Positions 1 to 64,000 of a stretch of DNA of 64,000 nt are shown here, one piece after another. The notes beneath the pieces are model-generated. The model was not told the DNA's origin. It worked only from the letters and a program-made list of their open reading frames with translations, and ran no database searches. Position 1 is the first letter of the stretch. Every line of letters starts with the position of its first letter. This DNA comes from Haliotis rufescens (taxonomy: Eukaryota): contig NW_025964223.1 in assembly GCF_023055435.1 (NCBI RefSeq), positions 43,896,001 to 43,960,000 on the forward strand, written 5' to 3'. The position numbers and the translations under genes are program-made.

Positions 1-339
1 CATCGCGAACAACTGGCATCATCAATATTTTAGAGAGATTCATAAACTTAACACATGTTCATGATACAGTCGGAATCCTACAATCGACCCTGCTTTGGAA
101 TATGCATATGCAAAGGGTTTTGTCGCTTTTATTTACAAGATCGCGAAAGAAGTGAAAGTCCAAATTATATTTTTTTGTAATCATATAAACACGAATACTC
201 GTAGGTTAACATGATGCATTCTGAACGATAGTTACGGGCTTTACGACTGGTTCCGTTAAGATCATCATCTATCTTCCGTTTTTTTTAAACGGATGAGCAT
301 TTCCATAGCCCTTTGAAAGTACTGCCATACAATCAGGGT

Positions 340-575
340 CATCTATCAAATATTGGGGTCTTTAAATTTAAATCGAGAACTTTGTCAAAAGATTTTTCAA
401 AACGTAGTCGGGAATGCGAGTCGCCTTTTTCAAACTTGTAACGCAAAGCTCGAGGCAGCTGCTTTCTTATTGGCTATTGTCGACTTCCTGTTAGTCCTGT
501 GAACGGTAAAAAGTCACGGAAATCCGTTCTGACGTAATGTCCTCAAATCTTTGTGTTGCGGTGTAATGACAATGT
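340..575. mobile_element. Fragment of the MITE family seen intact at 36210-36688
   Basis: Shares aatcgagaa.tttgtcaaaa...aacgtagtcg and the terminal atgtcctca.atctttgt block with 36480-36650. Confidence 0.5.
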
Positions 576-859
576 TTTTTTATGAACACTATGGCATACC
601 TTTTGGTTGTTCCGGGTGATTATAGATTGGACTCAGATGTATTGCATATCAGTATATGAACAGAAATAATATTTTGCAGAAAAGCACCGTTTGATCTACT
701 GCAGCTTTAATGAAAATAAATTGATTTCAACAAACATATGCGCTTTGTGGCAAGTACAACCAATCAGTTGTGCTTGATTAGAATTACTACTGTCTGCAAA
801 GTCTGGACAGTTTGTAGAATTATAATGCCCGTTGGTTTCAGTAATATTATATTGTACAG

Positions 860-3744
860 ACATAGACGTGAACTGCAGACAGCCAATACCATGCGCGGGT
901 TCCTCTGAGCGAGGTGTGACCAAGGTAGAGCCAACTACAGAACTGACTTCAACGTCTTCAGGTAAAGCAGAACAATACACAGTAATCCACATGTCACATC
1001 ACAGGAGCTGAACGTTGACTCCACAAAAACACATGGTTTTGATTATCAATCTATCTAACTTTTAAGTCGTATTGTTAAAAATTGAATACGGTGTGTTTGA
1101 ATAGAACTACTGCTGAATGTTTAAGAGAATTATACCGTCCGACAAAAGAAACGCGAAAACCATGCATGTTGAGTAGTGAGTGAGTATGGTTTTACGCCGC
1201 TGGTAAAAACTGGTGTTCCCCGCCGTGATACTGCTGGAATATTGCTAAAAGCGGCGTAAACCAATCTCACTCACTCTATATGTTTGGTTAGCGTTTCTTT
1301 TGGCGGTGAGTATGTACTGGAAATCATGTGCAGCATATCGTCATAAGAATAAAGACACTGTGGTAGCATTGGGCGGATTGTTAGTTTTGTCAGAAACTCT
1401 TCTTGACATACATACTTCTCTATATGTTTCTTTTGTTCGCGTTTCTTTTGGCTGTGAGTACATATTGCTTGTAAGCTGGGTGATATTATGCTTTACAGAC
1501 ACAGACGCGAACTGCAGTGATCCATTATCTATGATTCCAAGCACTGGATCCACTCAGCCAGGTGTGACCGAGGTAGAGTCAACTACAGAACTGACCCCGT
1601 CAACGTCTTCAGGTGAGTGAAAGCAATACACAATGATCCACATGGAACACCAAATGATACACGTATGTAAGGTCCAACATCTTACAATTACGTCTTAACT
1701 TTTTAACACATAAGATTTAAATTAAGTACCACAAACCAAAGAAAAGTGATAATACGTCAGGATTATAATAGGACTTTTTCTCACAGACCACAATGCCTAT
1801 AGATTTCTTTTGTTCGCGTTTCTTTTGGCGGTGAGTATATATTGCTTGTAAGCTGGGTGATATTATGTTTTACAGACATAGACGTGAACTCCAGTGATCC
1901 ATTATCCATGATTCCAAGCACTGGATCCACTCAGCCAGGTGTGACCGATGTAGAGTCAACTACAGAACTGACTCAGTCAACGTCTTCAGGTGAGGGAAAG
2001 CAATACACAATGATCCACATGGAACACCAAATTATACACGTATGTAAGGTCCAACATCTTACAATTACGTCTTAACTTTTTAACACATAAGATTCAAAGT
2101 AAGTACCACAAACAAAAGAAAAGTGATAATACGTCAGGATTATAATAGGACTTTTTCTCACAGACCACAATGCCTATAGATTAAAGCTTAGTATGTACAT
2201 GTATGTGTAGTGAGTACGTGGGTTTATTTGGTTTAACGCTGCCTTGCAAAGTACATCAGTTTTATCAATGTGTGTCAGCTTGAGATGTGCGAGGAAGGCC
2301 CGAAGGTCTTTGACTTTCACCACTTCGATTAAAATCACGAACACGGGCATGATGTTGTCCAACCCAAAAGCACATTCAGGCGAATCAAGGATTCGAATTC
2401 ATGATCAAAGATTCCTGGCACGCCAGAGCTACGTAAATCTGAACAAGCGATCTGTTTGTTTAACGCCGCATTCAACACTATTCAAGCTTTATGACGCCGG
2501 GCAATAAGTAATCGAATTTAGAACAAACAATTCAGTGACTGATGTTGAACCCCCTGGTGCCCGCGATAAAAGTGAAGAAGGACATTATGATATCTGACAA
2601 CAGGCATTAGCTAAATCATCTGCTTGGAACACACAATCCAGTGACCGATGTCATGAACATGATATTCGTTTAGCGAGATAAACGCCTCGATTCGGGACAC
2701 GCATTTCCAAATTGCTAAAAGATCATGTGGATAAAGGTCAATGGTAATAATTGTTTGTATAACATTTTCTCATTCTGACATTTGTTTCTCAATGAGTTAT
2801 TATTTACATTGATAAAATTGACAGTTACAATAGCAATATGTGTGCAAACTTGATTTTTAATAGTTACATGGACCGCCTCCGCGGTCTTGTGAATAGGGCG
2901 TCTGCCTGGAAAGCGGAAGGTCAATGGTTCGATTCCCTGGGAGGGTAATACCAAAACTTTAAGAGATGGTATTAGTTGTTACCCTACCTAGCGTTCGTCA
3001 TTATGTTAAGGGTGTAAAAAAAGGGCTGGAGTCAGTGTGATGTATCTGAGTAGGGTCGCACTCGCATAACTCCAGACTAGCACAGTCAGCTACACACACG
3101 GACATATGGGTCGCTATAGCAGTGAAATAGTCTTGAACACGACGTTAATCCCCTTTGTCCTGACCTCAATTCATACATCTAGACACTGTTCATATATCCT
3201 CAAAGCACTTTGACAATGATGGATATGACATCTACTTGCAGAAGCTAGTAGAAGCAGCCACACACGCGCGTGTACACGGCGCTATAAAAGTGCAATATTC
3301 TTGAACGCCAAGTTAAACTTCATTACACCTCCACAAATCCTCTGGGATGAGAAGTGTGGTATGAGGTTATAATTGATAACTTGGTGTACACGTTTAATTT
3401 ATATAAATTAAGTAATCTCTAAATAAATAATCTCCAAATAACACACTACTTGACAGATGTTACGTTTATCACTTAAAGAACTTAGACGACAGGGCCCCTG
3501 GTGCCCGCGATAAAAAAAAAGTGAAGAAGGACATATGATATCTGATAACAGACATTAGCTAAATCAGCTGCTTTCTTTTTCATCATAAACATAAATAGTA
3601 CTGTAGTCGTAGAGCTTTTGATCAGGAATTATTATCGTTCATATCAGTTTCAAGATGCAGTATGTGACTATAGTCATGTTTGTGTCGTCGCTGTTCTCCT
3701 CTGATCACAACATATTTACTCAGATGAGAGGGTGATCGAATAAG

Positions 3745-3807
<63 letters not shown>

Positions 3808-5756
3808 CTGGCAAATCATTAAGACGAGATATTCGTCTTCTATCATAGTGTTACAGAACACGTGTGAAGGTGCTTTTTGTTTCAGGAGTTTTGGAAAATC
3901 TGGCAACTCTTACATCTACACTTCGGTGTAAAGATATTTGGTATATGCTAAATACGAACAGTGAGCCTTTCGTTTTGATTGCCAATCAATCACCAACATG
4001 TCTTATCACATTTGTTTTTGACATTTATTTCACAAGATAATAACAAGGATCTCCTATTGATAGTATCAAAGAATATTTGATGGGAAGAGAACTTTCTTGA
4101 TTCAAACACTCACTAATTATTAAATAAATAAATGTTTTAAAGAAAGAAAAAGAAGCTTATCAGTATTTGTAATTTAATTTAAATAATGAGTTGAGTTGAT
4201 GATGCTCACATGTCTTGCATCAATTTCACACTGGGGACGGGGGCACATGACATGAAAAGCATGACTTATTTCATCATATGTTCAATGTGAAAAATATATG
4301 TTTTATGATTCCGTAGGACTTTACATAGCGTTAGCGGTGATTGGAGGCGTCTTGACGTGCATCGGTGTTGTATGCGTGATATTGTAAGTACACAGTAGAA
4401 GGTGATCATTTTTGTAATGTAAATGTGTGTGAAACGAAAACAAGAGAAATACAAGCATGGACTACTAGAGTTTTGTATGTTAGAAACCGATACATTTTCG
4501 CCGAGGACAAAACGAAAACTAGGGAAAACAGCAGTACATCAGTTTCTTAAATATGAATTTAGAAATTCGTTAACGTTAAGCTTTGCTCTGAAAATCCTCT
4601 TGAAAATATGACTGTTCAACCGATCTTTCCGAATGTTAACTGTATGTTAAATGCATGGTTCTGCGGTGTTGTTTTGTCACAGAAGTAACAAATATAAGGT
4701 TAAACATACAGAGAAAATGGTAGGACAGCCGTTGCAATACGATCCATTTCCAATTCGATAGCAATCGTAGAAATCTTTCTTTTTAGAAAGTATTTATTTA
4801 CTTACAGGGAACATCGGAGGAACCAACACTTTGATGTGCCAGAAGAGACAGTTTGTGATGTTCAAGTGAAGAGGTACAACGAAGACATCATTTTACATGT
4901 TGACCAGGCAGAAAACCAGAAAGAAACGAACGTGCCAGCGGAATGTGCTTGTGAAGAAAACGGAAATAGGAGTGGCCAGGTCATTAATGGCCACTTTGAT
5001 GATGTTGACAACACAGTAAAGAACCAGGAAAATATAATTTACGAATCACAATTGACGGCTTCCTGCAATACTTTGAAACAGTACATCCAGGGCAACGGAG
5101 TGGGTGGAAATTATTATGAGGACGTTGACAACATAACAACGAACCAGAAACAGATCTCTAAATCACATTCGGCAGCCTCGTGTAATGCTCTGGAACAGAA
5201 TAGCCAGGACAAGGGAGTCGGCGGAGATTATGAGGACGTAGACAACACAACCCCATCGCCGGCCTCATGTAATACTCTGGAACAGCATAGCCAGGGCAAG
5301 GGAGTCGGCGGAAATGATGAGGACACAGACAATACAGCAGAGAGCCAGGAAGATTTCGCTGAATCACAATCGACGGCTTCTTCTAATAATCAGAAACAGA
5401 ACAGCCAGGGAGACGAAGTCAGTGGAGGTTATGAGGACATAGACAACACCGCAAAAAGCCAGGAAGATATATCTGGATCACAATCGACGGCTTCTTGTAA
5501 TAGTCTGAAACAGCACAGCCAGAGCAACGAAGTCGGTGGAGATTATGAGGACATGGACAACACAGCGGATGCCAAGGAGCAGCCGACAGGACCAGGAAAG
5601 GTTGAATCTGAACCATGCATTAAGGACATCATACAGGATAATGCATATGAAACAATATCCATCGGAGAGGGTAATCGCAGACCAGCGTCCATTTTACAGC
5701 TTTGTCCCGAGACCATCCTTAAAACTGGTGATGTTTATGCGAAAGTGAAAAAGTGA
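860..5756 (+). CDS. Receptor A1 (5'-truncated by window): type I membrane protein with three stalk exons, TM, and YED-repeat tail
   Basis: Exons 860-961, 1499-1612, 1876-1989 (Ser/Thr stalk, all phase 1-1, AG/GT), 4317-4383 (TM GLYIALAVIGGVLTCIGVVCVIL), 4808-5756 (tail, in frame with ORF 4836-5756, ends VYAKVKK*). The frame stays open across all junctions. Clear paralogue of A2; its signal and ectodomain exons are presumably upstream of base 1. Confidence 0.85.
1425..2180 (+). repeat. Tandem duplication (~377-bp unit) carrying A1 stalk exons 2 and 3
   Basis: 1425-1800 and 1803-2180 are near-identical, including intron flanks. Confidence 0.9.
2870..3150 (+). mobile_element. tRNA-headed SINE (family 2), degenerate
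   Basis: ggaccgcctccg...ggttcgattccc head; same family as 23547-23802. Confidence 0.65.
3749..3805. repeat. (TA)n microsatellite
   Basis: Seen directly in the sequence. Confidence 0.95.
4808..5756 (+). CDS. A1 terminal (cytoplasmic) exon with ~38-aa YED repeats
   Basis: Acceptor ttacag at 4802-4807. Phase 2 join gives L-EHRRNQHFD-VPEET. Repeats YEDVD/YEDID/YEDMD. Confidence 0.88.
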
Positions 5757-6429
5757 GGATATCAACTTTGGAATGGGCTGATCAGTGAGAGGCTGCATAT
5801 GATACATGTAACACAGCCAAAATGTGCATGGAACTCAACATTGACAGCACTATTTATTTATCTCGAATTCCACCATACTGACGTGTAGGCGGAGTTCTGC
5901 ATTTCAACTATTCGTCTATTCCAGAATGTGGCTGTTTGTTTCCATTTTACTACCAATGTGTATTTTTGTTCGGAAGTAATCTTTGGAAATCAATATTGGC
6001 TTATTAAAAAGTACCTTCTGCGCCGTGTGGAAGTTCATACGACGTGAAGCGATGGTCAAGTTACTGTTTAATCAGAGACATGCTATTGTGATTTGAAGCC
6101 GTTGATGTGAATGTTTTGTTTTTTTTAATTTCAATCACTGTATATATTCTCATTTAAACCACGAACAATAGGATTTGAATAATGATATTATGCGCTGGGA
6201 GACTGATGCAGCTCTACATGTATGTGATATTTTCAACTTTTGCCTGCAATAGTGCACATAACACATCCATCAAGTTAAAACATGTGTAAATAATGTATTG
6301 TGTTCTGATGGTCACTTAAATTTAATTGTTCATTTCTATTTGTTATCAAAGTAATGTTGTTTTTTGTGTGCATGTGTGCGTGCGGGCTAGCATGCGTCTG
6401 TGTATGTTTGTGTGAATGTAGATTAGTTA

Positions 6430-7195
6430 CATCTGCAGTGAAAACAGCCTGGGGGATGTGTTTCCAAATGTCAACAAAGGATTAGTTCAACTGGGCAGGC
6501 GTCACGTGTTGCTTTTGGCCGTGTCATAGGAGTCGTTCCGTTTCATCCAATACATGTTGTAAGGGGTTGAGGTCTGGAGAATCACCCGGCCATGGTAGTA
6601 GCACAGCAATGTGTTGCTGCCTCAAAAGATCTTTTATAACACGTGCAACATATGGGCGGGTTTTATCCTCCTGCAACGTTGTTTTGCTCTCTCTGACGAC
6701 TGCGTATGATTCTGCCACTAACTGGCAATGAAGCAGCTTGGTATCGATTCCGTAGATGTACAAACCGAATACGGTTGTCTTGTTGACGTCACGTGTAGAC
6801 GACCGACCGGTGGAAAGTCTTGAGTGCTGCCCTGCTGTTGTACCTTAGAGATAGTAATGTAAAATATCTGGCATCTCCGTTTGGCGCCATTCCTGTTTGC
6901 AGCATGCCCAGGGCGCGCCGACTCGATTACGGTACAACAGAATTGTTTTATGAGCACCTGATAGCTAAACTGTCATTCTGTGCTGTTTACATTAAAAAAA
7001 CACATATCATGCTCCAAACCGACACGCAGACGTCCTAATTGTGTGCCATACATTAACATGCATGTGAAAATTGTGAATCACGACCTAAAAGTCGAGGTGA
7101 TATCTTCATGTATTGAAAGATAGCTTATTTATTTTCAGAATATATGTACTTTTTATTGCACTTTATATGAAACAATGATACATATTTCCGTTAGT
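6430..7195 (-). mobile_element. Tc1/mariner transposon relic
   Basis: ORF 6524-6763(-) contains QEDKTRPY...LPWPGDSPDLNPLQHVLD, a decayed Tc1 catalytic motif (QQDNARPH / WPxxSPDLNPIEHxW). Confidence 0.8.
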
Positions 7196-9076
7196 ATATA
7201 TCTTTTCGTGATGTCATTTACAGTAATCTCTGGATACCTTTTAAGCTTGCTTTTGACTATTTGATTGTTTTATTCATACATGTACCACTGCACTCACCTC
7301 ATGTTAACAACATTTCAACCACTGTAACCACATCAGGAATCTGAAACTGACAATCGCACCCACCTTAAATTTGATTGTAACATGTCAAGCACTGCACTCA
7401 ACATGTGATTATAGGATTTCGACGTTATCCTGCAACTGGTACAGGCTTTTGTTCCTCATTTGTGAGCATTAAAAAGAAACATGTTCATTGTTTGATTTGT
7501 CCTTCAGAAGGTATTAGTCAAAAACGATTTACTCCCAAGATGATATAGTTAAATGTGCTTGGATTAGATATTAGTAATATACATAACATTCAACACAACT
7601 TGCGCAACAATACCATGGTGCTATTACACTATTTTGTTACTTTAAGTTTGTTTAAACTCTGTTTCCTTCTTCTTTCTTGAGGTGCTCTGAGAATCTGTTC
7701 TATTTAACTACCTAAACAGACACAAATAACAACGTATACAATACACATTGACGTATACAATCAATCACATAAACAATCACATCGTTGTCGTTCGGCAGTA
7801 GAATCGAGTTCCCCTAATAAATTGATTAAACAAGATATATATACTTGTGCACTGCGTGTAATTCTCGATTTCCGTTGATTGATCAGGCAGTAGGTAACGT
7901 TATCGATAATGTAAACGAGAACAAGGAAAGTGTTGAACAAAACGTTTTAACATGTGACTCACAGTGAGATAACAGCATAAAGTACAGTGTGTTGAAACCA
8001 TAGCAGTCAACACCAAGCGAGTATAAAGTTCGGGCTTTCAGATGAAAAAAAATGAATGCATGTTTTATTGATGAATCCAAAAATTGGCATGCATGTTGAG
8101 TAGATTATAGTGTTCATAGAGTAGATATCATAGTAGATGTCATCGATGTGAATTTTAAAAACATTAGGTTTCATCGCAATACTGCTTCAAATATGCTGTC
8201 TTCAAGAAACTGATAAATTCTGTGAAAGGTAATGGTTTTTAAAATTCAGTGTGAAGAAGTGATAATGAGCAGCATTCAATAGCCCTGTCGGAGACGATTT
8301 AGCATCATGCTTATCTGTGCTTACATTCAGCACTGAAGTTTGGCTTCAAGATAAAGTGTTAAATGAGGCCGCAAAAACTAATGATATTACCTCTATTAAC
8401 TTCAAATCTATGTGAACACTCTTTTAGCTTTGTGCGAGTGATAATACACAGTTTCTTGGTATTTTTCATGAGATCAAAGGTCACGATGACAAAAGGGGTT
8501 CGCCTGGTATTAATCACCATTTGATAGTGATGCATATACACATTATAATGATATAGACGGAATTGTACAATGGACTCTGCTTTGTGCAGAGATTTCGTAT
8601 GATTATGAAATGGGTTTTGTCGCTCTTATTTTATCACCAAAGGTATAAAATGCGATCCTGTTTTGAAAATGTATTCATGTGAATTAGTCCAAGCTCAATG
8701 GCATCCTTTCGTTTATCACACAAGTAGCTATAGATCTGTATCAGTATCTATGACGATGTTTTATCTACATGTGTTTCTGTCAAAAGTCAAGGTCGTCATT
8801 AAAGGCATTTGTCAAAACAGTGTTATGCATTGTTATGCATTTTTACGAACGCTGTGTGATTCTAATACTTGGTATGTCTAAAATATAATCTCCTCCAAGT
8901 TGAAAGCCCGCATAGTTATTATTTTATCACGTTTACTTTCATGACGGGTTCGCAGATAACAACATAAAACACTTCCTCGTCCAGGTTAATTTTATGCTAT
9001 GTATCGATTTCATAAATAGCGGTAGAGACTACTTAAATGATTTGGGTAGTGTATGTCACAATCTCCACACAAGGTG

Positions 9077-12000
9077 ATGATGCAGTGGATGTTTGCTGTA
9101 ATAGCTGTTGGATTATCTGCCTTGGTCAATGTCTGTCAAGCAGAAGGTAAATACTATACAAAGCATCAATAATATGGTATAGAGATCTAGGACATACAAA
9201 TAATATTGATTTGAAATTAACGGTAACTCCATTATCGACTTTCTGATAAGTTTATAGGCATAAGCGAGATTTGTACCGTGAGTGACCCTCACATGGCCAT
9301 ATCCACGTATCTGGAACCTTTAAACCCACAGATATTGACTGTTGGAGCCAAAGAAAGGCGGCTAAAATAGTGAACATGCGAGTGTTCATGTTATATTGAA
9401 CATTGTTCTGTTATGACGCCCCCTGCACCGTCTACTTTTGTAGGTTTTATGGACGAATAGTAGTAGTACCGTAACGGTACTGCATTGTAACCTGATGCCT
9501 GGCGTAAAATCACTGTATGGCGTCATAAAAGAATGTAACTGCCCATTACGAATGGAGAGAATTATATCATTACGCACGTTTTCTTTTGTTATGTTGTGAA
9601 ATATGTAGGATGCTAACACATTGATATTATGATGTTTTGGTATAGATAAACGTTTCATCCATAAGTGGTTACAGCTTTCAAAAAAGTTAAATATTTTTAT
9701 TATGCGTGTATGCTAAAATACGTATATTTTCAAAAGTAAAAAAATTGAACAAAATTGAATAAAAATTACCCGTTAAATATTTTCAAAGTACTTCATACGA
9801 CTCTTGCTCCAAAGCTGTCTGATCACTAATACAACATTCAAGGCCAAAATAGTTTTATGATAGACATATGGAGAACATTTCCAAAAGTGTCGGTCCAGTG
9901 ACAAAAATCATGTTTAATGCAATTCCCTATTTTGACTTGTATCATAAACTTTATTCCCGTGGTCTATTTTCGGTGAACCATTTTTAGGCCTTTGCAAGTG
10001 TTTGTGACGGGTGGCAGCAGTGTGGCAGAAAATGGTCACCTTTCAGCAAACACTCGGTATCATCACTATTTCATAGTGATCAATAAACACATGCTCATGG
10101 TGCAGTCACAATAGTAAACTTGAAATTTCTTATGACCGTGGAAATGATTTCGTCGCTGTTTTAAGTACTATAGGAGAACTATTTTGTACAAATAACACAT
10201 ATAAGATGGTAGACGCGCGTTTTTTCTTAATTTTGAAGTTTATGTTTGACAAATTCCCGTTATTCTTTGTTTCTGTAGGTTCTCTGGGTGAATTGATCCA
10301 ATTATTGGCAAATTTCATGTTTCTCCAAGCGTTGTTTGCAAGTTTTATTTATAAAACATACGCTTTTCCTTAGCTTCTACTCCAACTCCCTTTACAGACC
10401 CCATATATTAGTATATATTTGCCAGAGAGTCTCGGGGCCCAAAAAGTAACCATTAGACACACAGTTTCAAGTGAAACTTTCTGGATTAATGAAACAGTTT
10501 AGTGAACAGTGTGCCCTGTGTCAAATATATTTATTACTTACCCGTTAACTTTGCTAGAAATTGTCTATCTATTTGACTTTTTCTGTTGCATTGATGGCAT
10601 ATATGTGACAACTACATCACATAAGGTGAAATTGTTTTGCAGAGGTGGAGATGTGCAATGAGGGATATGCGAGCGCACAGAACATCAATCTGACAATAGC
10701 TTTGACTCCATCTTCCTTTAGATGTTGTTGTCATCTAGATTTCAAAGCAGCTCAGACAGTATGGAGAAGGACGACTGTGGACTGTGGAATAACGCTTGTT
10801 CATGATGTAACATTCCTTGACAAAAACTGTAGTCAAAATACCAGCATTTCTCAGGCGGTCGATCAGAATAAAACAGATCTGTGTGTTGTTCGGGAGAACG
10901 GCCTTCAACAGAACAAGTCACTCACAGGCCATATGATATTGCAAGCGACAAGTTATGGTATTGTATTCAGTCTGAATCCTTATCTATTATATCATGCAGG
11001 ATGTACAGCATCACTCTATTATCTTAATGTTGTTGGCTTCTATCCCTTGGTAATTTGTAATGTTTGACTTTGACGTACAACTGATCAACCTGATATGTTT
11101 TTCATTTTGCTCGTTATTAAAACTATCATACAATTTGTTTAAAAAGTATTTCAAAACATGATCAGAAATATTGTTTTCTAGCATAGTTTAGTAACGATCA
11201 TCTAGAACTTCAATACAAATAGATTGATGTTAACAAACTGACACGCTTTGCGTCAATTACAACCTATCCGATGTTCGTAGGAGATGTAATGCTTGTTGAC
11301 TACAGTAATATAATGTTGTACAGACATAGACGTGAACTGCAGTGAGCCAGTTTTGATGAGTCCAAGCACTGGTTCCAATCCGCCAGGTGTGTCCGAGGTG
11401 AAGCCAACTACAGAATCAACTACTCCGTCAACGTCTTCAGGCAAGGAAGAACAAAACACAATGATCCACATGGAACATCAAATGATACATGTACATAATA
11501 TTACAATAATGCATTTAATTATGTCTAAACACACAAGCTAAACGTTAAACATCACAATACCCAAAGGTTGATATTTGATAATACGTCAGGATTATTTATA
11601 GGCTTCAACACTTCATCTTTGGTGTAAATTGTATGATCACAGCACACGATGCCCATTTGTTAATGTATAATATGAATGTGTTGTGAGATCCGTGAGTGAG
11701 GTTGGCTTCACACTGCATTGAACAGTATTAGAGTTATACCACGATGTGTCAGTTGACAAAGGAGAAAAGCCCGAAGTGATGCAAGTCTTAGACGTTAACA
11801 CATTTGGTTAAACCCATGAGCACGGGTATGATGCTACATACCCGATGAACGTACCGATATCTGCTGTACATGTAACAAAAACATTATATTAGTTCAAAAA
11901 CTAACTGTTTTCTCGCGAAAGATTTGATACAATAAAAGAGATAGTTTAAATTGAAGATGAACATTATCAGAGTGTATTAGGATCAGAAACGTTTCAAAAG

Positions 12001-13344
12001 AGAGTCTGATTAAAACGTTCTGGGGACATGAAAAGCATCAATATTTTCAATGTGTAAAATATATGTCTCATGATTCCGTAGGACTTTACATAGCGTTAGC
12101 GGTGGTTGGAGGCCTCTTGATGTGCATCGGTGTTGTATGCGTGATATTGTAAGTACACAGTAAAAGGTGATCATTTTCGTTATGTAAATGTGTGTGGAAA
12201 AAAACAGGGAAAAACTCACGACCTTAGCAGTACATCAGTTTGTTAAATATGAATTTAGAAATTTGTTAACGTTCAGAAATTCGCATTTACAATTTAACGT
12301 TACGCATTCACTCTGAAAAAAATCTTTCCGAATGTTAACTGTATGTAAAATGCATGGTTCTGCAGTGTTGTTTTGTCACAGAAGTAACAAATATAAGGTT
12401 AAACATACAGAGAAAATGGTAAGATAGCTGTTGCAATACGATCCATTTCCAAGGCGATAACAATCGTAGAAATATTTCTCTTTAGAAAGTATTTATTTAC
12501 TTGCAGGGTACATCGGAGGATCCAAAACTTTCCTGTGCCACAAGAGGCAGATTGTGATGTTCAAGTGAAGAGGTACAACGAAGACATTATTTTACATGTT
12601 GACCAGGCAGAAAACCAGAAAGAAACAAACGTGCCAGCGGAATGTGCTTGTGAAGATAACGGAAATAGGAGTGGCCAGGCCATTTATGGCCATTTTGATG
12701 ATGTTGACAACACAGAAAAGAACCAGGAAAATATAATTTACGAATCACAATTGACGGCTTCCTGCAATACTCTGAAACAGTACATCCAGGGCAACGTAGT
12801 GGGAGGAGATTATTATGAGGACGTTGACAACACAACAACGAACCAGAAACAGATCCCTGAATCACAATCGACAGCTTCGTGTAATTCTCTGGAACAGAAT
12901 AGCCAGGACAAGGGAGTCGGCGGAGATTATGAGGACGTAGACAACCCAACCCAATCGACAGCCTCATGTAATACTCAGGAACAGTACAGCCAGGGCAAGG
13001 GAGTCGGCGGAGAATATGAGGACATAGACAACACAGCAAAAAGCCAGGAAGATATCTCTGAATCACAATCGACGGCTTCTTGTAATTATAGTCTGAAACA
13101 GCGCAGCCAGGGCAACGTAGTCGGTGGAGATTATGAGGACATGGACAACACAGCGGATGTCAAGGAGCAACCGGCAGGACCAGGAAAGGTTGAATCTGAA
13201 AGATGCATCAAGGACATCATACAGGATAATGCATATGAAACAATGTCCATCGGAGAGGGTTATCGCAGACCAGCGTCCATTTTACAGCTTTGTCCCGAGA
13301 CCATCCTTAAAACTGGTGATATTTATGCGAAAGTGAAAAAGTAA
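9077..13344 (+). CDS. Receptor A2: complete type I membrane protein, predicted 468 aa
   Basis: Exons 9077-9146 (signal peptide MMQWMFAVIAVGLSALVNVCQAE), 10643-10957 (Cys-rich ectodomain), 11324-11440 (stalk, GC donor), 12082-12148 (TM GLYIALAVVGGLLMCIGVVCVIL), 12507-13344 (tail). Sum is 1407 nt = 469 codons, with no internal stop. Confidence 0.87.
10643..10957 (+). CDS. A2 Cys-rich ectodomain exon (315 nt)
   Basis: ttttgcag acceptor and G|gtattg donor. Pattern C-x22-CCC...C-x14-C...C. Several N-glycosylation sequons (NLT, NCS, NTS, NKT, NKS). Confidence 0.85.
12507..13344 (+). CDS. A2 terminal (cytoplasmic) exon with YED repeats
   Basis: ttgcag acceptor, in frame with ORF 12535-13344, ends IYAKVKK*. 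Confidence 0.88.
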
Positions 13345-13849
13345 TGATATCACCTTATTGACTTTGGAATGGGCTGATCAGTGCGAGACTGCATCTGATA
13401 CATGTAACAGAGCCAAAATGTGCATGGAACTCAACATTGACAGCACTATTTATTTATCTACATTCCACCATACTGACGTGTAGGCCTCCTGCGCCGTGTG
13501 GAAGTTCATACAACGTGAAGCGAAGGTCAAGTTACTGTATAATCAGAGACATGCTATTTTGATTTAAAACCGTTGATGTGAATGGTTTCTTATATAATTC
13601 AATCACTGTACATACCCCTTTAAACAAGGAACAATGGCGCTTGAATAATGATATAATGCGCTGGGAGATTGATGCAGGTATATGTGTGACATTTTCATTT
13701 TTTGCCTTAAATAGTACACATTTCACATCTATCAAGTTAAAACATGTGTAAATAATGTATTGTGTTCTGATGGTCACCTAATCCTTTTCACCCACTGTGA
13801 ATAATGTTACTTCGAAGAATTAAATTTTATTGTTCATTTTTATTTGTTA

Positions 13850-13998
13850 NNNNNNNNNNNNNNNNNNNNNNNNNNNNNNNNNNNNNNNNNNNNNNNNNNN
13901 NNNNNNNNNNNNNNNNNNNNNNNNNNNNNNNNNNNNNNNNNNNNNNNNNNNNNNNNNNNNNNNNNNNNNNNNNNNNNNNNNNNNNNNNNNNNNNNNNN
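13850..13998. other. Assembly gap (N run)
   Basis: Run of Ns. Confidence 1.
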
Positions 13999-14814
13999 GC
14001 AATGATAATAACAATGTCCTTGCCGCATATCTCCTGAACAGTTCTGTTGTAACATCACACACAAACCAGATCAACACCATACAATGGGCAATCTATTCAA
14101 TATTTATTCAATTCTATAATATCTGTTCCATGGGCGGAAAGGTGAGACACAGCGATGGCATCCGTCACAAGCACCTGCAAACGCAAATCAAGGTTTCGGC
14201 TGAACAAACAGAGGAACATATGGAAAATAAAGAATTGCATCACACATCATTTATGTCACTTATGGCAAATATGAAGACGTCCTCACCATGTCTACCTTAA
14301 GTCTTTTTGAAAGCTTTACTGAGGCCTTTGATGTTGTAACCCAAATAAAACAACTTATGAGCAAAGAGTCGTAGAAATAGGGTACTCGATTGTACCTCAA
14401 AAGTTGTGAAATGTGACACCAAAGGCTGGAGCTGCTGGAATACTGATTGACATAGAGGGAAAGTCGACTTTTGGAAAGTTGATTCCTCTTGTGGATAGAT
14501 TTGTATCATCAGAATACGTATGCATAGATCTAAATATGAAAATGGCTGATCTCTTTTATTTCTCGTTCAGGTGGGTAGATCAATGGAACTGGGTTGGTTA
14601 TTTGACCACCTAAGCAAGGCGCTCGAATCTTATCGACCCTTCCCTGCATCAGTCCTTTAAAAGTGCTATCTTATACTTACACACTTGTAGAGGCGATATA
14701 TCTACATGTGCAATGTAATACGTATTCAAATGTCTGACGCTGATTGTATGACATTTAATTACATTGGCAAAATAAAAGTATGCGAAATATGCAAGTTTTA
14801 CAGTGGACATGCAG

Positions 14815-14978
14815 TGAGTGAGTGAGTTTGGTTTTACGTCGCTTTTAGCAATATTCCAGCAATATCACGGCGGGGAACACCAGAAATAGGCTTCACACAT
14901 TGTACCCATGTCGGGAATCGAACCCGGGTCTTCGGCGTGACGAGCGAAGGCTTTAACCACTAGGCTACCCGACCGCCC
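14815..14978 (-). mobile_element. tRNA-derived SINE (family 1, ACTC tail)
   Basis: A/B-box head on the minus strand; 11-bp TSD TGGACATGCAG on both sides. Confidence 0.9.
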
Positions 14979-15179
14979 TGGACATGCAGGTATACCAAGA
15001 CACTTATTTGGTCAGAAAATGTTTGAGCATGCAGATGCAGTGAAAGAATAGGGGTACAGTTGTTTAGAATTATTGATAAAATAAAACAAATGAAAACCTT
15101 TCATAAAATAGTTTGGCATAGACATGGAACTCGTTGAAATTCGCTTTGTATAAGGAATACCGTAACGGTTCGTGATGGT

Positions 15180-15420
15180 TTTTTTGTTTGATTCGTTGTT
15201 TAACGCCGGTCTGTCCCAGCTATATGACGGTGGCCTGTAAATAAACGATTCTGATCCTGACAAAACACGTATTATTTTATGTTCAACTATATATTCTCTC
15301 CGTTGGGGTACTATGAAACCCCATCAGCCAAGTAACCGAGTCGGATCCAAGAAGCCTCATCGTACGACAAGCATAAATTTAGGTTTCAAGAGAAATATTT
15401 GAAACCGGAATCTCCACGGG
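15180..15420 (-). mobile_element. SINE-like repeat (family 4), degenerate
   Basis: Reverse-complement similarity to 32485-32758. Confidence 0.55.
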
Positions 15421-17000
15421 GCTGATGTTTCAAGCGATTGCGTCTAGGACATCATTATGATCAGTACTTCATGACCGAATTGTGATCATTTCACTAAATC
15501 CCACTCAAGACGTCCAGGAATTTTTAAATTGCCGTTGAACACCAGCTCGTATAAGTATAATTGTCTGCGAATATGTGCTCATAATTGTGGAATTATTTTG
15601 TCATACATATGTTGTATTTATTTATTTGTGGCATATTTTTATATCGATATAACAAAAAAAGCAACACCACTGACAATGCATCCACCCAAGATATGTGTAA
15701 TGGATTCTTGTATGTTATAATTTATTTGATAATAAGCTTTCGTTACATCCAAACTCACAAGAATAAACATTAGAAATATATATTTTGTTATCTATAAGAT
15801 TGTTAGATTTATTGTATTGTGAAATTTTGACAGGGTGGAAGGATCATGCAGGTGTAATTAGATCAGACAAGTAATTACAGGATTAATATTATGCTTCAAG
15901 ATAATTGACAATTTCATAAGTTACTATCAATGAAACAGGAAACTGAAAATAACATACCTTTACTTTGCAAATTGAAAATAGCTTACCCTTGTTCATGATA
16001 TAGTCGAAATCGTACAGTCGACTCTTCTTTTGGCAGAATATATGGAAAAGCTTTTGTCGCTTTTTGTTTATGTATCTCACATGTAAACGTCTTCAGAAAG
16101 ACGTAGAAAGACAGAACGTACACACAGTAGTAGTTATAGAATATTTCAATGAACAACATAATTATAATAAACGCACAACACTTATGGACTAGAAAAAATG
16201 GATGGAACTTTATTGCAAAATATAATGAGGAATCTTTGGTAGTATATGAATGTTGTTAAAGAACAACAGTGGAGGGGTATTCGTGTCTGATTCCCTACAT
16301 GGGTATAAGATGTGAACACTTCTTGTGTCTACGGCCCTGCCCACTTCACTCACTGGTAATAAAAACATTGTATTTAATGTAAGAAACATATTTAAATATT
16401 CCAGGGCGTTCAGAAAAACTGTTAGCATGTCATTGCGACAAATTGCGGTCTATGATTTCGAGTTCATTTCCTCATACATTTATTCCGCCCCTTTTTGCTA
16501 TTGAAAAAATGAGGAGTTCGTTGGAGATTGTGAAAACACGAAAACTTGAGGCATTTTAAAGAAGATGTATTGAAAAAGGTTAAAGGTACCCCGTCATACA
16601 AGGTAAACATTTACACCAGAGAAAAGTCATATGTGATTTCATTGTTATCTAAAAAGCAACAAACAAATGTCCTGATTCCACATCCAAAACGTATGCATAT
16701 ACATGTAGAGGCCGAGCGATAGCGATGACGTCATAGCGGAGATACGAATGTCATTTTCCAATGTTTTAAGTGCATGAATCTGCATGACAATGAAGTGATT
16801 ATCCGTTATTCTCGGCGAATGGAAGACGTGAAATGGGATATTGTGTTGCGTTGAGGTGTACAAGTTCATCAAACAAAATTGCCGAGTGTCAGCGCTTCAA
16901 ATTGCCAAGCGAAAAGGCCGATTTAGCGACGAGGAAAGTTTGGATTGAGCGATGTTAGCGAGGAGAAAGATAGAAACCGACTGGACATGCCTTTGGATGC

Positions 17001-18970
17001 GTGTATGCGTGTACACGTGTTAGTGAGGCGTATAAATGTACACGTGTTATTGAGGCAAAAATAAGTGTACGTGTCAGTGAGGTGAATACAGTTACAGGTG
17101 TAAGTGAGGCGTATAAATGTACACGTGTTAGTGAGGTATATGTATGTACACGTGTTAGTGGGGCGTATGCGTGTACACGTGTTAGAGAGGTGTATGCGTG
17201 TACACGTGATAGTGATGCGTATCTATGTACACGTGTTAGTGATGTATATGTATGTACACGTGTGTTAGTGAGGTGTATGTATGTACATGTGTTATTGACG
17301 CGTATGTATGTACACGCGTTAGCGAGGCGTATGCGTGTAAACGTGTTAGTGAGGTATATGCGTGTACACGTGTTAGTGATGCGTATATATGTACACGTGT
17401 TAGTGAGGTATATGTACGTGCACGTGTGTTAGTGAGGTGTATGTAAGTACACGTGTTATTTGAGGCGTATGCATGTACATGTGTTAGTGATGCGTATGTA
17501 TATAAACTTGTTAGTGAGGTGAATACAGTTACATATGGTTACAGTGAGGTATATGTATGTACACGTGTTATTATGGCGTATCTATGTATACGTGTTAGCT
17601 AGGTGTATGCGTGCACAAGTGAGGCGTATGTATGTACAAGTGTTGGTGAGGCGTATGCGTGTAAACGTGTAAGTGAGGTGTATGCGTGTACACGTGTTGG
17701 TGATGCGTATATATGTACACGTGTTAGAGAGCTGTATATATGTACACGTGTTAGTGAGGCTAATGTATGTACATGTGTTAGTGTGGCGTATGTATGTATA
17801 CATGTTAATGAGGAGTATGTATGTATACGTGTTAATGAGGAGTATGTATGTATACGTGTTAATGAGGCGTATGTATGTACACGGGTTAGTCAGGCGTATG
17901 TATGTATACGTGTTAATGAGGAGTATGTATGTATGTATACGTGTTAAAGAGGCGTATGTATGTATACGTGTTTATGAGGCGTATGTATGTACACGGGTTA
18001 GTCAGGCGTATGTATGTGTGCGTGTCAAGGAGGAGTATGTATGTATACGTGTTAAAGAGGCGTATGTATGTACACGGGTTAGTCAGGCGTATGTTTGTAT
18101 ACGTGTTAATGAGGAGTATGTATGTACACGTGTTAGTCAGGCGCGAATAACACCATCTGAACATTGGAATGTACATATACAATATACATACATTATTATA
18201 AGTTTTAGTTCAGGTATGTGTACCGTTGAGCAATAAGGTGTGCCTACACTTTGTGAGACACGTAAGTAAACACAAACAGGTATATGTAGTTTATACTACA
18301 CAAACAGGTATATGTAGTTTATACCTCACGCTTCTGTAATAAATCTCCAAATGCTCACCTTCAGAAAACAGTTACACGTCTTAATGAGTTGTATATATGT
18401 ACATGTGTTAGTGAGGTGTATGTATGGTACATGTGTTATTGAGGCGTATGTGTGAACACGTGTTAGAGAGGTGTATGCGTGTACACGTGTTAGTGAGGTA
18501 TATGGATGTACACGTGTTAGTGAAGTGTATGTATGCACACCTGTTAGTGAGGCGTATGTATGTACACGTGTTATAGAGGCGTATGTATGTATACGTGTTA
18601 GTGAGGCGTATGTATGTATACGTGTTAGTGAGGCGTATGTATGTACGCTTGTTAGTGAGGCGTATGTATGTACACACGTCCTACTGACACGTATGTATGT
18701 ACACATGTTAATGAGGCGTATGTATGTACACGTGCAAGTGAGTCGTGAATTAACACCATCTGAAAAATGGAATGTAAATATACAATATACATACATTATA
18801 AAGAGTTCTATTTCAGGTATGTGTACCGTTGAGCAATTAGGTGTGCCTACACTTTGTGAGACATGTACAGTAAACACAAACAGGTATATGTAGTTTATAC
18901 TACACAAACTGGTATATGTAGTTTATACCTCAAGCTTCTGGAACAGATCTACAAATGCTCACCTTCAGAA
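17001..18970. repeat. ~27-bp minisatellite (gtacacgtgttagtgaggcgtatgtat) in two blocks, each followed by the same ~220-bp tail
   Basis: Arrays at ~17001-18145 and ~18375-18745; duplicated tails at 18147-18370 and 18749-18970. Confidence 0.92.
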
Positions 18971-19467
18971 TCTGTTAAGTAGTTAAACTGTTAACTCAGC
19001 TGATATGCATTTTGTAAAGTGTAGTATGAGCGTGTTTTATACAATCAGTAGCTTGCTATAACGCTTTCCACACCAAGCTTTTACACACCAAGCTGAGAGT
19101 TGAATTAAGAGCCTTGATTTACATGATAATATTAAAGTGCAGTGTCTCAGTGTCGTGTGTGTGACTCTCTCTGACTTGTTGCTCGCGTTCCCTTTCAATG
19201 AAACTCAACACAGCAATGCACGGGGCTTTCGGCCATTAACTTTTGTCAGGATGTGAGAAGTATTGAAATAGCAGGCGAGTAGGGCTGGGATTCGCTATTG
19301 AATTCTAATTTCCATTGATAGTGACGGGTATACAATACTTTGGCGGGTCGGGTGAGAGGAAATCTCGGAGCGACTGTTACCAAACCAGGGACGGACATGA
19401 ATGTTTGTTGATAACATTGTTACCGTGGATTAATCAACATCCGAGAAGCAGATAACTAACACGAAGT

Positions 19468-22400
19468 ATGGAGCAAACAGAACTTGGTATCCTGATAACA
19501 TTGACACTACTGGCGGTGTGGAGATTCCCTGCTGCAGGTCAGTGTTGTGACGTGTGTCAGTTGTTACAGACCCGCGCAATGTATTGTATCAATACTAGTT
19601 ACATGTAGAGTACAAATGTCTCACGTGTCGTGTGTCTCATGTCATGAGCTCAAGGCAGTATCTGGAGCGAATGTATAACGGCTGGTAAATTAACTCAGAT
19701 ACTATCAACAACACTCTCATATTAGTTAACGTGAGACTATATTTTTATTGCAGCACTTTTGACCTCGATCCGACCTAAATATTAGTATGTGGCCATCAAC
19801 GGAGAGTTTACTTTATGTTTTGTTTGTTGTTTTACGCCGCAAACAGCAGTATTCCAGCTTTATCAGAGAGCTTGTAAATGACAGCAACATAGAACAAAGG
19901 AAAAACAATAAATGAGTAAACCATTTATAGGTATTTGTGAAAGTTGTCAGATACCCTGCGTTTACTGAAGAAACATAACCCAATGACGATGATGGGGTTG
20001 GTTTGTTCCTCACATTCACCATCACAATGGTTTCCTTATATGATTGAAATAAGTGCAGAGGGGGAGTCTTTTGGTAATCTTTAATAATTTCGAAACAAAA
20101 TGACCAAATGAGAAACAATGTTAAAGGAATAATTATATAAAACACATCAAAGAGCATTTTGAAGGCAACAGAAAACTGCAAATGAATATAGAAATGTAGA
20201 AATCTCTAATTTTAAGGCGTCATGACCATGCGAAGTTTTTTGTATATATTTAACGTTCACTTTCTACAAATATCTGCCACCATCTAGGATCTTTATTATT
20301 AGATGGTTCTGTATTTTAAATCTCCGTAAAAGGCGACTATGCTTGTCGTAAAAGGCGACTAAAGCCAGGATCGCTGACGTGGTTGATGCATGTCATCAAT
20401 CCAAATTGCGTGGATCGATGTTCATGATGTCAATCACTGGATTGTCTGGTCCAGATTCCAGGTCCAGATTATTTACAGACCGCCTTCGTATGGCTGAAAT
20501 ATTGCCCTATGCGGGGTAAATCAAAACCAACCAACCAACCAAATCATCTCCATTTGCCGAAAACATATTGGCACACATATCGAGAACAGCTGGTATTACG
20601 GGGCAATAAATTTCCGGTCATTCACCAAGTAGACTGCAGACCCTAAGTGCCCTTGCCTCGTCTTTCGTACAAGTCATAAAACTGTTGTTGGTTTACGTGT
20701 AGGTCGGGACTAATAGCTTGTAGTCTCTAATTTGACGTTTCTCAAAGGGTTTGAGATATGTTTATGACTGCGACACCTCACACCAATACACAGTCCGGGG
20801 GCTGGTTCTAGGTAAAGGTCTGTAACTGCTATTGTGTGATCTGTGTAGTCGTCGTCGAGGAGGCGTGGTAAATGAGAATGTGACAGGGGTCCTGTTGTCG
20901 CAAGTCAATATCCAAAATATGGGCATATGTATAGCCCGTCAAATAAAATGCTGACTCAACATTTTATGCGTTTACCTTGTCACAATTAACCTCTGCAGTC
21001 TGAATACGTTACTTTGTCACACATATCCAACTTTCCAGTCTACAGATATGTTTGTGAAATTCAGCATGATAAATATAATAGATTATTGTCAGTTTGTACA
21101 ATGAGCTTGGAAAATAAAAACGATAGTTACTGATTAAGTACAATGCTATTGCAATTTTATATTCAGTTTAGTATGAAGCTATTTGCTAGTTGTAAAATAG
21201 TATTAGGGGCGGATCAGCTACAGCTTCATTGATGTATGACTACAGAAAGCAGAGGATTAGCCAGTTTCAGTTCAGGTTCTCAACTGAACAAGTGCAGTAT
21301 TTTGATATTCAAGAAGCACATTCACAGTATTGATTGAATGGTCTTTGAAATTTTCGTTCAAGATCGCTTTTTGAATTGCTTGTTGGAAAATCTTACCCTG
21401 TATATGTGTGTTTCTGTGAAGAAAATCAGTGTTTCAACAGTTCAGACTGGGGTTGGGGCAATGGGGTAGTCTGGTGATTAAGTTTCACTCCAAAGGTCCA
21501 GGTTAGATACCCCACAAATACATGTAGGTACAGTACGTGAATCCCACTTCTTGTGTCCTCAGTCGTGAGGTTGCTGGAATACAGCTAAAAGCGGCATAAT
21601 TAACTCACTCAATCACTTGAGGGACCATATTTGAGGGGACCGTCTAATAATACTTCAAAAATACATTTTAAGAGTACTCTTGTCGTGTAACAGTCAAGTA
21701 GTTATTATTGTAATTCAAAAATGATACATGAAAGGTTTGCAAATTATGAAATATAATTAGGGCGTTCCATCAGAGACCAAATAATCTATTATATGGTCTC
21801 TGGTTCCATTTTATTCTGATATGTAAATGTTACCAGATTTCAAGGGCAGAATGTGAGAAGATCTTACATCCTCTCCATCAAACAACTGTACAGCATCTGT
21901 CTATGACCATTGTTAAAGCCAGCATCTAAAACAATCGTTGTGAAATATATAATTGTGATCCTTGAACTTTCACTCAACATTTTCCTGTTGTATCATGGGC
22001 CGGATCATGGTCTCAGATTGAGACTGAGTTGTCATACTTTGGAAATTTAGAATGGACGTCATTATAAAATCCCAAGAAATTAAAGAAAATGCAAACTTTG
22101 TAAATTAGACTGTGTTGAAACCGAGTATCGCTTCCTGCTTATTTGTCCATCGTATGTCAAGTTACGGCAACTATATCGCAAAGCAAAGTTCTATTGTCAT
22201 CCTAACGTCCATAAATTTAATTTGCTTCAGTCATCACCAGATACATATATTATTACAAATCTAGCAAAATATCTATATCGTGCAAATGAAGTAAGAAATG
22301 CGAAACTGAAAGCTTAAAACCTGTCTGTACTCAACTTTTGTACACAAAGGCATGTGGCCAATATGTATTGGAAATGAAATGAATGAATGAGATCATTGGC

Positions 22401-25400
22401 CTGTGGAACTGAATATCAGTTCTCTATTCTACTTAACGATGAAAGGTAAAACTGTTTACGATGTCGACTGACATGTGTTGATGGTATTACAAATACGTCT
22501 TTACATGAAGTCATTTGGTTTCGTCTAGTGTGCTGTGCATTCCATAGGCTCAAATTCGGTCACATTACGATAACAATTTGCTATAATAAATAGAAAAGAT
22601 ATCGTTCTTGTTAAATCGAATGGGTGCATTCCAGTGGTGCGGCCATTGCTCGACATTGTGATGTGTTACATGCTACATTTGTTGTCCTGTTATGGATGTA
22701 AAAGCGGCACCGATTTCTTCAAAAGAAGATGTTGCACTTCCAATCAAAATGTAGAGACAGTAAAGTAACCTAGTGAAAAGCGATGGACTAGACTAACATC
22801 TAGTCTCTGAAATAAAATATATTACATGAAAAAAAAAGTTATTAAATTACAGTTATAACATTAACATATACTACAAAGAAGACCAGGGTCTTCCTTCATT
22901 TCCTGATACAGCAGTAATCTAGACTTGCCAAATATAATGGACTTGCATGGGCTATTTTGGATATATTTGTTTCAGGGTCTGTATGACAGACTAAGCGAGG
23001 GATATCCCATTCAAAAACCGGTGTTCGATTCCTACTTCATTAAAATGTGTGAAGCCTTTTTCGGTGTTCCACTTCCGTGATGCTACTGGAATGTTGCTAA
23101 AAGCGGCGTAAAATCATACTTGTTAACTCACTAAGTCGCAAGATGATAACTCGTTGTTTCGTTTCTTCCCCAGGTGTGGGTATCTGCAGTAACGGGAACA
23201 CAGCAGATAACGACATCACCTTGAATCTGTCCACGGCGGTTTCCGGCGAAGTGTGTTGCTGCAGTTACACAGTAGCCATGGATACACAATGCACAAATCT
23301 CTCATCTTTCATAGAATACGACTGTAGCATCAATGTCTCTTTAGAATATCCCCCAATTCCTGCATGTGGAGCTGTAGGTAGCTGGTCAAGTGGTTGTGTC
23401 ACGGACACGAACAAAGACTACTCAATATGTGTCAGTCGTACTACCAGTGGACCCGTCCAGCTGGGAAATATACGTCTCAAAAGTGAAGGTACATACTAGT
23501 TTGTTTATTAGTCTCATGCACAAACATACTAGTTTGTTTACTACTCGGACCGCCTCCGTGGTATAGTGGGAGAGCGTCCGCCCGGAGAGCGGAAGGTGCG
23601 GGGTTCGATCCCCGACCGCGTCATACCAAAAGACGTTAAAAGATGGTACTTGTTCTTACCCTGTCTGGCGCTCGGCATTAAGGGGCTAAAACAAGGACTG
23701 GTCGGCTTGGAGTCAGTATACTGTGTCTGAGTGGGGTATTCATGTTAAACTGCGGCATGGTATCTCAGTGGACTAGCACTATAAATCGGCATCAGTCCGG
23801 ACGAGTACATGCATGTACATACTATTCCTTATATATTAGTTTGATTCAGGTACATACCGGTGTCTGTTTATTAGTTTAATACAGCTGCAGGTATATGGCA
23901 GTGTTTGTTTATTAATCAAATACATATATATTTATTCGTTAGTATATTGCAGGTACACAGAAGTGTATATTTAATAACATAATACATAACTGGTGTTTTT
24001 TATTTGTATGTTACAGGTTAATACCAGTTTATATGTATCTAGTACAGATTCATTCTGGTGTAAATGTATGTCTAATACAGGTACATTCTAGTGTTATATA
24101 TTTGTCTAATACAGATACATTCTAGTGTTTTATATTGGTCTAATACCGGTACATTCTAGTGTTTATATATTGGTCTAAAACAGGTACATTCTAGTGTTAT
24201 ATATTGGTCTAATACAGGTACATTCTAGTGTTTATCCATTTGGCTAAAACAGGAACATTCTGGTGTTTATATATTTGTCTAATACAGGTACATTCTGGTG
24301 TTTATATATTTGTCTAATACAGGTACATTCTGGTGTTTATATATTTGTCTAATACAGGTACATTCTAGTGTTATATATTTGTCTAATACAGGTACATTCT
24401 GGTGTTTATATATTGGTCTAATACAGGTACATTCTGGTGTTTATATATTTGTCTAATACAGGTACATTCTAGTGTTTTATATTGGTCTAATACAGGTACA
24501 TTCTAGTGTTTTATATTGGTCTAATACAGGTACATTCTAGTGTTTTATATTGGTCTAATACAGGTACATTCTAGTGTTTTATATTGGTCTAATACAGGTA
24601 CATTCTAGTGTTTTATATTGGTCTAATACAGGTACATTCTAGTGTTTTATATTGGTCTAATACAGGTACATTCTAGTGTTATATATTTGTCTAATACAGG
24701 TACATTCTAGTGTTTTATATTGGTCTAATACAGGTACATTCTAGTGTTATATATTTGTCTAATACAGGTACATTCTGGTGTTATATATTTGTCTAATACA
24801 GGTACATTCTAGTGTTTATATATTGGTCTAAAACAGGTACATTCTAGTGTTTATATATTTGTCTAATACAGGTACATTCTGGTGTTTATATATTTGTCTA
24901 ATACAGGTACATTCTAGTGTTTATATATTGGTCTAAAACAGGTACATTCTAGTGTTTATATATTTGTCTAATACAGGTACATTCTGGTGTTTATATATTT
25001 GTCTAATACAGGTACATTCTGGTGTTTATATATTGGTCTAATACAGGTACATTCTAGTGTTTTATATTGGTCTAATACAGGTACATTCTAGTGTTTTATA
25101 TTGGTCTAATACAGGTACATTCTAGTGTTTTATATTGGTCTAATACAGGTACATTCTAGTGTTTTATATTGGTCTAATACAGGTACATTCTAGTGTTTTA
25201 TATTGGTCTAATACAGGTACATTCTAGTGTTTTATATTGGTCTAATACAGGTACATTCTAGTGTTTTATATTGGTCTAAAACAGGTACATTCTAGTGTTT
25301 ATCCATTTGGCTAAAACAGGTACATTCTGGTGTTTATATATTTGTCTAATACAGGTACATTCTGGTGTTTATATATTTGTCTAAAACAGGTACATTCTGG

Positions 25401-27958
25401 TGTTTATATATTTGTCTAATACAGGTACATTCTGGTGTTTATATATTTGTCTAATGGAGGTACATTCTGGTGTTTATTTATTTGTCTAAAACAGGTAGAT
25501 TCAAGTGTTTAACTATTCGTCTTATACACAAATGTTAATTATAATAATATAATTATAATTATTGTTAAAGGGCGGTTTCGCATTGTGAAAAACAACTTAA
25601 GGAATTATCCGAACTGATCCCCTACCGCGACATATACTGCCACGGAAATGCAATTTAACTCATGTCAGTTTTAACAAATACAACTGGACTGGCATCTTAA
25701 CGGGCACATCGTTCTTTTCACGTGAGGCCCCTCGTGAATATGTTTACTATCACCCTATGCAACTGAATCGGAGAGAGTGTTCGTGTGGTTTTATACTGTG
25801 TGAAAACGAGACAAGTTTTCTGAAAGAGCAAATGTTTAACAACTTGGTGACCTCACTGCCGACATTTCTCTATGTGTAAATGAATTATATACATCATCGT
25901 AATAAACTGACTCTGTTTCAGCTCTGGTGAACCTCACATGCAATTACAGTGAACCTCAGAGGACAAGCGGTATGTTACCTTAATACTCACTGGCACACTA
26001 TATATATATATAGTAATAACTAAATAAGAGGAGTAAGATTGAACATAGTTTTAATTGGCTAGCGCTTTCAACTCGTACCGCGTACGAGTCTCATCAGGCC
26101 ATAACCGAATAACGGACATGAAAATAACATAAGTTACTACTTCATGTCAGATCTCATTATTCTGACATGGAAGTATGAAAAATAATAATATCCTTTACCC
26201 CTCCAGCTCCTCCTGCAACGGCAACACCGGAGGACAATACATTGACAGGTGAGATGGGGTGTGGGAGGTATATTAGTGTACTTCAGAAAATCACGATGGG
26301 GGCACGCTGTGGAAAGATCACTGAAAATCAAAGAAAGGTCTCTCGTTAAATTAACCTTAATGCTAACAGTGATTTGGGTTCCGATTTGATTTATTGTCAA
26401 TCTCTCTTAACAAATGGAGAGGGCACGGGTGGCCAAGTCGTCTAAGGCGCCGCGATTCGCTGTGCAGAGTTGCGTCCCTTGGGCACGCCAGAAACCTATT
26501 ATTGTGGTTTCGAATCCCGGTTCGCCCTGATTATGTTTCTAGGTTTGTCAGCACCATACCCGTGCTCGTTGGTTTCGCCGAAGTGGTAAACGTGTGAGAC
26601 CTGCATCACTTCGGGCTTTCCTCCCACATTAAGCTGACACGCCGTGATATAACTGGAAAACTGTTAAACTAGGCGTTAAACCAAACTCACTCACTAACAA
26701 TTGGAACCCAGGCCGTTTTGTTTGTTTGTTTAACCCCGCACTGAGCATTATTCCAGCTATATGACAGCTGCCTGCTTCTAGACCAGACAATCCAGTGATC
26801 CACGCCGTCGGGGTATGATGACACGCAATCAACCAGGTTACTGACCCTGACTACCCGATCCGTTTAGTCGCCTCTTACGACCCGGATAGGAAGCTGGGGC
26901 CCGACTATTAATGTACATGTATTTCAAACGATCAAAACGCACGGTCAACTTATTTCGATCAAAACCTTATTACAGTTAAGTTTGCATAAAACAATAATTT
27001 CCTGATTATTCCCACAGATGGGGCTATCATTGGGATCGTGGTTGCTGTATCGGTCGTCATCGTCGCCGTCGTCTGTTTAGTATTGTAAGTTAAAATATAT
27101 TTAAATGGAAATATTAATAATTTCTTACAATTATATCATATATCAATCGACATATTTATTTAATTTATTACAGAAAATAAGATTTATGACAAATGTTATA
27201 TTTGGGATGTACACTTTCTTAGTAAAGTACAGATTCTCGGACTTTTTTGGGGTTGAGTCCCGTTCGGGATTCGAACCCACACTTGCCAGAGTGAGGCACC
27301 TAATCACTTAATCGCCAGCACACAAAATCATTGTGTATTTAATGAAAATAAAATTGTTTCCATTTAGCTACAAAAACTGACACAATGACCCCACCTGTAT
27401 TAATATTTTATTTTGAGCCTTCTGATTGTAGACTATTTTGTTTGAACGGCCATTAAGGATGAATAATATTCTGCGTGAAAATGGGCGTCACATATTGTAT
27501 CCATGATGAGGATGTAACCGGGTCCTTCAGCGTGACCTACGACCGCTTTAACCGTTAGGCTACCTCACAGCCCATTAATTACAATAGAAATGTGCAACAA
27601 AATCGCTCACAACTGGAAATGTACTTTAATGCATTAGCGTCATTCGTCTTTCAGAGCGCGAGTAAAGCTGAAGGCTAAAAACCAGGACAGGGACAACATC
27701 AGCACCATCCACGCCGACAGTCTGTTCGGCGACGATGGCAATGACGTCATAATGCCTACAACCACTCATGCCAAACGTGGGGCAGATAACTCCGGGTACT
27801 ACCAGGGCGCTGCCGCCAAAAAGACTGGTGTCCGAGTACCCAAGAAGCAACTACTACGGGTAGATACCTACTTGGAAGACCAAAACGGAAAGTCGCCATT
27901 CGGTCAAGTACCGAAAACGTCCAAGACGAACAAAGAAGAGGCCAACTTTGTTTATTAG
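19468..27958 (+). CDS. Receptor B: complete type I membrane protein, predicted 281 aa
   Basis: Exons 19468-19537 (signal MEQTELGILITLTLLAVWRFPAA), 23174-23488 (ectodomain), 25922-25969 (ALVNLTCNYSEPQRTS), 26207-26248 (APPATATPEDNTLT), 27018-27084 (TM DGAIIGIVVAVSVVIVAVVCLVL), 27655-27958 (tail, in frame with ORF 27752-27958). Sum is 846 nt = 282 codons. Signal, ectodomain and TM exon lengths (70, 315, 67 nt) equal those of A2. Confidence 0.85.
20322..20541 (+). mobile_element. SINE-like repeat (family 4, AACC tail)
   Basis: cgtaaaaggcgactatgcttgtcg...ggattgtctggtccaga...aaccaacc shared with 32485-32758. Confidence 0.75.
21451..21615 (+). mobile_element. SINE family 1, degenerate
   Basis: gggtagtctggtg...gctggaatacagctaaaagcggc...actcactc. 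Confidence 0.6.
23174..23488 (+). CDS. B Cys-rich ectodomain exon (315 nt)
   Basis: ttcttccccag acceptor and G|gtacat donor. C-x22-CCC pattern shared with A2. Confidence 0.85.
23547..23802 (+). mobile_element. tRNA-headed SINE (family 2) in B intron 2
   Basis: A box tggtatagtgg and B box ggttcgatccc; copies also at 2870 (+) and 42745-42851 (-). Confidence 0.8.
24040..25500. repeat. 33-34-bp minisatellite (aatacaggtacattctagtgttttatattggtct), about 40+ copies
   Basis: Seen directly; lies in B intron 2. Confidence 0.95.
26419..26695 (+). mobile_element. tRNA-headed SINE (family 3)
   Basis: ggtggccaagtcgtctaaggcgc...ttcgaatccc head, ACTC tail, and taacaa.tgga TSD-like flanks. Copies at 30735-30983 and 60460-60752 (-). 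Confidence 0.8.
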
Positions 27959-28339
27959 TAAAGAATGCGTGAAATTACACAAAGAAGCAGCAACTATGAT
28001 GTGCCATAGCACCTTCTTGGGGTGTATCGGTGATATATTAGTGTATAGGAAGTTCCTTAATATGCTTGATATCTGCAATTGGTAAATGCGTTTACGCGCG
28101 GCAGCCACATACACCGCGCCTTATTCATTGAGGGACTACCACGTAGTATCCTGGGTAAGGTTGGGAGATTTGTTGGAAACATTGTTGAGGTCACTGCTTC
28201 AAGAAACACAATGTTTCTGTAAAGAAAGAAACGGAATATCTTTTTCACAACCCATTTGTAACATACAGGATATCTAACACGCAAAATGTATTTTTCACAA
28301 GTTTTTTACTTAACAACTGATTTTGTTTTAAAAAAACAG

Positions 28340-28341
28340 CC

Positions 28342-28372
<31 letters not shown>

Positions 28373-28529
28373 ACTGACACCACACACACACACGCACACA
28401 CACTCAACCCTCCCCGCACCACACATGCACACACAACACTCAAACAACACACACACAACCCTCCCCACACACACACACACACAACCCTCCCCCCCCCACA
28501 CACACACACTCAAACAACACACACACAAC
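28340..28529. repeat. C/CA-rich microsatellite abutting gap
   Basis: Seen directly in the sequence. Confidence 0.9.
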
Positions 28530-28686
28530 NNNNNNNNNNNNNNNNNNNNNNNNNNNNNNNNNNNNNNNNNNNNNNNNNNNNNNNNNNNNNNNNNNNNNNN
28601 NNNNNNNNNNNNNNNNNNNNNNNNNNNNNNNNNNNNNNNNNNNNNNNNNNNNNNNNNNNNNNNNNNNNNNNNNNNNNNNNNNNNNN
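28530..28686. other. Assembly gap (N run)
   Basis: Run of Ns. Confidence 1.
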
Positions 28687-29283
28687 GATTGTGTGTAATG
28701 TAGTATGGATGTGAGGACTATCTATATAATCTCCTGCAAACATTCATTGTTTGACAATTAACTGCAGCTGTGGTTGAGGAAGGGAAGTGTAGACACGTGT
28801 GGCCATTACGCCTGCAGGAAACCTTACCTATAATAGAGCTGAAGTACACAGCTATCCAACTAGCTGATAATATAACGTCGATAGTGGACAACACGTGTTG
28901 TTATGACTAGAATATCCACACTATGCATGAAGGTCTGTCGTGACTGAAAGTAGACGATTAGCTGAATTTAACATGTATGTGATTGTAACACTTGATATGA
29001 CAGCAAATGGGACGCGGAAGGTTATGAACAAAGCCATTAGTAGGACACACGTGCGTACAATGAATAGCATAACTTTATTCACAGATTGTCCATTGTATCA
29101 ACTGGGTGCGTGCCAGGTATTACTCATGCACATATGCAGAGTAAACACAAACAACCAGGTCACCGTTCCACAAAGTGACGTTAGCGCTGAGGCGAGCGTA
29201 ACTCCCATGCTTTAACATAGGCTTACGATAGCGCTAAGATCAATTTAAGGAACGAGGTCCATGACACCATTGCATATATACCA

Positions 29284-30369
29284 GTGAGTGAGTAAGTGAG
29301 TTCATGAGTGAGTGAGTGGTCATGAGTGAGTGGTCATGAGTGAGTGAGTGAGTGGTCATGAGTGAGTGAGTGGTCATGAGTGAGTGAGTGAGTGGTCATG
29401 AGTGAGTGAGTGAGTGGTCATGAGTGAGTGAGTGGTCATGGGTGAGTGAGTGAGTGAGTGATTGGTCATGAGTGAGTGAGTGGTCATGGGTGAGTGAGTG
29501 AGTGGTCATGAGTGAGTGAGTGGTCATGGGTGAGTGGTCATGAGTGAGTGAGTGGTCATGAGTGAGTGAGTGGTCATGAGTGAGTGGTCATGAGTGAGTG
29601 AGTGAGTGAATGAGTGAGTGAGTGGTCATGGGTGAGTGAGTGAGTGAGTGATTGGTCATGAGTGAGTGAGTGGTCATGGGTGAGTGAGTGAGTGGTCATG
29701 AGTGAGTGAGTGGTCATGAGTGAGTGGTCATGAGTGAGTGAGTGGTCATGAGTGAGTGAGTGGTCATGAGTGAGTGAGTGATCATGAGTGAGTGGTCATG
29801 AGTGAGTGGTCATGAGTGAGTGAGTGAGTGAGTTGGTGAGTGAGTGGTCATGAGTGAGTGAGTGGTCATGGGTGAGTGAGTGAGTGAGTGGTCATGAGTG
29901 AGTGAGTGGTCATGGGTAAGTGAGTGAGTGGTTATGAGTGAGTGAGTGGTCATGTGTGAGTGGTCATGAGTGAGTGAGTGAGTGAGTTGGTGAGTGAGTG
30001 GTCATGAGTGAGTGAGTGAGTGGTCATGAGTGAGTGAGTGAGTGGTCATGAGTGAGTGAGTGAGTGGTCATGAGTGAGTGAGTGAGTGGTCATGAGTGAG
30101 TGAGTGGTCATGAGTGAGTGAGTGGTCATGAGTGAGTGAATGGTCATGAGTGAGTGAGTGGTCATGAGTGAGTGAGTGGTCATGAGTGAGTGAGTGGTCA
30201 TGAGTGAGTGAGTGAGTGGTCATGAGTGAGTGAGTGGTCATGAGTGAGTGAGTGGTCATGAGTGAGTGAGTGGTCATGAGTGAGTGGTCATGAGTGAGTG
30301 GTCATGAGTGAGTGAGTGGTCATGAGTGAGTGAGTGAGTGAGTGGTCATGAGTGAGTGAGTGAGTGAGT
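29284..30369. repeat. (GAGT)n-GGTCAT compound satellite
   Basis: About 1.1 kb array of GAGT runs punctuated by GGTCAT. Confidence 0.95.
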
Positions 30370-30734
30370 CAAATATGTTCCAACTATATCCTGGTGGCCC
30401 GTTATTATTAATAGAATTTGTACCCAACAAACCGATGGTTGATATTATGATCAACGCCTTACACCGCGGGGGGTAATAATACACACAATCCGTCAAGTCA
30501 CCAAGTCACTAAGCCTGACCACCTATTCATTTAGTCGACTTTTATGACAAGAATCGGTTCCTGGAGACCAAATGCATCCCAGAAATATTTTTTGTGAAGG
30601 ACATGCATCGAATAAGCTGCATTCGACAAACACGTCTTGTGTGCATGAAGTTTGTAGTGTTTGACAGGTGCACATAAAATGATGTTTCAAGTAGCGAATA
30701 AGCACACGTATATACCCTTAACATTGAACATTGG

Positions 30735-30983
30735 GCATGGCGCCGCATTTCGACGTGCAGAGTTGCGTCCCTTGGGAACGTCAGAAACCTGTGATTGTGG
30801 GTTCAAAATCCCGGTTCGCCCCGATTATGGTTATAGTATTGTCTGAACGATACCCATGCTTGTGGGTTTCACCAAACTGGTAAGCGTCTGAGACCTGTAT
30901 CACCTCGGGCTTTCCTCCCATATCAACTGACACGCCGTAACTAAAGGACTGTTAGTAGCTCCGTTAAACCCAACTCACTCACT
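30735..30983 (+). mobile_element. SINE family 3 copy
   Basis: Similar to 26419-26695. Confidence 0.75.
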
Positions 30984-31789
30984 TATATTGCACATCTAAC
31001 ATGGTATTGGTGAAATACTGTCATAGGAAGGGATACTAATGTATATGCTAATGATGTTTATTGCAGTCCGCTGTGACACTGTGTTGATATAGTGCGGCAT
31101 GTCAGTGATACATTTTTGTAATTTCATCAAAACTTAGTTTTATAAATAGATTTAGTTATTTCGGTACAGGCCCACTTGAAGCAAATATATATGAATGTGC
31201 AATAAAGTATTTAGATGAATGAGAACTGTTTTTGTATATATTTCGACAGAATTTGATACAGATACTCATATATAGATATATAGATACACAGTTATATCAC
31301 AGTAGAGGGTTATCAGTAACAACAATTGCATACATGAGTGGGATAACATGAGTAAGTAATGACAACAGAAGGATAATACTGTCACAACATGATGGACAGG
31401 GAACGCACTGTTAATCCTCCTACTTCTGTATATACTCTGTACAACGCTCCTCATTCAGTCTTGCTTGACAACGGTGTAAGGATCTATACCGAAACGTCGC
31501 CTTTACAGTATTAAAGAAGTTGTTATCCATAAATTGTGTCTACTTTTTCATCTGTTAACTTCTAAGCAATACCTATTTAACAATATAACAACGGTTTGTA
31601 AATAATCGTGTCGCAGGCAATTGCAGTATCCATGTGACCGTGTTACAATCAAACTCATGATCAGTCATCAGATAGCGCGAGATACTGGGTCCTATTCTTC
31701 CCTGCAATGCCAGGGGATAAAGTGGAGTTATTTTGTGTTATGTTATGTTACGACATATACAAGTCCTGGATTCGCCTCCAAGATCAGGT

Positions 31790-31955
31790 GGGCGGTCGGG
31801 TAGCCTGTTGTTAAAGCGTTCGCTCGTCACGCCGAAGACCCGGGTTCGATTCCCGACATGGGTACATTGTGTGAAGCCCATTTCTGGTGTCCCCCGCCGT
31901 TATATTGCTGGAATATTGCTAAAAGCGGCGTAAAAGCATACTCACTCACTCACTC
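31790..31955 (+). mobile_element. SINE family 1
   Basis: Full-length copy with TSD agatcaggt. Confidence 0.9.
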
Positions 31956-32349
31956 TGAGATCAGGTACGGGAGTTTAGGTGAGGTAAGTTGAGATGGTTC
32001 GAGATTATTGCACTTTCAGTCAAGTCCCGTTAATCCGACATCGGTGGTTGCATATGATTATGTCGGATTAACGAGTATGTCGGATAAACGAAATTTAGTA
32101 GAAATTGAGAACTTGTATCTGATTTTAATAAGATTGAGGTAATCTAAGCATGTGAATTATCCTGTTTTCTTTATTTAAAGCATTAATTGTTTATTGTTAA
32201 GCAGGTTTATCTCTGCAGCCGTTGTAATATGCAGCTACCAGCCGACTCGTCTCGCATCATACCACTGACCTCCCGTCCTCCAGGCAGACTCTCTATCCAC
32301 AATATCACAGAGGCGGTCCGCTAAGTAAAGAATGATAACCCTATTGTCT

Positions 32350-34530
32350 CTGAACCCTACTCCCTATTGCGAATAATATAAATGCCATACCATAAATACC
32401 AGTTCACCCTGTTAGCCTATCAAAACAGATAGTTCCCACTTTGCCCAGTGCTTATTTCAGCAGACACATCAAGTTCGTAAAATGGACCCGTGAAGATTCC
32501 GGGGTAGAATAGGTCTTCAGCAACCCAGGCTTGCCGTAAAAGGTGACTATGCTTGTCGTAAAAGGCGACTAACGGGATCGGGTGGTCAGGCTCGCTGACT
32601 TGGTTGATGCATGTCAGCGAACCCAATTGCGTGGTTCGATGCTCATGACATTAATCACTGGATTGTCTGGTCCAGACTCGATTATTTACAGACCGCCGTC
32701 ATATAGCTGGAATATTGCCGAGTGCGGCATTAAACAACAAACCAACCAACCAACCAACATAAATGGTAATAAAATAATGATGTGTGACACATGCGATATA
32801 AAATCCACACCAGCAGGTGGATCCTGCGCGTGGCATCGGAAGCGGCCGTAAAATTATTTGAACCTCGTAGCAGATGTTTATACGAGCTTAAAGTATGTGA
32901 ACCATCAGTGATTACAGCACAAGGCATTTACTGATTGAAATCTTGACCTCTAATAGCCTGGTGATCCTGGGGTATCATGCAGGAAGCCGAAGTACTGTAA
33001 GTCCCCATGATCCCCAGCCAGGTGACCTAGCTTTGGTTGCTGGTGGCCTATAGCCCGTGTTTTAAAACTGTATACATTATATTGTTGTGCTCAAATCTGT
33101 TTCATAAATTGTTTTTAAATATAGTATGCTCAAATATGTTTCACAACTTGTTTTTAAATAAAACTTTGCATAATTAGCTTAATTGTAAGTAGATTAACTT
33201 GGTCTCGTCGCTATATGGCTGAAATAATGCCGATGCGACGTTAAATTTTAACTCACTCACTCATAGCCTGGTGATATAATAGAGTGAGCGAGGTAGATGG
33301 GCGCCGCTTTGAACAGAATTATGGTTATGTATCGGCGTGTCAGAAAACGTGCGAGGAAAACCCAAAGTGTTGCATGTCCTCAAATATGGCGGCATCCACC
33401 AGCAATATGGTCCTGACGGAACAAGGATCATAAATAGGGTTCGAACCGACAACGACCAGATCATTTAATCGAATACGTATATTTGAATAATTAATGTAGC
33501 ATCCTTTCTAAAAAAATATCATGTTTAAGTATAATACTGTTAGTATGCAGGGATCTGTGTGGTGCAAACAGGCTCATCATACTGGGTCTAATGTAAATTG
33601 TATGGTCTTAACACATTTGAAGTAAAGACTGAAGGAGCGAGAACCATAGTAACGACAACGCATGTACAGCTATATGTCAAGAGCATAGAGATCTGGTTTT
33701 GTATTTTTAAACCGGTTTAACAATCGCAACGAACACAAGAAGATCCTGGTTAAAATTCATCTTCAGCAACCCGTGGATCGTGTGGTCTGGCTCGCTGACT
33801 TGGTTGATGCATGTCACCGTATCCCTACTGTGTAGCTCGATGCTCACGGTGTCAACCAGTGGATTGCCTGGACTCGATTATTTACAGACTGCCGATATAT
33901 AGCTGGAATATTGCTGAGTGCGGCGTTAAATATCAAACAAAAAGCAAACAAATACTCGCACCGACGTCCATGTAACACAACCACTTCAATGTACAGCGAC
34001 ACCTTACGGTTTACGGGGGGCAGGGAAACGGAAGAAGGATATCCATATGCGAGGTCATAGGAAAACTCCTCATGTCACTGTGCATTCAAATTGGTAGCCG
34101 ATAGTGTTCCTGCAGTGTTAGTATTTCAGCATTGATATTCATGACCAGAACATACATCTGCCCTTCCTGGTTGCACCTGCATAGAAGTCGCCCCTTTTAT
34201 CGTCTGTAGGGTCAGCGTACCCGCATTTGTACTACATAATACTGGTAATAAACACAAGGCGAAAAAACCAATTCCATAAACATAAGAAATATAATCCCAA
34301 GGTAGAGTCTCGTTTACAATTACGACCACATGTGTTCATGTTTCATAGTAATGATACCTGGTGTTCACGAAAAGCCCCACCGGTTGCACCCCTCATATGA
34401 TATAAGTGAAGGGAGATTTATTGAGTTTAAAATGTTTCAGTTTCATCGGACATTGTCAGCTTAACATGGGACGAAAGGTCGTTGATGTTTCTCTCTTCAG
34501 TGAAACCCACAAGCATGTTCCTGAACAAGC
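32350..34530 (+). repeat. Upstream block of C1 duplicated upstream of C2 (42890-44770)
   Basis: Collinear shared anchors: ctccctattgcgaataatata, aaaacgtgcgaggaaaaccc, ggtgcaaacaggctcatcatac. Confidence 0.85.
32485..32758 (+). mobile_element. SINE-like repeat (family 4), near full length
   Basis: Absent from the paralogous block near 43020; related copies at 33745-33950, 39800-40020, 43998-44185 and 26718-26890 (-). Confidence 0.8.
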
Positions 34531-34589
34531 AAGTTGAAATTTCGGGACGAATCTTGGACTTGATAAGTGGGCCAAGGCAGTTAAAATCG

Positions 34590-34696
34590 CGCACGCACAC
34601 ACACACACACACAAACACACGCACACACACACACACACGCGCACGCACGCACGCACGCACGTACGCACAGGCACACGCACACGCACACACACACGC
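34590..34696. repeat. (CA)n/(GCAC)n microsatellite
   Basis: Seen directly in the sequence. Confidence 0.92.
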
Positions 34697-35180
34697 TTAT
34701 TAGTTAATGCATTGTATCGTAATAGTCTTGCATCGCATCCTAGTCTAAAAATGATGCTTTATCTTGTGAGAGGGGGGCCAGTGTAGGACGCACGTAGAAT
34801 CAGCCATACGGAACATAAAAGGGTGCAGATAGGGTTATCTTGACATACGGCACATGTACTCCAGTACCCGTTTTTCAACTGTTATCAAGGCCTCTAAAAC
34901 ATTACACTGTGTTCAGTGGGCAATAACCCTGAAAATGGCTTCCCGTTCGATTTACTACGAAAGATACAGTCTGGCATAACGAGGCTTCACTGTACATGAT
35001 TGTGGGATTTCAGACTGTACACAAAGGCCAGACTGGTCATCATGCAAAGAGTTGTTAAACCCACTGAGGCATATACACGAGACGGGTATCGAGTATCACA
35101 GAACCATCTACGTCCTGGTTGTAGGTGAATATCACCCTGAGTATTTCACCCCAGAGAAGTACATCTAAATTAAGTTTATC

Positions 35181-38100
35181 ATGGACGTCTTGTTGACTCT
35201 CGTTTTCCTCTCACTGCCGTCAGTAAGCTCAGGTAAGAATTCACGGGTATGTTACCTAATATAATGTGTAATGGGAGCTCAGTCAAGCATTACGATTTAA
35301 GTATCTATGAGACACATTAGCCATTGTGTTTGACATCAGTATTTGTTCCCCAACCGGTTAGAAATAATCAAGTTCATAAAATAGTAAACCTTCACCGTTG
35401 TATTGTTTACGTCATCCGAAGCAGTATTCGAAATAGACATCGGTCCGTAGGATTTGTCCTCGGGATGAGAGTTTCAAATTTCACTTTATTTTAAGCTGTA
35501 AACATCGTAAATAAATCATAACACTGAGATTGCTTGGTGAAACAGGGTCCAGCTTCAAAGTACGAGGGGCGGTCGGGTAGTCTAGTAGTTAAAGCGTTCG
35601 CTCGTCACGCCGAAGACCCGGTTTCGGTTCCCGACATGCGTACAATGTGTGAAGCTCATTTCTGGTGTCCCCCGCCGTGGTATTGCTGGACTATTGCTAA
35701 AAGCTGCGTAAAACCATACTCACTCACTGAAAGTACTTTCAACACCACAGGCTGTTGTACCGGCCGCACCGTAGCCACGTCAAAATAATATGTTGTTTCA
35801 TAAACCTACCTGTCATATCATTTATTTAAATCTATCACTTTTCACAATGTCTGCAAATATGTACTTCATTTCAATTTACCATATTTTATCAATAGATTTA
35901 AAATTATGAATTATTTCCCGCAATGTTATTGAAAATGAAAATCTGGGACACATGCTTCGACAACGGGTCCAAATCAAACATGTCAAAGAGCAAACCAAGG
36001 ACGTTTCAAGCAAATCGTAAATAAATTAAGTGGTCAAATCGCCAGTACACAAAGTCAGCGATCTAACCCACTCAGCCGGACTTTCATTTTGTGGAAGCCT
36101 CGGTGGCTGAGTAGGTTAGATCGCTGACTTTGAGTGCTGGCGATAAGTTAGTTCCTCACTCTGGCAGTGTGGATTCGAATCTCGGATGCATGAGACTCAA
36201 CCCCAAAAACAATATCATTAAAATCAGACCTCAGTTCTCGCTACCGCAAAACAAAGATCTGAGGACATCCCATTAGGGGTCACGTCAGAACGACCTTTCA
36301 TCCGACCAATCAGAGCATCACTTACCAGATTATGAAAGTGACAGTCGGAATGGGATTTCTAATCATGCAACCTCGAAAACTTTAACTGCCAAAGAAAGTT
36401 ACAGGTTTAACGCCTGAATTCATACAATCTAGACCATCTATTAGCCACACAGAATGTTCTTTTGTTCAGGTTTCAAATTTGTAATCGAGAATTTGTCAAA
36501 ATATGTTTCGAAACGTAGTCGCCAATTTGAAATTAGTGCCGTAAAGCATGAGAAAGCTGCCTTCTGATTGGTCATTCCATTGGTCGGTCAAAGTTCGCTC
36601 AAGGTCGGTCTGACGTGACCCGTAATGGGATGTCCTCAGATCTTTGTTTAGCTGTAGCAAGAACTAAGATCTGATTTTAATGAGATTGCCCTAAAAAGTA
36701 CGAGAATCTGTACTTTACTGTCATCCTAAAGATAACATGTGTTACCTCTAAGTAACACTTTCCACCTTTTCGTGAGATCGTGTAATATAAGTCAAATGAC
36801 ATGTCTGCATTTGTCGCCTCGGTTTTCGGCTCGAACACGATGTTTATTGCCAAAATACATGCTTGAGAAATCTTTGTCTTTCGTCTAAATCTTAAAAGTA
36901 AATCTGAATACGAAAATACCAATTGCGAGGTTACTGTAATATTACTGATGTTCTTACGATACCAAACATCGAACGAATCTTCGCACATGTTATTTATACA
37001 AAGCTTCGAAAACGTTGGTATTTAAAGGGTATTTGTCATGCCACTGAGCGGAAGGCCACTCTAATCGGGACATATGTGATGATAGATCGTACTTAAACTT
37101 CGTTTTTTATCATTTTCTGATTACTTTAACAATGAAAATAAAAAAGAAAGAAGTCAGTGGATAGCTCTATTATGAAATGTTAATGTTGCCGAAAATCGCC
37201 ATAATTTTGGCTTCCTTGGTGCTTAACCTCGACGATATGTATGCGTCAGCTTAATTATTTCATTAAAAACGAACTTAATTTATTCAATAATGTATTAATG
37301 AAATAATGTGATAAACATAACTGTCATATTTATAAACAGTCGGATTTGACCTTTCACATGGTGTTTGCCATGAAGTAGCAAAGGTGTTTTACAAGCTGAT
37401 AATTTCCTTCATAACTGTAGGCTTCATCTATCACCACTGAGTCTCTGGGAAGTCGGTGTGATCGCAGTAAAAGCTTCTGATCTGGTTGACTGGCAGTGTT
37501 TTGTAGTTTAATATGCAAGAGAATGTCTGTCTTGTCCACTAAAATGTTTGGGCCTACAGGTTTTGAAATGTGCTGGCCCTTAAGGCTCTCATTTTACTCG
37601 ACGTGTAGACGTCATTTGACAATTGGTCGTGATCAGTGCATTTTTCAGAGGCTCAAAAGAATTAAGAAATAATGGGTAATTAAGAAATGATTGCATTCGT
37701 ATGTGCGTCATACTGATTTTACGAAACTCTTGTAAGACTTGGTGTGTTACCCTCGACTCGCTCGGGAAATACAAGAGCTCTGACACTCACGCTCGTATGA
37801 TAATCTCTATGTAATTATTTTCTACTGATGCCACCTAGACATTAGGTTATCTATCTATGTGTGATCTGTCTATAAACATGTGAGTAGATGTCCGAGTTGC
37901 CCATAAAGACCCCGGATAGTTTGCACATTTTATTTGTTGAACGAGTTCATTGCAGTACCCATGTTAAGTATACTATACCATTTAAGAATCCTTCTTGTTG
38001 TTTTGTCGGGGAATACAATATTCATGTACCCTACCGCCGAGTCCGAAACATTCATCTGTTCGAGACTATTGCGGTTCTTACATTATTAGAAGTACCACAC

Positions 38101-41100
38101 CACACGATGAACATTCACTTACCAAATGATGTAATATTCCGTCATATATTCTGGTATATATTTCTTTTATTTTTTCCGGTTACGTGGTATATATATATTG
38201 TGGCAACATGCTTTGATTAAGGGCAGACACTGCGTAATAAGGACGATCATTTCTACTATAACCATGGTAGAACACTATAGCGATCACCTGATTATGTGTT
38301 CAAGAAAGAGGTTAGCTAAATGGCTGAGATCTTGCATTTAATGTACCTCACTGACTTACATCACCGAAGTTACATAGTAATAGCAATAGAATCAGATGTT
38401 TTACTGGATACGATACCTTGCTCTGTGTACATCTGAGATAGCAGGTCGCGAGAGGTGAACTTTCAGAGCAGTCAATCAGCGTCGAGGCTTTCACATTCTT
38501 GATATCAATGACAAAAGCATTCAGACAAGCATACCTGGTTTCGAAAACGAATATAATAGAGGAGTTCCGACTGCAGAAACGGTAACTCCGTGATATTACC
38601 TTCTTGTAGATAACATCCTGTCCTTTCTGAGCACCATGACATCTTGACCCAGAAGGGTGCTATCGACGGTACGTTTGTTTTCTGTGGTGGTTTTATTTGG
38701 GGAGAACAAAATTTCCAAATCGAGGTGGTAAAGAAAATACGTCTTAGAAAGTTTACATGTGACTGACTTCAGAACTCTCGATTCCTTCATGTTCATTGGA
38801 CCTCAACGGCGATGTGGGGCGGTCGGATAGCCTAGTGGTTAAAGCGTTCGCTCGTCACGCCGAAGACCCGGTTTCGATTCCCGACATGGGTACAATGTGT
38901 GAAGCTCATTTCTGGTGTCCCCCGCCGTGATATTGCTGGACTATTGCTAAAGGCGGTGTAAAACCCCACTCACTCACCCACTCACTCAATGGCGATGTAT
39001 CGAAGCATAAAAATATTGACTACAGTCAGATTGATAAACATTAAACAAATTGTGTGTGGCTACGGGATGGTTATTGTCGTATATCAAATTATTTAAGACA
39101 CCGTTAATCATCTAACAACTGAATCGTTTTATGATATAAGCATATTTAGAACCTGTGACATATTAATAGTATGTGGTTTTGTAAGTACATTTGTAAATGA
39201 AGCGGCATGTGACAATAATACAAAATACATGTCTGTGTTTCTGCTGTTTGTGTAATTGAAGTACTGTAACTGCAGGGTGTGGCAATTAAATCACAACGGT
39301 TAATTTATTGTCAAGGTCTACAGACCTGCTCCTCTGGGACTGAGACCAGTTCTAACCAAATCATACTGGACGTGTCTACAACACAGATCAACAGATTGGG
39401 AGGCGTGTGTTCCTGTAGACTGACTGTGTCACAGATCAACACTGGGGCAGAGACAGATGTGGAGATGTTCCCTAATGGCTGGACACAGGGGTGCGATACA
39501 TACATGACTATACCGAAGTGGAGCACGGGGACACAGTGTACAAATGGCGTTGTTCAAATTCCACCTGCACAGTCTCACACCGTCACGACTGATGATGAAG
39601 TACGGATACTGGTGGTGGCTTTACTTCCTGGAACCAGAGGATTGTCAGGACAGCTGCAGTTTAAACTTAAGTCATCATTAGGTGAGAGTAATAAAGGGAT
39701 AATATTTAGAGGGTTAAAAAGCAATCGAAATTATAAGGTTGTTTTGCCATCAAAGAGGCATGTGTAATGTTCATTTTGACATTGTATGTATGTATTCTCT
39801 ATTAGAACAGGAACCTCAGGGACCTATGCTAATCGTAAGAGTCAACCAAATCGATCAGGTGGTCAGACGCGGTGACTTGATGAATGGTGTGTCCTTGCAC
39901 CCTGATCATGACTCATCTTGTATTGTCGCTTACAATATCGGTCACTGTATTATCTGGTACAGATTCAATTATATTAAATGCCGCTGGAATATTGCTGAGT
40001 GCCGAGTTAAACAACAAACAAATACACCTTTGTCACAATTCCCAAATTACTGATCCTCCCATTTGAGATGAAGAAAGTATTATATAATATTTGTTCAATG
40101 ATCATCTCTTACTTTAGTACGTCCATTGAGCAACGCCTTACGAATAGATGTGATCCATTTGGCCCTCGCATTTCGCAACCTCTCGTGTCATTTTTGACAA
40201 ATTTGAAGGCCGAATGGTGGTTCTATTGTGGACATCTTAGAACAAGCGGAGACATCTAAATATTCAGTCAACTTGTTGATTTTACAATAAGATTTACTGT
40301 AGATCATAGTACTGAAAACTCGCATACATTTCAACAGACTTGCTAAACATTGAGTGTTTTGAGCCAAACACTAACAGTTCCCAAACTGCAACTTCTTCAA
40401 CAACATCACCTGCTGGATCAACTGACGGGACATGGTCTACTACACCTACGGCAACTGAGATCCCCAAGACAACAGGTCAACCGAGCATCATTTACTTTCC
40501 AGGTACAAGTTCCTATAAATGTTTATTTCCCATATGGCTCAAAGATGGACAATCAAAATCCACAGTAATGATTTCACGAGCCCATCTGATTTACTGGTTG
40601 ACTATAAACTCTCTTACGTTTGACGGTATGTGGATACTTGATCCTTGCCACCTCGGTTATTCTGTAAAAGACACTGATTCGTTCCTACAGATACACCCAT
40701 GGTTAAAAGAGATGTGTATGTTTCATGCTCATTTGACAACATCCGTGTTGTATATCATGCATGCAATGTTCCTTTGATATGCCAATATTCTCCTGTAATC
40801 GATACACAGGTTATTAAAAACGTTTATCAACTCAATGATAAAATACATTCATGTACTGGTGAACAGTATTATCGATTGCTCCTTTAAAACGTCATTTAGG
40901 GAATGTTTTCTGGATGATGTTTGGTCCAGGTAATGACTCCTCAATAGTTCAGTTACATTGAAGTGTGTTATCGTTATGTGAGAGAAAGCCTAAAGTGACG
41001 CTGGTCGTAGGTTGTTCGTGTCAGGTGAAGCAAACAAACTTAACTATCTTATTTACACACCATGGATCCTGTCCGAACCATATCTGTTTGATCATATAAC

Positions 41101-41627
41101 ACTTTGGAGCAGTCATGGATCCTGGTGGATACTGAGTCACCTGATAGATTTATCCCGTATGTCCATCTTGTAAGGTGTTATAATGTTGGTGATTGTGATG
41201 ACATTATGTGTTTTATTGCAGTTGGTATCCTTGCCGCTGGACTTGCTACAGTAGCTGTGCTAGTCGTCATGGCTTGTGGAACATACGTCGCCATATCAAG
41301 GTTCATATGTTTAAGACAACCAACTAAACGTCATCTTCAAACGTTATCTTGTCAACACAAATGTAGACGACTAAATAGAACATGCAGCTTAACTTGACGA
41401 GTATGTGTAACGGTTGGTATCAGTGGAAAATGTTGGTGTAATAAACAAGATGAATTATGGTGTTGTGTTACAGACGAAGACGCCGGACATCCCACCGTCA
41501 GAAGCCTGCAGCTAACGACATTCCGATCTCTGTTGTCCATCCCACCTACTCAGGGCTCACGTCCAGAACAGAGGAGCCAAACAGCATCTATGACACAATA
41601 GACAATCCATATACCAGTGTGCCATAG
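35181..41627 (+). CDS. Receptor C1: complete type I membrane protein with ITAM-like tail, predicted 271 aa
   Basis: Exons 35181-35232 (signal MDVLLTLVFLSLPSVSS), 39316-39681 (ectodomain), 40338-40502 (stalk DLLNIECFEPNTNSS...), 41222-41300 (TM VGILAAGLATVAVLVVMACGTYVAI), 41474-41627 (tail ...HPTYSGLTSRTEEPNSIYDTIDNPYTSVP*). Sum is 816 nt = 272 codons. Confidence 0.85.
35566..35728 (+). mobile_element. SINE family 1 in C1 intron 1
   Basis: Full-length copy with aaagtac TSD-like flanks. Confidence 0.88.
36210..36688. mobile_element. MITE with ~80-bp TIRs and 9-bp TSD (Mutator-like), nested in a tRNA-headed SINE
   Basis: TIRs caatatcattaaaatcaga...gtcacgtcaga and tctgacgtgac...tctgattttaatgagattg. 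TSD ccccaaaaa (36201-36209) and ccctaaaaa (36689-36697). Confidence 0.85.
38816..38984 (+). mobile_element. SINE family 1 in C1 intron 1
   Basis: Full-length copy with TSD ctcaa[c/t]ggcgatgt. Confidence 0.9.
39316..39681 (+). CDS. C1 Cys-rich ectodomain exon
   Basis: Within ORF 39279-39767. tgtcaag acceptor conserved in C2 and C3; G|gtgaga donor. Confidence 0.85.
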
Positions 41628-41889
41628 ACAGACACAGTAATTTGTTTTGTGTCTTGTGACACTGGACTCTGAAGTTTGTTCCCCTGGTTAACACAATAAC
41701 TGACCTTTAATTGGATACATCTGGCATCTTTCTCACACCATGCTGTGTAAACTCAGTCCTACTCCCTACTTCATCTCGTGTGACCAAAGGGCCATTTACA
41801 CCTGTCCGTATTTTTTCCCGTCGATCCGTATCCGCAAAAATCGGTTTTGTAGAAAATACACTGGGGCATCATCACGTATCAACTTAATC

Positions 41890-42300
41890 TTTGTCAGTGG
41901 TGTTTTAACTGAAACCTTGCTTGTTGTCATCATTAAGCCCATTAACAACACCAAAGGCGATCCTGGGGACCCAGGTACCCAGGGGTATATTAATTATAAG
42001 TTTCTTGGGTAAAGTTTTCACCTCCATTTTGAATAGCCGACTCCAAGCCTACTCTTACCATTTTGGGCTAATTGGCAAAGCCCAAGCCGGGTTCAGGAAA
42101 AAAACTTTTCAACAACTGATAACATAATTTAATCTTAAAACCACTCGTCGAGGTATACTCAAACCATAATAAGAGGCTGTATTGTGTTTTTATTGATTTT
42201 TGTAAGGCCTTCGATACGGTTTGGTATTATGACCTTTGGTACAAAATGATTCAAAGTAATATGTATATATAGGCGAGGGAATCACTCAAGCTATAAAAAC
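41890..42300 (+). mobile_element. Non-LTR retrotransposon (LINE) reverse-transcriptase relic
   Basis: Frameshifted pieces read KVFTSILNSRL...QAGFRK...LYCVFIDFCKAFDTVW, typical non-LTR RT motifs. Confidence 0.85.
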
Positions 42301-42744
42301 TATATCATACCAATACTCGTCATCATCATTTGAAGCACTGATGGTCCAGTTCTGCAGATTGTGTTTATATTTTAGCGCTGATAGTTTGAGAAGTTGAAAT
42401 GATCTCATTATGTTGTGAAAATGCGGAAAAGACCAAATGAAAATAAACAACGAACATGCTCCAAAACATTTAATTAACAGCAATTAAGTAATCACCTTTA
42501 TTATATCAATGTTTGTATAAACTGGTATCCAACTAGGGTCGCAACTTCGCAAGACAAAATCACTGAGTAACGATACCTCATAACATCACATACGGAGATG
42601 AAAGTATCTTCTACATAGATGTAAATATCATCTACGTAGTTGTAATTATCAGCTATGTCGATGTAAATATCATCTGAGATGATAAAAGTTTTTTGGACCG
42701 TGTCACTTATACGCTTCCATATGATGACGTCAGGCAGGGAAACA

Positions 42745-42851
42745 ACAAGTATCATGTTTTGACGTCTGTTGGTATAACGCGCCTGAGGATCGAACCACTG
42801 ACCTTCCGCTCTCTGGGCAGACGCTATCCACGACATCACGGAGGCAGTCCG
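42745..42851 (-). mobile_element. SINE family 2 head
   Basis: Reverse complement of the ggac.gcctccgtg...ggttcgatcc head. Confidence 0.65.
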
Positions 42852-45800
42852 TTAAATAGGTAAAGGAAGAGAAGCCTATTGTCTCTAAACCCGACTCCCT
42901 ATTGCGAATAATATAAATCTCTTACCATCGATACTCGCACTTTCTGTTCACCCGATTATCCTATCAAAACCGACAGTACCTACTTCCCCAGGTACTTATC
43001 TCAGTAGACACATACAAATCATTATACAAATGGTCATAAGATAATAATATGCTGTCCAAGTGACAGATGCGATATAAAATTATCCTGAGCGTGGTTTTGG
43101 AAGCGATAGTAAAATGATTTGTAACTCGCAACAGAGTGATTACAGGTGAACACTAGGCATTTTACTTATTGAATATTTGACCTTTCATAGTCTGGTGATA
43201 TATAAGTGTGAGTAAGTTAGGTTGGCGCCGCTTTGAACCGCACTTTATGGTAATGTATCGGCGCGTTAGAAAACGTGCGAGGAAAACCCACCTTGATGCC
43301 GGTCCTCAAATATGGCGAAACCTACGTTCTGTATGGTTCTGAAGGAACAAAGATCATGAATAGGGTTCTGAGATTCGAACCCACAACTAGCGCATCAAAA
43401 GTCGAACACGTTTATTTGAATAATTAATGGAGCATCCTTCCTCAAATAGATAACATGTTAAAGTATAATACTGTTTGTAAAAAGAGAGTTTTAAAGGGAA
43501 CTCTGCTGAAACTCCTATGTGCCTGATTGTCGACCTTGTCTGCGTTGAGGGGCGTGCCTTTATTCCCACCTTGGTAATCATAAACCGAAAGGTAAAAAGA
43601 TAATGTACACACATGAAAGAGATGCAGACGGGCGTACCTAGGTACACACGATGCACCGATATGTACACACGCCACTGGGTGTGGTGCAGTGCATGTGTGT
43701 CGGCAACACTGGCCGGACCAGCTCCCTTTAGTTACACAGCAGACTCATTAGCATCTCAATGTTGTAACAGCATGGGGTAGAGTTTGTTCTTCATTCAACG
43801 AAAACACTTTGGCTTCCAAACGATGATGAATCTATTGTTGAAAACGACGACCTGTGTGGTGCAAACAGGCTCATCATACTGGGTCTAAAGTACATTGTAT
43901 GGTCCTAACACATTTGAAGTAAAGACTGGAGGAGCGAGAACACCATGCATCGCCATGGTAACGTCAACGCATGTACGATCCGCGTTATAATTGATCGGTC
44001 CATGCTTGTCGAAAGACTAACGGGATCGGGTGGTCAGACTCGTTTACTTGGTTGATGCATGTCATCGTATCCTAAATGCCTAACTCGATGCCCATGGTGT
44101 CAATCACTGGATTGTCTGGTCAGGACTACAATATTATAGACCGCCGTCATATAGCTAGAATATGCGGCGTAAAATATCAAACTAACAAGCATAGAAATAA
44201 TAGCATCGACGTCCATTAGACACAACCACTTCAATGTACAGCAACACTTTACGGTTTACGGATGACAGGGAAACGGATGAGGGATATCCATATACGAGGT
44301 CATGGGAAAACTTTCAATGCATGTCACTCTGCATTCAAATTGGTAACCGATAGTGTTTGTGTAGTGTTAAGATTTCAGCATGAATATTCATGATCAGAAC
44401 CTACAACTGCTCTTCCTGGTTGCAACTGAATAGAGGTAGATCCTTTCATCGCCTGTAAGGTGAGTGTATCCGTATTCGCACTCCGTGATAATGATAGTTA
44501 ATAAAACCCCTTCCATAATCATAAGAATCTCCGCCAAAGGAGTCCAGTTTACAATTACGACCACATAAACATGTGTTCATGAATCATAGTGATGATACCT
44601 GGTGGTCACGAAAAGCCCCATCGGTTGCACTCGTCACGTAGTGAAAGGAGATTTGGTGAGTTCTGAACAATGTTTCAGTTTTATCGGACTGCGTCAGTTT
44701 CATGTGGAAGGAAAGGCCGTTGATGTGTCAGTCTTCAGCAAAACCTACAAGTCACGGGTGTGTTCCTGAACATGCCCCTAACAGTGGATCGTTATCACAT
44801 AAACAGAGACAAATCATTATATCATGACATGTTGTACATGATTGTGTCGTCGTATTGGTCAACGTCTGTGGATATCCGTGACCACTCTGGGGACTCTATC
44901 ATTTTACAGCATTAAAGGAGTTGCTATCAATAAAACTGTGTCTACCTTGTCATCCATCAACTTCTAAGTAATGCCTATCAAACAATTTATTTTCTGAGGA
45001 TACATAATCTTAAGCTCCATATTTGTTTAAAATTTATCTCATAGTTAATCAATAGTTTTCAAACCAACAAACAAATAGTTCTCTTTTGGGAATACAGTCA
45101 GTGTGTCTATATGCTACCAAGACGCACATTCCATAAATACGTCACATCCTAGTTGTAGCTGCGTGGAAGATGTCTATCATGATCATGTAAAGGACATTTG
45201 TCTGGTTTGATGGCTCGTACCGATGAATCGGACTATTTACACGTATTTAGATAAAACAAGCAGCAGAACAAAGTTACACAATGATACACATGCTGATAAT
45301 AAACAACTCATATTAAGATGAGGTTATTTAAGGACTGTAAAGTGTGTTTTTTATTTCCGTTGATAGGATATTGTTTATCTACGTTAACGTGTAACTAAAT
45401 TTCGGCACGTGTGTTTTGCACAGTGTTTGGTATGAATGACAGATATACATGTGCGCATGGTGTTTTCTTGGTTGTTATTTATATCAAATACTTTGGGTGT
45501 TTCACATGAAGACCTTTATGCAGTAACATTCATACGTAATAACATACTCGTCGACACGCAGCTTTTCTGAAACTAGTCTGTCGGCTTTCTATCTGGGATC
45601 CCCGCCGAGAACTGAGGCAATGTAGTGTGTTAATACTGGTCTCCTATTTAAACACGGTGCACATCTACTACTTTACTTATATTAATATACTAATATACTC
45701 ACAACATGATTGTTTTAAATAGGAGGTCCCGAAAGGCTGTTGAATACACACAAGGAGGAATATTCATCTGAAGAAATACTGACGATAACGTCTAGTTCTG

Positions 45801-47227
45801 TTTATACACATACGGCAACACAGCTATACAAGTAGTAACAATGACACATGTTTGAAGTCGTATCTATTATACACTTACTTCCTGCTGGTGGTAAACATTA
45901 CCGTACATTTCTGTACTTTGTATACCCCATGCTGTAACATGGGCGTATATGTCACCACCGGCCGTGTCCTTGAAGTGTCGTTAACGATTTCCAATAAACA
46001 CCTTGAATGACGCATGTTTATGGGAGACTAAACTGGAATGAACCTGGTGTAAATGGAGGTTTCATGTCAGACTCGCTGTGTAGATTAAGCGTGACATAAA
46101 CTCACTTGAAAACGAATTATACTTCCAGCTGGTCTGTTTAGGTGATGCAAACGGCAAGGAGGTCAACGGATGAGGGTGAGGAAGTAGTGGAAACGGTTTT
46201 CAGAGTTGAGTAATTATAAGACAAAGACGTCTGCGCTGTTTCACATGACGGGTGTTGGTGTATTTGGGCATGTTCGTGTACCTATTTCTGTACAACAATA
46301 AAAAACGAGTTATTTCGATTACATATTTTTTGACTAAATATCAAGATTTTGTTTACATGTATCTGTGGCGGTAGAATTCAGAATTATTAAATTGACAATT
46401 CTTGAAATAGAGACAAGAATTTTGTTTAATAGCTTCATGCATGCCTATATACATACATACACTTCTTCGTGAATCTGGACCCGACCGGTCCGGAAATCCA
46501 ACCCTCTAAAACATTACACTGTAGTCAATATTACACAATCCTGAATATGCCTACCCGGCCGATTTATTAGGAAAGGTACAGTCGGGAATAACGAGACTTC
46601 ACAGGATATGTGCCTGGGATATCGAATTATACACAAAGGCGAGATTGGTAGTCATATATACAAAGACCAATTATTATAGCATTTGTTACAAAGCCACTGG
46701 GGCATAACTCAAAGGCTGCTATCGAGGATCACACAACCATCAACTTCCTGGTTGGATGTGAATGTCACCAGACGTATATCACTACAAAGAAGTGCATCTA
46801 AAATTAGATCATCATGGACGTCTTGTTGACTCTCGTTGTCCTCACACTGCCGTCAGTAATCTAAGGTAAGATTTCAGCCATATACCAGTAATTATGTTAC
46901 ATAATAGACTGTGTAACAGGCGCCCAGTCAACATTGCTCTTCATGTGTCAGTGGTCTATATATACTGGTTTTGTACGTATGTCACCCAGACATTAGGATA
47001 TCTTTCTGTTTGTAAACTTTCTATAAACATGTGAGTAGATGTCCGAGTTGCCTACAAAGACCCCTGATAGTTTACACGTATTTATTTGTTGAACGAGTTC
47101 ATTGCAGTACATATTCTTATTATAGTCGTACAAATCACGATTTGCTTGATCGCCCAACCACCGAGACCAAAATAGTTATAATAATAGGCTATTTAATTCG
47201 CATATTTCCACGCCATGCTCAAAGCGC

Positions 47228-47570
47228 TATTATTACCCCGGTCACTGGATCAATGTGCACTCAAGAATCATTCTCAGCTCCCTGGGGAGTATACAACCCA
47301 AGATGCCTGCTAGAAGGTTAACAACCACATGTTCATCTCATCCTTCCGGGTACCCATTCACTGCTGGGTGAAAAGAGGCACATTTAGAAAAAGTCACTTG
47401 CCCAAGGAGACGCCACATGTGTTACATGTGCTTCAGGCTGTGACAGCACGGAAGTCCTAGAAACTGTCAATAGCCAAGATGCCGAAACGCGGTCACCCAT
47501 CCAAGGACGCTCCGCGACCGACGCTGATAGCCTATCTCTTGCCAATACCTTTTGAGATCGTATCCTTCTC
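47228..47570 (-). mobile_element. SINE-like element with 5S-rRNA-like box and CORE/Nin-like body (C2 intron 1)
   Basis: Minus strand reads aggctatcagcgtcggtc...cttggatgggtgaccgc, then ccttgggcaagtgactt...cacccagcagtgaatgggtacc. Confidence 0.55.
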
Positions 47571-48890
47571 AATAGTACGTATACCACCCGACGATGTTTC
47601 ATAGACTAAATAAATGAGTAATATGTAAAATTGTATACTTGCACATGTATTATGCGTTATGTGGAAGTTGTAACACCATAGTGTACTTATAAGACATGCC
47701 AGTGTCGCTTCATTTTCCCCAGCGCGAAACGAGTGTGTTTTAATTCCTGCGATATTGTTTTCATTATTATCCCCGTTAGGTGAATTAAATATGGTGGTAA
47801 AATGTTTGCATTGTGTAAGCGAACATTCTGGGGAATAAAGACGATCCGTGATTGTTATCGATTCTAGATTTCTTATAATTACATACAAAACACAGTCGAC
47901 TGTGTCATGGGGAGTCACTCATCACTTCTACTATAACCAAAGAGAATGTGTTTGCTGAGATATTGCTGATACGACATTAATTGTACCTCCCTCACTTGGA
48001 ACACAGAAGTATCATTATAATAATCTCCTCCGATACCTCTCTCCGTGATGAGCTGAGTTAAGAGGTCGAGTCAGGTGATCAGCCAATCAGCGTCGAGGCT
48101 TTTACACTTTCGGCACGTGTAAGTGAAGCATTCAGACATGCATATCTGAATTCTGTAACTCAAAAAGGAACATAATCGAGGAGATCCGATTGCTAAAAAG
48201 ACTAAAGCCGCGCTAATACATAGTTGTGGACATTTAAATTAGTATGCCGCCATGGCATCTACACCCAAAAGGGTGCATTAATCGAGGGTCATTTTGTTTT
48301 CTGTGGTGGATTTTTTTTGTTGAGATCGAAATTTCCGAATCTTGGTGATAGAAAAATCACGCATGTATATAAGAGAAAGCTGACATCTAACTTGCCCTCG
48401 CATCCTTCACTTTGATTGGGCGGTCATAACACGCTCAGGGTTCACCTGACGCGACCTTCTTTTGGGTATCGGGGTAGAAAATCTGATTTAAGTGAGATTG
48501 ATATACATAAAGAAACCAAGAGGGTAAAATCTCTGTTTGAAGTCTATAAATCAATTTGAAACAAACAACGAAAGTAATAGAAAACTATAACACTGCAGAA
48601 TCTTTAGTGTCTCACATCAAATCATTCAAGACAGTGTTCATCTTCCACCAATTGAATTGTCTTATGTTATAAACATGATATTTAGAATCTGAAGTAAAGT
48701 ATGAACATTATGTTGTTACGGAAGCATATGAAGAGGCATGTGACGTTTTTTTCCAAAAATGCATTTCGGGATTTCTTCTATGACATATGTGTTTTTTAAT
48801 GTATCGCTATATAAATATAAATATAACTAATAGTATGATGATACTATGTCCCCTTGAAGTTTCGGGTCTTCTATTTCTTTTGTCTCGCAG

Positions 48891-49141
48891 ATCTTCAGAC
48901 CTAGCTGTTCCTAAGGGACACCGACCAGCCCTACACAAATCACACTGGGTTTGTCTACATCATAGATCAACAATGGGGGGTGGGGGGGTGGGGGGGTGGG
49001 GGTGGGGGGGGGTTGGGGGTGGTGGATGGGGGTGGGGGTGGGGGGGTGGTGGATGGGGGGGGGCTGATGGATATGTTCATATGACCTATCACAGACAAAA
49101 CAGGTGGATTTGTTCCCTGCGGGCTGGACACAAATGTGATA
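48891..49141 (+). pseudogene. Degenerate intronic copy of the 5' half of the C-type ectodomain exon
   Basis: After a ctcgcag acceptor it reads DLQT*... and later QTKQVDLFPAGWTQ..CD, with stops, frameshifts and an internal G-run. Confidence 0.7.
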
Positions 49142-49752
49142 TAAGGCTGAGATATTGCCGACATCACATTAACTCTACCTCACTCACTTCGATCACAGAA
49201 ATAACATAATCTGTTGTGGATATGTTAAACATCCACCCGTTTCTGAGCGCCATGGCATCTACACCAAAAACCGGGCACTATCGAGGGTATTTATGTTGTC
49301 TATGGTTGCACAGAAACGAAGTGGAACAGAAATAAAGCAGATACCTCTTACAAAACATACATATGAACGTCTCACGCATCCTAATTGTGTTGATTGGTCG
49401 GTCAAAGCTCGCTCAGCTTTTACCTGATCATGGCGTTACCGCCTGCGGAGATGTATGGGAGTTAACTTGTGTGAGACTGATATATACAAAGAAACCCAGA
49501 AGTTAAATACACAACTGTACCACTACGGACTGATCGTTGTCATACATCAAATCATTTATGACACTGTTTATTGTCTTCCGACAACTGAAATGTCTTATGA
49601 TATAAATATGATGATATGTTTCTGACGAAAAGTAATTTAACATAATGTGTTTTTTGTCGGTATGGATATCGGCGTATGTGTACATGATGTACTGTATTTC
49701 CGTGTAAATGTAGGGTGTGACCGTTAAAACATAATTTGTATTTACTGTCAAG

Positions 49753-50100
49753 TTCTACAGACCTGTTCTTCTGGGACAGAGACAGGCTCCAACCAAATCC
49801 TACTGGATGTGTCTACAACACAGATCAACACAGGGGGAGGGATGTGTTCCTGTAGGCTGACTGTGTCACAGACAGCACAGGTGGGGTTGTTCCCTATAGG
49901 ATGGACACAACAGTGTGATACATACATGACTATACAGAAGTGGAGGGCTAGTTCACAGTGTACAAATGGTGTTGGTCAAACTATACCTGGACAGATTCAC
50001 ACTGTCACCACTAGTGAGGAGACATGGATACTGGTGGTGGCTCTGCCTGGAGCCAGGGGACTGTCTGGACAGCTGCAGTTCAAGCTTCAATCGTCATCAG
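49753..50100 (+). CDS. C2 ectodomain exon (open frame)
   Basis: Overlaps ORF 49809-50120; paralogous to the C1 and C3 ectodomain exons. Confidence 0.7.
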
Positions 50101-50226
50101 GTGAGAGATGTGAGGGCTAAAAATGATCGAAGTTATGATATTGTTTTGACATAAAAATGTATTAATAATGCCATTGTACATATTGATATAGATGTAAATG
50201 TTCCATTTAAACATAAACACTGGTAG

Positions 50227-50354
50227 ACAATGTACAACAAATGGACTTGTTCAAACAATATCTGCACAGTCTCTCGCCGGTCACCACTGGTGAGTAGATA
50301 TGGATACTGGTGATGGCTACACCTGGAGCCAGAGGACTGTCAGGACAGCCGCAG
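50227..50354 (+). pseudogene. Degenerate intronic copy of the 3' half of the C-type ectodomain exon (C2 intron 2)
   Basis: Matches the QCTNG...WILV...PGARGLSGQ coding sequence, with an in-frame TAG (gagtagatatgg). Confidence 0.7.
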
Positions 50355-52282
50355 AAGTGAACAAAAACCTTATGTATTATGTTAATGGTGTTCGCAATGA
50401 AACTTTAATTTTGCTTCCTCAAAATCCAAAAAAATGTATTTTCTATAAATAGGAAGAACCCGTGTAATAGTATTCTGATTTCGCAAGATCCAGGAAATTA
50501 TTTCTTTATAATGATATTTATATTCTACGGGGCATTCACATCACATCCTCAAGGGGAATTTCAAAACAATTGAAGACAATAGTATTGATGCTTCGCTTTC
50601 ATTTCAGCAGGCCAGCTAAAGATAGATTGTTTTGAGCCAAACACTAACAGTTCCACAACTACCCCTCTTTCAACAACCTCGGTTTCAACATCTTCGTCGA
50701 CATTAACTACAACCACTTCTCCCAAAACAACAGCAGTAACGACAACTACAGAGATACGTATATCCACACAAAAGCCTACCACAGAGACACAACTTCCAAC
50801 CTCCATTACTCCTCAAGGACAAACGACATCTTTGTCGACTGGTGTAACTGCAGGGGCAGAGACTACTAAAGCTACTACAACTCAGATCCCAAAGAAAAGC
50901 TTTCCAGGTACAAATTTCTTAAAATGTTTATTACTCATGTGGTTTGAAGCGTGATTGCTGCAAACCCTATCATGGTTGAAGGTATGTAGATAACACAGTT
51001 ATTTCTATAGAGGGCACCAATTCTTTCCTACACCTAAAATTAACAAGACGATTTGTATTGTTCATACTCATTTTACAAAATATTTGTCATAAGTCATGCA
51101 TGACACACTCGTGGATATAGTGCCCGCATTATATGCCCTTATTTTCCTGCCATCGGTAGACAGGTTTTCCTGGAATAGTTTTTTCAACTCAATAATAAAA
51201 TATGTTCATGTACTGGTGAAAAGTATTATTGAATGTTCCTTGAAACTTCATTGTATTAAGGGAATGTTTCCTTGATGTCTAAACCAGGAAATACAATATT
51301 TCAGTTACACTGCAGTGTTTCATTATAATCCGAGAAGAAAACCCAAAGTGATGCTCGTGGTAGGTTACGGGTGTAATGTGAGGCACAGAAGCATCCACCA
51401 AGGGTCATAATCAAAACATATCTGTACATATAACACTTCGGAGCAGTCCTTGGATCTTGGCAGTAACTAATATATGAGACAGATTCGTCCCGTGTCTCCA
51501 CATAGTAAGGTGTTATAATGTCTGTGATTGTGATATCATTATGGGTTTTATCGCAGGTGGTATCTTTGCTGCCGGACTTGCTACAGGTGTCGTGCTGGTC
51601 GTCATTGCTGGTGGACTATACGTCGCCATATCAAGGTACAGACATTGAAGCCAACTGACTCTATAAATGTATGCTTTGTCAACACCAATGGTCAAGGCTG
51701 ATCGGTACATGTAGACAAACATGGAGATTCTATGTAACAGTTGTTCGAAGTGGATAATGTTACTTTAATTAAACATGATTAATAATGGTTTGTTTTGCAG
51801 AAGATGGTGTAGGTCCCGCCACGAGAAGTCTGATGACATTCCAGTCTCTGAAGTCCACCCCACCTACTCAGGGCTCAAACCCAGAACACAGGAGCCGAGT
51901 AACACCTATGACATAATAGATCCAAATCCCTCAAAGGGCACAGCAAATCCATACATCAATGTGACATAGATATACTGCAATTTGTTTTGCATCTTGTTTA
52001 ACGAGAGAAGGGTTAATTTAGTAGCCCTGGTTACCACAATTATTTTAACATTGATTGGATGCATCTAACATATTCAGTCTCAGTGTATGTTGTGTGTATA
52101 TGAACAACCGCGTACGTTCAAATCTGGAGCCTGTGTTTCACAATGCGTGGATATGGACATCCGTACATGTGCATGTAGATCCAGGACTTTGTACCACACG
52201 CCATGACTAATAAGGACATTACGTGCACTGCAAATCAAATACATGCCTACGCCTAAAGTTGAAATCCAAAAGAGAGTTAACG

Positions 52283-52440
52283 CAGCGAGTGAGAGCTCTG
52301 GTTTTTACGCCAACTGTAGCAACTGTAACATCTTGGCAGGGGACACCAAGGCTTCACACACTGTATCCATGTGGGAATCAAATATGGACCTTTGGCGTGA
52401 CGACCGTATGCTTTAACATCTAGGCTATTCCATCGCCCCG
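52283..52440 (-). mobile_element. SINE family 1, degenerate, 3' of C2
   Basis: Same insertion is present 3' of C3 at ~59330-59490. Confidence 0.7.
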
Positions 52441-54350
52441 AACACAGTGGATCCTGGTCACATGCACAGGAATAATTCATAATATCATTACACGTTGTTC
52501 ATGTGTCCAGATACTTGTCAACGTCTGTGGGTATTCGTTATCATTCTTGTGGAAGGGAAAACTAAGGTCGTCATTGGCATGCAAAAGAAGTCCATCTTTT
52601 ATTAATTTGATTATTGGCTAACAGTTTTTCGTTCGTCTTGTTCAAACATAATGATTCATTGTCTTTTCTCACCACACAACATTGACCTTAGCGCCGTGTT
52701 GCTTCATGGCATCGAGAATATAGACTGTCTATATAGGATGAGGCCATGCAGTATGATAATACCCGTTAGTGTTAAAGAGCGATGTTTGTAGAGATGTTTC
52801 TGAGTAGAAAGGGAGATTCTGATCACTTGCACAGGAACAATTCATAATATTATTTCACGTTGTTCTGTGTCTTAATACTTGTCAACGTCCGTGGAACTAA
52901 TGTCGTCATTGTCATACCGAACAAGTCAATCGTTTACTAATTTGATTATAGGCGAACAGTTTTTCGTTCGTCTTGTTCAAACATTCAATCATTATGTCTT
53001 TTCTTACCACATGAGGCCATGCAGTGTGGTAATACCAGTTAGTGTTATAGAGTCATGTTTGGACGGGACGGATGACCAAGTTGTCCACGAAGGCGCAATG
53101 GTTTACCAGCCCACACTCGTTAGTTTCACCAAAGCTGTAACACTTGCATCACATTGGGCGTTTCTCTCATACAGTTCAAAGCAGAGTTAACTCTGCGATA
53201 ACCCTATAACACTACTTTCTTATTTCAACAGGGTACAACACAACTTTATAACTACTAGTATTACATTGATATAATCACAACATGATTGTTTTATATAAGG
53301 GATCAACAACGTCCCAAAATGTGATTGAATACACACGAAGAGGAATATTTATCTAACGAAATACTGGCATACGGACGTTAACGTCTAGTTCTGTTTATAC
53401 ACATACGGCAACATAGCTATACAAGTAGTAACAATGACACATGTTTGACATCGTATCTATTATACACTTACTTCCTGCTGGTAGTAAACATTACCGTACA
53501 TTTCTGTACTTTGTATTCCCAAGGCTGTAACATGGGCGTATACTAGTATGTCACCACCGGCCGTGTCCTTGGAGTGCTTTTAACGATCTATAATAAACTC
53601 CTTGACTGACGCATGTTTATGGGAGACTAAACAAGAATAAACCTGGTGTAAATGGAGGTTTTATGTGATACTCGCTATGGAGATTAAGCGTGACATAAAC
53701 TAAAAGCTGGCCTGTTTAAGTGATGCAAACGGCAAGGAGGGCAACAGATGAGGGTGAGGAAGTAGTGGAAACGGTGTACATAGTACTGGGTAATTATAAA
53801 ACAAACAAGTCTGTGCTGTTTCACATGAAGGATTGTTTGTGTTTTGAGGCATGTTCGTGTACCTATTTCTGTGCAACAATAAAAAACGAGTTGTTTCTAG
53901 TAGATATTCTTTGACTAAATATCTTGATGTGTTTACGATTCTTTACGAAGTCGGAATTCAGAATGATTAAATTGACAATTCTTGAAATAGAGACAAGAAT
54001 TTTGTTTTGTTTCTTCGTTAATCTGGACCCGACTAGTCCGGAAATCCAATCCTCTAAAACATTATACTGTAGTCAATATTACATAACCCTGAAAATGTCT
54101 ACTCGGGCGATTGTTAGGAAAGGTACAGTTTGGAATAACAAGGTTTCACTGAAAATGTTTGTGGGATATCAGATTATACACAAAAGCGAGACTGGTTATC
54201 ATACAAAGACCAATAGTATTTGTAACAAGGCCACTGGGACATAACTCAAAGGTTGCTATCCATGATCCCACAACCATCAACTTCCTGGTTGAGTGTGAAT
54301 GTCACCTTACGTATTTCACTACAGAGAAGAACATCTAAAATGTGATCATC

Positions 54351-57300
54351 ATGGACGTCTTGTTGACTCTCGTTGTCCTCACACTGCCGTCAGTAAGCTC
54401 ATGTAAGAACTCAGCCATATGCTGGTAATTATGTTTAACTTATACACTATGTAATAGGCGCTCAGTCAACATTGCTCTTCATGTGTCAGGTATTGGCTTT
54501 GTACGTATGTCACCCATACATTATTAGGTCATCTAACTATGTGAAATTTATCTTTTAACACGTGAGTAGATGTCCGAGTTGCCCATACAGACCCAGGATA
54601 GATTTCACGGTTTTATTTGTTGAACGAGTTCATTGCAGTACATATGCTAAGTGTTCTATCAAATTTGAGACTCTTCTGTGTTGTTGGTCAGAGAACATAA
54701 TAAGATCTCCAATATACATGAAGTTAAATTACGATTCGATTGCTTACCCAGCCGCCGAGACCAAAATAGTCAAAATAATAGGCTATTTATATTGCGCATA
54801 TTTCCACACCACTGCTCAAAGCGCTATTATTACCCCGGTCACTGGATCAATGTGCACTTAAGAATCATTCCCAGCTCCCTGGGGAGTATACAACCCAAGA
54901 TGCCTGCTAGAAGGTTAACAACCACATGTTCATCTCATCCTTTCGGGTACCCATTCACTGCTGGGTGGAAAGAGGCACATTTCGAAAAAGGTCACTTGCC
55001 CAAGGAGACGCCACATGTGTTATATGTGCTTCAGGCTAAGGCAGAACGGAAGTCCTAGAAACTGTCAGGAGCCAAGCTGCCGAAACGCGGTCACCCATTC
55101 AAGGACGCTCCGCGACCGACGCTGATAGCCTATCTCTTTCCAATAGATCGTATCCTTATTAACAGTATGTATACCACCCGACGATGTTTCATAGACTCAA
55201 TGAGTAATATGTAAAATTGTAAACTTGCACATATATGATGAGTTCATTTGACTTAATTCCACCCCGTCCTGTTTTCTACGTCCCATTTCCAATACGTCTA
55301 AATGTGGAAGTTGTAACACCATAGTGTACTTCTAAGCCATGCCAGTGTCGCTTCATTTTCCCAAGCGCGAAACGAGTGTGTTTTAATTCCTGCAATATAT
55401 TTTTCATAATTATCCCTGTTAGGTGATTTAAATATGGTGGTAAAATGTGTGCGTTGTGTAAGCGAACATTCTGGGAAATATAGCCGATCTGTGATTGTTA
55501 CTGATTCCTGAATTCTTACATACAAAATACAGTCGACTGTGTCAAAGGGAGTCACTCATCACTTCTACTATAACCAAAGAGAATGTGTTTGCTGAGATAT
55601 TGCTGATACGACATTAATTGTACCTCACCCACTTAGAACACAGAAGTATCATTATAATAATCTCCTTAAAATCAAATCTTTTACTCCGTAATTCTCGTGA
55701 TAGGAGGTCGAATCAGGTGATCAGGTGTTACTTGAAAAGGAACATAATCGAGGAGATCCGATTGCTAAAAAGAGTAAAGCCGCGCTAATACATAGTTGTG
55801 GACATTTTAAACATTATGGCATCTACACCCAAAAGGGTGCATTAATCGTGGGTCATTTTGTTTTCTGTGGTGGATTTCTTTTGCTGAGATCGAAATTTCC
55901 GAATGTTGGTGATAGAAAAATAACCCATATGTGTAAGAGAAAGCTGACATCTAACTTGCCCTCGCATACTTTATCAGTTTGATTGGGCGGTCACAACTCG
56001 CTCAGGGTTCACCTGACGCCACCTTCTGTTGGGTATCGGAGTAGAAAATCTGATTTAAGTGAGATTGATATACATAAGGAAACTCAGTAGGTAAAATCTC
56101 TGTCACTCACTTAGAAAACAGAAATAACATTATCTTTACTCCTACACGATTCCTCTCTGCGTGGAGATCTGAGACAGGTGGTCGAGTCAGGTGAACTTTC
56201 TAATCAACCAATCAGCGTCGAGGCTGCCATATTCTCGGCACCAGTGACAAAAGCATTCAGACAAGCAAATTTGATTTCTGTTACTCGAAAACGAATATAA
56301 CTGAGGAGTTCCGTAGCCAAAATGTATAACCGCACTATTGCTGTTGTGGATATGTTGAACATCCACCCGTTTCTGAGCGCCATGACATCTATACCCAAAC
56401 CGGGGCACTATCGAGGGAATTTTTGTTTTCTATGGTTGTACAGAAACGAAGTGGAACATAAATAAAGCAGATACCTCTTACAAAACTTACACATGAACGT
56501 CTCACGCATCCTAATTGTGTTTATTGGTACCGTCTGCGGAGATGTATGGGAGTAAACTTGAGTGAGACTGATATATACAAAGAAACCCAGTAGTTATAAA
56601 CACGACTGTAACACTACGCACTGATCTTTGTCATACATCAAATCATTTATGACACTGGTTATTGTCTTCTACCAACTGAATTGTCTTATGATATAAACAT
56701 GATATTTAGAATCTGACGAAAAGTATTAACATAATGTGTTTTTTCGGTATGGATATCGGCGTATGTGTACATGATGTACTGTATTTCCGTGTAACTGTAG
56801 GGTGTGACCGTTAAAACATAATTTGTATTTACTGTCAAGGTCTACAGACATGCTCCTCTGGGACAGAGACAGGCTCCAACCAAATCCTACTGGATGTGTC
56901 TACAACACAGATCAACACAGGGGGAGAGATGTGTTACTGTAGACTGATCGTGTCACAGACAACACAGGTGGAGATGTTCCCTACTAGCTTGACAGAACAA
57001 TGTGATATATCCATAACCATAAAGAAGTGGAGGACTAGTTCACAGTGTACAAATGGTGCTGCTCAAACTATACCTGGACAGACTCACACTGTCAACACCA
57101 GTGAGGAGATATGGATACTGGTGGTGGCTACAAGACCTGGAGCCAGAGGACTGTTAGGACAGCTGCAGTTCAGGCTTAAATCGTCATCAGGTAAGAAATA
57201 TGAGGGCTCAAAAATGATCGAATTGATTATATTGTTTTGACATAAAAATGTATTAATAATATACATTTGGATATAGATGTATATATTCCATTTAAAAAGA

Positions 57301-59019
57301 AAAACGGGTAGACAATGTACTACACATGGAGTTGTTCAAACTGCACCAGCTCAGTCTCTCACCGTCAACACTGCTGAGTAGATATGGATACTGGTGGTGG
57401 CTACTTGGTCTGGATACAGAGGACTTTCAGGACAGCTGCAGTTAAAACTTAAGGCAACTTTAGAAGTGAACAAAAACCTTATGTATTATGTTCATGGTGT
57501 TCGCAGTTAAATTTTAATTTTCACATCATAACCCCAAGGGGATTCTCAAAACAATTAAAGACAAATAGTATTGATGCTTCGTTTTCATTTCAACAGGCCA
57601 GCTGAACATAGAGTGTTTCGAGCCAAACACTAACAGTTCCACTTCAACAGGCTCGCTTTCAACAAAAACGTTGACATTTACCATTACAACTTCTCCCAAA
57701 ACAACAGCAGTAACGACAACTACAGAGAGACTTACATCTACACCCCCGCATACCACAGAGACACTGCGACCAACCGCCATCACTCCTCAAGGACAGACCA
57801 CATCTGTGTCTACTGGATTAACTGCAGGGCCAGGGACTACTAAAGCGACATTCACTACAACTCAGATCTCCATGAAAGGATGTCAATCGCGTAACAATGA
57901 CTTTCCAGGTACAACTTCCTAAATGTTTCTACGCATATGGTTCAAAGCGTGGCACGCACTCATGCATGTAATGCCCACATGATATGCCCTTATGTTTCTG
58001 CAATCGGTAAATAGATTATTCAGCAATGGTTTTATCAACTCAATGATAAAATATGTTCATGCACTGGTGAAAAATATGCATTCAATGTTCCTTGAAACTT
58101 CATTGTATTAAGGGAATATTTCCGTGATGTCTGAACCAGGAAATGACAATATTTCAGTTACACTGCAGTGTGTAATTATAATCCGAGAAGAAAACCCAAA
58201 GTGATGCTCGTGGTAGATTACAGTGAGTGAGTGAGTATGGTTTTACGCCGCGTATAGTAATATTCTAGCAATATCACGGCGGGGGACACCAGAAATTGGC
58301 TTCACACATTGTACCCATGTCGGGAATCGAACCCGGGTCTTTGGCGTGACGAGCGAATGTTTTAACCACTAGGCTACCCGATCGCGCCTGTGGTAGATTA
58401 CAGGTATAATGTGAAGCACAGAAGCATCAATATCTTACTGACAAACCAAGGTTCATAATCGAAAAACATCATGCTGTACATATAACACTTCGGAGCAGTC
58501 CTTGGATCTTGGAAGTAATTAAGACATGATACAGATTCATCCGGAGTGTCCACATAGTAAGGTGTTATAATGTCTGTGATTGAGACAACATTATGGGTTT
58601 TATTGCAGGTGGTATCTTTGCTGCTGGAGTTGCTACAGGTGCCGTGCTGGTCGTCATTGCTGGTGCACTATACGTCGTCACATCAAGGTACAGACATTGA
58701 AGCCAAATGACTCTAAATGTATGTTTTGTCAACACCAATGGTCAAGGCTGATCGGTACATGTAGACAAACAGGGAGATTATATGTGGCCGTTGATAGAAG
58801 TGGACAATGTTGCATTAATTATACATGATTAATTATGGTTTGTTTTACAGAAGATGGTGGAGGTCCCGCCATGAGAAGTCTGATGACATTCCAGTCTCTG
58901 AAGTCCACCCCACCTACTCAGGGCTCAAACCCAGAACACAGGAGCCGAGTAACACCTATGACATAATAGATCAAAACCCCTCAAAGGGCACAGCCAATCC
59001 ATACATCAATGTGACATAG
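54351..59019 (+). CDS. Receptor C3: complete type I membrane protein with ITAM-like tail, predicted 320 aa
   Basis: Exons 54351-54402 (signal), 56840-57190 (ectodomain), 57597-57908 (Thr-rich mucin stalk), 58609-58687 (TM GGIFAAGVATGAVLVVIAGALYVV), 58851-59019 (tail ...TYSGLKPRTQEPSNTYDII...NPYINVT*). Sum is 963 nt = 321 codons. Confidence 0.85.
54825..55140 (-). mobile_element. Paralogous copy of the 5S-like SINE (C3 intron 1)
   Basis: Near-identical to 47228-47570. Confidence 0.55.
56840..57190 (+). CDS. C3 ectodomain exon
   Basis: Overlaps ORF 56896-57240; G|gtaaga donor. Confidence 0.85.
57312..57463 (+). pseudogene. Degenerate intronic copy of the 3' half of the ectodomain exon (C3 intron 2)
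   Basis: GVVQTAPAQSLTVNTAE*IWILVVAT...GLSGQLQLKLK, with the same TAG as the C2 copy. Confidence 0.7.
58224..58388 (-). mobile_element. SINE family 1 in C3 intron 3
   Basis: 14-bp TSD gtggtagattacag; empty site in C2 at ~51357. Confidence 0.92.
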
Positions 59020-59329
59020 ATATACTGCAATTTGTTTTGCATCTTGTTTAACGAGAGAAGGGTTAATCTTGTACCCCTGTTACCACAATTATTTAAACAT
59101 TGATTGGATGCATCTAACATATTCAGTCTCAGTGTATGTTGTGTGTATATGAACAACCGCGTACGTTCAAATCTGGAGCCTGTGTTTCACAATGTGTGGA
59201 TATGGACTTCCGTACATGTGCATGTAGATCCAGGACTTTGTACCACACGCCATGACTAATAAGGACATTACGTGCACTGCAAATCAAATACATGCCTACG
59301 CCTGAAGTTGAAATCCAAGAGAGTTAACG

Positions 59330-59490
59330 GAGCGAGTGAGAGATCTGGGTCTTATGCCAACTGTAGCAATATTCCAACAACATCTTGGCGGGCGACACCA
59401 AGGCTTCACACATTGTATCCATGTAGGAATCGAACATGGACCTTTGGCGTGACGACTGTATGCTTTAACCACTAGGCTATCCCATCGCCC
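59330..59490 (-). mobile_element. SINE family 1, degenerate, 3' of C3
   Basis: Equivalent insertion to 52283-52440. Confidence 0.7.
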
Positions 59491-60459
59491 CGAACACAGT
59501 GGATCCTGATGACATAGACAGGAATAATTCATATTTAATATTATTACACGTTGTTCATGTGTCTTCATTCTTGTCACCGTCTGTTGATATCCGTTACCAT
59601 TCTTGTGGAAGGGAGAACTAATGTCGTCATGGTCATACCGAACAAGTCAATCGTTTACTAATTTGATTATAGGCGAACAGTTTTTCGTTCGTCTTGTTCA
59701 AACATTCAATGTCTTTTCTCAACACACAACATTGACTTTAGCGCCGTGATGCTGCTTTGCATCAAGTATATAGACTGTCTATATAGGATGAGGCCTTGCA
59801 GTGTGGTAATACCGGTTAGTGTTATAGAGTCATGGTTGTATATAGGCCTTCTGAATAGAAAGGGAAATCGAAGGTCGGATGACCAAGTCGTCCAAGGCGG
59901 CGGAATGGTTTGTCAGCCCACACTCGTGAGTTTCACCAAAGCTGCAATATTGCATCACATTGGGCGTTCCTCTCATACAGTTCAAAGCAGAGTTTACCCC
60001 ACGATTACCCTATAATTCTTCTTTCCAAATTCTATTTCAACACACTAGTTTATGCCTATTACATTGATAATCACAACATTATTGTTTTATATAAGGGATC
60101 AACAACGTCCCAAACACGAGGAGGACTACTTATCTAAAGAAATACTAACATTAGGACGTTAACGTCTAGTTCTGTTTATACACATAAGGCAGCACAGCTA
60201 TACAAGAAGTAACAATGACACATGCTTGACGTCGTTTCATGCTTGACGTATATGTCATCACCGGCTGTGTCCTCAGAGTGCTGTTAATGATCTATAAGAA
60301 ACTCAGTGACTGACGCATGTGTATGTGAGATTTAACTGGAATAAATCTCGTGTACTTTCAGGTTTCATGTCAGACTCACCTGGTAGATAAGGCGTGACAC
60401 AAACTCACCTATAGCTGATCTTTTTAAATGATGAAAACGGTAAGGATGGTCAACAGATG

Positions 60460-60752
60460 AGTGAGTGAGTGAGTGAGTGAGTGAGTGTGTTGGGTTTAAC
60501 GCCGCTTTTAACAGTATTCCAGTTATCTCACGCCGTGTCAACTTAATGTGTCAGGAAAGCTCGAAGTGATGCAGGTCTCAGACGTTTACCACTTCGGTGA
60601 AATCCACGAGGACGGTTGTGGTGCGGAAAGGTAGAAACATAATCTAGGCGAACCGGGATTCGAACCCACAATCATAGGTTTCTGGTGTGCCCAAGAGCCG
60701 CAACTCTGCACAGGGAATCGGGGCGCCTTAGACGAATGGGCCATCCGTACCC
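60460..60752 (-). mobile_element. SINE family 3 upstream of C4
   Basis: Reverse complement of 26419-26695; absent at the paralogous sites near 46170 and 53748. Confidence 0.82.
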
Positions 60753-61375
60753 CTTAAGATGAGGATTAGGAAGTAGTGGAAACGGTGTACAGAGTACTGA
60801 GTAAGCATAAGACAAACAAATCTGTGCTGTTTCACATGAAGGATTGTTGGTGTTTTGAGGTATGTTCGTGTACCTATTTCTGTGCAGCAACAAAAAGCGA
60901 GTTATTTCGATTACATATTCTTTGACTAGATATCTAGATTCGTTTACTAAGCATTATGAAATCGACAATTCTTGAAATAGAGAGGTCCGATATAGAACAT
61001 ATCCCTTCATGCATGCCAATATACATATACACTCTTCTTCGTTAATCTGGACCCGACTGGTACGGAAATCCAACCCTCTAAAACATTATACTGTAGTCAA
61101 TATTACATAACCCTGAAAATGTCTACCCGGGCGTTATATTAGGAAAGGTACAGTCGGGAATAACAAGACTTTGCTGAAAATGTTTCTTGGATATCAGATT
61201 ATACACAAAAGCGAGATTGGTGGCCATACAAAGACCAATAGCATTTGTTACAAAGCCACTGGGGCATAACTCAAAGGCTGCTATCGAGGATACCACAGCC
61301 ATCAACTTCCTGGTTGGATACGAATGTCACCAGACGTATTTCACTACAGAGAAGTACATCTAAAATTAGATTATC

Positions 61376-61427
61376 ATGGACGTCTTGTTGACTCTCGTTG
61401 TCCTCACACTGCCGTCAGTAACCTCAG
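61376..61427 (+). CDS. Receptor C4 signal-peptide exon (rest of gene expected beyond window)
   Basis: MDVLLTLVVLTLPSVTS G|gtaaga, near-identical to exon 1 of C1-C3 with the same upstream block. Confidence 0.75.
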
Positions 61428-61726
61428 GTAAGAATTCAGCCATGTACTAGCAATTATGTTTAACTTATACACTATGTAATAGGCGCTCAGTTAACATTGC
61501 GCTTCACGTGTCAGGTATTTGGTTTTGTACGTATGCCACCCATACATTATTAGGTCATCTACCTATGTGAAATCTATCTATAAACACGTGAGTAGATGTC
61601 CGAGTTGCCCATAAAGACCCAGGATAGTTTTCACGTTTTTATTTGTTGAACGAGTTCATTGCAGTACATATGCTAAGTATTCTATAAAATTTGAGACTCT
61701 TTCGTGTTGTTTGGCCAGAGAACATA

Positions 61727-62130
61727 CACAGCAAAAAAAATGCAGTTTCCGGTATCCGGATACCTGCCGGATACCACCGGACACTTACCCAAAACGCGTC
61801 CGGGTATCCGGTGGCAGATACCTTGCCGGATACCAGATCCGTGGTATCCGGCATGGACACCTCACCTGAAAGTATGCCACCTGGAATCCGGGTATCCGGC
61901 ACCGGATACCTCACCGGATACCTCAATCTGGGTGTCCAAGGATCCGCACCGGATACCAAGAATCCGGCACCGGATACCTCATTCTGAGTTTCCAAAAACA
62001 TGTCACAATTTGGGGGTGCATTTTGTTCAATTAAGTGTGAAACACCTAAATATATATTGGAAACTAACCATGAAAATTGAACATTGCTGAAGGTATCCGG
62101 CAGGTATCCGGCAGGTATCCGGATGCAATT
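61727..62130. mobile_element. Left end of a CACTA/EnSpm-like DNA transposon inserted in C4 intron 1
   Basis: Homology to C3 intron 1 stops exactly at gaacaTA|CACAGCAAAAAAAA, followed by many subterminal ccggatacc/ggtatccgg repeats in both orientations. Confidence 0.65.
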
Positions 62131-62764
62131 TTTCGAGATGTCTTATTTCTGGTAAATAATGTTAGCCTGGGCATATCAGATAGCTGTAGTAATATTCTGT
62201 GTCATTTTAGTTGTAAATATCCCCTTAAAGTTGAGATCTATGGGCATGTACTTTTGGAGAAGACAATTTTTTTCAATTTCATCTATAATTCTTTTTAGAT
62301 GTTAAGCTGTTTAATGAACAAACATCAGTTCTAATACATGTATGATGATATCCTTAAATTTCATGTTCAGACTTCCAGATTATTCTGAGTGAAAGTATAA
62401 ACTCTTCGACTGTGTGCTCACTTGGGCCTTTGGTCCTAGTGAGATGATAATATGAATATTTGTAAAGGTACAAATACTTGTTATGAGCATACCAGCTTCA
62501 TTTAAGTTTGAAACACAATATGCCTCACTCTGAGGGTGACATGTACCAGATTTCATCACATTGCAGAGAGCTGTTCCTCAGTTACTGTGAACTTTTTTAC
62601 TGAAAGACATTGAAAGCTAAATTGACCTTCAATATCAGTTGCGACTATTTCAAAAACAATTGTAAAGTGCTTCATTCAGTGTAATATTGACAAACATATG
62701 ACAATGATATACAACTATGTGTATAAGAGTTATTTAGACTTCTGCGGGAAAAGGCACATTAGAG

Positions 62765-63395
62765 AACAAGAGTCATCAGAAAGATGACATATCCCCCCGG
62801 CAGCTGTCTGTAAAGTAACCACTAGTGCATTTCTGTATGTAATGAGTCAACAGTTGAATGTTCTTTAAGAAGCATACATTGTTTACCCACAAAAGATCCA
62901 CCATGGTCACATCCATATGAATGCCAAGTTTCAATCAAATACATTGAATGGTTTTCTAATTCTGCCCCAGAAATGAACCTCATCCCCAATTGAGTCTATG
63001 TCCAACTTGATTCCATTAAAAAAAAATAAAAAATAAAAATTAGAAAAATCCCAAAATTTGAAAGGCACCACTTCAGTATGTGCATGATAGCTTTGCCAAG
63101 TTTCGATCAAATACACTGAATGGTTTTCGAATTCTGCCCCGGAAACGAACCCCATCCCCAATTGAGTCTATGTCCAACTTCATTCCATAAAAAAATTAAA
63201 AAATAAAAATTAGAAAAATCCCAAAATATCAAAAGGCACCACTTCAGTATGTGCCTGATAAGAGTTGCCAAGTTTCGATCAAATACACTGAATGGTTTGG
63301 GAATCCTGCCCCGGAAAAGGAAATGATTACGGACGGACAGACGGACAGACAGGCTGATCACTATATCCCCCGTATTATATGCCGGGGGATAAAAA
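62765..63395 (-). mobile_element. Helentron-associated non-autonomous element (HINE/DINE-1/Pearl-like)
   Basis: Sub-terminal inverted ATCCCCC/GGGGGAT, (GGAC/AGAC)n microsatellite, ~178-bp internal tandem repeats, and a terminal palindrome gtcatc-agaaa-gatgac. Confidence 0.72.
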
Positions 63396-64000
63396 GTAAG
63401 TGTATGACCTTTTGCCAACTTCTATCCCTGCCCTAAGGAAGAGTTTGGCCATTAACAATTTTTTTGTCTGGCTGTGACATTGACCTTTGACATAGCAGAT
63501 CAATGTGTTATTCCAAAGATGTCCAAGCAATGCATGGTTTTATACGATAACTGTGGCTATCAAACTGAGGCAAAATATTGGAAAATCCCCATTTACACAG
63601 CTGGCTAAAGAAACAAACAACAAACAAATTATCAATTTCTTTTATTTATATGCATATATCACACATTGAACAGTGTTCATATAATGGTTCCTGATGCAGT
63701 ATGCACTTTCCTCCTATTCTTCAATACTCATAACAGAGCGGGATAACTGTTCGCTTGAAAGCATCAGCAGACCATGCTCACCAGTTCAGAGTTACTTGCC
63801 CTCAAACATCCTTTTCCTTCTATATTGCCATGGAAAAACAGGAACCAGGATGAGGGGAGGCCAGATGGGCTCTATCCCTGTTGCATTGTGTTAGTAGAAT
63901 TGTGAACATTCTATTTGGTGTTTGGGTCCACATTTATAGACAAGTAGTCGCAAACATCATTCCTTTCAAGTGATTACCACATGGCCAAAGACAATAATTT

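What the first reader, a model, noticed from the sequence alone, without database searches (positions are those of the whole stretch)
860..61427. Hidden cluster of seven paralogous tyrosine-motif receptors that looks like an invertebrate paired-receptor locus
Seen in sequence: manual splicing gives seven head-to-tail + strand genes (A1, A2, B, C1, C2 pseudogene, C3, C4 partial). All use the exon and phase plan signal(1)-Cys ectodomain(1)-stalk(1)-TM(2)-tail, and the spliced lengths are exact multiples of 3. A2 and B even share exon sizes of 70, 315 and 67 nt. One ectodomain type is coupled to three unrelated tails: a YED array plus YAKV (A), ITAM-like (C), and a tail with neither (B). Established: clustered receptors with homologous, variable ectodomains and opposing tyrosine-based tails are the hallmark of paired immune receptor families (KIR, LILR, CD300, fish NITRs). 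Inference: this is an uncharacterised molluscan immune or cell-recognition receptor family built on a non-Ig ectodomain. I do not recognise it as any named gene.
Basis: partly seen in the sequence, partly recalled or inferred. Interest (0 to 1): 0.9.

Follow-up and report, generated by a model that had tools for sequence, protein, structure and literature searches.

The report
Abalone-only cluster of tyrosine-tailed membrane receptors
The window holds part of a tandem cluster, found only in abalone, of single-pass membrane protein genes that share a small cysteine-rich outer domain but carry different tyrosine-motif tails; the genes are real and mostly already annotated, but an immune "paired receptor" role is not shown.

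Summary
The window is Haliotis rufescens chromosome DNA (G000:C445:43,896,001-43,960,000).

- **Exon sizes:** A2 and B share the 70, 315 and 67 nt exons.
- **C2:** its signal exon carries a TAA stop.
- **C4:** only the signal exon, ending at 61427, lies in the window.
- **A1:** its signal and ectodomain exons lie upstream of base 1.
- **Support:** the splice junctions match RefSeq proteins at 99-100% identity. For C1 they also match spliced transcript contigs from three studies.
- **Assembly gaps:** both N gaps are intergenic.

The cluster is not hidden. B, C1 and C4 have full RefSeq models and A2, C2 and C3 truncated ones, named "uncharacterized" or "DAN4-like". It is also larger than the window: about 13 genes over roughly 375 kb.

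A profile search of 1.84 billion proteins found the family only in four Haliotis species. The ectodomain has no Pfam match. Its predicted all-beta fold resembles CUB domains best (Z 8-9), without sequence support. The C tails carry a conserved ITAM-like double-tyrosine motif.

The paired-receptor reading is not supported. There is no conserved ITIM, and ectodomains of different tail classes are only about 20% identical. Function is untested.

The parts
860..961 (+). A1 stalk exon copy a (phase 1-1, 102 nt)
   Evidence: AG/GT sites and frame; 67% identical to the stalk of H. cracherodii P0002
1499..1612 (+). A1 stalk exon copy b (114 nt), closest to the orthologue
   Evidence: 90% identical to P0002 residues 130-168
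1876..1989 (+). A1 stalk exon copy c (114 nt), from a 377-bp tandem duplication; the stalk Cys is lost
4317..4383 (+). A1 transmembrane exon (67 nt, phase 1-2)
4808..5756 (+). A1 tail exon: repeated 29-39-codon modules with 4 x YED[V/I/M], then YET and C-terminal YAKV
9077..9146 (+). A2 signal exon (70 nt)
10643..10957 (+). A2 ectodomain exon (315 nt, phase 1-1, 7 Cys)
11324..11440 (+). A2 stalk exon (117 nt) ending at a GC donor
   Evidence: read through in the H. cracherodii models P0009/P0019
12082..12148 (+). A2 transmembrane exon (67 nt)
12507..13344 (+). A2 tail exon (YED array, YAKV); 100% identical to XP_048240404.1
19468..19537 (+). B signal exon (70 nt)
   Evidence: matches the N-terminus of the H. 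cracherodii orthologue P0021
23174..23488 (+). B ectodomain exon (315 nt, phase 1-1, 9 Cys)
   Evidence: 99% identical to XP_046363395.2
25922..25969 (+). B stalk exon 1 (48 nt, holds the conserved stalk Cys)
26207..26248 (+). B stalk exon 2 (42 nt)
27018..27084 (+). B transmembrane exon (67 nt)
27655..27958 (+). B tail exon (conserved YYQG, YLxD, C-terminal FVY; no ITAM or ITIM)
35181..35232 (+). C1 signal exon, coding part (52 nt)
   Evidence: 100% identical to XP_046363306.2 residues 1-18
39316..39681 (+). C1 ectodomain exon (366 nt, phase 1-1, 5 Cys)
   Evidence: (spliced contigs)
40338..40502 (+). C1 Ser/Thr-rich stalk exon (165 nt)
41222..41300 (+). C1 transmembrane exon (79 nt, phase 1-2)
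41474..41627 (+). C1 tail exon CDS: YSGL-x10-YDTI and NPYTSV; the 3'UTR continues to at least 42074
46814..46865 (+). C2 signal exon with an in-frame TAA at 46862-46864
   Evidence: the RefSeq C2 model XP_048240048.1 starts inside the ectodomain
49753..50100 (+). C2 ectodomain exon (348 nt)
50216..50354 (+). C2 degenerate copy of the 3' half of an ectodomain exon, with stops
50608..50907 (+). C2 stalk exon (300 nt)
51557..51635 (+). C2 transmembrane exon (79 nt)
51801..51969 (+). C2 tail exon (YSGL-x10-YDII, NPYINV)
54351..54402 (+). C3 signal exon (intact; not used in the RefSeq C3 model)
56840..57190 (+). C3 ectodomain exon (351 nt)
57301..57468 (+). C3 degenerate second half-ectodomain pseudo-exon (in-frame stop)
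57597..57908 (+). C3 stalk exon (312 nt)
58609..58687 (+). C3 transmembrane exon (79 nt)
58851..59019 (+). C3 tail exon (YSGL-x10-YDII, NPYINV)
61376..61427 (+). C4 signal exon; the rest of C4 lies beyond the window (ectodomain at G000:C445:43969579)
   Evidence: the N-terminus of XP_048240046.1 matches

Best explanation
The window covers the 5' part of a tandem gene family specific to the abalone genus Haliotis. The family has about 13 genes, all on the + strand, spread over roughly 375 kb of one H. rufescens chromosome.

Each gene encodes a type I single-pass membrane glycoprotein with five parts:
- a signal peptide;
- one cysteine-rich all-beta ectodomain of 104-122 residues, encoded by a phase 1-1 exon, with a predicted jelly-roll fold most like a CUB domain;
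- a Ser/Thr/Pro-rich, mucin-like stalk that begins with a conserved strand carrying one Cys;
- a transmembrane helix;
- a cytoplasmic tail specific to the subfamily.

Tail types:
- C: a conserved double-tyrosine ITAM-like motif plus a distal YxN or NPxY.
- A: four internally duplicated modules, each with YED[V/I/M], plus a C-terminal YAKV.
- B: other conserved tyrosines.
- The last C-type gene, outside the window: a repeated xYAVV array.

Shown here: the gene structures, transcription and splicing of C1, the restriction to Haliotis, the faster change of the ectodomain than of the tail, and the motif conservation.

Inferred: these are cell-surface receptors. On this reading the variable ectodomain binds an extracellular ligand and clustering leads to tyrosine phosphorylation of the tail by Src-type kinases. 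SH2 proteins then dock on the tail: a Syk/Shark-type kinase for C, others for A. Which ligand and which tissue are involved is unknown.
For: - **Gene models:** they match public RefSeq proteins at 99-100% identity.
- **Transcription:** C1 junctions are seen in spliced contigs of three studies, against an unspliced DNA-like run.
- **Copy number and location:** own-genome searches place all ectodomain and tail copies in one + strand array between 43.68 and 44.06 Mb.
- **Shared ectodomain framework:** invariant C4, G7, L17, C31, C33, C59, C74, V100 and G111 across A, B and C. B links to C (P 2e-4) and to A (P 1.6e-4) by hhalign. All three use the same phase 1-1 exon of 315-366 nt.
- **Fold:** the AF2 model of the C1 ectodomain has pLDDT 80 and pTM 0.70 and is all-beta. 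The top VIA matches are CUB domains: Kremen Z 9.1, rmsd 3.0, 101 residues aligned; also neuropilin, MASP-1, cubilin, TSG-6, PCPE-1, C1s and spermadhesin. The A2 model (pLDDT 66) hits the same CUB chains at Z 7.6-8.0, alongside GOLD and collagen-binding domains. The nearest named ESM-Atlas clusters are CUB families, scores 0.83-0.87. Cys spacing 4/31/54-59/69-74 parallels genuine Haliotis CUBs at 1/27-31/54-63/76-80.
- **C tail:** Yxx[L/F]-x10-YDx[I/L] is kept in every full-length C-type tail recovered from the four Haliotis species. The strict ITAM pattern occurs in 0.5% of composition-matched shuffles.
- **Rates of change:** ectodomain dN/dS 0.35-1.5 against 0.18-0.39 for the tail.
- **Precedent:** ITAM-Syk signalling exists in molluscs, shown for oyster CgIgR (PMC6994640).
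Against: - No Pfam family matches any member.
- The family profile has no PDB sequence match.
- There is no profile-profile similarity to genuine CUB domains of the same genome.
- Foldseek finds no match at E <= 0.001.
- VIA Z of 8-9 is only just above the usual background of 7-8, so the CUB-like fold is a moderate inference.
- In H. rubra, H. asinina and one H. cracherodii paralogue the first motif is YSGF or YAGF, which is not the canonical YxxL/I.
- YxxPhi and NPxY motifs can equally be endocytic sorting signals.
- No phosphorylation, ligand or tissue data were available.
- RefSeq does not join A2's ectodomain to its tail, and its models of C2 and C3 lack a signal peptide.
Confidence: 0.6

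Rival explanations
1. A true paired immune-receptor locus: activating ITAM-like C genes and modulatory or inhibitory A and B genes recognise related ligands on haemocytes, in the manner of KIR, LILR, CD300 or NITR.
For: - Clustered paralogues share one ectodomain framework and carry several tail types.
- The ITAM-like motif is conserved.
- The ectodomain evolves faster than the tail.
- A YAKV end fits the published Csk-SH2 preference (my own knowledge).
Against: - No conserved ITIM or ITSM is present. The only ITIM-pattern hits are single-species ones: C1 SIYDTI and H. asinina B SPYGHV.
- Ectodomains across tail classes are about 20-25% identical, and A versus C is not significant. Shared ligands are therefore unlikely.
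- There are only two A genes and one B gene against about nine C genes.
- No evidence of haemocyte or infection-linked expression was available.
Confidence: 0.12
2. Mucin-like surface glycoproteins whose tyrosine motifs (YxxPhi, NPxY) are trafficking signals for AP-2 or Dab-type adaptors. On this reading they are endocytic or adhesion proteins of epithelia, not signalling receptors.
For: - Long Ser/Thr/Pro stalks are present; RefSeq auto-names include 'integumentary mucin C.1-like' and 'DAN4-like'.
- YSGL, YDTI, YINV and YAKV all fit YxxPhi, and NPY is present.
Against: - The exact x10 spacing of the two tyrosines, and the flanking residues HPTYSG...EEPxNxYD, are conserved across four species. 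That is more than sorting signals need.
- The A tail repeats YED[V/I/M] four times inside duplicated modules, which is typical of docking arrays.
Confidence: 0.2
3. Fast-evolving gamete or larval recognition proteins, in line with abalone's well-known fast-evolving reproductive proteins.
For: - The family is restricted to the genus.
- Ectodomain dN/dS approaches or exceeds 1 between recent duplicates.
Against: - There is no similarity to lysin, sp18 or VERL/ZP families (no Pfam hit).
- Tandem arrays with signalling-type tails are not a feature of the known abalone fertilisation proteins (my own knowledge).
- Transcripts occur in runs of three studies of unknown tissue.
Confidence: 0.06

Closest known systems
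CUB-domain transmembrane scaffold receptors CDCP1 (Trask) and DCBLD2 (ESDN)
   Same: Type I membrane proteins with divergent CUB or CUB-like ectodomains and tails carrying several tyrosines, or repeated tyrosine motifs, that dock SH2 proteins after Src-family phosphorylation (my own knowledge). The fold search puts CUB domains on top, and some ESM-Atlas neighbour clusters carry the CDCP1_CUB_6 family.
   Different: No sequence homology to any CUB was found. There is a single small domain on a mucin stalk. The motifs differ: ITAM-like, YED[V/I/M] or YAVV rather than YxxP. The genes form a genus-specific tandem array.
Oyster CgIgR, an ITAM-bearing haemocyte receptor (PMC6994640), and Drosophila Draper
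   Same: Invertebrate single-pass receptors with an ITAM in their own tail. The consensus used there, YxxL/I-x6-12-YxxL/I, is met by C1-C3. CgIgR binds Syk in a mollusc.
   Different: Those ectodomains are Ig (CgIgR) or EGF/EMI (Draper), not this cysteine-rich beta domain. Syk binding and immune function are shown for them and untested here. In three of the species the first motif ends in F.
Vertebrate paired-receptor clusters (KIR, LILR, CD300, fish NITR)
   Same: Tandem clusters of type I receptors with variable ectodomains and alternative tails, showing pseudogenes and copy-number change (C2; degenerate exons).
   Different: No ITIM members and no charged TM residue or adaptor logic were seen. 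Ectodomains differ strongly between tail classes. The fold is not Ig.
CUB domain (Pfam PF00431)
   Same: About 110 residues, a beta sandwich, a phase 1-1 exon and a four-Cys layout with similar spacing.
   Different: It fails the Pfam model and a profile-profile comparison with genuine Haliotis CUBs. It has an extra Cys pair partner in the stalk. The Ca-binding residues were not assessed.

Membership tests
CUB domain (PF00431) | Match to the Pfam CUB profile at or above its gathering score | tested here: not met
   No CUB hit for any of 20 family members even at E <= 10
CUB domain (PF00431) | Profile-profile similarity to genuine CUB domains | tested here: not met
   hhalign of the family profiles against 9 CUB exons of the same genome: P 0.2-0.5
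CUB domain (PF00431) | Beta-sandwich fold of about 110 residues that superposes on solved CUB domains | tested here: inconclusive
   C1 model (pLDDT 80): the top VIA hits are CUB domains at Z 7.0-9.1, rmsd about 3 A, 95-103 residues. Foldseek finds nothing at E <= 0.001. The A2 model (pLDDT 66) gives CUB, GOLD and collagen-binding domains tied at Z about 8.
CUB domain (PF00431) | Four conserved cysteines (C1-C2, C3-C4) with typical spacing | tested here: inconclusive
   The spacing is similar (4/31/54-59/69-74 against 1/27-31/54-63/76-80). Disulfide pairing was not determined.
ITAM-bearing receptors | Yxx[L/I]-x6-12-Yxx[L/I] in the cytoplasmic tail of a membrane protein | tested here: met
   C1 YSGL-x10-YDTI; C2 and C3 YSGL-x10-YDII. 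The pattern occurs in 0.5% of shuffles. Orthologues in H. rubra and H. asinina have YSGF or YAGF at the first site.
ITAM-bearing receptors | Dual phosphorylation and binding of the tandem SH2 domains of a Syk-family kinase | not testable with these tools
   Needs biochemistry. The precedent in oyster is PMC6994640.
Paired activating/inhibitory receptor clusters (KIR, LILR, CD300, NITR) | Clustered paralogous receptor genes | tested here: met
   About 13 genes in one + strand array
Paired activating/inhibitory receptor clusters (KIR, LILR, CD300, NITR) | Inhibitory members with conserved ITIM or ITSM | tested here: not met
   No conserved [SIVL]xYxx[IVL] or TxYxx[VI] in the A or B tails across species
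Paired activating/inhibitory receptor clusters (KIR, LILR, CD300, NITR) | Closely similar ectodomains on members with opposing tails | tested here: not met
   A, B and C ectodomains are 20-25% identical. A versus C is not significant; B links to each only at P about 2e-4.
Paired activating/inhibitory receptor clusters (KIR, LILR, CD300, NITR) | Expression on immune cells | not testable with these tools
   Run identities and tissues are coded

The most novel reading that the evidence does not exclude
Abalone independently evolved a diversified receptor array on a CUB-like, non-Ig domain. Many ITAM-like activating genes with fast-changing ectodomains would sit beside a few genes with docking-array tails (YED/YAKV, YAVV) that tune the signal. 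This would be a genus-specific variable recognition system for pathogens, self/non-self or gametes, analogous in logic to KIR, LILR and NITR.
Probability: 0.12. Interest if true: 0.8.

Novelty: new variant of a known kind. Interest (0 to 1): 0.45.

Why it matters
If the tails do signal, this would be a genus-restricted, tandemly expanding family of ITAM-like receptors built on a domain with no detectable sequence relatives. It would give a tractable case of how invertebrates invent and diversify surface receptors by shuffling phase-1 ectodomain exons onto different tail exons.

There are practical points as well. Abalone are farmed and threatened by disease, so a variable haemocyte receptor family would be of applied interest.

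The report also corrects misleading automatic names ('cell wall protein DAN4-like', 'integumentary mucin') and flags truncated RefSeq models for A2, C2 and C3, and the lack of an A1 model.

Tried and rejected
- **Pfam** on the exons and on 20 family members: nothing relevant.
- **Family profile against PDB sequences:** no hit at E <= 10.
- **Foldseek against PDB:** only weak generic jelly-roll hits, TM <= 0.45.
- **hhalign of family profiles against genuine Haliotis CUB exons:** not significant. Membership of the CUB family is therefore not claimed.
- **hhalign A versus C directly:** not significant.
- **First guess for the C signal exon** (MNVSRILIV... at 49363 and 56493): rejected in favour of the conserved MDVLLTL exon, which RefSeq proteins confirm.
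- **Paper search** for the LOC and XP identifiers: none found.
- **ARAGORN** on the window, to test the SINE-like repeat: no tRNA.
- **Spliced models:** joined spliced models were never sent to a search tool. Exons were searched one by one by reference, and full-length comparisons used public proteins returned by the tools.
- **Reads:** The C1 signal-exon junction lay outside the 6,000 bases that were laid.
- **N gaps:** they were not filled or looked up.

Full report
**What the window is.** The window is eukaryotic DNA of about 40% GC with large tandem duplications. Public proteins identical to its exons identify it as Haliotis rufescens (red abalone), on a 63.3-Mb chromosome record, at G000:C445:43,896,001-43,960,000.

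**Check of the observation.** I rebuilt every gene model from splice sites and reading frames.

- A2 is 70 + 315 + 117 + 67 + 838 nt.
- B is 70 + 315 + 48 + 42 + 67 + 304 nt.
- C1 is 52 + 366 + 165 + 79 + 154 nt.
- C2 is 52 + 348 + 300 + 79 + 169 nt.
- C3 is 52 + 351 + 312 + 79 + 169 nt.

All sums are multiples of three. The introns after the signal, ectodomain and stalk exons are phase 1, and the intron after the TM exon is phase 2. The shared 70, 315 and 67 nt exons of A2 and B are exact.

C2's signal exon has an in-frame TAA at 46862-46864.

The start coordinate 860 is the first of three A1 stalk-exon copies. A1's own signal and ectodomain exons lie about 360-1260 nt upstream of base 1.

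The two N gaps lie about 500-570 nt downstream of the A2 and B stop codons. No model crosses them, and they were left as they are.

**Independent support for the models.** RefSeq or orthologous proteins reproduce the models:

- C1 = XP_046363306.2 (271 aa, 100% on all five exons).
- B = XP_046363395.2 (281 aa).
- C4 = XP_048240046.1.
- The A1 orthologue in H. cracherodii is XP_071114775.1 (473 aa).

Contigs from three transcriptome-like runs of three studies join 39316-39681, 40338-40502, 41222-41300 and 41474 onwards exactly. A DNA-like run runs unbroken through the intron. The 5' 100-266 nt of those contigs fall outside the laid 6 kb, as expected if the signal exon is at 35181.

**'Hidden' is not correct.** B, C1 and C4 have full RefSeq models. 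The others are incomplete:

- A2's model holds only TM plus tail (XP_048240404.1).
- The C2 and C3 models start at an internal Met of the ectodomain (XP_048240048.1, XP_048240047.1).
- No H. rufescens A1 model was found.

Names such as 'cell wall protein DAN4-like' or 'integumentary mucin C.1-like' come from the Ser/Thr-rich stalk. No paper mentions these loci.

**Extent of the family.** Six-frame searches of the whole genome place every copy in one + strand array:

- A-type ectodomains at 43.685, 43.895 and 43.907 Mb, plus a fragment.
- A-type tails only twice.
- B once.
- C-type ectodomains about nine to ten times, from 43.935 to 44.047 Mb.
- ITAM-like tails eight times.
- The last C-type gene followed by a different long tail at 44.058 Mb. 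This is the orthologue of H. rubra XP_046582666.1, with repeated xYAVV motifs.

A profile of A, B and C ectodomains searched against 1.84 billion representative proteins gave 11 real hits. All are from H. rufescens, H. cracherodii, H. rubra or H. asinina.

**Is it one ectodomain type?** The alignment of A, B and C keeps nine invariant positions: C4, G7, L17, C31, C33, C59, C74, V100 and G111. All three types are encoded by one phase 1-1 exon of 315-366 nt. Each is followed by a stalk that opens with a conserved [L/I/V]x[L/I/V]xC strand.

Statistically, B links to C (P 2e-4) and to A (P 1.6e-4), but A versus C is not significant. Common origin is likely, but the classes are very divergent, at 20-25% identity.

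**Fold.** No Pfam or PDB sequence match exists. The evidence on the fold is as follows.

- AlphaFold2 with the family alignment gives an all-beta model for C1 (pLDDT 80, pTM 0.70).
- Foldseek finds nothing clear.
- The exhaustive VIA search puts CUB domains at the top. Kremen scores Z 9.1; neuropilin, MASP-1, cubilin, MAP-1, TSG-6, PCPE-1, C1s and spermadhesin score Z 7-8.4.
- The weaker A2 model (pLDDT 66) hits the same CUB chains, tied with GOLD and collagen-binding domains.
- The nearest named ESM-Atlas clusters are CUB families, at scores that count as leads only.
- The Cys spacing parallels genuine Haliotis CUB exons.
- Profile-profile comparison with those genuine CUBs is negative.

I therefore call the domain CUB-like in fold, at moderate confidence. 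I do not file it as a CUB family member.

**Tails.**

- **C tails:** C1-C3 read HPTYSGL-x10-YD[T/I]I followed by NPYTSV or NPYINV. The strict ITAM pattern is met, and arises in 0.5% of shuffles. The two tyrosines and their spacing are conserved in the full-length C-type tails of all four species, but the first site is YSGF or YAGF outside the rufescens/cracherodii copies.
- **A tails:** they are built from tandem 87-117-nt modules, each with one YED[V/I/M], and end in YAKV.
- **B tails:** they keep YYQG, YLxD and a C-terminal FVY, but no ITAM or ITIM. The one ITIM-like site in H. asinina is Phe in H. rufescens.

No conserved inhibitory motif exists anywhere in the cluster.

**Evolution.**

- Between C paralogues the ectodomain has dN/dS 0.35-1.5, and above 1 for three recent pairs, though on few synonymous changes. 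The tail has 0.18-0.39.
- For C2 versus C3, dN is 0.109 in the ectodomain and 0.016 in the tail. Neutral divergence is about 0.16 (5' part) and 0.11 (3' part).
- The ectodomain is thus weakly constrained or diversifying. Positive selection is not demonstrated.
- Degenerate second half-ectodomain exons in C2 and C3, and a two-domain protein in H. rubra, show that the ectodomain exon itself duplicates.

**Interpretation.** The best-supported reading is a genus-specific family of type I surface glycoproteins. They act as receptors whose tails are tyrosine-phosphorylated docking sites, in the way of CDCP1/DCBLD2-type CUB scaffolds and of ITAM receptors such as oyster CgIgR. Phosphorylation, partners, ligand and tissue are all inferred.

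The paired-receptor reading fails two defining tests: inhibitory motifs, and near-identical ectodomains on opposing tails. Trafficking-signal and reproductive readings remain open.

**Limits.**

- Only one read-laying run was available.
- The scan had already noted the C tail, the A tail and the C2/C3 contrast on this same window. It had also noted an unrelated 'paired receptor' candidate elsewhere in this genome.

Noticed in passing
14813-14978, 31790-31955, 35567-35728, 38816-38983, 58222-58388, 59331-59491: A SINE-like element of about 165 bp, in both orientations. It is extremely abundant in every run laid (summed depth above 1e5). ARAGORN calls no tRNA in it.
   Followed up: partly
50216-50354 and 57301-57468: Degenerate copies of the 3' half of the C ectodomain exon, with in-frame stops, just downstream of the real exon in C2 and C3. 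H. rubra XP_046566231.1 has two full tandem ectodomains, so a two-domain form existed or still exists.
   Followed up: partly
1420-2182: A recent 377-bp tandem duplication (95% identity) doubles the A1 stalk exon. With the older copy at 860-961, A1 has three spliceable phase 1-1 stalk exons, and which are used is unknown.
   Followed up: partly
11441-11442: The A2 stalk exon ends at a GC rather than a GT donor. H. cracherodii RefSeq models of the A2 orthologue (182-184 aa) read through this site and end without a TM. A2 may therefore yield a secreted form, or be split.
   Followed up: partly
24038-25528; 17003-18746; 29283-30371: Three large arrays: a 34-bp minisatellite (x43) inside B's intron between the ectodomain and stalk exons, a 27-bp array (x65) between A2 and B, and an (AGTG)n-like array next to the second N gap region.
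   Followed up: no
G000:C445:44046588-44059299 (outside the window): The last C-type ectodomain of the array is followed by a long tail exon with repeated xYAVV motifs, the orthologue of H. rubra XP_046582666.1. This is a fourth tail type on the same ectodomain family.
   Followed up: partly
G000:C445:43684626-43684934 (outside the window): An isolated A-type ectodomain exon lies 211 kb upstream of the cluster with no A-type tail nearby. A 129-aa Logan protein (P0008) matches it.
   Followed up: no

Follow-up and report, generated by a model that had tools for sequence, protein, structure and literature searches.

CDCP1/Trask, like DCBLD and Kremen, combines a divergent CUB ectodomain with a single membrane helix and a non-catalytic tail, and CDCP1 is described as undergoing phosphorylation and as a binding partner of Src-family kinases (PMC3534080, PMC3084758). 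The Alr genes of Hydractinia are clustered and receptor-like, with unrecognisably divergent Ig- and Fn3-like folds, non-canonical paired cysteines, ITAM/ITIM-type tails and, according to the same source, a demonstrated role in allorecognition (PMC9546547). Among molluscs, the PTC1/GRC, PTC2 and LG5R clusters of Biomphalaria consist of single-pass genes with copy-number variation that are tied to parasite resistance; they are annotated with Fn3, Ig-like, EGF and fucolectin domains, and CUB is absent from the main text of that report (PMC13712769). The abalone genes described here share the general layout of CDCP1/Trask, which is an Atlas lead for P0001 (0.81), but are tandem, turn over fast and bear between one and four domains on a mucin stalk; orthology was unsupported by any test run here. 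They resemble the Alr genes in clustering, domain divergence, paired cysteines and tails, and the Biomphalaria clusters in being molluscan and single-pass. Unlike either, their fold is predicted to be CUB-like, and their role, in contrast to that of Alr, is a proposed one.

The window analysed is a 64,000-nt stretch of Haliotis rufescens (assembly GCF_023055435.1, contig NW_025964223.1, 43,896,001-43,960,000, forward strand). Its genes A2, B, C1, C3 and C2 (Table 1) are single-pass membrane genes of a large tandem family, and belong to an abalone array with at least 36 core exons of this domain type. Relatives are also found in a second gastropod and a scallop, and intact orthologues in at least three further Haliotis species. 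Relatives are automatically named 'mucin-like', 'DAN4-like' or 'uncharacterized', and P0038/P0039 'Ig-like'. A literature search, mostly of main texts in freely accessible journals, found no description of this abalone family. If our interpretation is correct, dozens of such genes would be united as one receptor family whose domain can be defined; little is known of the recognition receptors of this farmed animal.

Table 1. Positions of the abalone genes and exons in the window (nt).
Feature	Position	Strand	Remarks
A1 stalk exon, three tandem copies	860-961, 1499-1612, 1876-1989	+	2, 1 and 0 Cys respectively
A1 core exon	L046:9325-9642, just upstream of window		8 Cys in exon
A1 transmembrane exon and long Tyr-repeat tail exon	4317..5756	+	boundaries by analogy with A2
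A2 signal-peptide exon	9077..9146	+	
A2 core exon	10643..10957	+	7 Cys including CCC and LCV; predicted CUB-like strands 1-10
A2 strand-11 Cys (DIDVNC) and Ser/Thr stalk	11324..11440	+	GC-AG intron next
A2 transmembrane exon	12082-12148	+	
A2 tail exon	12507-13344	+	repeated YED[VIM] motifs, IYAKV at end
B signal-peptide exon	19468..19537	+	
B core exon	23174..23488	+	9 Cys: CCC, ICV, B-only pair at residues 63 and 98
B strand-11 Cys exon (LVNLTC)	25922-25969	+	
B stalk exon	26207-26248	+	
B transmembrane exon	27018-27084	+	
B tail	27655-27958	+	
C1 signal-peptide exon	35181..35232	+	
C1 core exon	39316..39681	+	5 Cys; modelled within P0009
C1 strand-11 Cys (LNIEC) and stalk	40338-40502	+	
C1 transmembrane exon	41222-41300	+	
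C1 tail	41474-41627	+	YSGL/YDTI/YTSV
C3 gene	46814..51969	+	signal exon with in-frame TAA at codon 17
C3 core exon	49753-50100	+	5 Cys
C3 stalk (strand-11 Cys LKIDC)	50611-50907	+	
C3 transmembrane exon	51557-51635	+	
C3 tail	51801-51969	+	
C2 gene	54351..59019	+	signal exon 54351-54402
C2 core exon	56840-57190	+	5 Cys
C2 stalk (LNIEC)	57597-57908	+	additional membrane-proximal Cys
C2 transmembrane exon	58609-58687	+	
C2 tail	58851-59019	+	
Degenerate partial core-exon copy	57280..57463	+	in-frame stop

All five core exons in the window are phase 1-1 with AG/GT ends. In-silico splicing yields open frames of 468 aa for A2, 281 for B, 271 for C1 and 320 for C2. The C1 joint 39681->40338 is present in contigs of three of four public runs, while contigs of all four span the two C1 introns that follow; RNA status is presumed for these runs. 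Since four genes splice into open frames and the C1 joints recur in contigs, the exon pattern is not due to chance. Run contigs matching positions 1-13800 are nearly all repeats and are uninformative on A expression. C3 is likely to be a pseudogene or null allele, on account of the stop codon in its signal exon. Relics similar to the degenerate core-exon copy lie near 48903-49133 and 50216-50354.

The preliminary description counted six, eight or ten cysteines per domain, with the last supplied by the following exon, and the exon read-out bears this out. Core exons hold seven cysteines in A2, nine in B and five in each of C1, C3 and C2; the next exon adds one in every case (DIDVNC at 11324, LVNLTC at 25922, LNIEC at 40338 and 57597, LKIDC at 50611), giving totals of 8, 10, 6, 6 and 6, and for C1 this splice is the one found in three of the four runs. 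The spacings C-x22..26-CxC and C-x13/14-C are also as described in the exons examined. C2 has extra cysteines at stalk residue 230 and signal junction residue 18. In the alignment, the five core cysteines are present in 34/34 rows and the B pair is confined to B rows (2/2). The CCC middle cysteine and the [L/I]CV cysteine occur together in 6/6 A/B rows and in 0/28 others, in agreement with the proposed covariation of pairs, though this co-occurrence represents one or two evolutionary events only. Given CUB topology and these patterns, cysteines C1-C2 and C4-C5 would form the two canonical CUB disulfides, and the second cysteine of CxC, in place of the CUB Trp, would staple strand 11 of the next exon. 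The CCC middle cysteine would bond to [L/I]CV in A and B, linking strands 4 and 9, and B would have an additional bond between strands 5 and 8.

On the basis of predicted models of C and A, the fold of the domain is very probably CUB-like. The AlphaFold model of C1 (pLDDT block means 74-95, residues 21-150) contains a beta-sandwich of about 110 residues that superposes on solved CUB domains. When it was compared with 48,161 chains, ranks 1-18 were all CUB-bearing, led by Kremen1 (Z 8.9, rmsd 2.4 A, 100 aligned) with MAP44 at 8.1 and spermadhesin and MASP at 8.0; the best background Z is stated as 7-8, so that values of 8-9 are modestly higher. The aligned range starts at Cys22, opposite residue 166 of 3dem_A, where CUB2 begins, and stops near 137, ahead of a strand at 141-147. 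The A-type model, which depends on the chosen alignment register, forms a jelly-roll like that of C1, with less specific matches: calpain-7 domain III and the ColG collagen-binding domain rank highest (Z 9.6), and the CUB rows (Z 6.5-7.7) fall below these and GOLD (Z 8.1). It nevertheless matches those CUB chains along the corresponding stretch (3dem_A, 28..126 to 166..278, Z 7.3; 1spp_A, Z 7.7). At E<=0.001, Foldseek returned nothing for the C model and six rows for the A model, all bacterial jelly-rolls of poor rmsd. As regards the Ig and lectin folds raised as alternatives in the preliminary description, the top rows for both models are jelly-roll sandwiches among the matches listed. The earlier assignment to a CUB-like beta-sandwich is thus clearly supported for C, with a less specific case for A, and because the top rows of the A model are non-CUB, a common jelly-roll is no proof of CUB ancestry. 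Both models add an eleventh strand, encoded by the next exon. The A ranking, together with calpain-III-type matches that run over strand 11 (22..136), would fit a jelly-roll that arose independently, with calpain-III, GOLD or collagen-binding topology, and converged on CUB in shape only; the C ranking and the coincidence of the first cysteine with that of CUB argue against it.

At the sequence level, the domain is unnamed and without canonical CUB residues, as had been suspected. Pfam searches with five window exons, 11 alignment members and 17 full-length proteins gave no domain or CUB-clan match above cut-off, and PDB sequence searches gave no match. The SPxYP loop and CxW Trp shown by cubilin and neuropilin were sought in 34 aligned rows, all of which have an LD[TSV]S-type loop and CxC. 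Calcium-binding CUB domains use one Glu and two Asp ligands (PMC10214685); judged from sequence alignments, neither the YD nor the SD position has a conserved acidic column. Profile-profile comparison with 12 canonical abalone CUBs did not reach significance (score 12.0, E 0.16, against a maximum of 14.7 with shuffled columns). This lack of sequence signal again suits an independent origin, which we nonetheless regard as improbable: the same non-significant alignment, the best obtained, sets C2, C4 and C5 on CUB cysteines and YC on GFxA, and all Atlas feature matches that have a Pfam family belong to the CUB clan (scores 0.77-0.86; leads only). Moreover, the module is bounded by a phase 1-1 exon, as is typical of CUB modules. 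In our view the prediction amounts to a known fold in a novel version: a CUB-like jelly-roll, free of calcium, to which an eleventh strand is added. It resembles CUB (PF00431; Kremen1, MASP, neuropilin, spermadhesin) in its predicted 10-strand sandwich (2.4-3.1 A over about 100 residues) and in four cysteines at or near canonical positions, the first coinciding by aligned range and the others only in the non-significant profile alignment. It differs in having no Pfam match, SPxYP or evident Glu/Asp/Asp set, in the cysteine that replaces the CxW Trp, and in the added strand and one to three putative extra disulfide pairs, some exon-spanning.

Outgroup (D) domains have eight cysteines, including C0 on an upstream micro-exon and C6 in strand 10. 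C6 is found in 21/21 D rows having a residue at that column and in 0/11 A/B/C rows; both occur in 18/18 D domains (13 proteins, some redundant) and neither in A/B/C, and C0 has a separate short exon in five of seven mapped D proteins. Since the outgroup has eight cysteines with a pair jointly missing from A/B/C, the path likely ran from eight to six, then to eight and ten. The C0-C6 bond would have disappeared along with the micro-exon bearing C0, a clean, testable instance of a disulfide pair lost in this way. The proposal that cysteines were gained in pairs (6, 8, 10) is accordingly incomplete in view of the outgroup, with its different pair, and of A1, which totals nine with the one-Cys stalk exon and is odd unless the two-Cys exon is used. 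H. rubra P0003/P0004 can also have odd counts. Identity of [L/I]CV with outgroup C6 was ruled out by how far each lies from the end of the exon (19-24 residues versus about 8-10). Retention of C0 in the A signal exon was likewise rejected, since the cysteine there probably occupies position -3 relative to the cleavage site and is absent from A1 of this genome. That A, B, C and D are homologous is supported by a C+D profile that scores A2, A1 and B above 200/200 Cys-fixed shuffles and A0 above 199; hhalign of A-only against C-only profiles gave no significant match. MAFFT misregistered A and the second half of B, and the register used is that of matched cysteine spacing and exon length. In a tree without Cys columns A, B and C are each supported, but A+B+C only at 74/90 and A+B not at all, so any order of gains is provisional.

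The cytoplasmic tails are rich in tyrosine motifs. YxxPhi occurs at 24/43 tyrosines in nine tails (shuffle mean 7.8; 0/2000 shuffles as high), with 0/3 in B. A and long C tails have multiple Tyr repeats in acidic context (8/10 and 7/12 Tyr, respectively). The ITAM definition Yxx[IL]x6-9Yxx[IL] (PMC9546547) is matched strictly by 0/9 tails, and by 3/9 with spacing relaxed to x6-12. A motif YxGL-x10/11-YxxI/L occurs both in C tails of abalone and in one tail from a scallop. We somewhat favour the view that these are type I membrane proteins acting as variable recognition receptors through the predicted CUB-like outer domain. Their layout comprises a signal, one Cys-rich domain, a Ser/Thr stalk, one membrane helix and a non-catalytic Tyr-motif tail. 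The stalk would raise the domain clear of the glycocalyx, receptors would cluster on binding a ligand, and a Src-family kinase may phosphorylate tail tyrosines, on which SH2 proteins would dock as in CDCP1. YxxPhi is also an AP-2 sorting signal, and this, with the absence of YxxPhi from B, the long Ser/Thr stalks, the 'mucin-like' names and spermadhesin among the top fold matches of both models, would fit proteins of adhesion or of the glycocalyx at mucus, mantle, neural or gamete surfaces, with spermadhesin-like homophilic or glycan binding and tyrosines serving mainly in sorting and endocytosis. We think this unlikely, as the acidic-context repeats and the scallop-shared two-Tyr motif exceed sorting needs and one ectodomain type is found with different tails. 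For recognition receptors, the most plausible role is immune or self/non-self, a suggestion held with slightly less than even confidence. More tentatively, the family may represent undescribed molluscan receptors of immunity or allorecognition built on a CUB-derived rather than Ig or lectin domain, with cysteine staples from flanking exons, disulfides rewired by micro-exon loss, and the same ectodomain on different Tyr-motif tails like activating/inhibitory paired receptors. If so, the variable-receptor clusters of invertebrates would include a scaffold of CUB type beside those of Ig, Fn3 and lectin type.

Five close C paralogues differ in protein sequence by a distance of 0.21 over the core exon but 0.04 over the tail; core-exon DNA distance (0.107) is similar to that of flanking introns (0.087 and 0.128). 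Pooled pN/pS of C core exons is below 1 (0.159/0.223), as are most pairwise dN/dS values, and variation is not enriched in the usual CUB ligand-binding (distal) loops (1.01 versus 1.07 bits); the pooled ratio and the loop comparison weigh against the receptor reading. Two other C copies carry frameshifts, and introns contain scattered partial exon relics. This decay, with the C3 stop, the intron-like core divergence and the dN/dS values mostly below 1, agrees with a mostly neutral birth-and-death of recent duplicates in which fast ectodomain change reflects relaxed constraint and not diversification driven by ligands. That account seems rather doubtful to us, given that the core cysteines are all invariant, the tails of the same genes stay conserved, orthologues are intact in other Haliotis species and C1 is spliced in contigs of three studies.

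Five core exons, which encode most of the Cys-rich ectodomain, lie within the window (positions 43896001-43960000 in a 1.33 Gb genome) and are listed in the table with other features. All are of phase 1-1 and start four codons upstream of the first Cys. As the preliminary description proposed, one further Cys is contributed in each gene by the next exon. Each gene encodes a signal, core domain, Ser/Thr stalk, single hydrophobic helix, and a tail without a catalytic domain. In-silico splicing gave open frames of 468 (A2), 281 (B), 271 (C1), and 320 (C2) amino acids. The signal exon of C3 contains an in-frame stop, the database model of this gene (P0017) uses an internal Met as its start, and two other C copies (L029, L033) are frameshifted. 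The signal and core exons of C1 match the database protein P0009 at 100%, and the proteins matched carry Haliotis species names, which marks the DNA as abalone. Contigs from three of four public runs, drawn from three studies and presumed to be RNA, contain the first tabulated C1 splice, and contigs of all four join two later C1 introns. The intron downstream of the A2 stalk exon is GC-AG; the A1 copies have GT. Intronic and intergenic tandem repeats produce spurious Cys-rich reading frames.

Features located in the window
Feature	Position	Strand	Detail
A1 stalk exon, tandem copy 1	860-961		2 Cys
A1 stalk exon, tandem copy 2	1499-1612		1 Cys
A1 stalk exon, tandem copy 3	1876-1989		0 Cys
A2 core exon	10643-10957	+	7 Cys
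A2 stalk exon, GC intron start	11440-11442
Tandem repeats	17000-18900, 23800-25530, 29290-30370
B core exon	23174-23488	+	9 Cys
C1 core exon	39316-39681	+	5 Cys
C1 splice	39681 to 40338
C3 signal exon stop	46859-46865		TAA, codon 17
C3 core exon	49753-50100	+	5 Cys
C2 core exon	56840-57190	+	5 Cys
C2 stalk exon	57597-57908		Cys at residue 230

Flanking DNA and own-genome searches place 36 or more intact core exons on the contig, namely three A, one B, seven C, and 25 of the more divergent outgroup type D, at 43.68 to 44.90 Mb and 47.05-47.13 Mb; this count is a lower bound, with 43.54-44.40 Mb scanned fully and the remainder solely at search matches. A, B, C, and D form one family, because A2, A1, and B each score higher with a C+D profile than all 200 Cys-fixed shuffles, even though alignment of A with C by themselves does not reach significance. 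In a profile search of 1.84 billion representatives, 22 matches reached E<=0.001, some of them from Gigantopelta and the scallop Mizuhopecten. Neither Pfam nor PDB sequence searches with the family found a domain, and no description of it was among the matches listed by literature searches. In a feature search of the Atlas with residues 23-160 of P0039, the top matches were unnamed clusters (0.94 and 0.89 for Mollusca, 0.89 for Rotifera), and the domain may perhaps extend across Spiralia.

The suggestion of a CUB-like fold is supported at the level of predicted structure, while sequence tests for Pfam CUB membership failed. An AlphaFold2 model of the C type (P0009, 42 sequences) is an all-beta domain with block pLDDT of 74-95. 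Compared with 48,161 chains, its first 18 matches all bear CUB domains, led by Kremen1 (Z 8.9, rmsd 2.4, 100 aligned residues), and the first non-CUB match has Z 6.6; Foldseek returned nothing significant for this model. Since the CUB matches end near residue 137, the strand at 141-147, encoded by the next exon, is an apparent addition to CUB. The A-type model (P0023, the A2 orthologue; 25 sequences, alignment register chosen by hand) has 11 strands. Calpain-7 domain III and the collagen-binding domain of ColG (both Z 9.6) head its matches, followed by GOLD (8.1), and CUB chains score Z 6.5-7.7. Because these CUB chains are matched over the same target ranges as in the C model, both models are predicted to share one jelly-roll, with CUB the closest family for the C model but not for the A model. 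Neither list is headed by Ig or lectin folds, the alternatives raised beforehand. The lack of canonical CUB residues noted in the preliminary description was borne out: the domains have no SPxYP loop, Cys replaces the CxW Trp, and the alignments show no conserved calcium ligands of the kind described in PMC10214685. Profile comparison with 12 canonical abalone CUBs gave no significant likeness; the best such alignment places the Cys in CUB register.

Five Cys columns are invariant across 34 aligned domains, and the others largely come and go in pairs. The middle Cys of the CCC motif and the [L/I]CV Cys co-occur in six of six A/B rows and in none of 28 others, and two more columns are found only in B. 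Strand 10 carries a Cys (C6) in each of the 21 D rows that are ungapped at this position and in 0/11 A/B/C rows. Similarly, all 18 D domains of 13 full-length proteins have a Cys (C0) 10-15 residues ahead of the first core Cys, encoded on a separate short exon in five of seven mapped D proteins; genes of types A, B, and C splice their signal exon directly to the core exon. The scallop and Gigantopelta have the eight-Cys form and types A/B/C were found in Haliotis only, which argues for a history starting from eight. Hence, the idea of paired cysteines put forward earlier holds, but not as a simple series of gains: the sequences suggest that the micro-exon was likely lost together with its partner C6 (8 to 6), before new pairs arose in A/B (8) and B (10). 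A tree with Cys columns removed supports A+B+C at only 74/90 and does not join A and B, so the changes after this loss may have come in more than one order. The CCC-to-[L/I]CV bond proposed in the preliminary description agrees with the A model, in which strand 4 carries Cys52 and strand 9 carries Cys104. These strands adjoin in CUB topology, and the two residues would thus be suitably placed to pair.

Some domains depart from even counts. A1 has one extra core Cys, and alternative use of its three stalk exons would decide whether this is paired or free; its H. cracherodii orthologue (P0015) has nine Cys after the likely signal cut. In H. rubra P0003 and P0004, two tandem core exons are followed by one strand-11 exon, leaving a first domain with five Cys that may reflect an annotation artefact or a free Cys.

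A hydrophobic residue follows at Tyr+3 for 24 of 43 tail tyrosines (mean 7.8 and maximum 16 among 2000 shuffles), a count inflated by repeats in the tails. C tails carry YSGL-x10-YDII and YINV, a scallop tail YEGL-x11-YEVL, and none fits a strict ITAM. YED[VIM] is repeated in A tails and YAVV in long C tails. Such long tails accompany C-type ectodomains at L034:6588-6941 and L035:8382-9299 and in P0011, P0012, and P0018; the tail of other C genes is 50 residues long, and A genes also occur with long and short tails. This mixed pairing looks like the tail exchange of paired receptors. Among five close C paralogues, the core exon has diverged by 21%, as fast as its introns, and the tail by 4%. 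Comparisons between pairs gave dN/dS of 0.36-1.47 within C and 0.76-1.21 within A, values indicative of relaxed or diversifying evolution but short of proof of positive selection.

By analogy, these genes are best read as putative receptors in which a stalked variable domain would bind and conserved tail tyrosines would dock SH2 proteins, in the manner of CDCP1 (PMC3534080, PMC3084758). Their organization resembles that of Hydractinia Alr (PMC9546547) or of Biomphalaria single-pass gene clusters (PMC13712769). A single membrane-proximal stalk Cys is present in C2, P0005, P0008, P0010, and P0014, the helices of which contain GxxxG motifs; both are candidates for dimer formation, and the C2 stalk Cys could form dimers.

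Follow-up and report, generated by a model that had tools for sequence, protein, structure and literature searches.

The locus raises the question of what kind of receptor carries the short, tyrosine-bearing tail encoded by C1 and its tandem neighbours C2 and C3 in Haliotis rufescens, and whether that tail is an ITAM. The original prediction saw in it an FcR-gamma-like ITAM on intrinsic activating or phagocytic receptors, likely acquired by convergence. It was made on the window, i.e. the whole 64,000-nucleotide stretch of DNA analysed here, and had missed the TAA in the C2 leader, the long-tail partner gene and the CUB fold described below.

Gene C1 and the short-tail array

Gene C1 is composed of five exons:

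35181..35232, + strand: C1 exon 1, leader (signal peptide), with a GT donor in phase 1; start of P0003
39316..39681, + strand: C1 exon 2, ectodomain, rich in Cys and predicted to adopt a CUB fold; AG/GT ends, 100% to P0003
40338..40502, + strand: C1 exon 3, last domain strand and Ser/Thr-rich stalk; splice ends and spliced contigs
41222..41300, + strand: C1 exon 4, membrane helix; fits a gap of 80-81 nt that separates exons 3 and 5 in the contig coordinates
41474..41627, + strand: C1 exon 5, tail; read from the sequence and covered by spliced contigs in 4/4 runs

Its product matched P0003, an uncharacterized database protein of H. rufescens, and consists of a leader, a predicted CUB-fold domain, a mucin stalk, a membrane helix and a 51-residue tail. 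Contigs of all four runs (from four studies, and guessed to be RNA) joined the exons in order, the leader being spliced to exon 2 in three of them (X1, X6 and X10). Tail tyrosine codons lie at 41547, 41589 and 41610, ahead of the stop at 41625-41627. A C1-like contig of run X2 displayed C>T at 41556, which places Phe three residues after the first tyrosine (position Y1+3) and may reflect an allele or a close paralogue. In run X2 the C1 tail also lacked six bases (41509-41514), an in-frame deletion upstream of the tyrosines.

Further short-tail genes follow C1:

46814..51969, + strand: C2 gene; exons 46814-46865, 49753-50100, 50611-50907, 51557-51635 and 51802-51969
54351..59019, + strand: C3 gene; exons 54351-54402, 56840-57190, 57597-57908, 58609-58687 and 58851-59019
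61376..61427, + strand: C4 leader exon; the gene runs past the window end (P0008)

The tail exon gave eight genome matches, all inside 100 kb of one contig, and the domain exon 19, of which 18 fell in the cluster region and one, weak, elsewhere. The 464 kb examined contained eight short-tail genes (C1-C8) and then one long-tail gene, all cluster genes being in the same orientation. Tails were near-identical in six of the eight short-tail copies, and three copies were broken: C7 and C8 by a frameshift in the domain exon, and C2, whose leader exon displayed an in-frame TAA at codon 17. This TAA was also present in the X2 contig (RNA-type), with zero differing letters, and C2 is likely a null allele or a pseudogene. 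In the same contig (46865-49761), splicing apparently takes place at an acceptor lying 8 bases further downstream than usual. The C3 leader donor has T at -1; the frame is open in the predicted model, where the leader junction is without read support, and C3 contigs displayed GT..AG joints from stalk to membrane exon and from membrane exon to tail, for which a paralogue origin is possible. Database models of both genes (P0015 for C2, P0055 for C3) start without a leader. Tail tyrosine codons occupy 51865, 51907 and 51952 in C2, and 58915, 58957 and 59002 in C3.

Incomplete copies of the domain exon, with stop codons, were observed in introns (57295-57468 and matching places in the introns of C4-C7), both before and after the functional domain exon. 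In database isoforms P0009, P0013 and P0001 the membrane exon is skipped or shifted, so that they are predicted to be secreted ectodomains, and P0002 displayed two ectodomains in tandem.

As predicted, the membrane helices of C1, C2 and C3 were free of charged residues; GxxxG occurred in those of C2 and C3 and was absent from C1. Activation through an adaptor paired with a charged helix was rejected for the short-tail class, since among 12 short-tail proteins checked a mid-helix Asp was limited to C6 (L011, P0005; membrane exon at contig C445:43987535-43987618). Such a residue is of the kind that pairs with signalling adaptors, and in this single copy it may reflect drift.

The long-tail gene and divergent neighbours

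The long-tail gene (P0014), located 88 kb past the window end, combines an ectodomain like that of C1-C8 with a different leader, a different membrane helix and a 273-residue tail. Each of the four long tails compared displayed 4-6 DxYxxV repeats, and the strict ITIM [ILVS]xYxx[ILV] was found in 0/4. Three genes upstream of C1 (A, B and D) encode more distant versions of the domain, with five Cys in common and other tails:

820..5756, + strand: gene A, 3' part; the window starts just after its ectodomain exon
9053..13344, + strand: gene B; divergent ectodomain at 10643-10957 followed by a stalk, a membrane exon (near 12080-12150) and a long tail
19468..27958, + strand: gene D; divergent ectodomain 23174-23488, membrane exon near 27020-27085, tail end ..NFVY*

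Genes A and B have single-exon tails of 300-350 residues (4704-5756 and 12403-13344, respectively), in which YED[V/I/M] is repeated and the terminal motif is DVYAKV in A or DIYAKV in B; they represent the third and fourth tail types of the domain family. At least four tail types thus occur on one domain family within about 170 kb. Gene D has a homologue, P0024, and its stalk exon was not located. Another domain exon resembling that of gene B is located at contig C445:43684626-43684934, and long minisatellite arrays occupy 17000-18750 (between B and D) and 23809-25528 (inside gene D).

Predicted fold of the ectodomain

The AF2 model of the C1 domain was a confident beta-sandwich (pLDDT mostly 74-89). 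In the VIA structural search with this model, the top 19 rows were all CUB-containing proteins (Z 7.0-9.3), Kremen being the best (Z 9.3, rmsd 2.5, 96 aligned); Atlas feature matches for the ectodomain, to be taken as leads only, ranged from 0.81 to 0.85. The C1 ectodomain is therefore predicted, from the model, to adopt the CUB beta-sandwich fold. In sequence searches, five ectodomain exons had no Pfam CUB match at E<=1 and nine exons no significant family in Pfam as a whole, and Foldseek returned no PDB match at E<=0.001. All 17 matches of the C1 domain in sequence searches were from Haliotis, these searches being word-based and missing distant relatives. The 50% library returned 13 matches, of which P0023 and P0025 were repeat artefacts by inspection, P0019-P0022 were unnamed, and P0024 was the homologue of gene D.

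Conservation of the tail motif

The tail comparison covered 17 records from four named species (14 proteins and three genomic), some of which are isoforms or nearly identical copies; it excluded P0009 and P0013, whose tail exon is read in another frame. The first two tyrosines (Y1 and Y2) and the 10-residue spacer between them were invariant (17/17), so that the expected conservation of tail tyrosines across homologues was borne out. The overall pattern was HPTYxx[L/F]-x10-YDx[I/L], with the third tyrosine of C1 following three residues later. Position Y2+3 was I or L in all 17 records; Y1+3 was Leu in eight, all from H. rufescens or H. cracherodii, and Phe in nine, from all four species. The spacer between Y2 and the third tyrosine (Y3) varied in length (3, 9, 11 or 12 residues), and Y3 was missing from four records. 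A YxN site at the third tyrosine, which the original prediction had proposed as a pYxN site, occurred in 12 of the 13 records having Y3 but not in C1, whose tail has lost both YxN and eight spacer residues.

Conservation also extended upstream of Y1 (D.P.S..HPTY), where D-10, P-8, S-6, H-3 and P-2 were invariant in 8/8 distinct tails. HP[T/A]Y occurred in all tail records, with His where NPxY has Asn, and this invariance points to a putative second reader of the NPxY type. Tails as distant as 41-48% identity retained the pattern, and between C8 and the other tails dN reached 0.39-0.54 with dS over 1.3. In 50,000 shuffles YxxL/I-x6-12-YxxL/I arose in 0.5% for the 51-residue C1 tail and in 0.36% for the C5 tail, rates that are uncorrected for the choice of the motif after the tail had been seen. 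The tail-profile search detected no relatives outside Haliotis (11/11 matches in the genus), which fits the convergence originally proposed.

The predicted YxxL-x10-YxxI with a third tyrosine was present at the expected places in C1, C2 and C3; the tail residues reported were correctly placed, but the C1 end reads NPYTSVP*, the final Pro having been dropped. The canonical arrangement of two YxxL/I half-sites fits C1-C3 and 8/17 records, whereas YxxF came first in the other nine and in the X2 contig. A spacer of 6-9 residues was found in 0/17 tail records and the strict x6-12 pattern in 8/17. Published ITAM spacer ranges are 6-8 (PMC5112662) and 6-12 (PMC6994640) in the available sections of these papers, so the 10-residue spacer falls within the widest only. 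Asp or Glu at -3 of Y1 was absent from all records, His occupying this position in the 8/8 distinct tails. The close resemblance to the FcR-gamma ITAM depends on Leu at Y1+3, and is partly lineage-specific. SIYDTI in C1 does fit the ITIM pattern, as had been proposed, but such a match occurred in 2/17 records only, and an ITIM reading of C1 was rejected as unconserved. Judged from its sequence, the tail forms a tyrosine module that is conserved and ITAM-like, but lies outside the canonical ITAM class.

Candidate SH2 readers and proposed mechanism

An SH2 exon whose best PDB matches were SYK and ZAP-70 is part of a SYK-like protein of 646 residues, which has two SH2 domains and both SH2 arginine motifs. 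The genome search also revealed an SHP2-like SH2 exon; Shark was not identified in it beyond one candidate SH2 exon (L085). Other SH2 exons included the adjacent L049 and L050 (C1:61.70 Mb), presumably Csk-like, and L090 (C24:28.43 Mb), which we take to be SLP-76/BLNK-like. Complex prediction between Syk residues 8-262 and the unphosphorylated C1 tail scored 0.00 in two runs, made without alignments and without folded controls, and speaks neither for nor against binding.

We consider the chances about even that C1-C8 belong to a paired-receptor system as its activating or engulfing side, acting through a Syk-type tandem SH2 reader plus a Grb2-type site, with the long-tail gene as their counterpart. 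A ligand, probably microbial or non-self, would cluster the receptor, and a Src-type kinase would phosphorylate the tail. The two SH2 domains of Syk (or Shark) would then bind Y1 and Y2. YxN is in general a Grb2 site, and the terminal YxN would recruit a Grb2-type adaptor, a site lost in C1. The long-tail receptor would read the same ligand with a different output, possibly an SHP2-linked damping through its DxYxxV repeats. SHP2 may prefer DxYxxV-type sites, the literature search having found no paper on this specificity. The absence of a strict ITIM, together with the similar Botryllus motif associated with an activating pair (see below), makes the label 'inhibitory' weak for the long tail. 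As to the activating or phagocytic role originally proposed, the transcribed single-pass product, the conserved tyrosines and an encoded Syk speak for it, but its close FcR-gamma basis was not upheld.

A somewhat unlikely alternative is a CED-1-type or endocytic tail, where HPTY would be an NPxY-like site for a PTB or FERM adaptor such as CED-6/GULP and YDx[I/L] a lone YxxL, either a hemITAM or an AP-2 signal; cargo would be taken up without two-point SH2 binding, which is compatible with the ITAM-like reading. PTB domains read residues before the tyrosine and SH2 domains those after it, and the invariant residues lie mostly before Y1 (8/8 distinct tails), Y1+3 being either L or F. Likewise, in the available sections of the sources, CED-1 signals via NPxY and a single YxxL, possibly free of phosphorylation (PMC8092387), and YxxL/M/V/I/F is termed 'endocytic or ITAM-like' (PMC5112662). 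Yet the first position of HPTY is His and not Asn in all records, and independent sites need no fixed distance, whereas that between Y1 and Y2 is fixed and that between Y2 and Y3 varies. This last argument is modest, since few independent lineages are involved.

One ectodomain on two tail classes

A similar ectodomain occurs within one cluster on two unrelated membrane-plus-tail modules, long-tail and short-tail ectodomains being 57-60% identical in the H. rufescens genome and reaching 94% in models of H. asinina. In the latter species, the ectodomain of the long-tail protein matched that of a short-tail paralogue at 94% identity (stalk 91%), against 57-70% for its long-tail orthologues. Conversely, the long-tail genes of H. 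rufescens and H. cracherodii shared 95% identity over membrane helix and tail against 56-57% in the ectodomain. Across the four species, the single long-tail gene remained orthologous in its leader and its tail only, the ectodomain tracking the short-tail genes. In three of the four long-tail proteins, the ectodomain is preceded by their own long-type leader, which argues against simple read-through models.

A tree of 20 ectodomain rows, four of them long-tail, the group being defined by tail class, needed four changes for these four rows. A long-tail clade was rejected (p-AU 5e-5 with 20 rows; also without three partial rows), the H. asinina similarity having been noticed before the tree was built. 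Two of its 17 inner branches were starred, one long-tail row formed a long branch, and one H. asinina short-tail ectodomain (P0018) fell outside the H. asinina clade. The exchange evidence is at the protein level and comes from database protein models of other species. No recent conversion tract was seen in the H. rufescens genome, where long-tail and short-tail ectodomain exons displayed 70-74% DNA identity and dS of 0.39-0.53. Among C2-C6, ectodomain dN was 0.07-0.13 against 0.01-0.04 for the tail; ectodomain dN/dS was 0.4-1.5, by which positive selection is not demonstrated. Ectodomain exchange between classes, as suggested by these protein sequences, characterises paired receptors of vertebrates, among them CEACAM1/CEACAM3. 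Under the paired-receptor proposal, ectodomain exons would be periodically copied between classes, so that both keep one specificity.

The tyrosines might also signal in the absence of any opposing pair, the family being a birth-and-death array of CUB receptors with adhesive, sensory or developmental roles and with shuffled tails, and homogenisation of ectodomains being a by-product of unequal crossing-over in the tandem array. Such an origin seems unlikely to us, for the long-tail leader and tail alone are orthologous in four species while the ectodomain tracks the short-tail genes, and ectodomains change faster than tails. It would, however, account for at least four tail types in about 170 kb, the three broken short-tail copies of eight and the partial intronic duplicates, and it agrees with the many non-immune CUB roles among the structural-search rows and with a long tail lacking a strict ITIM. 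A chance match of the motif in young, functionless duplicates is very improbable: six of the eight copies are near-identical in the tail and count once, and three are broken, but the pattern was kept across four species in tails 41-48% identical, C8 differs from the others by tail dN of 0.39-0.54 with dS over 1.3, the shuffle rate was 0.5%, and C1 was spliced in four studies.

The broadest form of the paired-receptor proposal is that abalones independently evolved paired immune receptors on a CUB scaffold, a conserved damping receptor and fast-turnover activating decoys (with the non-canonical Yxx[F/L]-x10-YDx[I/L] Syk motif) being matched by ectodomain gene conversion, like CEACAM1/CEACAM3; this is possible, and we put it forward tentatively, with more doubt than belief. 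ITAM-bearing mollusc receptors being already known, the motif alone is of modest interest. The pairing matters more, since a common ectodomain, two tail classes and exchange are hallmarks of pathogen-driven vertebrate paired receptors. If true, the same design would have arisen on a non-Ig scaffold, the range of motifs read by Syk would be widened, and the cluster would be a candidate resistance locus for abalone aquaculture, with copy loss and allelic variation of the signalling motif. No description of the abalone family or of mollusc paired receptors was found in the literature searched, subscription papers being outside its scope.

Comparison with known systems

The likenesses and differences given here follow the available sections of the cited papers. 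Biomphalaria PTC1/PTC2 are likewise gastropod single-pass gene clusters, linked to parasite resistance; the terms CUB, ITAM, tyrosine and cytoplasmic are absent from the main text of that paper (PMC7494358). Sequence searches found no homology between the abalone genes and PTC1/PTC2.

Hydractinia Alr (10.1101/2022.03.04.482883) and Botryllus FcoR (PMC12582321) are also invertebrate clusters with related ectodomains and varied tyrosine-motif tails. Unlike the abalone genes, they are members of the Ig superfamily, encoded at loci that govern allorecognition in colonial animals. The x6-9 spacing is respected by Alr ITAMs (10.1101/2022.03.04.482883) but not by abalone tails. The FcoR core-2 motif [A/D]VYxxV resembles the abalone long-tail repeats; it is associated with an activating pair and its function is unknown (PMC12582321).

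Draper/MEGF10/CED-1 similarly combine an NPxY-type site with YxxL or an ITAM, with Syk/Shark as reader (PMC8092387). Their ectodomain is of the EMI plus EGF type, instead of a single CUB-like domain with stalk, and their NPxY and ITAM are separate, whereas both overlap in abalone (HPTY). The ITAM of Drosophila Draper has a long spacer.

Oyster CgIgR, likewise a single-pass receptor of a mollusc that carries a two-tyrosine motif of its own, was reported to recruit CgSyk and to promote hemocyte phagocytosis through ITAM-Syk signalling (PMC6994640). It differs from the abalone receptors by five Ig domains and by its motif, where -3 is acidic, both +3 positions are occupied by Leu and the spacer has 8 residues, and the available sections make no mention of a paired partner (PMC6994640).

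A close parallel is offered by CEACAM3/CEACAM1 and Xenopus Ceacam. These display an Ig fold with true ITIM/ITSM, against a predicted CUB fold and DxYxxV only in abalone, and homology is not claimed. Their ITAM is split by introns, whereas the abalone tail is encoded by one exon, and the opposite gene orientation tied to conversion (PMC5112662) contrasts with the same orientation in abalone. Xenopus pairs display ITAM-like YxxL/M/V/I/F motifs, a conserved YxN and ectodomain conversion (PMC5112662). As in abalone, CEACAM genes form a tandem cluster with one ectodomain on an ITAM-like and on a second tail class, the intrinsic ITAM-like tail carries YxN, and ectodomains are closer between paralogues than between orthologues.
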